From assembly GCA_012735315.1 (NCBI GenBank), contig JAAYHS010000108.1, positions 1-32,000 of the forward strand: a stretch of 32,000 nucleotides of DNA, read 5' to 3'. Both the position numbers and the translations under genes were made by a program. The stretch's first letter is position 1, and every line of letters starts with the position of its first letter. The DNA is from Bacillota bacterium. GTDB lineage: Bacteria; Bacillota; UBA4882; UBA8346. Below the pieces are notes generated by a model, which made no database searches, was not told where the DNA came from, and was given only the letters and a program-made list of their open reading frames with translations. Positions 1 to 32,000 of the stretch are shown here, piece after piece.

Positions 1-750
1 ATAATTTCCCTGAGTAAACGGAATAGTCAACAACGATTATTATTTATATCTTTTTTCTTAATCATAGGAATTTCCTTATTGGCCGGATGCGGCGGTGGAG
101 GTGGCGGCGGTAATATTCAACCTCCTTTGATGAGTCCTACTCCAATACCATCAACCAACCCAGATTTAAGTCCGAGTCCACAACCAAGTTCTTCGCCGGA
201 TGTGAGTCCGAGTCCATCACCCCGTCTAAGTACGGATTATATGGGGTTAGAAGACGGAGCTATTTTAATCTATAACTACTCTTTAGCCGGTACTAGGTAT
301 CCTCATGGCGCTAGAGGAACAATGCCGATGACGGTAGAAGAATATCAACCCGGAATATTTAAAGTTGGTTATGATTTATTTGGTGATATTGATGGACATT
401 ATATCGAAAAAGAAGGCAATAGTTATTATATCCGAGGGGATTGGGAAACAGATGAAGACCCTCCCAGCAGTCATCGAGAAAAATTGCTTTGTATTAACCC
501 TCTAACGGAGGATTTTGAAAACGATCGATGGGGCTCTTTTGAAAAAAAAGAAATAATTACTGTACCCGCCGGAACCTTTGAGGCTTGGAAATTTTCCAAG
601 CGAGAAGAATCTGCCCCCGAACTTGAGATGTTAGAGATATGGTTTGTTCCTTATCTAGGTGAAATTAAAGTTATCGAAATCGATAAAAGTGGGGAAACAG
701 TCACTTATAATGGTGAATTTGAATTAGCGTCATATTCGTTTGTGCCTTGA
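1..750 (+). CDS. Lipoprotein of unknown function (5' end lies outside the window)
   Basis: Frame 1 is open from base 1 with no ATG/GTG/TTG before 79. Bases 1-90 read IISLSKRNSQQRLLFISFFLIIGISLLAGC: a basic n-region, a hydrophobic core and a lipobox L-A-G-C. The track's TTG start at 79 would therefore delete the signal peptide. The Cys is followed by a Gly7 run, a Pro/Ser-rich linker and a ~150-aa globular part with no family I recognise. Stop TGA is at 748-750 and a hairpin terminator follows directly. Confidence 0.6.
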   Translation: MISLSKRNSQQRLLFISFFLIIGISLLAGCGGGGGGGNIQPPLMSPTPIPSTNPDLSPSPQPSSSPDVSPSPSPRLSTDYMGLEDGAILIYNYSLAGTRYPHGARGTMPMTVEEYQPGIFKVGYDLFGDIDGHYIEKEGNSYYIRGDWETDEDPPSSHREKLLCINPLTEDFENDRWGSFEKKEIITVPAGTFEAWKFSKREESAPELEMLEIWFVPYLGEIKVIEIDKSGETVTYNGEFELASYSFVP

Positions 751-753
751 AAA

Positions 754-791
754 CGAAACCCGCGAGCATCCTCGCGGGTTTCGTTATTTTT
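754..791. terminator. Bidirectional rho-independent terminator between convergent genes
   Basis: Perfect GC-rich hairpin CGAAACCCGCGAG-catc-CTCGCGGGTTTCG (754-783) followed by TTATTTTT on the plus strand. A short T run (GTTTT) follows it on the minus strand. It sits between the stop codons at 748-750 (+) and 825-827 (-). Confidence 0.8.
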
Positions 792-824
792 AATTGTTAA
801 CTGTCAACTACCCACTCTCAAACC

Positions 825-2210
825 CTACTTCCAGTTCAACTCACCCCACAAGTCGGGCAACTCCGCCTGGATGAACTCCACCAGCTCATGATCGCCGATG
901 ACCGTATTCCGGCCTTCTTCATACTGTTTGTCGACCCACTCCTTGAGCTTCAACAGCCGCGGGTCCCGTTTCTCCAGCCGGCGCTCTTCCTTTAGATTGA
1001 AATAACTGTTTACCCAGTGGGCGATGCCAGCGGCGCCGGAATGTTCGTTGACCGCCACCACCACTTTCCGGTTGAGCAGCTTCTCGGTATTGAAAATATT
1101 GTAGATCTCCTCGTCCTTTAAAAGGCCGTCGGCGTGGATCCCGGAGCGGGTAAAGTTAAACTCTTTCCCGACCAACGGCGTCATCGGCGGGATATGATAA
1201 CCGATTTCCTTAGTGTAATACTCGGCGATCTCCGTAATCACCGTGGTATCCATTCCGTCCAAAGTCCCCCGGAGGGAAGCGTATTCGAAGACCATCGCTT
1301 CCAGCGGGCAGTTTCCGGTCCGTTCGCCAATCCCCAGCAAAGTGGTGTTCACTCCGGAACAACCATACAACCAAGCGGTGGCCGAATTGGTAACGCTCTT
1401 ATAAAAATCGTTATGGCCGTGCCATTCCAACCGCTCGCTGGGCACTCCGGCATGATGCCATAATCCGTAGATAATGCCGGGCACGCTCCTCGGCAATGCC
1501 ACTCCCGGATAACTGACCCCGAAACCCAAAGTATCGCAAGCCCGAATTTTAATCGGGATTTTGCTCTCTTCAGCCAGCTTCATCAGTTCGATCGCAAACG
1601 GCACCACAAAACCGTAAAAGTCGGCCCGGGTAATGTCCTCCAAATGGACACGGGGGATGACGCCGATCTCCAACGCGCTTTTGACGATGGATAAAAATTG
1701 TTCCATCGCTTGTTTCCGGGTCATCTTCAACTTTTTAAAAATATGATAATCGGAACAACTGGCCAAAATTCCGGTTTCCTTGAGTCCCATCTCCTTGACC
1801 AGGCGGAAATCTTCCTTAACCGCCCTGATCCAACCGGTAATCTCCGGATAATCATAGCCAAGCTCCATGCATTTAACGACCGCCTCTTTGTCCTTCTTGC
1901 TGTACAGGAAAAATTCGGTCTGCCGGATAATCCCCTTGGGACCGCCCAACTTATGTAATAATTTATATAAATCCACGATTTGTTTGACCGTATAAGGTTC
2001 CCGCGCCTGCTGTCCGTCACGGAAGGTCGAATCGGTAATCCAAATCTCCTCCGGAGGCCTCATCGGCACGTGTCTGTGGTTAAACGGCACCTTCGGCACT
2101 TCTTCATAATTAAACAAATCCCGGTACAAATGGGGTTCCGAAACGTCCTGGAGCATGTAAACATACTCGCTCTGTTCCAAAGTATTACTTTTCTTGCTAA
2201 ATTTTAACAT
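825..2210 (-). CDS. HMGL-like (DRE-TIM) synthase of the isopropylmalate/homocitrate synthase family; probable Re-citrate synthase
   Basis: N-terminal LYRDLFNYEEVPKVPFNHRHVPM...IWITDSTFRDGQQA, then EWHGHNDF metal-ligand motif and GIGERTGN. This is the pyruvate-carboxyltransferase fold. The length (~461 aa) and N-terminal motif resemble the Re-citrate synthase branch rather than LeuA, but that sub-family call is inference. I prefer the ATG at 2208-2210, which has AAGAGG ~12 nt upstream. The track's GTG at 2222 leaves no spacing to that SD. Confidence 0.75.
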   Translation of the reverse strand: MLKFSKKSNTLEQSEYVYMLQDVSEPHLYRDLFNYEEVPKVPFNHRHVPMRPPEEIWITDSTFRDGQQAREPYTVKQIVDLYKLLHKLGGPKGIIRQTEFFLYSKKDKEAVVKCMELGYDYPEITGWIRAVKEDFRLVKEMGLKETGILASCSDYHIFKKLKMTRKQAMEQFLSIVKSALEIGVIPRVHLEDITRADFYGFVVPFAIELMKLAEESKIPIKIRACDTLGFGVSYPGVALPRSVPGIIYGLWHHAGVPSERLEWHGHNDFYKSVTNSATAWLYGCSGVNTTLLGIGERTGNCPLEAMVFEYASLRGTLDGMDTTVITEIAEYYTKEIGYHIPPMTPLVGKEFNFTRSGIHADGLLKDEEIYNIFNTEKLLNRKVVVAVNEHSGAAGIAHWVNSYFNLKEERRLEKRDPRLLKLKEWVDKQYEEGRNTVIGDHELVEFIQAELPDLWGELNWK

Positions 2211-2583
2211 TAATCGCACCAACCTCTTAATCTAATTTGACATATTATTCAACATTAAAACCATATTCCCTTTTTAAAAATCAAAGAATAATGTATACAT
2301 ATAAAATAAAATACGCCGACTAATTCCAAAACCGTTTAAAAATAAGGGTTGGATAAAAATAAGCAACAATCAAAAATGTATATTTATAAAGTAAGATTAA
2401 ATATAAATCAAGAAAAGCCGTCAAACAAAAGCCGGACGCTCAGTCGCCGCCCGAACCGGAGTAAACCTAAAGCGAATTCAAAACCTCCGGGAGCTGAATT
2501 TCAAATCATTCTTATTATAACCGCATCTTCTTATTTTTAAGGCGGGTATGGATAACGCCTCTAAGGCGGGGTTCTATAATAAT

Positions 2584-2608
2584 AAAAAACCCGCCATACT
2601 GACGGGTA
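2584..2608 (-). terminator. Rho-independent terminator of rpsU
   Basis: On the minus strand: ACCCGTC-agtat-GGCGGGT (2607 down to 2589) followed by TTTTTTATTATTAT. It begins 10 nt after the rpsU stop. Confidence 0.7.
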
Positions 2609-2616
2609 TTTATCGC

Positions 2617-2802
2617 TTATTTCTTTACAGACTTCCTTTTCCTTGCCGCTTCCGACTTTTTCTTCCTTCGTACGCTGGGCTTTTCATAATGCTCCCGTTT
2701 GCGTAATTCGGCTAAAATGCCGGAAACTTGGCATTCCCGTTTAAAACGCCGCAATGCATTATCTAAAGATTCATTTTTCCCAATTTTAACTTCGGCCGCC
2801 AA
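2617..2802 (-). CDS. rpsU: 30S ribosomal protein S21
   Basis: [56 protein letters not shown] is a typical S21. I place the start at TTG 2800-2802, preceded by GGAGGGGAGGGA plus a 6-nt spacer, giving 61 aa. The 84-aa track ORF extends through the Shine-Dalgarno region, which translates as [11 protein letters not shown]. Confidence 0.9.
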
Positions 2803-2883
2803 TATACTTCCCTCCCCTCCACTGCTTCCTCCCGATGACCCGTTCGCAGTGTCCGGTTCGAATAAACGCAATCTTAATACATT

Positions 2884-2913
2884 ATTTTACTATATAAAAC
2901 CCGATATTGTCAA
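2884..2913 (-). promoter_or_regulatory. Candidate sigma-70-type promoter for rpsU (TTGACA-N18-TAAAAT)
   Basis: On the minus strand TTGACA is at 2913-2908 and TAAAAT at 2889-2884, with an 18-nt spacer. The -35 element lies 3 nt downstream of the HIT stop codon and ~80 nt upstream of the rpsU TTG. This is sequence resemblance only. Confidence 0.4.
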
Positions 2914-2915
2914 TA

Positions 2916-3263
2916 TTAGCCCGGAGGCCAACTCATTTTGCGTCCGGCAATCAAATGAAAATGGAGATGCGGCACCGCTTCCCCGGCATCCCGGCCGCAA
3001 TTGACCACAACCCTGAACCCGTTTTCGGACAAACCTTCGGTTTTAGCCAGATGCTGAATCGCGCCGAATATTGATTGCAACAAGCTCCCATCGAGTAATC
3101 GCGGGTCGGCTACATTATCAATGTGTTGTTTGGGAATCGCCAGCCAATGGGTGGGCGCGACCGGGTTGATATCCTTAAAGACCATTACCGCCTCATTTTC
3201 GTAAACCGTTTGGCTGGGTATCTCCCGCTTAATAATCTTACAAAAGATACAATCGGCCATCAC
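2916..3263 (-). CDS. HIT-family (histidine triad) nucleotide hydrolase/transferase
   Basis: CIFCKII...E.P...VYENE...F.DI.P.AP.H.L.IPK plus the histidine triad HLHFHLI near the C-terminus. AGGAG lies upstream. The start is either GTG 3263 or ATG 3260. Confidence 0.9.
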   Translation of the reverse strand: MMADCIFCKIIKREIPSQTVYENEAVMVFKDINPVAPTHWLAIPKQHIDNVADPRLLDGSLLQSIFGAIQHLAKTEGLSENGFRVVVNCGRDAGEAVPHLHFHLIAGRKMSWPPG

Positions 3264-3362
3264 ATAATCTCTCCTAACAAGTTATATTTCGACATAATAA
3301 TTCCGATTCCTTTAATTTTAACTGACAGATTGTTACATTCTTGACTCGCCTATGGTTTCATT

Positions 3363-4652
3363 TTAATGGGGCAAGTTTCCTTTTAGAATATGCCCGGAAA
3401 TTCCGGTTATTAAAACCTCTCTGACGGTGTTTTTCAAATCAAGCCCCGTTAATACTTCGGTCCTTAAATATTCGCCGGACAAACCGGTCCACCCGCCGGC
3501 GATCTTCTCTTCAAAAAGCGTCTCCACCCGTTTGCCGACAAATTGCCGCGCAAATTCCCGACCGGTCCGGAAAGCGACCGCTTGTACTTTTCGGCTGCGC
3601 TCTTCCATGACCGGCCCGGCGACCCTTCCTTTAAAAGTCGCGGCGGGCGTTCCTTTACGGGGCGAAAACCGGAATACATGCACCCTGCTGAAAGCTTGCT
3701 CTTCGATGAATTCGAGCGTCGCCGCAAAATCCGCTTCCGTTTCTCCCGGAAAACCGACAATCAAGTCGGTACCGACGGCGAGCAAGGGATTCGCGGCACG
3801 AATTTGTTTAAGCAAACCGCTATAGTCCGCCAACGTATACCGCCGGTTCATTAATTTCAAAATATGATCGCTCCCGCTTTGCAGCGGAATATGTAAATGT
3901 TGGCAGATGCGAGCGTTATTAAGAATAATCCCCAGCAAATTTCGGTCGAAGTCGTTCGGCTCCAGCGAACCCAACCTAATCCGGTAATCGCCGGGAATCT
4001 TCAATAACTCCTTTAATAAATCGGCCAGACTCAAACCCAAATCTTTTCCATAAGCGCCTAAATGGATTCCGGTTAATACAATTTCCCGGTAACCGTTCTC
4101 AACCAAGCTTTTAAACTCTTTAACCGCCTCCATTAAAGGCATACTGCGTATCCCGCCCCGGGCCAAAGGCACGATACAATATGAACAAAACTGGTCGCAT
4201 CCTTCCTGAACCTTCAAAGTTGAACGGGTCCGTTCGGTGAACTTACTTACCGGAAGTTTAATCCAGGATTTTTCCAAGCCGATATCACCGACTTCAACCT
4301 TGTTTTGCCGGTTCTTCCGGTATTCTTCAACCAAATCCACCAAACGCGGCCGCTCTGCCATGCCCACCACCAGATTGACTCCGGGGATTCCGGCAGCCTC
4401 TCCGGGAGCGGTTTGCGCGTAACATCCGGTAACCACCACTATCGGCGTCGGCTTGACCTTAGTCGCCCGCCTGATGCTCTGCCTTGATTTCCGCTCTCCA
4501 AGGTTGGTGACCGAGCAGGTATTAATGATATAAACATCGGCCGTTTGCTCGAAAGATACTATGGTATATCCCCGTTCGCGGAACATTGACGCCAGGCTCT
4601 CGGTATCGTTCTGATTGACTTTGCAACCTAACGTATGGAACGCGACTTTCAT
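3363..4652 (-). CDS. mtaB: tRNA threonylcarbamoyladenosine methylthiotransferase MtaB (radical SAM, MiaB/RimO family)
   Basis: MKVAFHTLGCKVNQNDTE...ADVYIINTCSVT...KSRQSIRRA (UPF0004 N-domain), radical-SAM CDQFCSYC, and a TRAM-like C-terminus. Start is ATG 4650-4652 with GAGGAG 6 nt upstream. It forms an ATGA overlap with the stop of the upstream membrane-protein gene. The track's 514-aa version is an upstream over-extension. Confidence 0.9.
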   Translation of the reverse strand: MKVAFHTLGCKVNQNDTESLASMFRERGYTIVSFEQTADVYIINTCSVTNLGERKSRQSIRRATKVKPTPIVVVTGCYAQTAPGEAAGIPGVNLVVGMAERPRLVDLVEEYRKNRQNKVEVGDIGLEKSWIKLPVSKFTERTRSTLKVQEGCDQFCSYCIVPLARGGIRSMPLMEAVKEFKSLVENGYREIVLTGIHLGAYGKDLGLSLADLLKELLKIPGDYRIRLGSLEPNDFDRNLLGIILNNARICQHLHIPLQSGSDHILKLMNRRYTLADYSGLLKQIRAANPLLAVGTDLIVGFPGETEADFAATLEFIEEQAFSRVHVFRFSPRKGTPAATFKGRVAGPVMEERSRKVQAVAFRTGREFARQFVGKRVETLFEEKIAGGWTGLSGEYLRTEVLTGLDLKNTVREVLITGISGHILKGNLPH

Positions 4653-5257
4653 CCATTTCTCCTCAGATATGGGTCTCCGCCGGTTCCCACCGGTAGATCC
4701 ACGAATATCAACAGTAACGGATTGATAATTACCAAAGTAACCAGGACCATCGCCATTACCGGAATTCCCAACGGATACAGCCAATATAACAACATTAAAA
4801 AATTGAAAAAAGCCATCCCGTAGCCTAAGGGAATCCGATGCAAGGACGACGAAAGCTTCGCTATGATCCGGTACTGACAGACCTCGATTAATCCTAAAAA
4901 AGCCCAAGCCAAAAATTCCCGCTGCGATACTACCATATAACCCGATATCTTAAGCTTCCACAGCAAACACAATGTCAATAAAAATCCGCTGAAAGTCCAT
5001 AGCGAACTTAAGAAAACCTTCATCCAACTAAACCCTCTTAAAAGCTCAAGACGGTCAAGCTCCGGATTAAAAGTAAAAAAAGCGCAGCCGATCCAAATCC
5101 CCGCCGCCAAACCCAGACTCCAGTTCGGCGGCAATATCAGGACCATTAAAAAAGAGAGCCCAAGATTGACCCAGGGCGACAATCGCGTAAGACTCTGCAT
5201 CACAAACCCCGCTCCCAAAGTCAACAGGTAAATAAGGCCAATGGCTAAAACATCCAT
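4649..5257 (-). CDS. Polytopic membrane protein, unknown family
   Basis: About 6 hydrophobic segments (LAIGLIYLLTLGAGFV, LGLSFLMVLILPP, LGLAAGIWIGCAFF, and others). The ATG at 5255-5257 has GGAAGGAG 8 nt upstream. An alternative ATG at 5302 has a weaker SD and overlaps yhaM. The stop overlaps the mtaB start (ATGA). Confidence 0.6.
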   Translation of the reverse strand: MDVLAIGLIYLLTLGAGFVMQSLTRLSPWVNLGLSFLMVLILPPNWSLGLAAGIWIGCAFFTFNPELDRLELLRGFSWMKVFLSSLWTFSGFLLTLCLLWKLKISGYMVVSQREFLAWAFLGLIEVCQYRIIAKLSSSLHRIPLGYGMAFFNFLMLLYWLYPLGIPVMAMVLVTLVIINPLLLIFVDLPVGTGGDPYLRRNG

Positions 5258-5261
5258 AGTC

Positions 5262-6272
5262 TTATGCTCCTTCCGAAAGATCGTCCCGTTCCGGTCGCTC
5301 ATTAAGACCTTTTAAATAAATCGACCTTCCCAATCCCGGATCAAAAACCGCCCAATCTTCGTCCCGGCTCCGGTTGCGGATAATCGCTAAAAACTTCGTA
5401 ATTTGCGCATCCATATTATCGGCGTGATGCAAAATACAAGCCTCCAAAGTCAACGGCTCAACCGGAGAACCCCACTCCATGATCCCATGATGGCTTACGA
5501 GTAAATGAACCAAACTCATTAAAAGCGGATCGCCCGTATCCTCAGCCGGTTTGCCGAACAATTCGGCGATGGCCCGCTCCACCATATTCACTCCCAATAT
5601 CAGGTGCCCCAGGAGTTTTCCCGGATCGGTTCCGTCAAAACCCCGTTCCATTTTATAGGTTCTGGTCTTCCCGATATCGTGTAAAATAGCTCCGGTCAGC
5701 AATAAATCCTTATTTACCATCGGATAATACGCGGCGGCAGCTTTACAGACAGCCGTAACCCCGGCGGTATGCTCCAGCAACCCTCCGATATAAGCGTGAT
5801 GCCTTTTTAAAGCCGCCGGAACCTTGACAAACCGGTCGACAAACTCCTGATCGTCAAAGAATACCCGCAACAGCTTTTTTAATGACGGCTCCTCGATTTC
5901 AGCGATCGTCTTGACCAGATAATCCCAATATTCCGCCAAATTACCCGGCGCTTGCGGTAAAAATTTGCCGTAATCAACCTTGGTTTCGGGGAGCACCGTG
6001 AAAAAATCGGTTTTTTTAGCCTCCCACTCCAGTTGAATTTGATCTTTATATATTTTAGGTTGAACATTGTGAAGTCTAATAACTTGCCCTACCCCCAGCT
6101 TCCGGTAGGTCGCTTCATCGGCGTCCCAGACCTTAGCCGCTATTTCTCCGGTCTTATCGGCAATCCTCAAAGCTAAATAACAGCTTCCGTTCTTAGCGGT
6201 GCGCAACTGGTTTTCAACGATTAAAAACTCCCCCGACACCGGTTGATCCCCGGTTATTTCCTTGATCTCCAC
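5262..6272 (-). CDS. yhaM: YhaM-like 3'-5' exoribonuclease (N-terminal OB fold + HD phosphohydrolase domain)
   Basis: The N-terminal OB-type segment is FLIVENQLRTAKNGSCYLALRIADKTGEIAAKVWD. The HD domain has RHHAYIGGLLEHT, ILHDIGK and HHADNMD. GTG start is at 6270-6272 with GGAGGTGA upstream, directly abutting the previous stop codon. Confidence 0.8.
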   Translation of the reverse strand: MEIKEITGDQPVSGEFLIVENQLRTAKNGSCYLALRIADKTGEIAAKVWDADEATYRKLGVGQVIRLHNVQPKIYKDQIQLEWEAKKTDFFTVLPETKVDYGKFLPQAPGNLAEYWDYLVKTIAEIEEPSLKKLLRVFFDDQEFVDRFVKVPAALKRHHAYIGGLLEHTAGVTAVCKAAAAYYPMVNKDLLLTGAILHDIGKTRTYKMERGFDGTDPGKLLGHLILGVNMVERAIAELFGKPAEDTGDPLLMSLVHLLVSHHGIMEWGSPVEPLTLEACILHHADNMDAQITKFLAIIRNRSRDEDWAVFDPGLGRSIYLKGLNERPERDDLSEGA

Positions 6273-7169
6273 TCAACTCACCTCCGGAAGTTTTGCGGTT
6301 ACCAACCCAAGCAGTTTGGCCATTGTCAAAAGATCGCAGGCGTTATGCTCCAAAATCGGAGTCAAATAACTCCGGTCTCCGGTATCAAGATATTTCTGAT
6401 AATATTCGGGCGCCCGTGAACCGGGAAGGTCGTCGACCCGTTCTTGATTAAACAAATGCCGTTCAATCGTTAGCAACCGGCAGTTTGGAAGCCGGCCCCG
6501 GTAACTCTTGCGCGTCTGCCGGAGCAGATCGAAATGAAAGACGTCAATGGCGTCATTTAAACCTTGAAATCGCATTCTGCCTTTTAGATACGGTAAATCA
6601 AAACTACGGCCGTTAAAACTAACGATGATGGCCGCCTGTCGCAACCGGCCAACCGTTTCATAAAGCAGCGCCCTTTCCTCAGCCGGATTTCCGGCTAAAA
6701 TCTGGCTTATTTCACCCCGTCCGTTCCTAAATGACAGCATCCCTACTAAAAATACGGGATGAATATAATACAGCCCCATGGTTTCAATATCGATGAAAAT
6801 AATCTCCTCCGGTTTAAAGAAACTCAACAACTCCAAGTCGGAAGCGCCGTAACGGGCCAATCGGTCCAAATCTCCGGCGGCGATAATCGCAAGCGCTTCC
6901 CGGGCCGCTTTGCGCCACCGGGGATGATTCGTCAAATCAGTAATCGTCCGATAACCGGCTGCGTTTAATTTAGCCCGGGTGGCCGGTCCGATTCCGTAGA
7001 TCAAGCTTAAATTTCTCTCCAACAACTCCGGACCGGGGAAAGTAAAACTCACGTTTTCGGTTTGGAGCGTTCTCAATTCAAAGATTCCGGCCGCATTGGA
7101 GGTTGCCCGTTCCTCAATCAATTTAATCCGCCATCCGGACCCGGTGGCATCGGGAAAAACGAACGCCAT
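6273..7169 (-). CDS. RNase H-like fold DEDD-type exonuclease (YprB/COG3359-like) with N-terminal helix-hairpin-helix
   Basis: HhH motif is IYGIGPATRAKLNAAGYRTITDL. Exonuclease motifs are IFIDIETMG, SFNGRSFDLPYL, HFDLL and EHNACDLL. ATG is at 7167-7169 with GGAGGGTGA upstream. Confidence 0.7.
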   Translation of the reverse strand: MAFVFPDATGSGWRIKLIEERATSNAAGIFELRTLQTENVSFTFPGPELLERNLSLIYGIGPATRAKLNAAGYRTITDLTNHPRWRKAAREALAIIAAGDLDRLARYGASDLELLSFFKPEEIIFIDIETMGLYYIHPVFLVGMLSFRNGRGEISQILAGNPAEERALLYETVGRLRQAAIIVSFNGRSFDLPYLKGRMRFQGLNDAIDVFHFDLLRQTRKSYRGRLPNCRLLTIERHLFNQERVDDLPGSRAPEYYQKYLDTGDRSYLTPILEHNACDLLTMAKLLGLVTAKLPEVS

Positions 7170-7243
7170 TTTTCACCCTCCGGTTAACTCGATATTATTC
7201 TCTTATTAACCTTCCAGATCCTTTCCTTCCCAGCGTTACTTCC

Positions 7244-7891
7244 TCAGCCCGATTCTTCTTCCACCTCAAACTCCACGCTAACCGAATCAAAAACCCTGAA
7301 ACTTTTATCCGAAATGTTGATCTTAATCCGGTTGCCCCTAATGATTTCACCTTGAGGCCGGATCAACCTGGCGTTATTTTTTAACCATAATTCCTGAAGC
7401 CGATCATTATATTCGATGTTAACGGCCTCTCCGGTAAAATCCCGGTGCTCAATCCGGCAAGCCTGAGCGGTAAAATCCTTGGTGTCGGTTTCAAAGTATA
7501 ATTCTTCGGCGAATAATTTGAAGGGATCTTTGGCTTTTTGACCCTCGGCGGCCTTGATTCGATTCCGATTCATGACCACCTTCTTTTTAAAGGTTCCCAC
7601 TTTTTTTTTCAAATCATACTCCAGACCGTCGGCCTCAATTGTGACTTCGGGATGAGTCAGTTTCACCTTTGCTTCAAAGACGGCTTTTTTTTGGTCGGTG
7701 TCCACCTGGGCTCTTTCGGTGGTAATTACCGTTGTACCCTGGACGATGCGGACATCCCCCTCAAGGTAATTGATCTTTTTTTCCGTATCCCCCCATACGT
7801 TTTTACAGGTAACCTTGACTTCCTCCGCCGCGATGGCGATTCCGGCGCAGGCAAGCAATATTAAGATTAAACCGCTCCCAAAACGGTTCAT
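7244..7891 (-). CDS. lptA: Periplasmic LPS-transport protein LptA-like (OstA N-terminal-type beta-jellyroll)
   Basis: Signal peptide is MNRFGSGLILILLACAGIAIA. OstA-like repeats follow: YLEGDVRIVQGTTVITTERAQVD and FTGEAVNIEYND...LWLKNNARL. It shares a 4-nt ATGA-type overlap with lptC, and its context is downstream of lptD and lptC. Confidence 0.7.
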   Translation of the reverse strand: MNRFGSGLILILLACAGIAIAAEEVKVTCKNVWGDTEKKINYLEGDVRIVQGTTVITTERAQVDTDQKKAVFEAKVKLTHPEVTIEADGLEYDLKKKVGTFKKKVVMNRNRIKAAEGQKAKDPFKLFAEELYFETDTKDFTAQACRIEHRDFTGEAVNIEYNDRLQELWLKNNARLIRPQGEIIRGNRIKINISDKSFRVFDSVSVEFEVEEESG

Positions 7892-8526
7892 GGTTTAATT
7901 ATTCCCTCTTTTGGTTTAATCAGCCTGAATCTTTTTTCTTTTCTCCAATATCGCAGTCCTTCGGACCGGACAATATCCCCTTCTTGGATTAACTCCACAT
8001 TCCCCTCCAACAACACTTCCTCTTCCTCAAATTTCATCGTCATTTTATCGGCCGTAGCGTATAGATCTTTCTCGGTATATCGGACCGGCGAGAGACAATG
8101 CAATTCCTCGGTTTTGTACTTCATTACCGCCTTATCGGTGGTAAAAAATTCATCATCCCGCCAAGCTTCCAAACCGCCGCTGATATTCAGTTCTTCACGG
8201 GCTCTTTCCCAACGGGCCCAATTGGCTTTAAAATGAATCTCGCCATCATTCTCGGTATAAATTATCCCATGATTGATCTCTTCAAAATAAACCTGATTGC
8301 CGTCGGACGTTTCCCAGATCTTCGTTGCTTTGATTTTCCAGACCAACTCTTGATCGTCCCAGCCGGTGAGTACGCTATTATACATCACCGACGATGGATT
8401 CGAAGGCTGAATTTTATTAGTGGTCTCCGGCAATCCCTTAAAAAAAACTTCCCACCAACCGCCGATGAAACCCAAAGCGATGAAACCCGCCAAAACAGAA
8501 ATCCCAATCAGCGTTTTTTTACTCAT
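7888..8526 (-). CDS. lptC: Membrane-anchored LptC-like protein
   Basis: A single N-terminal TM segment (LIGISVLAGFIALGFIGGWW) precedes a beta-rich domain with an OstA/LptC-like segment, LLEGNVELIQEGDIVRSEGLRY. It overlaps the lptD stop by 8 nt and the lptA start by 4 nt. Confidence 0.6.
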   Translation of the reverse strand: MSKKTLIGISVLAGFIALGFIGGWWEVFFKGLPETTNKIQPSNPSSVMYNSVLTGWDDQELVWKIKATKIWETSDGNQVYFEEINHGIIYTENDGEIHFKANWARWERAREELNISGGLEAWRDDEFFTTDKAVMKYKTEELHCLSPVRYTEKDLYATADKMTMKFEEEEVLLEGNVELIQEGDIVRSEGLRYWRKEKRFRLIKPKEGIIKP

Positions 8527-10657
8527 AATTCAAAAGCTCCATTGGATTTTCAGCCGTATTGAATCTGGCCTGCGGGAAGGCTTTGAAAGTCAGCTGCAGC
8601 CAATATTGGCGTTCAATCCAATCATAATGGAATTCCACGTCCCGGCAGTGCCAGTTGTAGGTTAAACCCGCATTGGCGTTGGAAAAGTCGTCAATTAACA
8701 TATTATAGTTCATCCGCAGATTAACCTTCCAGTTCGGATTAAGCTGTTCGGTCAATTCCAAATCCAAACGTTTTGCAGACCACAATTGAGAGATGAAATT
8801 GTAATTTAAAGCAAGACTTAAACGCCAATCTTTGCGGGGCGTCGAATTAATACTCAGACTGGTTGTCCCAAACCCCGTATCATACCGGGGACCGTTATCC
8901 CAATAATAAATCGTTCCAAAATTAACCGAAGTGGAGTTGTAAAACAAACTTGCGCCGAAGTTGGCCGGGTATGCGTATTCCGTTTCAAAGTTATATCCGG
9001 TATTAAAATTAGCCCTAAATATTTTACCATTCCAATACCAATAATTCCAGATATCCGCGCCGGGTCTGATATCGTCGTTACCGGTAAAAAAGGTGTTTGT
9101 CAAACCTTGGACCTCGGTAAAACCCATCTTCACGGTTGTCGACAATTTGTCGGTGAAATTGTTCGTCAAATTTAACGATTCGGTTAACGCCCCGACCTCG
9201 GAAGGAATGTCGTTTATTACATAACTGCGACAGCGCAGTTGTATTTCATTCGTCAAACTCAACCGGCCTTTTGCCCAGAGACTATTGGTCTTCATAATAT
9301 CCAGGGCGGCCCGGTCCCCTTCGGTCGCAACGCCGGTATAAGTATTTAACGTTTCTTTATGGGTGTATTGGGTAGTCGTTTTAATCTTCCCTACCAGCGG
9401 AGCGTTTAATTGATGAATCGTGTAGGTAATATCCGGAAAGATGCTTTCATTGAGGGAAATATTTCTTTCCGACAGCTTAAAAGCGAGATCGGAATTGTCC
9501 CAGCGCTTAAATAAATCGAAATAATAATCCATCCTCGGTTCGTCATAACCTCTTCTTTCGCTGTCGAGCCATTGGCCTTTCAAGAAAATATTAAAAGTAG
9601 GATCAAAATAATACTCCCAACTCTGATCGAGATAGGTTTCCGGAAGGCCCAATTCCTCTTTAATGTCGTGATAAAACTTTATGTTGGGATAAGGAGACTG
9701 CCCTTTAAGATTTAACACCAATTCACTCTCGTAATAATTGTCCCCTTTATAAGTATACCGGTTCCAAGCATTGAGCCAAGCCTCGTAATTCATCTTCGGA
9801 TTAGTCCGATCTTCATACTTTAACCCCAACCGATAATCATCATTGTAATTACCGATTTTGTCGTTGTCCAAGAACTCGAAGGTTTCAGTAAAGGTCCTCG
9901 TCGGGGTAAGTTTGTTGATATGTTGCAATTCCCAGCGGTCAACGCCGTGTTCGGTGGTTTTATTACGAACCATTAAGGAATTAGAATTATTGTCGCTAAA
10001 GTAATATGTATACCACCACAGGAGCCACCATCCCTCGGAGTTATTCCACCCGACTTGCGCCCCAAAGTTGTTGCTGTCTTCCTCCAACGAAATAAATAGG
10101 ACCGGAAGATAAAACAACGGCACCCGGTGCTCCCAATACCAAACATGGTGCATTTTAATTCGATCGCCCGGCAGGTACTCAATTTTTTTGGCTGTAAAAT
10201 GATAGTGGGGTTTCTCCAGATCACATCCGGTTAAATATGACTTTTTAAAAAGGACCTCCTCGCTCTTTAAAAAAGCCTCGGCCGCCGTAAATATCAGCGG
10301 TTCCGCGATTTGATCGTCGATAACCTCGGTTACAACCGGATAAATCCATCCCCGTTGCGTTTCGAGGTAATATAAAAACCGGTCGCCGTTGAATTCGTCG
10401 TTTTCCTTAACCAAATATACATTTCCGGTCGCCAATAAAATGTTTTCCTCATGGTCGATGATGGCGTGATCGCACTCCACTCTGGTTTCTTTGTAACTGA
10501 TGCGGACATTCCCGTTGGCTTCAATCTGCTTGGTGTGATAATCGTAATAAATTTCATCAGCGGAAATAGTCACTCGGACCGTTTCCGCCCGGACGGGTCG
10601 CCCAAATACCGGCAACAAAAAAATTAGAATAACCGTAATCAAGTAACAAAAACGCAT
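8519..10657 (-). CDS. lptD: LptD (OstA)-like outer-membrane LPS-assembly protein
   Basis: Signal peptide, then an OstA N-domain (ISADEIYYDYHTKQIEANGNVRISYKETRVECDHAIIDHEENILLATGNVYL). About 550 aa of W/Y/N-rich alternating sequence follows, consistent with a large beta-barrel. Four mature Cys are present: two in the N-domain, one mid-barrel and one near the C-terminus. ATG is at 10655-10657 with an SD (TGAGG) overlapping the lptF/G stop region. Confidence 0.75.
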   Translation of the reverse strand: MRFCYLITVILIFLLPVFGRPVRAETVRVTISADEIYYDYHTKQIEANGNVRISYKETRVECDHAIIDHEENILLATGNVYLVKENDEFNGDRFLYYLETQRGWIYPVVTEVIDDQIAEPLIFTAAEAFLKSEEVLFKKSYLTGCDLEKPHYHFTAKKIEYLPGDRIKMHHVWYWEHRVPLFYLPVLFISLEEDSNNFGAQVGWNNSEGWWLLWWYTYYFSDNNSNSLMVRNKTTEHGVDRWELQHINKLTPTRTFTETFEFLDNDKIGNYNDDYRLGLKYEDRTNPKMNYEAWLNAWNRYTYKGDNYYESELVLNLKGQSPYPNIKFYHDIKEELGLPETYLDQSWEYYFDPTFNIFLKGQWLDSERRGYDEPRMDYYFDLFKRWDNSDLAFKLSERNISLNESIFPDITYTIHQLNAPLVGKIKTTTQYTHKETLNTYTGVATEGDRAALDIMKTNSLWAKGRLSLTNEIQLRCRSYVINDIPSEVGALTESLNLTNNFTDKLSTTVKMGFTEVQGLTNTFFTGNDDIRPGADIWNYWYWNGKIFRANFNTGYNFETEYAYPANFGASLFYNSTSVNFGTIYYWDNGPRYDTGFGTTSLSINSTPRKDWRLSLALNYNFISQLWSAKRLDLELTEQLNPNWKVNLRMNYNMLIDDFSNANAGLTYNWHCRDVEFHYDWIERQYWLQLTFKAFPQARFNTAENPMELLNYE

Positions 10658-10667
10658 TATTGCCTCA

Positions 10668-11744
10668 TTATTTCCGTTGTTCGGTTACTGCTAGTAAAAA
10701 AATGCCAATCATTAGAAAACAGAGGTTGGGCACCCAGGCCGCCGCCCACGGCGCGATTAACCCGTTCACTCCCATTGTCCTGCCGATTACTTGCAGGGCA
10801 TAATAACCCATAATGATTAAAAAACAAAGCACCAAACCCAGCCAGCGGGAATTGCGGCCGGTCACTACGGTTAAAGGCGTGGCCAAAAAAACCAAGGTCA
10901 AAGAAATGATCGGATCGGAAAACTTGGATTGATAAAAAACTTGGAACGCCGGGACATTCAAACCACTGCGCCTGTATAAATCGATCATCTTTAATAATTC
11001 CGTGGTCCGCATTTCATTTGGCCCCTTTTCTTCGCTGATAAACCCCCGATAATCCCTGCTCATCACCAATTCCATCTTTTCAAAAAAGAGTTCGGAACGG
11101 ATCGCGCCCTCTTCGTTAAATTCATGGATGAATCCCCGGTACAATTCCCAAATCCCTTTTTCCATCCGGCCTTGTTCCGCGGTAATAATCCGCGGCCATC
11201 TGCCCCCCGTCTCAATGATCAATACCCCTCCGATGATCCCGGTTTTCCGTTCGACTTTTCTCAAGTAAATAAACCGGTTTTGCGGCGCTTTAAAGACCAC
11301 ATTCTCCCTGAACAACGGAAAATCCTGTTTCACCGACATCCGCCGCAGTTCGACTTCAAAACGGTGATTAGCCGAAGGCACCACGTAATCATTCCAAAAA
11401 AATGCTGCGACGCAAATGATCGCCACGCCGACAAATACCGGCAGCATTATTTTCATCAGACTGACTCCGCTGGTCCGAATCACATCAAGTTCCCGCTCCC
11501 GAAGCATCCTGCCTAAAAAAAGGATTACCCCGAAAAGCGCCGCCGCCGGAATAACATCCATCAACAACGCCGGGATTTGGTTGAGTAAAAGAATCCCCAG
11601 TAATCGAGGAGTAACCCGGTATCCGATAAACAAGTCGTTATAATCGAAAAAGATCTTACCGACCCCTAAGGCGGTAAAACCAAGTCCGCAGATAAGAAAT
11701 TGTTGAATGAATTCATTCCAGACATATCGGTTTATTAATCGCAC
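10668..11744 (-). CDS. LptF/LptG-family LPS export permease (YjgP/YjgQ)
   Basis: MRLINRYVWNEFIQQFLICGLGFTAL... is a typical YjgP/YjgQ N-terminus. The topology is 3 TM, a periplasmic beta-jellyroll insert, then 3 TM. GTG start is at 11742-11744 with AAGAGG upstream. Only one paralogue is present in this window. Confidence 0.85.
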   Translation of the reverse strand: MRLINRYVWNEFIQQFLICGLGFTALGVGKIFFDYNDLFIGYRVTPRLLGILLLNQIPALLMDVIPAAALFGVILFLGRMLRERELDVIRTSGVSLMKIMLPVFVGVAIICVAAFFWNDYVVPSANHRFEVELRRMSVKQDFPLFRENVVFKAPQNRFIYLRKVERKTGIIGGVLIIETGGRWPRIITAEQGRMEKGIWELYRGFIHEFNEEGAIRSELFFEKMELVMSRDYRGFISEEKGPNEMRTTELLKMIDLYRRSGLNVPAFQVFYQSKFSDPIISLTLVFLATPLTVVTGRNSRWLGLVLCFLIIMGYYALQVIGRTMGVNGLIAPWAAAWVPNLCFLMIGIFLLAVTEQRK

Positions 11745-11825
11745 GGCCGACCTCTTGCATTTTCTCTGATTGAATCGGCGTCTCGGCTCCGGTTGCCGAA
11801 CTTGCCGCCGAAAAAATCGACTTAC

Positions 11826-11850
11826 TAAAAAAGCGCCTCCGGCGCTTTTT
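11826..11850 (-). terminator. Rho-independent terminator downstream of lpxD (symmetrical, A-tract/T-tract flanked)
   Basis: AAAAAAGCGCC-tcc-GGCGCTTTTT. The stem is AGCGCC/GGCGCT at 11832-11846, with T runs on both strands. It separates the tamB..lpxD block from the lptFG-D-C-A block. Confidence 0.65.
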
Positions 11851-11973
11851 AAACGGGATTGTTCGTTTCGCCAACCAAAATGAACTGAAACAAATAAAAC
11901 TTGACGTTTAGTAACCCCGATTTAGAGACTACTTCGCCAAGTTTTATCAAAATCCTGCCAAAATCAGCCGCTG

Positions 11974-12999
11974 TTAAGGACAAACTCTTTTTTCCAAGTC
12001 CGCTACTTTCTTTTGAAGTTCTCTGAAATCTTTCAGCAGTTCCGGCAGGCGGCCTGCCGCCGCTTGGATCCGCATGTCTTGAGCATGAGGACGAGCCGGA
12101 ATGCCTGAAACATAAGAATTTGGCGGTAAACTGTTAATAACCATCGAATTAGCGGCAACCACCGAATCGTTCCCCAATTGGATATGGCCGACAGCCGAGG
12201 ACTTACCGGCCATAATGACGCGGTCTCCCAATTTGGTGCTTCCGGCGATGCCCACCAAAGAAATGATGATATTATCTTCGCCTATTTCGACATTATGACC
12301 GACTTGGACCAAATTATCGATTTTGGCGCCCCTTCTAACCCGTGTCACACCGGTGGTGGCGCGGTCAATGGTAACATTCGCCCCTATTTCCACATCATCT
12401 TCGATAATAACTTTACCCACTTGCGGGACCTTGTAATGTTTACCGTTTTCAGTGACATAACCGAATCCGTCGGCGCCGATTACCGTACCGGCGTGTATTT
12501 GGACACTGTTCCCGATCAAACAGTCTTCACGGATCACCACGTTGGAATGAATGACCGATTTGGCGCCGATCTGCACCCTGTCTTCGATTATCGCCCCGGG
12601 GTAAATAATAGCGCCTTCACCGATGGTCACGTCATTCCCGATAAAAACCAACGGACCGATTTCCGCGCCGGCCCCGTTAAAATTTTCACCGATAACGGCT
12701 GTGGGGTGGATCCCCGGCTTACAAACCCGCGGCGGATTAAAAAAAGCTAACAGCTGCGCAAAAGCCAGTCTGGGATTGGGGACGCGGATCGCCGGCTTGG
12801 ATGATTCGCCGACATTGGCGGGAACAATTACAGCCGCCGCCTTGCTTTGAAGAGCGGTCCCCAAAACACGCGCCGTTGCGGCCATGGTAATTTCACCGGG
12901 ACCGACGCTATCCAGCCCTTTAATCCCTTTGATTTCGATGTTTCCGTCGCCTATTACCTCTCCGGACACCAGTTTTGCTAAATCCTTTAATAGTGGCAT
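11974..12999 (-). CDS. lpxD: UDP-3-O-acylglucosamine N-acyltransferase LpxD
   Basis: The LpxD N-terminal domain is LAKLVSGEVIGDGNIEIKGIKGLDSVGPGEITMA. A long left-handed beta-helix of hexapeptide repeats follows (IGENF, IGPLVFIGNDVTIGEGAIIYPGAIIEDRVQIGAKSVIHSNVVI and so on), then a C-terminal helix. ATG has AAGGAG upstream and lies 29 nt after skp. Confidence 0.9.
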   Translation of the reverse strand: MPLLKDLAKLVSGEVIGDGNIEIKGIKGLDSVGPGEITMAATARVLGTALQSKAAAVIVPANVGESSKPAIRVPNPRLAFAQLLAFFNPPRVCKPGIHPTAVIGENFNGAGAEIGPLVFIGNDVTIGEGAIIYPGAIIEDRVQIGAKSVIHSNVVIREDCLIGNSVQIHAGTVIGADGFGYVTENGKHYKVPQVGKVIIEDDVEIGANVTIDRATTGVTRVRRGAKIDNLVQVGHNVEIGEDNIIISLVGIAGSTKLGDRVIMAGKSSAVGHIQLGNDSVVAANSMVINSLPPNSYVSGIPARPHAQDMRIQAAAGRLPELLKDFRELQKKVADLEKRVCP

Positions 13000-13028
13000 T
13001 GGTCTACTCCTTTACCATCATCGCTGAT

Positions 13029-13451
13029 TTATTGTTTATTTAATTCCCTGATTACATCTTCGGTAATATTGTAAGCGCAATACAGGTAAATCTGATCCGA
13101 GGCGACCGCCTTATACCCTTTTTGTTTGGCCACTTTTTCAATAGCCGTTCTCACTTTGGAAGTAAACTCCTTTTGTTTTTCTGCTTTATACCTTTCAAAC
13201 TCCAAGTTGATGGCTTGTTTTTCCTGATCATTTTTAGCCTTTTGAAACTTGGCGGATAAATCCTTCCCCTTGGCCTGGACTTCTTCATTAATCTTTTTGC
13301 TTAAATCACTCTGTTCCTCTATTTTTTGAATATCAACCGTGGCCAAATTAAATGAAAAAGCATTAACCGCCCAAATTAATCCCGTTAATAACAATAAGGA
13401 TCCAAGGATAATCGCTCCCGGCGCCAACCATTTATTTTGATTATTAATCAT
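13029..13451 (-). CDS. skp: OmpH/Skp-family periplasmic chaperone (copy 2)
   Basis: Signal/anchor segment, then ATVDIQKIEEQSDLSKKINEEVQAKGKDLSAKFQKAK...EFERYKAEKQKEF...IEKVAKQKGYKAV, the Skp-type pattern. Start is ATG 13449-13451 with GGAGG 7 nt upstream. The track's longer ORF overlaps the upstream gene. Confidence 0.75.
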   Translation of the reverse strand: MINNQNKWLAPGAIILGSLLLLTGLIWAVNAFSFNLATVDIQKIEEQSDLSKKINEEVQAKGKDLSAKFQKAKNDQEKQAINLEFERYKAEKQKEFTSKVRTAIEKVAKQKGYKAVASDQIYLYCAYNITEDVIRELNKQ

Positions 13452-13470
13452 TATTTTTCCTCCAAAAATA

Positions 13471-14358
13471 TTAGTCTTTATTTTGAAACCGGCGTAGTTC
13501 AATAGCTTGCTCCACTTCGCTTTGGCGTTGATCGATCCACTGCCTGAACTCATCAAATTGCCGGTTTCGAAAAAGATTTAATTCTTCAGTGATAAGCCGC
13601 TGCGATTCACGTCGCAATTCATTTACTTCACGGTGATAATCGGCGGTTCTTTGTCTTTCATAAAGCTCGTATTCATGCTCCAGTTCCCGCTTATATTCTT
13701 CCGTCTTTTTGATTATATCATTCCTGATTTGATTGATCCACCGCTCAATTCGCTCCGCTTCAGTTTGCTGATCTTGACTGTCGAAATTGAAGATGAGCAT
13801 CTTTTTTTGTAATTCTAAATTAATTATCGTCAATTGATGCTGTTTTACCAAGCTCTTACGGTAGTCATTCAATGCCTGATCGCGCCGTTTTTTTTCCAAA
13901 GTTAAATCCGCTTCGAACTTGGCTTTGGCCAGTTTTAAATTCTCGACCTCTTTCGCCCTATACTCCCGCAAAATTTTACGTTGATACTCGCGATAAGCCC
14001 GGTTCGTCTCCGACAGCTTACCCAAAATCTCTTCTTCATGGATCCGTTTAATCTCGTTAATTTGTTTTTCAACAGCCTCATTGATCGGATTCGTCAACTC
14101 TAAATCCGTTCGGGAATTAGGGTTAATATTTTTTTTTTCCCAACCCCGGCCTAAACTTGACAGTTTATCTCCGATTTTCCGATAACGCGACCATTCGGCG
14201 TCAAATTTATTTTTTTCGCTGATTAATTGCTGACTTTTACTAATAATGATCCGGTTTTCCGACTCAATTAAAAAATAACCAATCCAGAATAAAAATATTA
14301 AACTTAAACAACACCCGGCGGTTATTAACCACCATTTAAGCTTCTGATCCGGCTTCAT
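13471..14358 (-). CDS. N-terminally membrane-anchored, highly charged coiled-coil protein, unknown family
   Basis: One TM segment (WWLITAGCCLSLIFLFWIGYFLI) is followed by ~260 aa of E/K/R/Q-rich helical sequence with heptad-like character. It sits between two skp genes. It contains an A10 homopolymer at 14129-14138. Confidence 0.6.
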   Translation of the reverse strand: MKPDQKLKWWLITAGCCLSLIFLFWIGYFLIESENRIIISKSQQLISEKNKFDAEWSRYRKIGDKLSSLGRGWEKKNINPNSRTDLELTNPINEAVEKQINEIKRIHEEEILGKLSETNRAYREYQRKILREYRAKEVENLKLAKAKFEADLTLEKKRRDQALNDYRKSLVKQHQLTIINLELQKKMLIFNFDSQDQQTEAERIERWINQIRNDIIKKTEEYKRELEHEYELYERQRTADYHREVNELRRESQRLITEELNLFRNRQFDEFRQWIDQRQSEVEQAIELRRFQNKD

Positions 14359-14381
14359 TTAAGCGGGGTAGTCTCCTTGCC

Positions 14382-14972
14382 TTATTTTTTTGAGTTTTTA
14401 CTCTCTTCTTCCGCTTGTTTTTTGGCTTTCTCGATTACATCCTTGGTTAAATCCTTGCCGCCGTGATATACCGCATTTTTGTCTAAAACAACGGATATAT
14501 TTTTATCATCGGCAACTTCGCCGATTAACTTCCGCACTTTATCCCAAACGGCCTGATCCTTTTGTCTTAGATAATTTTGAATCTCCGCAAATTTATCGGA
14601 CAATTGGGCGTTCAATTCCTCGCCCTTTTTCTTGATTTCATTTTGTAATTTCTTATCGAGCTCTGCTTTTTCAGCGTCTGATTTCCCGGCTTTCAGTTTG
14701 GTATACTTATTTTCCAAGTCTTTAAGATCCGTCTGGTGTTTCTGATATAGGCTCCCCCTGTACAAATTATATTCTAATTCTTTATCTTTGATTGTCTGTT
14801 GTAAACTCTGATAATCAGGCAATTCCCTGCGCAGCGTCTCCATGTCCACGTATCCGATTTTTACTGAAGCAGCGGAGGCGTCGGAATAATTACTAAACAA
14901 GATCATTCCTGTTAGCGCCACTATCCCCGCCATTAAAACTCCGATTAAGCGTCCAACTTTCTTCTTCAACAA
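14382..14972 (-). CDS. skp: OmpH/Skp-family periplasmic chaperone (copy 1)
   Basis: Signal peptide ending SDASAAS, then VKIGYVDMETLRRELPDYQSLQQTIKDKE...ELNAQLSDKFAEIQ...KLIGEVADDKNISVVLDKNAVYHGG, a typical OmpH pattern. TTG start is at 14970-14972 with AAAGGAG upstream. Confidence 0.8.
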   Translation of the reverse strand: MLKKKVGRLIGVLMAGIVALTGMILFSNYSDASAASVKIGYVDMETLRRELPDYQSLQQTIKDKELEYNLYRGSLYQKHQTDLKDLENKYTKLKAGKSDAEKAELDKKLQNEIKKKGEELNAQLSDKFAEIQNYLRQKDQAVWDKVRKLIGEVADDKNISVVLDKNAVYHGGKDLTKDVIEKAKKQAEEESKNSKK

Positions 14973-15018
14973 TTTCCGCTCCTTTACGAAATAAATTATT
15001 TATTTTTATTTGGGAATT

Positions 15019-15048
15019 AGAATACCATTAATTAATATTTGATATCAA
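15019..15048 (-). promoter_or_regulatory. Candidate promoter upstream of skp copy 1 (TTGATA-N18-TATTCT)
   Basis: On the minus strand TTGATA is at 15048-15043 and TATTCT at 15024-15019. The -35 is part of a TTGATATCAA palindrome. It lies in the AT-rich 121-nt gap after the 430-aa OMP gene. This is resemblance only. Confidence 0.3.
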
Positions 15049-15093
15049 TAAACGACCAAGCGCCTTAACCTACGGATAACACCGACTTTCAAG

Positions 15094-16386
15094 TCAGAAA
15101 TGGAACATAAACTGTAAACCATATCGATCATCATAAGTCACCAATTCCAAATTCAGATGATCATTTATAAAGATGCCGATTACCGCTTCGTTCGGACTCC
15201 CGTCGATACCGATTCTCAGATCAAAATAATCGCCGCGGTCAAATTGATTATGAAACCAGATTGTTTTGTAATAGTGATCAAATTCATATTCAAGCGCGGC
15301 GGTAAAATTAGAAGCCAACTGCCAGCGATAACCCGCGCTCAACCTTCCTCCCGGGTGGTCCCCCCAAAAATATCTGGCATAGAGCTCGGATTCATCTACT
15401 TTATAGCCTAAATAACATTGAAAATTACCGAAATCAGTTTCGTCTCCAATAAAATATCTGGCCTCCAGCCGGTTTTGAAAAGTTTCCGATTCGGCCTTCA
15501 CCTTGATCCGGGTAGTTACTCCGGCTTCAATCCCCAATTTGACCTTTAATCCGGCCCGCTCCATTTCGGATAAACCATTTAAATAACCGGTCAAATAGTT
15601 CTCCAACCGGACTTGGTAATGCTTTAAAAAAAGGACCGGCAAACCTTTTAAAATATTGAAACACTCTTGATATGGCTTGACTTTCCGCCTGACCAACCAA
15701 TCAGGAAAGTTGGTGGAATTATAACTGACTTTTATATTCTCAATAACCGGGGCTATCGGTTTTAAAACTATTTCAAACTCCGTCTCGGGGCCCGTATTCA
15801 TGGAAAACCGGCAATCATAGCCGGGCAACTCCTTTTCCACCAAATAGTGAACCGCTTGGTCGATAATGCCTTCGGACCAAGCAATCGAATCCACGGGCAG
15901 CCCGATTAAGATTCGACTCAATTCCTTTTCCAGCAGTTTGGTAATGTCTTGCGACAATTCGGTAATCTCCGGGGAAACCCCCTCGATCAATAAATGCACA
16001 ATTACTTTTTTTACCAACGGGGGAGCGGGTCTCAATTGCACAATAATTTTACTGTGTCTCCCGGGGAAGAGATCTACCCGCTCCAATTCGAAACCGTTCA
16101 AAGCCTTGGAAAAAACTTTAAAAATGGCTGTTTCCAAAGAAACCCGGTTTGCTTCTAAAACGGAAATGGAACGCGCGAGTAAAATTTTTTCACCGACTCG
16201 CCCGATGCTAAATTCCATTCTGTCCCTTAAGCCATCATAAACATCGCTTCCCAGATTCAATTGAACTTCGACTGACTCCACCCTTTCCTCTTCAGCGGCG
16301 ACGCTTACCGACGGTTCAATAATCGCCAACCCAATCAGGACCAAAACAAGAGCACCGGTTACTAATAGCTTAGGTCGAGTTATCAC
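15094..16386 (-). CDS. Outer-membrane protein of unknown family: POTRA-like N-terminal repeats + small C-terminal beta-barrel
   Basis: Signal peptide is LVTGALVLVLIGLAIIEPSVSVAA. Two junction motifs, IVQLRPAPPLVKKVIVHLLIEG and IVLKPIAPVIENIKVSYNS, resemble the POTRA junction FVVVENPPFKEVKISG of the adjacent BamA. The last ~150 aa show alternating amphipathic strands (RLEARYFIG, FQCYLGYKV, LYARYFWG, RLSAGYRWQL, FTAALEYEF and others) and end in YGLQFMFHF, an aromatic-terminal OMP beta-signal. GTG start is at 16384-16386. Confidence 0.6.
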   Translation of the reverse strand: MITRPKLLVTGALVLVLIGLAIIEPSVSVAAEEERVESVEVQLNLGSDVYDGLRDRMEFSIGRVGEKILLARSISVLEANRVSLETAIFKVFSKALNGFELERVDLFPGRHSKIIVQLRPAPPLVKKVIVHLLIEGVSPEITELSQDITKLLEKELSRILIGLPVDSIAWSEGIIDQAVHYLVEKELPGYDCRFSMNTGPETEFEIVLKPIAPVIENIKVSYNSTNFPDWLVRRKVKPYQECFNILKGLPVLFLKHYQVRLENYLTGYLNGLSEMERAGLKVKLGIEAGVTTRIKVKAESETFQNRLEARYFIGDETDFGNFQCYLGYKVDESELYARYFWGDHPGGRLSAGYRWQLASNFTAALEYEFDHYYKTIWFHNQFDRGDYFDLRIGIDGSPNEAVIGIFINDHLNLELVTYDDRYGLQFMFHF

Positions 16387-16485
16387 TTAATCACCCCGCG
16401 TATCGAAGCCCTTGTGAAAAACCGGAGCGGCTTCCGCGCCTGCTTCCCGAAAGCAAGGTGGGTTTTCGAAGATATTCCGCATCTC

Positions 16486-18261
16486 TTAGAACATTTCTCC
16501 TATGCTAAAGAGAAATTTATCTTCCGCTCCGCCCCAAGCCTGGTCGAAACGGAGCATTCCCAGAAACGGAATGTTGACGCGAACCCCAAACCCATAGTTG
16601 TCGGCGGTATTGGTGTTATCGACGCAACCGGCGTCATAAAACAACACTAATTCTATATTTCGGTTCATTGGAAGTCTGTAACGAAGCTCGGTATTAAATA
16701 GTACGGTTTGATTTCCGATTAATTTGGCGTTCTCCGGATCCGCGTAACGGTCGCCGTCATAGCCGCGGAGCTTATACATTCCGCCTAAATAAAGCCGATT
16801 GTAATCAGGGTAATCCCCTGTTAAATAAGTTCCTTGAAGCCTGGCTCCCCAAACCAAATCCTTCGCCAGCGTCTTAAACCATTTTCCTTCCAACATATAT
16901 TTATTGTAATTGAACTCGCCGCCGAGAATATTTCCGGCAACCGTATAACCGCCGTAATAATATTTGCCTCCGGAAACGAATTGCGAGTCGGCGTAGACCA
17001 GCTTGTTTCTAATGATTTCCAACGCGACGGAATTGTCCCAAAAATGCAGGGGATGTTTAAGAGTTTCTTCCTCCGGCCGCGGTACTACTTCATCCTTTTG
17101 GTTTCTAATCTCATTGATTATATTTTCTTCAAAATTCAATTTTAACCGGGCGGTGGTGTCCTTCCAAAATTGGCGACCGAAAGACAAGGAGATCCCTGTT
17201 TGATCCAGATCGATTTCATGTACTCCATTCAGCTCATCGGACCAACCACCCAGCGTCGAATCGAATTCGGTTTCGGAATTCCATAACGACAAACCGAATG
17301 AGGTATGCTTATCATCCAACCAAGGTTCATAAAATGTGAACTGGATATTATCGCTATCGCTATCAAAGCTGACATCAATGGAAACGCTTTGGCCCAGTCC
17401 CATCAAGTTGCCCTCGGTGAACTTGAGAAATCCGCCAATATTCCCGGTTTGTTCACCATAAGAAACACCGGCCTCAAAAGTCCCGGTTAGAGCTTCTTGA
17501 ACCTCGATCACCAGATCCATTTTTTCCGGATCGAGACTCTTTTCCCAGCGCATATCGATGCTGTCGAAAAGACGCAAACGGGTCAATCTGGCATAATCTT
17601 CTCCTAATTCATTATAGTCGATGATATCCCCTTCTTTGAACGACAGCTCTCTCCGGACGACTTGTTCCTTGGTTTTTACCAAACCGAGGACCACCGTTTT
17701 TCCGTACTTCAATTCCATCAGTTCCAAATTGACGGTTCCGTCCGGTTCAAGATCCACTCCCGGGGTCCTTGATTCGACAAATAGTCCCTTCTGCTCCCGG
17801 CAAAAATTCTTCAGTTTGACTAAGTCCTCTCCGAATATTTTGGTATTAAAGATTTCTCCCGATTTTTGGGAAAAAAATCCCTGCAATTCTTCTGGTTTTA
17901 CCTTGGTTAAACCCGAAATTTTAACCTCCTTAAAAGGCGGGTTTTCAACCACCACGAAATTAAGCTTAATTCCATCGAATATTTTCTCGGTATTAACTTG
18001 AATATCACTGAAAAAACCCAAGTCGAAAATGGCCCGCATGTCTAATTGAATTTTTTGAGGGTCCAGCGGTTCTCCGATCTTGGTGTTTGAAACTACTCCC
18101 AAAATTTCAGTTGTCGATATGTGGTCATTTCCTACGACATCAAGCGAATAAATCCGGGGATTATCATTTGCTTGAGCCATTATTGGTGATCCGACGGCCA
18201 TCATTAATACCGTTACAATGAAAATTGGTATCGTATTTCGGAAACGGCCTAATAACTTCAA
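16486..18261 (-). CDS. bamA: BamA/Omp85-family outer-membrane protein insertase with a short (~3 POTRA) periplasmic region
   Basis: Signal peptide ending PIMAQA, then ~230 aa of POTRA-type sequence (IYSLDVVGNDHISTTEIL..., FKEVKISGLTKVKPEEL..., YGKTVVLGLVKTKEQVVRREL...). The Omp85 barrel follows (GTFEAGVSYGEQTGNIGGFLKFTEGNLMGLGQ ... YLGGMYKLRGYD ... GFGVRVNIPFLGMLRFDQAW) and ends in SIGEMF. I prefer TTG 18259-18261, which has AGGGGGA 5 nt upstream. The track uses TTG 18318. Confidence 0.85.
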   Translation of the reverse strand: MKLLGRFRNTIPIFIVTVLMMAVGSPIMAQANDNPRIYSLDVVGNDHISTTEILGVVSNTKIGEPLDPQKIQLDMRAIFDLGFFSDIQVNTEKIFDGIKLNFVVVENPPFKEVKISGLTKVKPEELQGFFSQKSGEIFNTKIFGEDLVKLKNFCREQKGLFVESRTPGVDLEPDGTVNLELMELKYGKTVVLGLVKTKEQVVRRELSFKEGDIIDYNELGEDYARLTRLRLFDSIDMRWEKSLDPEKMDLVIEVQEALTGTFEAGVSYGEQTGNIGGFLKFTEGNLMGLGQSVSIDVSFDSDSDNIQFTFYEPWLDDKHTSFGLSLWNSETEFDSTLGGWSDELNGVHEIDLDQTGISLSFGRQFWKDTTARLKLNFEENIINEIRNQKDEVVPRPEEETLKHPLHFWDNSVALEIIRNKLVYADSQFVSGGKYYYGGYTVAGNILGGEFNYNKYMLEGKWFKTLAKDLVWGARLQGTYLTGDYPDYNRLYLGGMYKLRGYDGDRYADPENAKLIGNQTVLFNTELRYRLPMNRNIELVLFYDAGCVDNTNTADNYGFGVRVNIPFLGMLRFDQAWGGAEDKFLFSIGEMF

Positions 18262-18418
18262 AAATATCCCCCTAACTATAGATGTTGCCTCAGTTTTTTG
18301 AGAAAACCCTTGCAACAAATATTCATTGATTTAGTTGAAAAAAGTTCAATTATTTCACCATTCACACCGGTTTTGGGGGTGTAAAGGCCATACTCAAAGC
18401 TTTTCTCAACTTAGATGG

Positions 18419-19066
18419 TTATTTCCCACTCCGCAAACTGCGTGAAGCCTCTATATAAAGGGCTTCTTCATCGATGGTAAACTGCGATGCCCGGCGCAAC
18501 CGGACCGGGTTTTGAAGGTTTTCCGGTTTAGCTCGATCTTGTTTTGTTTCCACAGCTATAGCGACAGAAGAATCGGGTTCGGATTCGGGTTCTATTTTGT
18601 CTTTTGCGGCATGACTGACCGGTTTAACCGAATTCGCGGGTTGCTTTTGAACCGCCGCCGACTCGTCTACATTTAACTGACTATTATCGGAAGCGAGTTT
18701 CAACTCCGAATCGAGGATAGCTTTTTTCTCGGACCGCTCAAAGACGCCGGTTAAATATTTATGGAAATTATCCCTTTGGAACCCGAACAACAACCCGAAA
18801 AACACCAAAATCGAGGCGGCGACGGCCACCAAGTTTTTAAACTTACGCTTGGGAAGGCTGGTCTGTTTCTTTGAAACGTATCTTCCGCGACTAAGTTCCC
18901 AAACATGTTTAACTTCGGCCTGGGCTAAGTTTAAAGTCATTTCGGCATGAACCGGGTTCGCCTGTTTATAATATTCGCTGGCTTTGTCAAGCCATCCCTT
19001 GGCGTCTTCAATATGTTCGATTAATTTTTCCGTTTCAAAACGGCTGTCGTATTTTCCCACCTTCAT
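18419..19066 (-). CDS. Single-pass membrane protein, unknown family (candidate sigma-factor partner / anti-sigma)
   Basis: A ~75-aa helical cytoplasmic N-domain is followed by a KRKFK stop-transfer, a TM segment (LVAVAASILVFFGLLFGF) and a ~115-aa low-complexity periplasmic tail. There is no HxxxCxxC zinc motif. It lies 182 nt downstream of the sigma gene. ATG is at 19064-19066 with GAGGGTGAGG upstream. The function is inference from architecture and position only. Confidence 0.55.
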   Translation of the reverse strand: MKVGKYDSRFETEKLIEHIEDAKGWLDKASEYYKQANPVHAEMTLNLAQAEVKHVWELSRGRYVSKKQTSLPKRKFKNLVAVAASILVFFGLLFGFQRDNFHKYLTGVFERSEKKAILDSELKLASDNSQLNVDESAAVQKQPANSVKPVSHAAKDKIEPESEPDSSVAIAVETKQDRAKPENLQNPVRLRRASQFTIDEEALYIEASRSLRSGK

Positions 19067-19085
19067 CCCTCACCCTCATAATAAT

Positions 19086-19122
19086 CCTCATTATTTAAGA
19101 TCGCTTAATTGAGGTTTTTTTT
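19086..19122 (+). terminator. Terminator-like hairpin + T8 on the plus strand (antisense to the local genes)
   Basis: CCTCA..TTAAG-atcg-CTTAA.TGAGG (19086-19114; 5+5 bp with an internal loop) is followed by TTTTTTTT at 19115-19122. On the minus strand the same hairpin is followed only by AUUAUUAU. Confidence 0.3.
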
Positions 19123-19180
19123 GTACATCAATATAAAGGGAAATTTGGGCATCTGGCTTTAAAATATTCGCCTTTCTTTA

Positions 19181-19208
19181 ATTTTAACATAATTTCGACC
19201 TACTTCAA
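19181..19208 (-). promoter_or_regulatory. Candidate promoter for the 215-aa membrane protein gene (TTGAAG-N16-TAAAAT)
   Basis: On the minus strand TTGAAG is at 19208-19203 and TAAAAT at 19186-19181. It lies in the sigma/TM intergenic region. This is resemblance only. Confidence 0.3.
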
Positions 19209-19248
19209 CCGTTTACTCAAACCGCCGCCGCAAGTCTCTTAAGCGCGA

Positions 19249-19893
19249 TTAGCTTTTAGCCTTAATCTCCGCTCTAAGCTTGGACAACATCCCCCGCAGC
19301 CTTTGCAAGGCTTTTTTTTGAAGTTTATAAAAATAAGAAAGACTAATATTCATTTCCTGAGCGGTAGCGCTCGGTTCCTTATCCAATAAATATAAATCAT
19401 AAATCACCTTTTGTTCCTTGGGGTTTAGCCGTGAAATCGCCTGATTTACCTGTTCGTTGATGATCCCGGCGGTTACCTCTTCCTCTACGTTTACCTGTTT
19501 ATCGGCGAATTGGGCCAAAAAATCTTCAACCGCGTCTTCATAAACAGCCACTTCCAACGCGTCTTGATATGACCGAAGCCGTTTTAGATAATCGATCATC
19601 CGGCCCCGAATCCGACGGGAGGCAAAAGTGCTAAAGCGCACCCCGAATTCATAATTATAGTTTTCGACCGATTCAATCAGACCAACCGTTCCTTCTTGAA
19701 TCAAATCGAAAATTAATTCTTCATGGCAGGTTATTCGAGAGGCGATCTTATAAACCAACGGTTGATAAGACTCGATTATCCGCTGACGCGCTTCTCGAGA
19801 ATTCTCGACTTTAAACTTGGTCCATAAGAGCCGTTCCTCCGACCGCGAAAGCAGTGAAATTTTAGATAATTCAGCCAAGTAATCCTGGATCAA
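19249..19893 (-). CDS. Sigma-70 family RNA polymerase sigma factor, group-3-like (FliA/SigF-type), not ECF
   Basis: Region 2 is YQPLVYKIASRI...DLIQEGTVGLIESVENYNYEFGVRFSTFASRRIRGRMIDYL. The DLIQEG..GL and FST(F/Y)A..IRG motifs are characteristic of groups 1-3. Region 4 HTH is LNPKEQKVIYDLYLLDKEPSATAQEMNISLSYFYKLQKKALQRLR. The protein is only 214 aa with a short acidic region 3. TTG start is at 19891-19893. Confidence 0.85.
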   Translation of the reverse strand: MIQDYLAELSKISLLSRSEERLLWTKFKVENSREARQRIIESYQPLVYKIASRITCHEELIFDLIQEGTVGLIESVENYNYEFGVRFSTFASRRIRGRMIDYLKRLRSYQDALEVAVYEDAVEDFLAQFADKQVNVEEEVTAGIINEQVNQAISRLNPKEQKVIYDLYLLDKEPSATAQEMNISLSYFYKLQKKALQRLRGMLSKLRAEIKAKS

Positions 19894-19989
19894 TTGGCAC
19901 CTTCCCGGGACTATCCATCAGCGATAATATGGTTAGCCGCTAAAAGAAAATCCGCTTATGGTAAAAGGTATTTCTCTTTAATCCGGAGA

Positions 19990-20026
19990 GTTCCTGCATA
20001 TTAACGACATAAAGTAATTCAGGAAC
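19990..20026. promoter_or_regulatory. Inverted repeat GTTCCTG-N23-CAGGAAC between tamB stop and sigma gene
   Basis: Perfect 7-bp arms at 19990-19996 and 20020-20026, starting 13 nt after the tamB stop and ~100 nt upstream of the sigma TTG. No T tract follows on the minus strand. Confidence 0.25.
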
Positions 20027-20038
20027 AACGGCGCTTTT

Positions 20039-23000
20039 TTAAAATCTAAACCGATAAGTGAGCCGCCATGAAGTCTCCTCTTCCTTGGGAAAACTCCCTC
20101 CGACGATCAAATTTGAGGTCAGATAATACTCCAGCTCCCATTTTTCCTTCGGTTGATCGGATAAGGAACGGCTATACGATAAGAACAGCCCATCGGAGAC
20201 ATATTCCCCCAGGTTAACCCGAAACTCATCTTCAATAAAATCACGTTCCAGATATAAATAATCCAAATCCAAAGCTTGGCGCAGTTCATAAAAGACTTCG
20301 CCGAAAACGGTGTCCGTAATCATACTCAAGTTCGTAGTAGCGACGCCTTTCACGGTTAACGGTTTGTCGCCCCGCAACTCCGACCAGTTCAACATCGCGA
20401 ACAAGTCCTCCTCGGCTAACGGAGGATATGAATAGAGATTAATCGCCAGATTTTCCCCAATTTGCCCTTTCACGGTTAAGATGACTTCCGCCGCCGGAGT
20501 CGACATCCGGGAATCAACATCGATGTAAGGATTAAAACCTTGAGAAAATTTGAAGGCGGCTTTAGCATTCTTCACTTTAAACGTTTGCCCGTAAAGAGTC
20601 AATACCCCTTTATCGGAATTGGCCTCGCCGCTGATCAAAGGCTTTTGAAGGTCTCCTCCGATCCGCAGGTCGCTTTCAACTTCAATATCAGCCAAACCTA
20701 TCTGCCGATACCTGACATTTTTGCCTGTTGTCACCCTAAGATCGAAGCTGGGGTTCCAAGCAATGCTCGAAGCCTTTTCCTTGGAGATTTTTAAAATGCC
20801 GACCTTGGTTTCAAAGAGACGCACATCCCCTGAAAGCTTCGAATCGGCCGGTGTACCGGACAATTGCAGCTTAGCGTCGGCATATCCGTCAAAATAGTTA
20901 TTGCGGTAATATAGTTTGGAACCGTCCAAATTGAGATCGAAATGCAGTTGGTCTTCTTCCCCGAATAATAAGAGTTCGCCGTTTAAAGTAAACCGCCCGT
21001 TTCCATAACCGCCTCGCGCTTGTTGAATCGAAATTCGGTTACGCTCGATTTCCACTGCCGCCCGCATGTTGGTAATGGGCAACGGTAAATCGGAGACGGC
21101 GATTCCGATGTTGGTCGCTTCCAGATTGCCGGAGAATACCGGCCATCCATACCTGCCTTGTATTTTAAGATTACCGTTGACCAAACCGTTGGTAACCGTA
21201 ACATTTTCGGGAAGATAAGAGTTAATAATCTCCAGTGAAGTATTTTTAAATCCAAATTCCAAATTAATGCTTCGAAAAACGGCGCCGGAATTATCCGACC
21301 GCTTCATTATGGAAAGAAACTGCTCCGGCCATGGCAAATAACCGTGGGCGCCGACGGATCCGTTTTTAGTGTTTAAGATGCTCTCACTAATGTAAAATCC
21401 TTGCTCCTTAAAATTTCCCCGTAATTGAAGATCGCCGAGACGATTCCGATTTAGGGATAACCCGTTTACCTTAGCTTGGGTTTCTCCGAAAATTCCAGCG
21501 CTCGACCATGTTAAATCCGATTCAAGATCAATAGCCCCATCAAACTGGAGATCGGGACCTAAAAATGAACCGAAAGGCGCTAAGGAAAAATCCTTCGCGT
21601 TTATTTGAAGTTTTGAAACCGAATCCGGTTCCCAGACTCCGGTCGCCAGCAAACTGCCCGAATATTGCCTGAGTTTAAGCTGTTTGAGCAGGAGCCGTTT
21701 GTTTTGATAACCCAATTCGAACTCCCCTTCAACGGGCGCCCCGCTAAAAACGGCCTTGGTCAATTCCCCGTCAATATTAATTACCGGTTGATAGGGGTCT
21801 CCGGTGATGTTGATTAGCCCCTCAAGTTTCCCCTCGGCGTCAAAACCGGAAACACCTAATACCTGACATAGCTTGACGAGGTTAAGATCGCTGACGTCAA
21901 CCGCCAAATCCAGTCTTAGCTGTTTGTTAAACCCTATCACGCCGTCGATATTAACTTGAAAATCCTCGCCCCCCAAATTAATCCGGGATATTCTTATTTC
22001 CCGCTCTTTCCAATCAACGGCGCCGGAGTAAATCTCGCCGGAAAACGGCCCAAACAACACTTTTCCGGATGAAATCTCAGCCTCGAATAAAGGGCGGGCG
22101 GGTTTGCCGAGCAATCTCCCTTCCAAATCAAATCGTCCCTGAAGTGTGGCGCCTTTGAATTCCAATCCCAACGAATCAAAACTAATCCGGGTACCCTTCA
22201 AATTAAGATCTAAATTATCACGGTCAACAGTTCCCGAAATTTCGATAACGGAATCGCTATCCGTCAATACCATCCGGTTGAGATTGATTTCCCGGAAATT
22301 CCCTTCAAATTGAATTGCGCCGCGCTCCATCTGAAAGTTCCCCACGCTGGGACCGTTCAAAAATATATGAGCCGTGTAATTGGGATTTTCGATTGGACCA
22401 AAAAATTCAAAATTTAAGGTTCCCGTTCCTCCCAACCGCAGTGAAGGGTCAATCGGCAACCATTGCATAAACCCGTTCAGTTGAGCGTTGTCACTATTCA
22501 TGGTTAGGTTAACGTTGGGTTGCGCCGCCAGATCAATACGGCCCTTAACCGAGTAATCGCCCGTTTCGGAAGCCACTTGAAGCGCGTTAATATCAAAGCC
22601 TTGATCCGTATATTCAATACTGCCGGTTATCTCTCCCAACGGTTTCGCTAAATAGGTGGTTTGTTTAAGCGAACATTGAATCTTGCCTTTCAGATCCGAC
22701 AACGGTCCCTCAAATTCAAAGAGACCGTCGAACACTCCATCAACTGAATACTTGCGGGCAAGCGGCGATAAATCGCTCAACTGTACCCGTTCGGCGTTAA
22801 AACCGGCGGATAGTCTTTGAAAGTCCCAAGCGAGATGGCCATAAATCCGTCCCCGCCCGGCCCGGGCTTGGATGGAATCCACCAGCAACTTGTGATCGGT
22901 CCAAGTAAATACCCCTTGAATGCTTTCCAAACCGATTTTTTCATGGTTGAAATTTTCACCTTTAAAAGTTCCCAGAATCGTTCCCGGATCAAATATTTCC

Positions 23001-24712
23001 CCTGGTTTCCATTCCCCTTTTAAAATGGCATTGGTCGAAATTTTACCGCCGATACCGGTTTCCATACCGAACTTGGTGCGCGCTAAGTTCAAGTCGGCCA
23101 ATTCTCCGGAGACCTTCCATTCAACCCCCTCGGAACTAACCTTAACCGTTCCCTTTGCCGTAAGATTTCCGTCCCCGGTCACGCCTTCCAGCTTGGAAAT
23201 TTGAAGGGAATTGGTTAATGAATCCCAGTTCAAGAAGGTTTTTAAATTTTCAAACCGCAGATCTTGATATTCGAGTTTAGCGATTTGTAATTCGCCGGAT
23301 ACCGTAGGAGTCCATAATTCGCCGCTAACTTTGCCCTTAAAATCAACTTTTTGATCAATCTTCAAACCCGGTGGAACAGGAAGGCCGTATTCGGCGAAGT
23401 CGATCCCGACGGCCTGAACGTTGAGATTATAAGTCGGAGTCAAAATATTGGCGATGCTTCCCGTCACGCCTATCAAGGTATCGCCGAGGTAGCCCTCGAT
23501 TTTTTTAATTTCTAAATCATTATTAATGATTTTGGTTTGTCCGGTAAGTCGCTTAACCCAAAGGTTCGGACCAATCGCCAACTCCGCCCCGTTAAAAGAC
23601 AGTTCTCCGTTTAACAGCGGCCGATCAAGATCCCCGGAAATATCGACCCGTAAATTAGCCGAACCTTGGAGTTGATAAGGGAGCAATTTCGGAAAAAATT
23701 TTGCGAAATCGGCCAAATTAACCCGTCTTCCGCTCAGAACGCCGTTGATCGCGGTCGTCTTCGTATCAAGCTTCCCTGAAACCTTCCATAATGAATTATT
23801 GTAAATGAGATCCGCGATATTAATCTTCAGTTCGAAAGGGGAGATTTCTCCGTCTAATTCCCGGACGTCCAACAGCCCGAGACCGTCCGGTAATTCCAAT
23901 TCGGTCCCGGTCAGCCTTATCGCGCCGTTTTCCAACCAAAAACCATCCTTATGCCAACCGAACTTCACGTCAAATCCGCCCACTCCTTTAATAACTTCGA
24001 TCGAATAAGGAGCCGGAATAAACGGCGCGATTTTGTCGAGTACCAGATTAGCAACTGTTATTTGGGCATGCCCGTTTTTAAAGTCGAGGGGGGCTTCACC
24101 CCGGCTGCTCCAACGGCAATTATTATTAAGATCTGAAATGCCGTTACAATCCCAAGTCACGATACCTTTTGAATCAAACCGGACGCTGCCGTTGACTTCG
24201 GAAAAATTATATTTTCCGTATCCTTCATCTTCCAGTTTGATCGTTCCGTTTTTAACCGAAAAAACCGTGTTCAAACGTAACTTTCTTTTGCTTCCGGTAA
24301 AATAATTCTTCTTTAGATCCCAGGTCCCATCCTTGAATCGTTTTAAATGAACCGAGGCGTCGATTAATTCCACCTTACGCAGCGCGCTTTCGGGATTTCG
24401 TCTATTTTTTAATAGCGCCAATAAATCGATGTTCAAGTTGACGGCGCCGGCTTGAAAAGGAATAATTCCTCTTTTCTCATCCTTTAATTGAACCTTGGAG
24501 CATTTAAAAAACCCCCACCCCGACCAATGAATATTCTCAATCTCTATTATCAGCCCGGTCTTCTTCAAGTTTTTTTGAAGGTTATTCCTTATTTGGGCGG
24601 TCAAAACCCGGTCTTGCAATAAAAAAAAGGGCAAAGTGTAAAATAAAGCCCCGATTACCACGAGGCTGGCCGTTAACCATAATCCAATTTTATTCGGAAT
24701 AATCTTCTGCAA
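20039..24712 (-). CDS. tamB: TamB / AsmA-like translocation and assembly module protein (DUF490-type C-terminus)
   Basis: An N-terminal TM anchor (IGLWLTASLVVIGALFYTLPFFLL) precedes ~1500 aa of repetitive beta-rich sequence (many GxLxLxG, NL.L.G and DL.G.I motifs). The C-terminus is ...GLFLSYSRSL...WELEYYLTSNLIVGGSF...WRLTYRFRF. I prefer TTG 24710-24712, which has GGGAGG 7 nt upstream. The track uses TTG 24727. Confidence 0.8.
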   Translation of the reverse strand: MQKIIPNKIGLWLTASLVVIGALFYTLPFFLLQDRVLTAQIRNNLQKNLKKTGLIIEIENIHWSGWGFFKCSKVQLKDEKRGIIPFQAGAVNLNIDLLALLKNRRNPESALRKVELIDASVHLKRFKDGTWDLKKNYFTGSKRKLRLNTVFSVKNGTIKLEDEGYGKYNFSEVNGSVRFDSKGIVTWDCNGISDLNNNCRWSSRGEAPLDFKNGHAQITVANLVLDKIAPFIPAPYSIEVIKGVGGFDVKFGWHKDGFWLENGAIRLTGTELELPDGLGLLDVRELDGEISPFELKINIADLIYNNSLWKVSGKLDTKTTAINGVLSGRRVNLADFAKFFPKLLPYQLQGSANLRVDISGDLDRPLLNGELSFNGAELAIGPNLWVKRLTGQTKIINNDLEIKKIEGYLGDTLIGVTGSIANILTPTYNLNVQAVGIDFAEYGLPVPPGLKIDQKVDFKGKVSGELWTPTVSGELQIAKLEYQDLRFENLKTFLNWDSLTNSLQISKLEGVTGDGNLTAKGTVKVSSEGVEWKVSGELADLNLARTKFGMETGIGGKISTNAILKGEWKPGEIFDPGTILGTFKGENFNHEKIGLESIQGVFTWTDHKLLVDSIQARAGRGRIYGHLAWDFQRLSAGFNAERVQLSDLSPLARKYSVDGVFDGLFEFEGPLSDLKGKIQCSLKQTTYLAKPLGEITGSIEYTDQGFDINALQVASETGDYSVKGRIDLAAQPNVNLTMNSDNAQLNGFMQWLPIDPSLRLGGTGTLNFEFFGPIENPNYTAHIFLNGPSVGNFQMERGAIQFEGNFREINLNRMVLTDSDSVIEISGTVDRDNLDLNLKGTRISFDSLGLEFKGATLQGRFDLEGRLLGKPARPLFEAEISSGKVLFGPFSGEIYSGAVDWKEREIRISRINLGGEDFQVNIDGVIGFNKQLRLDLAVDVSDLNLVKLCQVLGVSGFDAEGKLEGLINITGDPYQPVINIDGELTKAVFSGAPVEGEFELGYQNKRLLLKQLKLRQYSGSLLATGVWEPDSVSKLQINAKDFSLAPFGSFLGPDLQFDGAIDLESDLTWSSAGIFGETQAKVNGLSLNRNRLGDLQLRGNFKEQGFYISESILNTKNGSVGAHGYLPWPEQFLSIMKRSDNSGAVFRSINLEFGFKNTSLEIINSYLPENVTVTNGLVNGNLKIQGRYGWPVFSGNLEATNIGIAVSDLPLPITNMRAAVEIERNRISIQQARGGYGNGRFTLNGELLLFGEEDQLHFDLNLDGSKLYYRNNYFDGYADAKLQLSGTPADSKLSGDVRLFETKVGILKISKEKASSIAWNPSFDLRVTTGKNVRYRQIGLADIEVESDLRIGGDLQKPLISGEANSDKGVLTLYGQTFKVKNAKAAFKFSQGFNPYIDVDSRMSTPAAEVILTVKGQIGENLAINLYSYPPLAEEDLFAMLNWSELRGDKPLTVKGVATTNLSMITDTVFGEVFYELRQALDLDYLYLERDFIEDEFRVNLGEYVSDGLFLSYSRSLSDQPKEKWELEYYLTSNLIVGGSFPKEEETSWRLTYRFRF

Positions 24713-24869
24713 GGTTTTTCCTCCCAAAAGGGCTTACTCCGGAACCTATCGCCTGAAATAACCGATTAATGATTAATAATGTTACGCAGCGTGATTACAA
24801 CTTATAAGTCTTTACGGATACTCGCGGTTGCTGTTTAAGCCCGCTTGCTTAATCCGTCAACCGGGGAGT

Positions 24870-26546
24870 TTAGATGATTTCCAAGTCAAATTGGGCTTCC
24901 CCATGAATACAATAAGTAGTATCCACTTTTTGATTGATCTCCTTTTTTAAATTCCGGTCGTCGCTTCCGGAATCTTCATTGAGCTGGTATTCCAATACAA
25001 CTTGATTATTTTTGGTTTCATTCAGAAAATCGTTAATCAGTTCATCCAAGGAAGCGGCTTTTTTCGACCCCGTTTTTGAAGTGTCCGGTTTGCGTCCTTC
25101 ACTCTCCGCTTCCAAAAAAACATTGGCCGTTCCATGGGCGGATATTGTCAGCTTTCCCGGTTCAATATTGCTCGGCAATTTGATTTCAAAAGGAATAGTC
25201 AGATTTTGACCGCGAAATGTACGGGCGACGACCTGCACTTTAACAACGCTCCCCGGTTTGACTTTTGAACGGTCGGTTTCAATCTTGATGATTCTTGCTG
25301 AAGCCTGCTTTTCTTGAACATCAACATTGACTTTTACCGATTTAACGGTTAATTGGAGAAACTCGTTGGCGGCCAGCAAATCTAATAAATCCCGCAAGTC
25401 CTTAAGACATGAAACAGCAATGTCTTTCCCGTAAAAATAATTCTCCCGGATTATCGATTCCCGGTTTTCCAACTCAATTTGGAGTCGGACCACGGCGGTT
25501 CCGCTGCCAACCCGGTCAATGGTTTGATCAATGGCGTCGGTAACTCCCGATATGATCAAATCCCGGTAAAGCTGCTCATTCTGAATCACTTGAAAAGAAA
25601 AACCACGTTCCAAATCACGGTCTAAATCCCTGACAGTCACCGCTACCGGAATTAAGGAGGGATATTCGCCGAATTTCCCCAAAATACCGGGCTGTCGATC
25701 CTCGATAATCCTGCCCGCGATTTGTAACGGCAATCCAAGTTTAAAAGACATCACCGGACTTTTAACGGTATGTAAAATATGGGCTTGAAAGGCGAGATAA
25801 TCGACTTTGCCTCTATTGGTAAACGAATGACCGAAGGCAAGAAAATAATCATCCTCAACCAAAGTCACCGTTCCAATCGCTGCCACCTGATAATCCCCGG
25901 AAACCATTTGAACCGCCACCGCGCTCCCCGGCTTAAGAGTCACAAAACCGGAATCAAATTGCTTTTTCTTGGAACCAAAAAAGAAAACCGGCTTAAAATT
26001 ATACGGTTCCAAAGCCTTCTTGAAACTCTCGAAGCCGCGCCTTCCCGCCCCGGAAATGACCACCGGGGTAATAACCGGTTTGAAAATTAGTCCGTCTTTT
26101 AAAATCAATGGTCTTCCCGCGGCTAAGGATTTTTTTTCGGAGGCGGGAAGCATTTTTAACATATTTTCGATCGGCGTCACCAACGCCAGGTATGAATCGG
26201 CGTTTTCAAACCCGTAACTAATGGCGCCCACTAATCTTTTTTTAATATAGATGGGGCTGCCGCTCATTCCCGCGGCTAATCCTCCGCTTTTTTCGATGAT
26301 TCTTCCCGATAATTTTACTAAGATCAGTTTATCGCTCCAGGTGTCTCCCTCGACCACCGCCAATACTTCAGCGTTAAAACGTTCGATCTTCGTTCCGGAA
26401 AATACGGAATAACCGAAGCCTTTCATGCCCGGTTCGACTTTTTCCAAAGGATAAAAAGCATCTTTAGCCAGGGCAAATTGAGAGCCAACCACTATCAAAA
26501 AAAGCGTCAAACTTATGAATATCGTTCGGCGTCGCCACAAGTTCAA
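24870..26546 (-). CDS. Secreted SpoIVB-type (MEROPS S55) serine peptidase homologue with long C-terminal extension
   Basis: Signal peptide ending QFALA. The segment GFGYSVFSGTKIERFNAEVLAVV...EKSGGLAAGMSGSPIYIKKRLVGAISYGFENADSYLALVTPIENML matches my recollection of the SpoIVB C-terminal Ser-motif region (GGIVQGMSGSPII.NGKVIGAV). A later segment, AAIGTVTLVEDDYFLAFGH (residues 222-240), resembles the SpoIVB His-motif region. TTG start is at 26544-26546. Confidence 0.65.
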   Translation of the reverse strand: MNLWRRRTIFISLTLFLIVVGSQFALAKDAFYPLEKVEPGMKGFGYSVFSGTKIERFNAEVLAVVEGDTWSDKLILVKLSGRIIEKSGGLAAGMSGSPIYIKKRLVGAISYGFENADSYLALVTPIENMLKMLPASEKKSLAAGRPLILKDGLIFKPVITPVVISGAGRRGFESFKKALEPYNFKPVFFFGSKKKQFDSGFVTLKPGSAVAVQMVSGDYQVAAIGTVTLVEDDYFLAFGHSFTNRGKVDYLAFQAHILHTVKSPVMSFKLGLPLQIAGRIIEDRQPGILGKFGEYPSLIPVAVTVRDLDRDLERGFSFQVIQNEQLYRDLIISGVTDAIDQTIDRVGSGTAVVRLQIELENRESIIRENYFYGKDIAVSCLKDLRDLLDLLAANEFLQLTVKSVKVNVDVQEKQASARIIKIETDRSKVKPGSVVKVQVVARTFRGQNLTIPFEIKLPSNIEPGKLTISAHGTANVFLEAESEGRKPDTSKTGSKKAASLDELINDFLNETKNNQVVLEYQLNEDSGSDDRNLKKEINQKVDTTYCIHGEAQFDLEII

Positions 26547-26647
26547 GGGATCACATCCTGTTTGCTGATAATTACTGATACGAAACTTTATGCCCTAAGT
26601 TCCCTTAATGGCCTTATTTAAGCAAAATTTTCGAAAAAACACGGCTT

Positions 26648-26676
26648 AAGATAACTCATCAATACTTGGTTATCTT
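26648..26676. promoter_or_regulatory. Inverted repeat AAGATAAC-N13-GTTATCTT upstream of the S55 peptidase gene
   Basis: Perfect 8-bp arms at 26648-26655 and 26669-26676, ~100 nt upstream of the S55 TTG start in a 353-nt intergenic region. On the minus strand a TATTCA -10-like hexamer lies directly upstream. Confidence 0.25.
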
Positions 26677-26899
26677 GAATATCGGTTTTTTCTCCCGATC
26701 AATGAATATTCGAAGTTTATTAATTTAATCCTGCCTTTAAAAAATGTATTACCCCAGTTACCGACAGTAAAATCTTGGAGACGTCTGCGCCGCTTAGCCG
26801 CAGAGTCAAATTCTCACAAAACAAACCGCCCGAAAAAGCTATGAAGACGTTCGAATTACCCTTAAAACCCGCCCCATCCTGAGCCGTGAAAAAGTCGGT

Positions 26900-27811
26900 T
26901 CAGTTTCTAATAAAATCAGCGATCCATTGGAATACTTCGGATTTACGCGGGTTTAAATCGATAGTCAGATTATGATGTCCGTTCGGGAATAAGATTAACT
27001 TTTTGCGCCCCTCGGCTAGACCGGAGAGGGTATCATAAAACTTTCGCGAGCCTTGATAGCGGACTATCCGATCATTGAGCGCGTGAATAATTAAGGTCGG
27101 GGTCTTGAGCTTCGGTCCTGTTTTCCAACCTTCAGCGGCTATTTTCAGCAGCTCGCCCACCCGGGAGGTTGGAATTTTCCCATACCAATAAGGACGCTGC
27201 CAGTCATATTGAACTCCCATATCGTTTTCGGGGAACAACCGCCGCGCCGGATACCAGCGGGCCAGGTAGGCCATCCGGTTTACGAACCGGAACGCGGGAG
27301 CGCAAAGAATCAACCGTTCAATCAACTCTGAAAATTGGACCGCCAGGATCGGCGCCAAAGCGCCGCCCATGCTTTCCCCGATCACCGTTACCCGCCTTCC
27401 CAACAACGAACAGATACCCAGACCCAGATATCCGGAGTTTTTCCAATCCGTCGCGCCGACTTTGGCGAAATCTTCAACCCTGGTTCCATGTCCGGCCAGC
27501 CGGACTCCGAAGACGTTGTGCCCTTGTCGGTAAAGGCGTTCGCCTAATTCCCGCATTTCAAAAGGGCAAGCGGTAAAGCCGTGGATTAACAAAAATGATT
27601 GAGCGGTGATTTTTGAATGATGAAAACAGAAACTGCGCTGTTCCTCCTTGGTTCCCGCCCTTAGACATTCCGGATGATTAAAATCGGCCTCCGCCAGGTT
27701 GAGCGCCAGTTCGAGACGGGATTGATCGCCGCCGTCCAAGGCTTGGCGAAGTTGGTCGGCGTGTCGGCTTAAAGCGTCTAACTGGAATAAGGCCGTGATG
27801 GCTCGGGACAT
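26900..27811 (-). CDS. Alpha/beta-fold serine hydrolase (esterase/lysophospholipase-like)
   Basis: HGFTACP (oxyanion region), nucleophile elbow GESMGG, then late NDRIV and GHHNL, which are consistent with a Ser-Asp-His triad. A ~75-aa helical N-terminal extension is present. Start is ATG 27809-27811 with GGAGAGGTG upstream. The track's longer version adds a hydrophobic peptide with no SD. Confidence 0.8.
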   Translation of the reverse strand: MSRAITALFQLDALSRHADQLRQALDGGDQSRLELALNLAEADFNHPECLRAGTKEEQRSFCFHHSKITAQSFLLIHGFTACPFEMRELGERLYRQGHNVFGVRLAGHGTRVEDFAKVGATDWKNSGYLGLGICSLLGRRVTVIGESMGGALAPILAVQFSELIERLILCAPAFRFVNRMAYLARWYPARRLFPENDMGVQYDWQRPYWYGKIPTSRVGELLKIAAEGWKTGPKLKTPTLIIHALNDRIVRYQGSRKFYDTLSGLAEGRKKLILFPNGHHNLTIDLNPRKSEVFQWIADFIRN

Positions 27812-27969
27812 GAAAACACCTCTCCGGGTTATTATCATAAAAAATAATATTAATGGCACAAACAACGAAGGATTATCCCCGAAAACCCAAAAAGGGAGCG
27901 CGCTTTGTCACGTGAACGTTTCCCGGCGGGAGTTAAAGGATGAATTTAGCAAACCCGAAGGCCTCGAAC

Positions 27970-29061
27970 TTATCTGGGCCGATACCACCTGGCCCCTTCC
28001 GTAAATCCTTCCTCCGGGGAAACCCGCTTTAAATTCGCTCCATGCTTGTCCATGATATATAATTGTCGTTCCCGGGTCTCCCGGTTGGATAAAAATGAGA
28101 TGTATCGATCATCGGAGGACCAGGCCGGATAATCATTGCTCCCGGAGCTTTCGGTTAAGACCTGCTTTTTCCCGGTTGCAACATCATATCTGGTTATCAA
28201 ACTCATATTCGGTAATCCATTGGGTTGGCTTTGGAAAACGAGGTGTTTCCCGTCGCCGGACCAGACCGGAATAAAAGCCTTCATCCCGATTTCACTGAAA
28301 ATATATTTGGCGAAAACTTGTTTTTCAACCAGTTTTAACTCCTTACCCGGTAAGTCAAGGAGATATAATGAATAAAATCCCTCGAATCCATCGGCCTTTT
28401 TCGCATAAAACGCCAAATATTTCGAATCCGGAGACCAAACCGGCCAATCCGGTATAATAGTCAGATCATCCGGCAGCGACCAAGTTTTCTTGAATTTGCC
28501 GTTGATCCGTTCCTCAACCGTTAAATTAAATTTTTGCGAAAACGCCGCCGTTTTGAGAACCGCCAGGCTCTTTTCGTCCGGGCTGGGGACTTTAGGGGTT
28601 CGGGAATCGGCGACGGTAGCCGGAGGTTGCTTTACCCGACGCACACTGCCGTCGGAAAGTTCCAGCACATACCAATTAACGGTATAATCATCCTTGGCCA
28701 CGACCAACGCCTGCTCCGGACCGTCCGGAATAACCTCCAAATAAAGTTCTTTTTCCTTAAAACTCGTCAACTCTTTACTCTTCCGAGCAGCGATATCGTA
28801 TTGATATAACTTTTGTTCGTTAAAATATAAAAAATACTTGCCTTGTAAGAAAACTGATATTCCGGCCCCCCGAACCACTTGGATCAAAGTAAGCGTATCG
28901 GGTTGATAGGCATAGATAATTTTTTGATCCCCGACTTTCTGGGAAAAAACCAGGTATTCAACGGCCGAATCACCCAGAGCCGAACCGGTAAAGACCAATA
29001 TTATCAGCAAAAACGGAATCAATAAATAATGAAATAGCTTCAGAACCTCACCCCCCGGCAT
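27970..29061 (-). CDS. TolB-like periplasmic beta-propeller protein (PD40/WD40-like repeats)
   Basis: Signal/anchor is LFHYLLIPFLLIILVFTGSALG. Repeated PD40-type motifs include WSPDSKYLAFYAKK, PVWSGDGKHLVFQS, PAWSSDDRYISFLSNR and QLYIMDKHGANLKRV. The start is uncertain. ATG 29061 is used here, the track uses GTG 29082, and a CTG after GGGGGGTGAGG is also conceivable. None has a clean SD. Confidence 0.7.
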   Translation of the reverse strand: MPGGEVLKLFHYLLIPFLLIILVFTGSALGDSAVEYLVFSQKVGDQKIIYAYQPDTLTLIQVVRGAGISVFLQGKYFLYFNEQKLYQYDIAARKSKELTSFKEKELYLEVIPDGPEQALVVAKDDYTVNWYVLELSDGSVRRVKQPPATVADSRTPKVPSPDEKSLAVLKTAAFSQKFNLTVEERINGKFKKTWSLPDDLTIIPDWPVWSPDSKYLAFYAKKADGFEGFYSLYLLDLPGKELKLVEKQVFAKYIFSEIGMKAFIPVWSGDGKHLVFQSQPNGLPNMSLITRYDVATGKKQVLTESSGSNDYPAWSSDDRYISFLSNRETRERQLYIMDKHGANLKRVSPEEGFTEGARWYRPR

Positions 29062-29246
29062 CGCGGATGACGCGGTTGTCACTGAATAGATATAAAGGTC
29101 GACGTTGTCTATTATAATCGACGGCTGTCAGTTAATAATTGTGAGCTTATAAATATTTTTAAATTATGAGGTCGGATTAGATTATCATTTATTTTATTGT
29201 ATTCTTGATCAAAAATGAACTTCCTTGTTTTTAAAATTAATCCCGG

Positions 29247-30257
29247 TTAACAAATTCTTGGCAATAATTCGCCGCTTCCCATCGGCAAAACTCGGCCGCC
29301 GCCGTTTTGGTTGCGGAGCATTACCAACCCCGGATTTTCTGCTGAAACCTCGCCGATCAGCGCCGCTTTCGCCCCCAAAGGCGTTCGCTTAAGTTGTCCC
29401 ACCAAATCGGCGGCGATCTCCGGAGCCGCTATGATAATCGCTTTCCCTTCATTGGCCAGATATAAAGGGTCCAAACCCAGCAAAGCGGAAATTCCGCGCA
29501 CCTCGGGCAACACGGGTATTTGCGCTTCATTAAGAATGATCGAAACCTTTGATTGCCCGGCAATTTCATTGAGGGTGACCGCCAGCCCTCCCCGGGTCGG
29601 ATCGCGCATCGCGCGCACTCCGGCCTTAAAATGGCGGATTAGAGGAAGCAACATCCGGTTCAAAGGGGCGACATCGCTCTCAAGTTCGGCGCTAATCCCC
29701 AACTCCCCCCTTGCCAGGAGGATCGCTGCTCCATGATCGCCGACAGTTCCGGTGATGATTACCTGATCTCCCGGCCGGGCCTTTTCCCCGCCCGGATAAT
29801 ACTCTCCCTCCACCAAACCGATCCCGGTGGTAGTGATGAAGATCCGATCCACGGCGCCCCGGTTGACTACCTTGGTATCGCCGGCGACTATCGCCACACC
29901 GGCCTCAACCGCCGTTTCCGCCATGGATTGGACGATCTCCTTTAAAGAATCGGTTTCAAAACCCTCTTCAATGATGAAAGCAGCCGTTAAAAACTTGGGT
30001 TCAGCGCCGCTCATCGTCAAATCGTTGACCGTGCCGGAAACTGCCAGTCTGCCGATATCGCCGCCTGGGAACTTCCAGGGAGTAACCACGAACGCATCGG
30101 TAGTGAGCGCCGTTTTTCCGGAACTCCATTCCAAAACCGCGGCGTCGTTTCCTTTTCGCAATTCCGGATCGGTAAACCGGGACCAGAAAACCTCCCTGAT
30201 CAAGCGGGCGGTAGCTTCTCCCCCGCCGCCGTCGGCCAGTTTTATTTTAGAAGTCAT
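29247..30257 (-). CDS. hypE: [NiFe]-hydrogenase maturation protein HypE (carbamoyl dehydratase)
   Basis: PurM-like fold motifs (DAAVL, GGDIGRLAVSGTVNDLTMSGA, MRDPTRGGLA) and the diagnostic C-terminal PRIC. The start ATG overlaps the hypD stop (TAATG). Confidence 0.92.
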   Translation of the reverse strand: MTSKIKLADGGGGEATARLIREVFWSRFTDPELRKGNDAAVLEWSSGKTALTTDAFVVTPWKFPGGDIGRLAVSGTVNDLTMSGAEPKFLTAAFIIEEGFETDSLKEIVQSMAETAVEAGVAIVAGDTKVVNRGAVDRIFITTTGIGLVEGEYYPGGEKARPGDQVIITGTVGDHGAAILLARGELGISAELESDVAPLNRMLLPLIRHFKAGVRAMRDPTRGGLAVTLNEIAGQSKVSIILNEAQIPVLPEVRGISALLGLDPLYLANEGKAIIIAAPEIAADLVGQLKRTPLGAKAALIGEVSAENPGLVMLRNQNGGGRVLPMGSGELLPRIC

Positions 30258-31255
30258 TACAGATCACTCCGATAATGATAATGGGCGGCGCAAGCGCCTT
30301 CGGCCGAAACCATGCAGGGCCCTACCGGGTCTGCGGGGGAACAATTCCGCCCAAATAAAGGACATTCTTCCGGCCCCACTTTACCGGTTAAGACCTCTCC
30401 GCAACGGCAGCCGGGCGGTTCAAGGGAAGGAATCCCGGTCAATCCGAACCGTTTGCGGGCGTCATAATATTGGTAGCGCTCCGACAGCCCCAACCCGGAA
30501 TTTTCAATCACACCCAACCCGCGCCATTCGGCGGCCTCCGGTTTGAAAACCTCGTTCAAAAGTTGTTGGGCCGATTGATTGCCCTGATCCGTAACCGCCC
30601 TGGGATATTTATTTTCCAACTCAACCCGGCCCGTTTTTAACTGTTGCAACAAAGCGCCGATCCCCAGCCACAGCTCTTCCGGCTCAAAGCCGGTAATCAC
30701 GGTCGGTAACCGGAAGCGGTCCGGTAAAAAGCGAAAGGCCTCCCCTCCGCTAATCACCGCCAAATGGCCGGGGGCAATCAAACCGTCAATGTTGATCTGA
30801 GGGTTGCTAAGCAAGTTTTCCAACGCCGGTCTTAAAATCTTAAAAGCCGGTAACACGGAGAAATTATGGATCTTCCGTTGCCGGGCCCGCTTCACCGCTA
30901 ACGCGACCACCGGCGCGGTCGTCTCAAAACCGACCCCTAAAAACACCACTTCGGCGCCGGGGTTTTCGGCGGCAATTTCTAAAGCGTCCAGCGGCGAGTA
31001 GACAACTCTGATTTGCGAACCCTCCGCCCTCGCCGCGGCCAGGTTGGCGGTGTTGCCGGGCACCCGCATCAGGTCTCCGAAAGTGGCGATGATCACCTTC
31101 GGTTCGCGGCTCAAGCGGACGGCTTGTTCAATATACCCGCCCCCGGTGACGCAAACCGGACAGCCCGGCCCGGATAATAGCCTCACTCCTGCGGGGAGCG
31201 ATTGATGGATACCCGCCCGCCGGATGGCATGAGTATGGGTCCCGCAGACTTCCAT
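30257..31255 (-). CDS. hypD: [NiFe]-hydrogenase maturation protein HypD (start uncertain, see findings)
   Basis: MEVCGTHTHAI (CGxHxH), GPGCPVCVT, FETTAP, PGHLAVISG and C-terminal CxxGEVL...C motifs. ATG 31253-31255 is the only canonical start. HypD-like coding sequence continues upstream without a start codon. Confidence 0.88.
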   Translation of the reverse strand: MEVCGTHTHAIRRAGIHQSLPAGVRLLSGPGCPVCVTGGGYIEQAVRLSREPKVIIATFGDLMRVPGNTANLAAARAEGSQIRVVYSPLDALEIAAENPGAEVVFLGVGFETTAPVVALAVKRARQRKIHNFSVLPAFKILRPALENLLSNPQINIDGLIAPGHLAVISGGEAFRFLPDRFRLPTVITGFEPEELWLGIGALLQQLKTGRVELENKYPRAVTDQGNQSAQQLLNEVFKPEAAEWRGLGVIENSGLGLSERYQYYDARKRFGLTGIPSLEPPGCRCGEVLTGKVGPEECPLFGRNCSPADPVGPCMVSAEGACAAHYHYRSDL

Positions 31256-31396
31256 TATCGAGCAGTCCAGCTCCGCAAACAGCGCCCGAATTATCTCGGG
31301 GTAATTCGCCGTCCCGGCTTGCCGGGAAGAAGTTGGACCGGCAATATTATCGTTTTCCGCTGCCGATCTTATGACTTTCCACTCCTATCTCCCGGA

Positions 31397-31636
31397 CTAC
31401 CGGTTGTTTTGATCCGAATCAGTCGCGCTAAAAACCTCTTCAAATAACCCGATGGTTTCCCGCGCCTCTTCCGGAGGCAGGATTTGAATGGCGCAACCGG
31501 CGTGAACCAATACATAATCTCCGGGCTTTACTCCTGAAACCAAACTCAAATCCACCGCGCGGACCGCTCCGGAAAAGCTTACTTTCGCTTTACTCCCCTC
31601 GATTTTGAGAACTTCACCCGGCGCCGCCAAACACAT
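31397..31636 (-). CDS. hypC: [NiFe]-hydrogenase maturation chaperone HypC
   Basis: The start is placed at ATG 31634-31636 to give the obligatory N-terminus MCLAAPGEV (Met-Cys). AAAGGGGAA lies 6 nt upstream. The body is GDYVLVHAGCAI. The track's start 18 nt upstream would bury the Cys. Confidence 0.88.
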   Translation of the reverse strand: MCLAAPGEVLKIEGSKAKVSFSGAVRAVDLSLVSGVKPGDYVLVHAGCAIQILPPEEARETIGLFEEVFSATDSDQNNR

Positions 31637-32000
31637 CGGTAATTCCCCTTTCAATCATCATACTGCCCAGCCAGGCTTGACCCAAAGCGATCCCTCCGTC
31701 ATTCACCGGCGCCACTTCGGGTATGAACACCCGAAAGCCTTTCCGTTCCAAGCGTTCCCAAGCCAAATCCAACAACAGCCGGTTTTGAAAAACGCCGCCC
31801 GCTAAAACTACCTGATCGGTTCCAACTTCCGATCTTATTAAATCGCAAACTCTGACTATCAAAGCGGCAATAGTCCGGTGAAACTTGGCGCTAATCGCCC
31901 CGGTGCTCAATCGCCTTAAATCCCGGCATGTTTGCTCCATGATCATCCCGGGGTCGATCAGCAGCTTCCCTCCAACGTCGGAGACTTCAAAACAATATTC
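31614..32000 (-). CDS. hypF: [NiFe]-hydrogenase maturation carbamoyltransferase HypF, C-terminal part (5' end outside window)
   Basis: The frame is open to base 32000. The C-terminal Kae1-like motifs are VVLAGGVFQNRLLLD, GFRVFIPEVAPVNDGGIALGQA. It overlaps the hypC start by 23 nt. Confidence 0.85.
   Translation of the reverse strand, partial: EYCFEVSDVGGKLLIDPGMIMEQTCRDLRRLSTGAISAKFHRTIAALIVRVCDLIRSEVGTDQVVLAGGVFQNRLLLDLAWERLERKGFRVFIPEVAPVNDGGIALGQAWLGSMMIERGITDVFGGAG

Follow-up and report, generated by a model that had tools for sequence, protein, structure and literature searches.

The locus described here is, with a probability of roughly 80%, the core of the conserved outer membrane (OM) biogenesis locus of diderm Firmicutes, in this case from an uncultured Bacillota lineage, and it encodes a set of machines rather than a signalling cascade. 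It lies within a 32,000-nucleotide stretch of DNA, referred to as the window, in which positions 7244-26546 hold 14 open reading frames, all on the minus strand, as are all features given below. In order these encode an S55-domain protein, TamB, a sigma factor, a single-pass transmembrane (TM) protein, BamA, a 430-aa OM protein, Skp, a coiled-coil protein, a second Skp and LpxD, followed 3' of lpxD by a terminator and then by LptF/G, an LptD-like protein, LptC and LptA. A check of the reading frames, together with the Pfam and NCBIfam profile matches from which the genes were assigned, bears out the existence, coordinates, content and strand of the cluster as given in a preliminary description of this DNA. 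The co-oriented TamB-BamA-Skp(n)-LpxD core is linked in the window to genes for LPS transport and synthesis, and its gene order is the same in Halanaerobium, Sporomusa and Acetonema longum. The cluster type is known, TamB, BamA, three Skp proteins and LpxD having been reported together with LPS genes in diderm Firmicutes (Antunes 2016, eLife, PMC5007114), and the window adds an uncultured Firmicute to the examples of it. The host belongs to the Bacillota, as MAG proteins deposited under 'Firmicutes/Bacillota bacterium' include exact copies of S55, of sigma and of others; its nearest named relatives are the Negativicutes and Halanaerobiales, and its placement is given to the level of Bacillota. 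The evidence comes from gene identities, synteny, co-variation and predicted folds, to which is added a promoter motif; this partly conserved, non-sigma-A motif before sonB, and the sigma factor itself, are the two elements that appear to be unreported.

The machines of the locus are, for the most part, readily recognised. TamB (20039..24727), an AsmA-like, envelope-spanning protein of 1562 aa, matches its Pfam family with E = 2e-39 and has N-terminal matches to DUF748 and YhdP, while BamA (16486..18318) is an Omp85 protein with POTRA repeats (Pfam Omp85 E = 8e-37, three POTRA matches; TIGR03303 E = 3e-65). The former would serve as an intermembrane bridge for lipids or OM proteins and the latter as the insertase of OM proteins. 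LpxD (11974..12999) scores 352 bits against its NCBIfam model, above the cutoff, and is followed by an intrinsic terminator (11827..11846), a perfect hairpin reading AGCGCC-GGA-GGCGCT from 11846 towards 11827 on the minus strand and ending in a T run (dG = -12.8 kcal/mol), which was missed by a consensus scanner but is real, as had been proposed, between lpxD and LptF/G. Beyond it lie the LptF/G permease (10668..11744, Pfam LptF_LptG E = 2e-81), a 712-aa OM protein (8519..10657), LptC (7888..8526, Pfam LptC E = 1e-11 and TIGR04409 above cutoff) and an LptA-like periplasmic bridge protein (7244..7891, Pfam LptD_N/LptA E = 1e-13). The earlier label of LptD for the 712-aa protein holds for its position and architecture, but the sequence match is weak and confined to the N-terminus (LptD_N/OstA, E = 1e-4), and the protein is best called LptD-like. 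With LpxD, the Lpt bridge would complete the machine set.

What, then, of the four proteins that had been singled out as uncharacterised and lineage-specific, namely the S55 protein and those of 215, 430 and 295 aa, the last three of which match no Pfam or NCBIfam model? When gene neighbourhoods were compared, all four proved to be syntenic with tamB/bamA in related genomes, contrary to the outcome that the preliminary description had named as its refutation, and all have counterparts in Negativicutes and/or Halanaerobiales. They are neither lineage-specific nor a single system: two correspond to named proteins (SonA and SonB), one is a putative Skp paralog, and one had already been flagged as conserved among diderm Firmicutes (Vpar_0521). 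The paralog is the 295-aa protein (13471..14358), a TM-anchored, elongated coiled coil encoded between Skp/OmpH chaperone 1 (196 aa, 14382..14972, Pfam OmpH E = 7e-18) and Skp/OmpH chaperone 2 (13029..13451, Pfam OmpH E = 2e-10). It has no Pfam OmpH match itself and only one of ten proteins from its lineage does so (E = 7e-4), yet 9 of 14 Negativicutes counterparts match (up to 4e-8). With hhalign it pairs with its positional counterparts in Negativicutes at a probability of 95.6% (E = 1e-8), and its family HMM finds the 295-aa protein of Halanaerobium (E = 3e-44) as well as Skp ORFs, both being scores that coiled-coil composition may inflate. These profile relationships identify it as a divergent, membrane-anchored Skp/OmpH paralog, and the locus would accordingly provide three Skp-family chaperones of which the middle one is anchored and elongated. 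The second Skp gene is real as described, but its start shifts: the longest ORF spans 13029..13556, but translation probably begins at the ATG at 13451, as judged from the signal peptide that follows Met36 of that ORF, and the overlap with the coiled-coil gene vanishes as an artefact of taking the longest ORF.

The 430-aa protein (15094..16386) combines a signal peptide with three POTRA-like repeats and a barrel of 10 strands, and in its AlphaFold2 model (pLDDT 86) three beta-alpha-alpha-beta-beta units precede the ten strands. It has no Pfam Omp85 or POTRA match, and the best structural matches from Foldseek are TamA (E = 8e-12) and BamA. A homolog occupies the same position in Sporomusa carbonis (E = 6e-33), the family HMM reaches E = 1e-175 in Selenomonadaceae, and in the window as in 63 related loci the gene directly follows bamA and precedes skp. 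On its predicted fold the protein matches SonA, whose published form has three POTRA domains and a 10-strand barrel, and it would represent a small TamA-like Omp85 protein. SonA is encoded in the sonB-bamA-sonA-skp1 operon of A. longum and other Negativicutes, and the A. longum protein (F7NM22) is reported to insert spontaneously into liposomes (Nat Commun 2026, PMC13018214); the homology of the window protein was measured against the S. carbonis protein and the family HMM. Directly upstream of bamA, the 215-aa protein (18419..19066) is similar to the Sporomusa protein encoded in the same position (BLASTP E = 1e-8) and matches SonB of the same operon. Its N-terminal domain is helical and conserved and leads, by way of a basic stretch, into one predicted TM helix (residues ~78-96), beyond which a disordered linker in the periplasm runs to a C-terminal motif that is likewise conserved; the family HMM matches 60+ orthologs, the N-terminal block being common to 60. 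The discoverers proposed that SonB is an OM lipoprotein, but the protein of the window has no N-terminal signal peptide and neither it nor any of 60 orthologs has a lipobox, and with its internal TM helix SonB looks like an N-in inner-membrane protein.

Co-variation across lineages shows how these genes are inherited. Within a comparison set of 84 related loci, 63 share the arrangement TamB-sigma-SonB-BamA-SonA-Skp-coiled coil-(Skp)-LpxD; they come from Sporomusaceae, Selenomonadaceae, lineage L081 and the lineage of the window. Sigma, SonB and SonA are gained and lost together, being jointly present in 63/63 of these loci and all missing from Halanaerobium, L005, L082 and Veillonella parvula, in a sample where most loci were retrieved with sigma as the query and the sigma-less set comprises three loci and, from published work, V. 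parvula. The three form a separate, co-inherited module between tamB and skp. The sigma factor (19249..19893), a compact sigma-70-family protein of 214 aa with regions 1.2, 2 and 4 (Pfam Sigma70_r2 and r4), is indeed the conserved resident of the cluster that it had been taken for, in a conserved position between tamB and sonB. It is 44% identical to its orthologs in Sporomusa and in A. longum, where the gene (F7NM25 family) is also directly upstream of sonB. The factor reaches no NCBIfam equivalog cutoff, has no pro-sequence and, at 212-215 aa across the family, no full region 3; it carries region 1.2 and is not of the ECF type, being nearest to FliA, RpoS and SigA and to sigmas of groups 1-3.

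Could such a factor have no specific regulatory tie to the OM genes, being carried along as a passenger or serving as an alternative sigma of general use, for instance of the flagellar FliA kind, with a position that reflects inherited gene order only? FliA is its nearest solved structure (E = 1e-16) and the annotation given to the Sporomusa ortholog by its submitter, flagellar P/L-ring genes occur within the wider Negativicutes locus, and the gene is sited elsewhere in five Selenomonadaceae species. Against this, the factor scores 73 bits where the FliA family cutoff is 189.6, it is too short to include the whole of region 3, its loss tracks SonB and SonA rather than flagellar genes, and the relocated copy is still found among LPS genes (LptC-RmlD). 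The factor is present, too, in Mitsuokella, a genus described as non-motile. The passenger reading is therefore regarded as doubtful, although it would be consistent with the finding that the cluster has no second site for the promoter-like motif. That motif, ACAAAA-N16-GATCTTA (19092..19128), was found by phylogenetic footprinting in the sigma-sonB gap, which measures 100-300 nt across loci, and the sonB-like ATG comes 29 nt after the end of its -10-like element. The consensus CCA(R)AA-N16-GAnnAT(A/T) is present upstream of sonB in ~34/59 loci, which belong to Sporomusaceae, to some of the Selenomonadaceae and to the window lineage; the held-out lineage L081 lacks it, as do Centipeda-group loci. 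The expectation of promoter motifs shared between sub-operons was not realised, the one conserved motif occurring solely upstream of sonB. We infer that the sigma factor may drive this non-sigma-A promoter and with it the transcription of sonB-bamA-sonA-skp.

The same evidence bears on whether SonB could be the cognate membrane-spanning anti-sigma of this factor, independent of S55, sensing the status of the OM or of BAM through its C-terminal motif and tuning transcription of sonB-bamA-sonA-skp. The two genes are strictly adjacent in 63/63 cluster loci over deeply diverged lineages and are lost together, the protein is N-in and C-out with its most conserved segment in the cytoplasm, and the conserved motif stands directly before sonB. 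However, the N-domain matches nothing in Pfam or the PDB and contains no detectable anti-sigma domain, sigma and sonB fall in separate transcription units (the gap between tamB and the sigma gene is only 15-35 nt in Negativicutes), the sigma gene lies away from sonB in the five species mentioned, and SonB is co-expressed with BamA and seen by its discoverers as a component of a BAM operon (PMC13018214). The idea is tentative and on balance unlikely. A fuller version, in which the F7NM25-family sigma is dedicated to OM biogenesis and acts on the CCA(R)AA-N16-GAnnAT(A/T) promoter, SonB is its anti-sigma and reports the status of BAM/SonA via the C-terminal motif, and S55, where present, might also trim SonB, is decidedly speculative. 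If true, it would constitute an envelope-sensing circuit without sequence similarity to sigma-E/RseA.

The head of the cluster is occupied by the S55-domain protein (24870..26546, 558 aa), which is secreted, its signal peptide being read as ending at ALA before KD, and in which the Pfam Peptidase_S55 match covers residues 47-116 only (E = 3e-11). Its GMSGSP segment, with Ser95, aligns with the Ser378 site of SpoIVB (PDB 9lnf, S378A), and Ser95, Asp218, His240 and Asp283 are invariant across 53 homologs. In SpoIVB the catalytic His (His236) precedes the Ser, in the N-terminal barrel; no such His is present here, Ser95 following the signal peptide by only ~65 residues, and the one invariant His (His240) lies beyond Ser95, in a half of the protein for which a profile reveals no detectable SpoIVB similarity. 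The AlphaFold2 model has a pLDDT of 86, and the protein is probably a catalytically competent, secreted serine-protease-like protein. Its orthologs are Vpar_0521 of V. parvula and F7NM31 of A. longum (35% identity over 524 aa, E = 3e-97), accession order and locus confirming the latter. [quoted passage not shown] That occurrence argues against the S55 protein being a sporulation paralog of SpoIVB that acts in remodelling of the spore OM rather than in vegetative OM biogenesis, as do a score of 40.9 bits where the SpoIVB equivalog TIGR02860 has a cutoff of 305, the reversed Ser/His order and the lack of any PDZ domain in Pfam searches. In spite of the matching active-site segment, and of the proximity of the gene to spoIID-spoIIID in L005, L080 and L083, this origin is very improbable.

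The protein stands at the head of the locus in every sampled diderm-Firmicute lineage, with or without sigma; it adjoins TamB in Halanaerobium, L005, L082 and the window lineage and is upstream of mlaEFD-tolC-tamB in Sporomusa and A. longum. We infer from this genomic association and the three-peptide co-immunoprecipitation that it may have a periplasmic role in quality control or maturation, working on the BAM/TAM machinery or alongside it, and we do not regard it as a dedicated generator of signals. A signalling role is what the preliminary description had suggested; in such a model S55 would cleave the periplasmic tail of the 215-aa protein, acting as an anti-sigma, and free the adjacent sigma, making a self-regulating OM module after the manner of DegS/RseA/sigma-E or SpoIVB/pro-sigma-K. 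The three genes are co-oriented in one cluster in the window lineage and L081, S55 has its signal peptide and invariant Ser/His/Asp set, SonB has the gross topology of a membrane anti-sigma, a conserved cytoplasmic domain being joined by one TM helix to a tail in the periplasm, and conservation of a COG0750 (RseP-like) gene at another place in the diderm-Firmicute locus has been reported (PMC5007114). The cascade is nevertheless not supported, because S55 persists at the cluster head without sigma, SonB and SonA in Halanaerobium, L005, L082 and V. parvula (PMC5491611). Conversely, 23 sigma-containing loci have no S55 gene in the 5 kb or more that precede tamB, and a cluster-linked search found none at the head in Mitsuokella, such that at cluster level protease and sigma/anti-sigma pair fail to co-occur in both directions. 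Neither an ECF-type or pro-sequence-bearing sigma nor a recognisable anti-sigma domain was found, no RseP-like gene was detected in the window with Pfam, and the sigma and TM-protein genes are split by the promoter-bearing gap and not co-transcribed. Such a cascade is accordingly judged highly unlikely.

The locus can finally be set beside known systems. With DegS/RseA/RseP/sigma-E and the rseP-bamA-skp-lpxD region of E. coli it shares a periplasmic Ser protease, a single-pass TM protein and a sigma factor near bamA-skp-lpxD, a likeness from which the preliminary description had started, but it differs in its non-ECF sigma, in having no recognisable anti-sigma domain and no site-2 protease in the window, and in that protease and sigma do not co-occur across lineages in loci of this type. 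With SpoIVB (MEROPS S55), of the B. subtilis sigma-K checkpoint, the S55 protein shares secretion across the cytoplasmic membrane and the Ser-bearing segment (GMSGSP against GMSGAP), but it departs from SpoIVB in its architecture and in occurring outside sporulating species, with no pro-sigma substrate and no SpoIVFA/BofA context. The Proteobacterial TamA/TamB module has in common with the window TamB and, in TamA, the three-POTRA Omp85 protein that SonA most resembles in structure, although 10 strands rather than 16 are predicted for the SonA barrel, SonA has no detectable sequence-family membership (no Pfam Omp85 or POTRA hit), and a partnership with TamB would be putative. Closer is the son operon of A. 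longum (PMC13018214), which shares the gene order, the SonA architecture and, in the SonB position, an N-terminal domain with a single TM helix as in the 215-aa protein; sequence identity is only ~25%, the window SonB lacks the lipobox of the proposed OM lipoprotein, and the sigma gene directly upstream, although present in A. longum, is not discussed in that work. Closest is the locus of Antunes 2016 (PMC5007114), with the same TamB-BamA-Skp(x3)-LpxD core tied to LPS synthesis and transport genes, an S55/SpoIVB-domain gene at the head and a Bacillota organism as host. The window differs in coming from an uncultured lineage outside the coverage of that study, in having LptF/G-LptD-LptC-LptA directly after lpxD, and in a hybrid arrangement in which S55 abuts tamB in the manner of Halanaerobiales, with no mlaEFD-tolC between, while the sigma-SonB-SonA insert is that of most Negativicutes.

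The cluster between 7244 and 26546 is the known outer-membrane (OM) biogenesis locus of diderm Firmicutes, here from an uncultured lineage. A large conserved OM locus, in which LPS genes and a number of conserved proteins of unknown function accompany TamB, BamA and as many as three Skp homologues, was described in Negativicutes and Halanaerobiales by Antunes et al. in 2016 (PMC5007114), and two conserved bamA-flanking genes have been named SonA and SonB in a 2026 paper on Acetonema longum (PMC13018214). The four proteins that the preliminary description had left without a role fall into separate modules: the S55 protein belongs with the head of the locus, the SonB-like 215-aa and SonA-like 430-aa proteins form one co-inherited unit with the sigma factor, and the 295-aa coiled-coil protein is part of the Skp set.

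All large ORFs within 7244..26546 lie on the minus strand, and together with Pfam and NCBIfam scans, from which the genes were assigned, they confirm the gene order originally noted. From 5' to 3' the cluster encodes the S55-domain protein (26546..24870), TamB (24727..20039), the sigma-70-family factor (19893..19249), the 215-aa protein (19066..18419), BamA (18318..16486), the 430-aa protein (16386..15094), Skp (14972..14382), the 295-aa protein (14358..13471), a second Skp (ORF 13556..13029, probable start 13451), LpxD (12999..11974), LptF/G (11744..10668), a 712-aa protein (10657..8519), LptC (8526..7888) and LptA (7891..7244). The 215-, 430- and 295-aa proteins have no Pfam or NCBIfam match, and the 712-aa protein has only a weak N-terminal match to OstA/LptD_N. 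Database entries of identical sequence, with GX075 locus tags, exist for the S55-domain, sigma, 215-aa and 295-aa proteins among the proteins of a 'Firmicutes/Bacillota bacterium' MAG, on a contig of 42 kb. As its longest ORF (13029-13556) the second Skp gene would share 86 nt with the coiled-coil gene; its real start is likely the ATG at 13451 (MINNQNKW..., with a signal peptide next), which leaves a gap of 19 nt. The terminator placed after lpxD is also present (11846..11827, minus strand), as a perfect hairpin with a T run and a dG of -12.8 kcal/mol; it was not picked up by a consensus terminator scan, the total count of which was no higher than in shuffled sequences. Just upstream of the cluster, at 26900-29082 on the same strand, are genes for an S33-like alpha/beta-hydrolase and a TolB-like PD40 beta-propeller protein, and a homologous hydrolase also precedes S55 in the related locus L006, with a TetR gene in between. 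Across positions 1-32000 GC skew is negative everywhere and nearly all genes are on the minus strand, as would be expected if the whole window belonged to a single replichore and its genes ran in the direction of replication.

The partition into modules comes from 84 loci, which were fetched as neighbourhoods of S55 homologs, as the neighbourhood of a homolog, in Sporomusa, of the 430-aa protein and through a sigma-alignment scan with one genome per GTDB species, and which were annotated by tblastn and family HMMs. Wherever the sigma factor lies between TamB and BamA, SonB and SonA are also present, in 63 of the 63 loci with enough contig; most loci were retrieved via the sigma factor, and the unbiased sample is the seven S55-anchored lineages, with the module in four and absent from three. 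The sigma-containing loci derive from the uncultured lineage of the window (about 18 species-level MAGs), Sporomusaceae, Dendrosporobacter, Selenomonadaceae (Mitsuokella, Selenomonas and Centipeda) and L081, an independent MAG lineage. Where TamB and BamA are adjacent, as in Halanaerobium saccharolyticum (L003 and L004), L082 and L005, the sigma factor, SonB and SonA are all absent, and no partial module was seen among the 84 loci. In V. parvula TamB is Vpar_0526, BamA is Vpar_0527 and the three Skp proteins are Vpar_0528-30 (PMC5491611), an adjacency that groups this organism with the loci lacking all three.

Some loci depart from the common layout. Five from Centipeda and Selenomonas (L070, L072, L074, L075 and L076) carry about 3 kb of extra genes between sonA and the first skp, at about 14.6-17.6 kb, and in the sigma-less L005 (12229-19776) TamB is 2515 aa long, whereas the window protein has 1562 aa and those of Negativicutes about 1450 aa. 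Firmicute-type clusters also occur on contigs labelled 'Bacteroidota bacterium' or 'Patescibacteria group bacterium' (L011 and L030; proteins P0003, P0098 and P0124), with sigma identities of 82% for L011 and 44% for L030; these MAG contigs have probably been binned or labelled wrongly.

In each class of lineage sampled, the locus is headed by a full-length homolog of the S55 protein, which lies either directly upstream of tamB (Halanaerobium, L005, L082, L081 and the window lineage) or upstream of mlaEFD-tolC-tamB (Sporomusa, L080, L083 and A. longum). Poppleton et al. had in 2017 singled out the ortholog of V. parvula, Vpar_0521, whose N-terminus holds a SpoIVB domain, as a protein of the OM proteome that diderm Firmicutes conserve well and to which the authors assigned no role (PMC5491611). 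In A. longum, accessions follow gene order one to one, with F7NM22-24 being SonA, BamA and SonB and F7NM27 and F7NM28 being TolC and MlaD; accession order and the locus confirm F7NM31 as the cluster-head gene, to which the window protein is 35% identical over 524 residues (E = 3e-97). A search with a Negativicutes S55 query gave only Sporomusaceae-type proteins among the matches listed. The S55 model match is limited to residues 47-116, whose counterpart in the SpoIVB crystal structure 9lnf is the segment with Ser378. Catalytic competence is plausible for the predicted protein since Ser95 (in GMSGSP), Asp218, His240 (in LAFGH) and Asp283 do not vary among 53 homologs.

Orthology with SpoIVB itself is rejected. 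The serine precedes the histidine, whereas in SpoIVB the order is reversed, with His236 followed by Ser378 (PMC12502668); the cluster-head protein, unlike SpoIVB, has no PDZ domain; and it scores 40.9 bits against a SpoIVB equivalog cutoff of 305. As a check for circular permutation the histidine-bearing half was compared with SpoIVB, and neither phmmer nor a 22-sequence profile searched against the PDB found any similarity. The AF2 model (pLDDT 86) has two six-stranded beta regions and may represent a permuted chymotrypsin-like fold. The protein also carries about 270 residues of additional beta-rich domains.

The sigma factor, of 214 aa, contains regions 1.2, 2 and 4 and falls below every NCBIfam equivalog cutoff; among solved structures FliA comes closest to it (E = 1e-16), and region 2 of SigA and RpoS ranks next. 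It is not ECF-like, has no pro-sequence, and shares 44% identity over its full length with the Sporomusa and A. longum orthologs. Database labels are generic to the sigma-70 family, apart from one submitter's automatic label of FliA. The presence of a sigma gene beside sonB found no mention in the literature searched, including PMC5007114 and PMC13018214 (main text), and yet in A. longum a sigma gene (215 aa; L084:11099-11746) lies between tamB and sonB and by accession order should be F7NM25. In five Selenomonadaceae species (L044:9995-10615, L047, L051, L054 and L078) a cluster-type sigma factor (HMM E ~1e-93) is found away from tamB and sonB, in an LPS context between LptC-RmlD and a ROK-family kinase, with no adjoining SonB.

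The 215-aa protein has a counterpart in Sporomusa, encoded at the SonB position (E = 1e-8). A comparison of 60 orthologs divides the family into four parts, namely a conserved N-terminal helical domain of about 60 aa, a basic stretch with one TM helix, a variable Pro/Ala-rich linker and a short conserved C-terminal motif, none of which was recognised by Pfam (17 members) or a PDB profile search beyond TM and low-complexity noise. A. longum SonB (F7NM24) has a TM helix and has been proposed to be an OM lipoprotein (PMC13018214), a label that does not fit the family topology: there is no lipobox in any of the 60 orthologs, and the sequences predict an N-in, C-out inner-membrane protein. The disordered, variable periplasmic tail ends in the conserved motif of about 15 aa (18419-18480 in the window), with the consensus QKL...AGKSLR and the window version EEALYIEASRSLRSGK, which could be a docking peptide.

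The preliminary description had seen in the S55 protease, the 215-aa TM protein and the sigma factor the minimal ingredients of a regulated-proteolysis pathway, in which the protease would cleave the TM protein and so free the adjacent sigma factor. The window does encode all three, but across lineages they do not stay together. S55 persists in lineages without the sigma factor and SonB, and conversely 23 sigma-containing loci have no S55 gene in the 5 kb or more upstream of tamB, with the Mitsuokella cluster also lacking S55 at its head. Added to this, no anti-sigma domain is recognisable in SonB, the sigma factor is not of the ECF type, sigma and sonB are predicted not to be co-transcribed, and no site-2 protease is encoded in the window; taken together these points make the cascade very improbable. 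A simpler arrangement, in which SonB acts as an anti-sigma factor with no part for S55, would draw on the strict adjacency of the two genes and their joint loss, and for that reason is retained, albeit as an unlikely reading.

In Negativicutes the sigma gene lies 15-35 nt from tamB and 100-300 nt from sonB. Footprinting of the latter gap gave a two-block motif of fixed spacing, CCA(R)AA-N16-GAnnAT(A/T), found in Sporomusaceae, in the window lineage and in some Selenomonadaceae; its form in the window is ACAAAA-N16-GATCTTA (19124..19096, minus strand), and it ends 29 nt before the ATG of the sonB-like gene. A PWM and an anchored pattern served to define the motif; on the same gaps, a two-block Gibbs sampler without an anchor converged on terminator and RBS features. 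The spacing of the motif does not fit sigma-A, the motif agrees with the promoter predicted for sonB-bamA-sonA-skp1 in A. longum (PMC13018214), and the neighbouring sigma factor could recognise it, a link that we infer. The idea of a promoter motif shared between sub-operons did not hold, as consistent PWM sites are confined to the region before sonB (about 34 of 59 loci), with no other conserved position within the cluster; a 19.4-bit match in lpxD (12302..12266) is not conserved and is within the range of shuffled sequence. The held-out test was negative, L081 having the -10-like half only and the Centipeda-type loci no motif, and none is found upstream of bamA in sigma-less lineages.

The 295-aa protein aligns, profile to profile, with the same-position Negativicutes protein (probability 95.6%, E = 1e-8), of which 9 of 14 counterparts match Pfam OmpH and which start with a Skp-like GVIDMDKA..HP motif; its family HMM also matches the Halanaerobium 295-aa protein (E = 3e-44) and bona fide Skp ORFs. 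These matches identify it as the middle of the 'three Skp homologues' and, at the level of sequence, as an elongated membrane-anchored Skp paralog. In Sporomusaceae the middle protein is a lipoprotein with an L-x-G-C lipobox (L001:11975-12922, L025, L029, L030 and L063); in the window lineage (13471-14358) and Selenomonadaceae the anchor is an uncleaved TM helix.

The gain or loss of the outer membrane in bacteria has its chief test case in the diderm Firmicutes. To our knowledge they are without BamB-E, TamA and the Lol accessory proteins, and each conserved extra gene of the locus is therefore a candidate for a missing part. Three readings of the genomic data go beyond the literature searched and provide useful leads: that the sigma factor, SonB and SonA co-vary as one module, that S55 is independent of it, and that the SonB topology is at odds with a lipoprotein. 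The sigma factor beside sonB offers a direct handle on the control of bamA expression in these bacteria.

With respect to known systems, the 430-aa protein is homologous to the same-position protein of Sporomusa carbonis (E = 6e-33), and in its AF2 model (pLDDT 86) a signal peptide is followed by three repeats of the beta-alpha-alpha-beta-beta type and by ten strands at the C-terminus, the last residues being MFHF, with TamA (E = 8e-12) and BamA as the best PDB matches by Foldseek. This predicted fold is the architecture published for A. longum SonA (F7NM22, 426 aa), with its three POTRA domains and 10-strand barrel (PMC13018214). Set against its relatives as a whole, the window locus combines Halanaerobiales-like and Negativicutes-like features in one arrangement.

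Follow-up and report, generated by a model that had tools for sequence, protein, structure and literature searches.

A non-ECF sigma factor beside sonB in the outer-membrane gene cluster of diderm Firmicutes: a possible trans-envelope regulatory module

Introduction

Several described systems place an alternative sigma factor under the control of a second protein and offer points of comparison for the locus reported here. RpoE–RseA of E. coli, with DegS and RseP, ties an alternative sigma factor to bamA, skp, lpxD and lpt, and FecA–FecR–FecI joins a TonB-dependent barrel, a single-pass inner-membrane protein and a sigma factor. FliA–FlgM and WhiG–RsiG have soluble anti-sigma factors, and RsiG is a helical-hairpin anti-sigma factor. 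SigI–RsgI, found in Bacilli and Clostridia, pairs a non-ECF sigma factor with a single-pass, N-in transmembrane anti-sigma factor that has a short cytoplasmic N-domain (PMC6582324, PMC10328401). Diderm Firmicutes hold a central place in discussions of how the outer membrane arose and was lost. The outer-membrane cluster conserved among them has so far been treated as purely structural, and the literature that we searched yielded nothing on the regulation of outer-membrane biogenesis in these bacteria.

Part of this cluster has been described in Acetonema longum as an operon, sonB–bamA–sonA–skp1, with a shared promoter predicted for the four genes (PMC13018214). SonB (F7NM24), named in 2026, was called a putative outer-membrane lipoprotein and is treated by the authors as a BAM-associated envelope protein; it is conserved in the Negativicutes and has a predicted transmembrane helix, and SonA is an Omp85-like barrel that carries POTRA domains (PMC13018214). 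SonB, BamA and SonA are reported to be co-expressed in A. longum and upregulated during germination, the presence of SonA and SonB is uncorrelated with sporulation, and both are absent from V. parvula and A. fermentans (PMC13018214). The sigma gene beside sonB goes unmentioned in that report (PMC13018214), and our literature search found no described sigma factor within the outer-membrane cluster of diderm Firmicutes. Here we consider such a gene in a window of 32,000 nucleotides from a Bacillota bacterium (contig JAAYHS010000108.1, positions 1 to 32,000), together with its relatives elsewhere.

Results

The locus and its conservation

A preliminary description of the window had pointed to a sigma factor gene and a gene for a single-pass membrane protein (the partner, below) lodged between tamB and bamA. 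Both open reading frames are real and lie exactly where it placed them, as does the 182-nt spacer between them (19067–19248). Every gene of the window is on the minus strand, and those of interest here are listed in the order in which they are read.

24870–26546, minus strand: SpoIVB-like protein (peptidase S55), 558 aa, with a GMSGSP serine motif; partial match to Pfam PF05580
20039–24727, minus strand: tamB, 1562 aa, upstream neighbour of the sigma gene; Pfam TamB (1.7e-39) and synteny
19249–19893, minus strand: sigma gene, 214 aa, TTG start; alternative sigma factor of an uncurated sigma-70 family
18419–19066, minus strand: partner gene, SonB family by synteny, 215 aa, ATG start; open reading frame, AF2 model and alignment
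16486–18318, minus strand: bamA, 610 aa, downstream neighbour of the partner gene; Pfam Omp85 and POTRA
15094–16386, minus strand: SonA by synteny, 430 aa, no Pfam match; conserved after bamA in nearly all loci

The S55 protein matches SpoIVB (PDB 9lnf) over residues 47–116, the position of its gene upstream of (mla–tolC–)tamB is conserved across loci, and its V. parvula homologue is Vpar_0521 (PMC5491611).

The preliminary description had made its reading depend on conservation of the gene order, and tamB–sigma–partner–bamA proves to be deeply conserved. Hydrogenispora-like MAGs, about ten genera of Negativicutes, CSP1-3 and ANGP1 share the longer order tamB–sigma–partner–bamA–SonA–skp; its named carriers include Hydrogenispora, Pelosinus, Sporomusa, Megasphaera, Selenomonas and Mitsuokella, as well as Anaerovibrio, Schwartzia, Colibacter and Veillonella criceti. 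An HMM of the partner matches directly downstream of the sigma gene at 36 of 39 loci of the family, versus none of the 57 control loci with other sigma factors. The sigma factor is without a partner in loci L028 and L093, and the order is tamB–sigma–thrS, lacking an adjacent partner, in a Veillonella lineage; on one metagenomic contig (L096) the partner stands between two Omp85 genes with no adjacent sigma gene. Since synteny extends over the entire cluster, the fact that two genes are neighbours says little by itself about whether their products interact.

The preliminary description missed that, by synteny, the partner is already named as SonB (PMC13018214). In the window, in Sporomusaceae and in other Negativicutes loci it lies directly upstream of bamA and has a transmembrane helix, and it shares with SonB of A. 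longum this position, the predicted helix and the conservation in Negativicutes. On this syntenic basis the two very probably form one family, and we infer from its position that the 430-aa protein is SonA, the third member of the module proposed below.

The distribution of the three proteins can be followed through the table of Antunes 2016, read from gaps between protein accession numbers, not from inspected sequences. Two genes lie between tamB and bamA in 24 Negativicutes, and in each row with usable bamA and skp identifiers these two are themselves separated by one gene or more. By the same gaps, tamB, bamA and skp are directly adjacent in eight Negativicutes: two species of Acidaminococcus, Dialister micraerophilus, two species of Megamonas, and Veillonella parvula, atypica and dispar. 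The absence of SonA and SonB from V. parvula and A. fermentans has been reported independently (PMC13018214). Judged by the accession gaps, sigma, SonB and SonA seem to be retained or missing as a set and to have been lost jointly at least four times independently. The majority of the Halanaerobiales are without sigma, SonB and SonA.

The sigma factor

The sigma factor matches Pfam Sigma70_r2 (PF04542, 7.8e-19) and Sigma70_r4 (PF04545, 4.1e-6), both above cut-offs; its Pfam match in region 1.2 is weak, and this region was aligned to RpoS and SigA. Regions 1.2 and 2 occupy residues 2–107 or so, a helix follows at residues 110–129, and region 4 spans roughly residues 136–213. According to the AF2 model (pLDDT 84.6), the short region 3 noted in the preliminary description is a single helix in place of the usual three, and the protein shares with ECF sigma factors the absence of a full region 3. 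Its assignment outside the ECF group nevertheless stands: among specific NCBIfam models the best matches are RpoS, SigK, RpoH, WhiG/FliA and SigB/F/G, all far under their cut-offs, and the generic TIGR02937 (104.6 bits, cut-off 42.9) is the sole family model whose cut-off is reached. A Foldseek comparison of the model with the PDB returned sigma-S, SigD, sigma-32, SigA, FliA and WhiG as best matches, and the top 50 are all group 1–3 sigma factors.

Several named non-ECF families were considered, and membership of FliA/WhiG, of the sporulation sigma factors and of SigI was rejected. For FliA/WhiG, TIGR02479 scores 73.3 bits against a cut-off of 189.6 and NF005413 scores 71.4 against 201, and only one helix stands between regions 2 and 4. 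The sporulation models fall further short, with SigK at 77.7 bits against 252, SigE at 61.1 against 339, SigF at 62.3 against 321 and SigG at 68.7 against 372. The SigH model is not among the best 25 NCBIfam matches, each of at least 52 bits, and from the PDB sequence match region 2.3–2.4 is presumably nearer to FliA than to SigH. The SigI model is likewise not among the best NCBIfam matches, nor is a SigI chain among the 60 PDB matches listed.

The family is strongly conserved and sharply delimited. A genome search recovered 23 loci at 36–85% identity (E <= 1e-34), and the next matches are RpoD- or RpoS-like proteins with at most about 30% identity over the full length and E >= 3e-16. This non-ECF sigma family of the outer-membrane cluster is apparently undescribed.

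The membrane protein

The AF2 model of the partner has a high-confidence helical hairpin at residues 6–63 (pLDDT 85–92), a transmembrane helix from residue 77, a disordered tail at residues 114–192 and a C-terminal helix at residues 200–212, which in the family falls in a conserved segment at about residues 196–213, QFTIDEEALYIEASRSLRSGK. The preliminary description was right about a single-pass, N-in protein with a disordered tail but overlooked the C-terminal helix, which is conserved and periplasmic. In alignments of 23 and of 29 orthologues, this helix and the cytoplasmic hairpin of about 60 aa are the best-conserved parts, and the architecture is kept even in distant members of the family. 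With 326 representatives in a set of 1.84 billion proteins, the family is small, and its distant members are mostly on contigs too short for informative context. The single-pass, N-in topology is predicted from charge: across 52 homologues the mean K+R count is 4.35 on the N-terminal side of the transmembrane helix versus 1.83 on the C-terminal side, and the N-terminal side is the higher in 48 of them.

As had been said of it, the partner has no known anti-sigma signature: it has no Pfam or NCBIfam match, and of the known membrane anti-sigma families (RseA, ZAS/zf-HC2, RskA, DUF4179-type) the only trace is DUF4179 at E = 0.15 over the transmembrane segment. Ten orthologues gave no RsgI_N match even at E <= 10. 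A PDB sequence search returned nothing significant and a PDB profile search no matches, and the best Foldseek hits (E-value 0.39 at best) were generic helical hairpins, with no significant match to an anti-sigma fold.

The sequences of the family also bear on where SonB resides. The protein in the window is without cysteine, as are 38 of the 52 homologues; a lipobox-like motif occurs in one of the 52, and the hydrophobic segment is a transmembrane helix at about residues 70–95 across homologues. The absence of cysteine, the near-absence of a lipobox, the internal helix and the predicted N-in topology together disfavour a lipoprotein, and in this the homologues studied here differ from the outer-membrane lipoprotein that SonB of A. 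longum is said to be (PMC13018214).

Spacers and candidate promoters

Three conserved elements lie in the spacers on either side of the sigma gene.

19969–19997, minus strand: motif GCAGGAACT-N11-AGAGAAATA in the tamB–sigma spacer, conserved
19898–19906, minus strand: ribosome-binding site GGGAAGGTG before the TTG start of the sigma gene, invariant in nine related loci
19096–19124, minus strand: conserved block ACAAAAA-N13-15-GAT(A/C)TTA, footprint in nine loci

The nine footprint loci have sigma factors 50–85% identical to that of the window, and the conservation of the ribosome-binding site in nine related loci supports the TTG start. The promoter-like element proposed earlier for the sigma–partner spacer is there (TTGAAG-16-TAAAAT, 19208–19181), but the accompanying hairpin is weak. 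The predicted folding of the spacer does not surpass that of shuffled sequence (z = -0.84), and a search of it for minus-strand terminators gave none. The block at 19096–19124, about 30 nt upstream of the start codon of the partner, has a single match in the window versus 0.03 expected. Its hexamer spacing is unlike that of sigma-A, and the block may serve as the promoter of the sonB–bamA–sonA–skp unit, for which a shared promoter has independently been predicted in A. longum (PMC13018214).

The sigma-H promoter consensus is RNAGGAWWW-N11-12-RNNGAATWW (PMC8510167). The motif at 19969–19997, which resembles it, may be the promoter of the sigma gene; the corresponding footprint, GAAGGA..(A/C)GAGAA, is kept in nine Hydrogenispora-like loci, and in this spore-forming clade transcription of the sigma gene appears to depend on a sigma-H-type promoter. 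No such motif was found upstream of the sigma gene in Negativicutes, where that gene abuts tamB with a gap of about 13–40 nt. The motifs upstream of the sigma gene and of sonB differ, so that this sigma factor would recognise at most one of them.

Spacing also indicates how the genes are grouped. Over 24 loci the median gap is 24 nt from partner to bamA, and the median from sigma to partner is 146 nt; the partner is coupled to bamA, not to the sigma gene, a point that the preliminary description had missed. The promoter motif common to the genes of the cluster that it had envisaged was not found. A Gibbs search of the sigma–partner spacers of 18–23 loci recovered the ribosome-binding site and clade-specific blocks only, none of them common to all lineages, and a test of the sigma-28 consensus over 23 spacers was significant in Megasphaera and Colibacter only. 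The pattern AGGAW..GAGAAW was tried as a regulon motif; it has five matches in the window versus 0.6 expected, yet we do not take it as one because three of the five lie within coding sequence, on a purine-rich coding strand. A CCAAATTTCC-like motif is present in both spacers and absent from the other intergenic sites of the window, and Rfam found no RNA family in the window.

Discussion

We suggest, with a confidence that falls somewhat short of even, that the sigma factor and SonB constitute an accessory trans-envelope regulatory module within the outer-membrane cluster, spanning most Negativicutes, the Hydrogenispora-like Firmicutes and at least two neighbouring lineages, in which SonB would be a membrane-anchored regulator, probably an anti-sigma factor. 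We posit that the cytoplasmic hairpin of SonB, as a putative anti-sigma domain, would hold or modulate the sigma factor at the inner membrane, and that the periplasmic C-terminal helix would contact an envelope component, most plausibly the POTRA-bearing SonA, or else BamA or TamB. An altered state of outer-membrane assembly would then free the sigma factor, possibly through proteolysis of SonB, and the freed sigma factor would transcribe sonB–bamA–sonA–skp from the conserved spacer promoter. The outcome would be negative feedback. The S55 protein is, speculatively, a candidate for the periplasmic protease that cleaves the partner. Several observations count against the proposal: a long, promoter-bearing spacer between a sigma factor and its partner is unusual for cognate sigma/anti-sigma pairs, the SonB hairpin is unlike any known anti-sigma domain, sigma factor and partner occur apart at a few loci, and the search for a motif shared with other genes of the cluster gave none. 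Taken as a whole, the earlier interpretation of the locus, as a non-ECF sigma factor with a transmembrane anti-sigma-like partner, is partly supported.

Other explanations have to be set against this one. It is possible, though we consider it rather doubtful, that SonB is an inner-membrane-anchored accessory factor of BamA, SonA or TamB assembly and no anti-sigma factor, and that the sigma factor is an independent regulator of the cluster, controlled through the rate of its own synthesis (for instance by sigma-H) and next to SonB through synteny. The operonic coupling of the partner to bamA, at 24 nt, and the promoter-bearing spacer that sets the sigma gene apart are what such an arrangement would look like, as are the partner without a sigma factor in L096, the sigma factors without a partner in L028 and L093, and the sigma-H-like motif upstream of the sigma gene; the authors of the A. 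longum study, moreover, see SonB as BAM-associated (PMC13018214). However, the BamA co-immunoprecipitation from A. longum is reported to have detected no accessory proteins (PMC13018214), a conserved cytoplasmic domain of about 60 aa would be of little use to a purely periplasmic factor, and the joint loss of sigma, SonB and SonA that the accession gaps suggest hints at more than neighbourhood.

A connection with development or with flagella would give the sigma factor a quite different meaning. In the developmental case, which we regard as improbable, it would belong to diderm spore-formers and turn on sonB–bamA–sonA–skp in sporulation or germination, when the spore membrane derived from the inner membrane is remade as an outer membrane. 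The sigma-H-type motif of the spore-forming Hydrogenispora-like clade, with SASP genes nearby, is consistent with this, as are the JGI label "sporulation-specific sigma factor" given to homologues, the best full-length profile alignments, which are to SigK and SigE, and the upregulation of SonB, BamA and SonA in germinating A. longum (PMC13018214). Yet all sporulation-sigma models remain far under their cut-offs, and Negativicutes are without the sigma-H-like motif. Megasphaera, Selenomonas, Mitsuokella, Anaerovibrio and Veillonella criceti, which are not known to sporulate, furthermore keep both the family and its synteny, and the presence of SonA and SonB is reported to be uncorrelated with sporulation (PMC13018214). 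That the sigma factor is a divergent flagellar FliA/sigma-28 with an unrelated neighbour has been largely refuted and is very improbable indeed. It draws on two FliA-like features, the sequence of region 2.4 (RRIRGRMIDYL) and the top PDB sequence match, and on near-consensus sigma-28 promoters upstream of sonB in Megasphaera (TAAA-N14-GCCGATTT) and Colibacter (TAAA-N13-GGCGATAA), but the consensus is not enriched in the remaining 21 spacers, the FliA/WhiG model gives 73 bits against 189.6, and region 3 is missing. The gene is always within the outer-membrane cluster and never in a flagellar one, and Megasphaera, Colibacter and Veillonella, none of them known to be motile, carry it; the preliminary description had named kinship with flagellar FliA as grounds for abandoning its reading, and the sigma factor is not FliA.

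We would also make the distinction between the proposed sigma–SonB module and the systems that it resembles. Like RpoE–RseA, it would link an alternative sigma factor to bamA and skp and their companions through a partner of about 215 aa that is single-pass and N-in, its helical domain in the cytoplasm and its tail in the periplasm, and RseA is similar in size and topology; in both, the partner gene would probably be controlled by the pathway that it regulates. It departs from RpoE–RseA in its non-ECF sigma factor, in a partner that bears neither an RseA_N nor a ZAS signature, in genes that do not form a tightly co-transcribed pair, and in a protease link that is speculative; several diderm lineages do without the module. 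With FecA–FecR–FecI it shares a set of three proteins, a barrel in the outer membrane (SonA), a single-pass protein in the inner membrane (SonB) and a sigma factor, whose genes lie together and are apparently inherited or lost together; a signalling link between the three would hold by analogy. Its barrel is Omp85-like and POTRA-bearing, where FecA is a TonB-dependent transducer, its sigma factor is non-ECF, and SonB has no FecR domain. FliA and WhiG are the closest sigma factors by region 2 sequence and by fold, but FlgM and RsiG are soluble, the sigma factor here lacks region 3 and scores far under the FliA/WhiG cut-off, and the partner hairpin has no significant match to an anti-sigma fold. 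In SigI–RsgI (PMC6582324, PMC10328401) a non-ECF sigma factor already has a transmembrane partner, and the earlier claim that this would be new is therefore wrong. That pair nonetheless differs from ours: SigI is not among the best NCBIfam matches to the sigma factor, the partner has neither RsgI_N nor an extracellular sensor domain, and RsgI senses polysaccharides or heat, not outer-membrane assembly.

A broader version of the hypothesis, which we think unlikely in its entirety, would make sigma–SonB–SonA an ancient Terrabacterial pathway independent of both RpoE–RseA and FecA–FecR–FecI, in which SonA would report outer-membrane assembly to the C-terminal helix of SonB, SonB would represent a new class of anti-sigma factor built on a two-helix hairpin, and the non-ECF sigma factor, released possibly by SpoIVB-like cleavage, would tune bamA and skp. 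The more limited sigma–SonB module carries consequences of its own. If confirmed, a deeply conserved sigma factor inside the cluster, tied to SonB and SonA by position and apparent joint loss, would be the first candidate regulator of outer-membrane biogenesis in diderm Firmicutes. Several losses of the module appear to have occurred in lineages that keep their outer membrane, and these losses offer natural experiments. Confirmation would also give SonA and SonB a testable role and correct the proposed localisation of SonB, and it would reveal an envelope-sensing sigma pathway built from a non-ECF sigma factor.

Gene layout of the outer membrane cluster

The window derives from an uncultured relative of Hydrogenispora ethanolica among the Firmicutes; a protein of H. 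ethanolica is 72% identical to the sigma factor studied here. All genes lie on the minus strand and together form the outer membrane (OM) cluster typical of diderm Firmicutes, in the order SpoIVB-like S55 gene, tamB, sigma, 215-aa membrane protein gene, bamA, 430-aa protein gene, skp, 295-aa protein gene, skp, lpxD, lptF/G, an lptD-like gene, lptC and lptA.

Coding features of the window discussed in the text
24870-26546, minus strand: SpoIVB-like S55 protein
19249-19893, minus strand: sigma factor, 214 aa, TTG start
18419-19066, minus strand: partner, 215-aa single-pass membrane protein
15094-16386, minus strand: 430-aa protein, SonA counterpart
13471-14358, minus strand: 295-aa protein
13029-13556, minus strand: second skp, as listed
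8519-10657, minus strand: 712-aa protein in the lptD position
4649-5302, minus strand: 217-aa open reading frame
3363-4907, minus strand: MiaB-like radical-SAM gene

The sigma and partner genes agree in position and size, and in the 182-nt spacer between them, with the preliminary description of the locus. The TTG start of sigma is supported by a GGGAAGGTG ribosome-binding site that is invariant across nine related loci.

Several neighboring genes deserve comment in their own right. The 295-aa protein is rich in charged residues, lacks a Pfam match and has counterparts of 288-328 aa in other loci; the second skp, if begun at the TTG at 13556, overlaps its gene by 86 nt, so that the true skp start is probably further downstream. 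The 712-aa protein is a divergent LptD, of a kind also discussed for Acetonema longum: LptD_N is matched weakly (9.8e-5, short of the domain threshold) and the LptD barrel not at all. The 217-aa frame, also without a Pfam match, and the 5' end of the MiaB-like gene share about 260 nt; the start codon of one or the other has probably been placed wrongly.

Many loci keep the S55 gene 5' of (mla–tolC–)tamB; its product corresponds to Vpar_0521, noted by Poppleton (2017; PMC5491611). The match of this protein to the SpoIVB protease domain is confined to the C-terminal half, which bears the serine and here sits at the N-terminus (residues 47-116, motif GMSGSP). Because an AFGH stretch follows some 140 residues later, the protein could have a permuted or partial protease fold. 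About 32 nt 5' of its start codon lies an ECF-type promoter-like motif, GGAACTT-N14-CGTAT (26578-26603, minus strand), also present in L086, a close relative, so that an ECF sigma may control the S55–tamB unit; the single match of the motif against 0.28 expected is not significant alone.

A distinct family of short, non-ECF sigma factors

The view of this protein as a non-ECF, group-3-like sigma factor with a short region 3 proved correct. Pfam recognizes regions 2 and 4 and, weakly, region 1.2, and the generic TIGR02937 is the sole NCBIfam model whose cut-off is passed; the RpoS, SigK, RpoH, WhiG/FliA, SigB/F/G and SigE models score 60-82 bits against cut-offs of 190-400, a pattern shared by the Megasphaera and Veillonella members. 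In the AF2 model (pLDDT 84.6), regions 1.2 and 2 are joined to region 4 by one helix (110-129) and a disordered link, in place of a three-helix region 3. Foldseek places it nearest to sigma-S, SigD, sigma-32, SigA, FliA and WhiG, not to ECF sigmas. A PDB sequence search returned Aquifex FliA on top, with a similar region 2.4; identity with FliA itself was rejected on the WhiG/FliA score, far below cut-off, and the missing three-helix region 3.

Scanning one genome per species, we found 23 family loci, at 36-85% full-length identity (E <= 1e-34). The next matches reached E >= 3e-16 and at most about 30% identity over full length, and the seven checked were primary-type (RpoD/SigA), RpoS-like or other short sigmas reaching no family cut-off. 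The order tamB–sigma–small ORF–bamA–430-aa homologue–skp recurs in almost all family loci, so the gene order on whose conservation the original proposal had been staked is clearly upheld. It is kept in Hydrogenispora-like MAGs, in genomes labelled CSP1-3 and ANGP1, and in the Negativicutes Pelosinus, Sporomusa, Megasphaera, Colibacter, Selenomonas bovis, Schwartzia, Mitsuokella, Anaerovibrio and Veillonella criceti.

The partner is, by position, SonB

The frame following sigma belongs to one family in all lineages compared: its HMM finds a member directly 3' of sigma at 36 of the 39 family loci but at none of 57 loci with other sigmas. The family is small (326 representatives among 1.84 billion proteins), and no significant match to it emerged from Pfam, NCBIfam, PDB or fold searches. 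An N-terminal motif, H-x-x-x-A-K/R-x-W-L-x-x-A-E ... G-E/D-L-x-L-x-L-A-Q-A-E, is predicted to form a two-helix hairpin (pLDDT 85-92), followed by a basic stretch, one TM helix and a variable, Pro/Ala/Glu-rich tail (pLDDT <50). The protein ends in a conserved helix of about 20 residues (QFTIDEEALYIEASRSLRSGK in the window), which had been overlooked when the tail was first described. By the positive-inside rule, 48 of 52 homologues have a cytoplasmic N-domain.

By position, the partner is SonB and the 430-aa protein is SonA, both named in a 2026 study of A. longum (PMC13018214). There, the sonB gene (F7NM24) lies directly upstream of bamA and SonA, a 10-stranded barrel with three POTRA domains, is encoded after it; a shared promoter was predicted for sonB, bamA, sonA and skp1. 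The SonA counterpart, found after bamA in nearly all loci, has no Pfam match and an aromatic C-terminus (...LQFMFHF), as in OM barrel proteins. The same study calls SonB a "putative OM lipoprotein" and predicts a TM helix in it (PMC13018214). Judged from sequence, our partner data do not fit a lipoprotein: 38 of 52 homologues lack cysteine, one has a lipobox-like motif, and the hydrophobic segment starts at about residue 70.

Promoters and transcription units

Across loci the sigma–partner spacer has a median of 146 nt (range 7-309) and the partner–bamA gap a median of 24 nt, while in Negativicutes sigma abuts tamB; for these reasons the transcription units look like (mla–tolC–)tamB–sigma and sonB–bamA–sonA–skp. 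Footprinting of nine loci, with sigmas 50-85% identical to that of the window, revealed two conserved blocks.

Conserved elements of the two spacers in the window
20008-20031 and 19139-19151, minus strand: CC(A)AAT(A)TT(C/A)CC-like element
19969-19997: block 5' of sigma, GAAGGA(A/T)(A/C)-N~11-(A/C)GAGAA(T/A)
19096-19124: block 5' of the partner gene, ACAAAAA-N13-15-GAT(A/C)TTA

The block 5' of the partner gene occurs only once in the window (0.03 expected), with hexamers spaced unlike those of sigma-A promoters. The sigma–sonB spacers of Megasphaera (L011) and Colibacter (L017), both non-motile genera, carry near-consensus sigma-28-type promoters (TAAA-N14-GCCGATTT and TAAA-N13-GGCGATAA, respectively) 37-46 nt 5' of sonB, which are not general among loci but fit the FliA-like region 2.4 of the sigma. 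Since we established no motif common to other cluster genes, we can only infer the regulon. The CC(A)AAT(A)TT(C/A)CC-like element, conserved in the tamB–sigma and sigma–sonB spacers of the Hydrogenispora-like clade and without recurrence elsewhere in the window, could be a shared regulator-binding site.

The block 5' of sigma, which resembles the consensus of sigma-H promoters (RNAGGAWWW/RNNGAATWW; PMC8510167), is limited to the Hydrogenispora-like clade. In spore-formers the sigma may act in sporulation or germination, but such a developmental role cannot be its general function.

Joint presence and apparent joint loss

We read co-loss from the tamB, bamA and skp protein ids of Antunes et al. 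(2016, supplementary file 1), which in most rows run in order along the contigs. For 24 Negativicutes, including Acetonema (EGO62952 and EGO62949), they point to two genes between tamB and bamA and, in every one of these rows with usable bamA and skp ids, to at least one between bamA and the first skp; in genera with sequences at hand the two are sigma and partner. Ids are consecutive in eight others (Acidaminococcus fermentans, A. intestini, Dialister micraerophilus, two Megamonas species, Veillonella atypica, V. dispar and V. parvula), while relatives (Phascolarctobacterium, other Dialister species, Selenomonas, V. ratti/V. criceti) keep the intervening genes. As read from ids, sigma, SonB and SonA would thus have been lost together on at least four independent occasions, in agreement with the published SonA/SonB distribution (PMC13018214). 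V. parvula, V. atypica and V. dispar appear to be without sigma; V. criceti and V. ratti retain the full arrangement. By ids, tamB and bamA are also adjacent in at least five of six Halanaerobiales, the sixth being Halothermothrix orenii.

Discussion

We suggest that a trans-envelope module is the most economical reading of these data, in which SonA would sit in the OM, SonB would span the inner membrane and regulate the cytoplasmic sigma through its hairpin, and sigma would drive the adjacent sonB–bamA–sonA–skp unit. Such a module would resemble RpoE–RseA and FecA–FecR–FecI in its working, without being a member of either family. SigI–RsgI sets the closest precedent for pairing a non-ECF sigma with a single-pass anti-sigma, but sigma and SonB, judged by profile matches, do not fall into that family either. 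We consider a functional link between sigma, SonB and SonA probable; that SonB acts as the anti-sigma is a more tentative proposal, falling a little short of an even call.

In the main rival reading, SonB serves BAM/TAM as an accessory protein and the sigma is regulated elsewhere. One Veillonella lineage (L028 and L093) has tolC–tamB–sigma followed by thrS, with neither SonB nor bamA beside sigma, and on the metagenomic contig L096 (1-3490) two Omp85/BamA-like genes flank the gene of a SonB-family protein (433 aa, long Ser/Thr-rich tail) that has no sigma gene directly before it. Together with the gap pattern, these loci weaken the classical picture of a co-transcribed sigma and anti-sigma.

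The searchable papers on the OM cluster of diderm Firmicutes make no mention of a sigma factor in it, and the word "sigma" is absent from the study that named SonA and SonB (PMC13018214). Because the OM persists in lineages that appear to lack sigma, SonB and SonA, the module is accessory; its three genes seem to be kept or lost as one.
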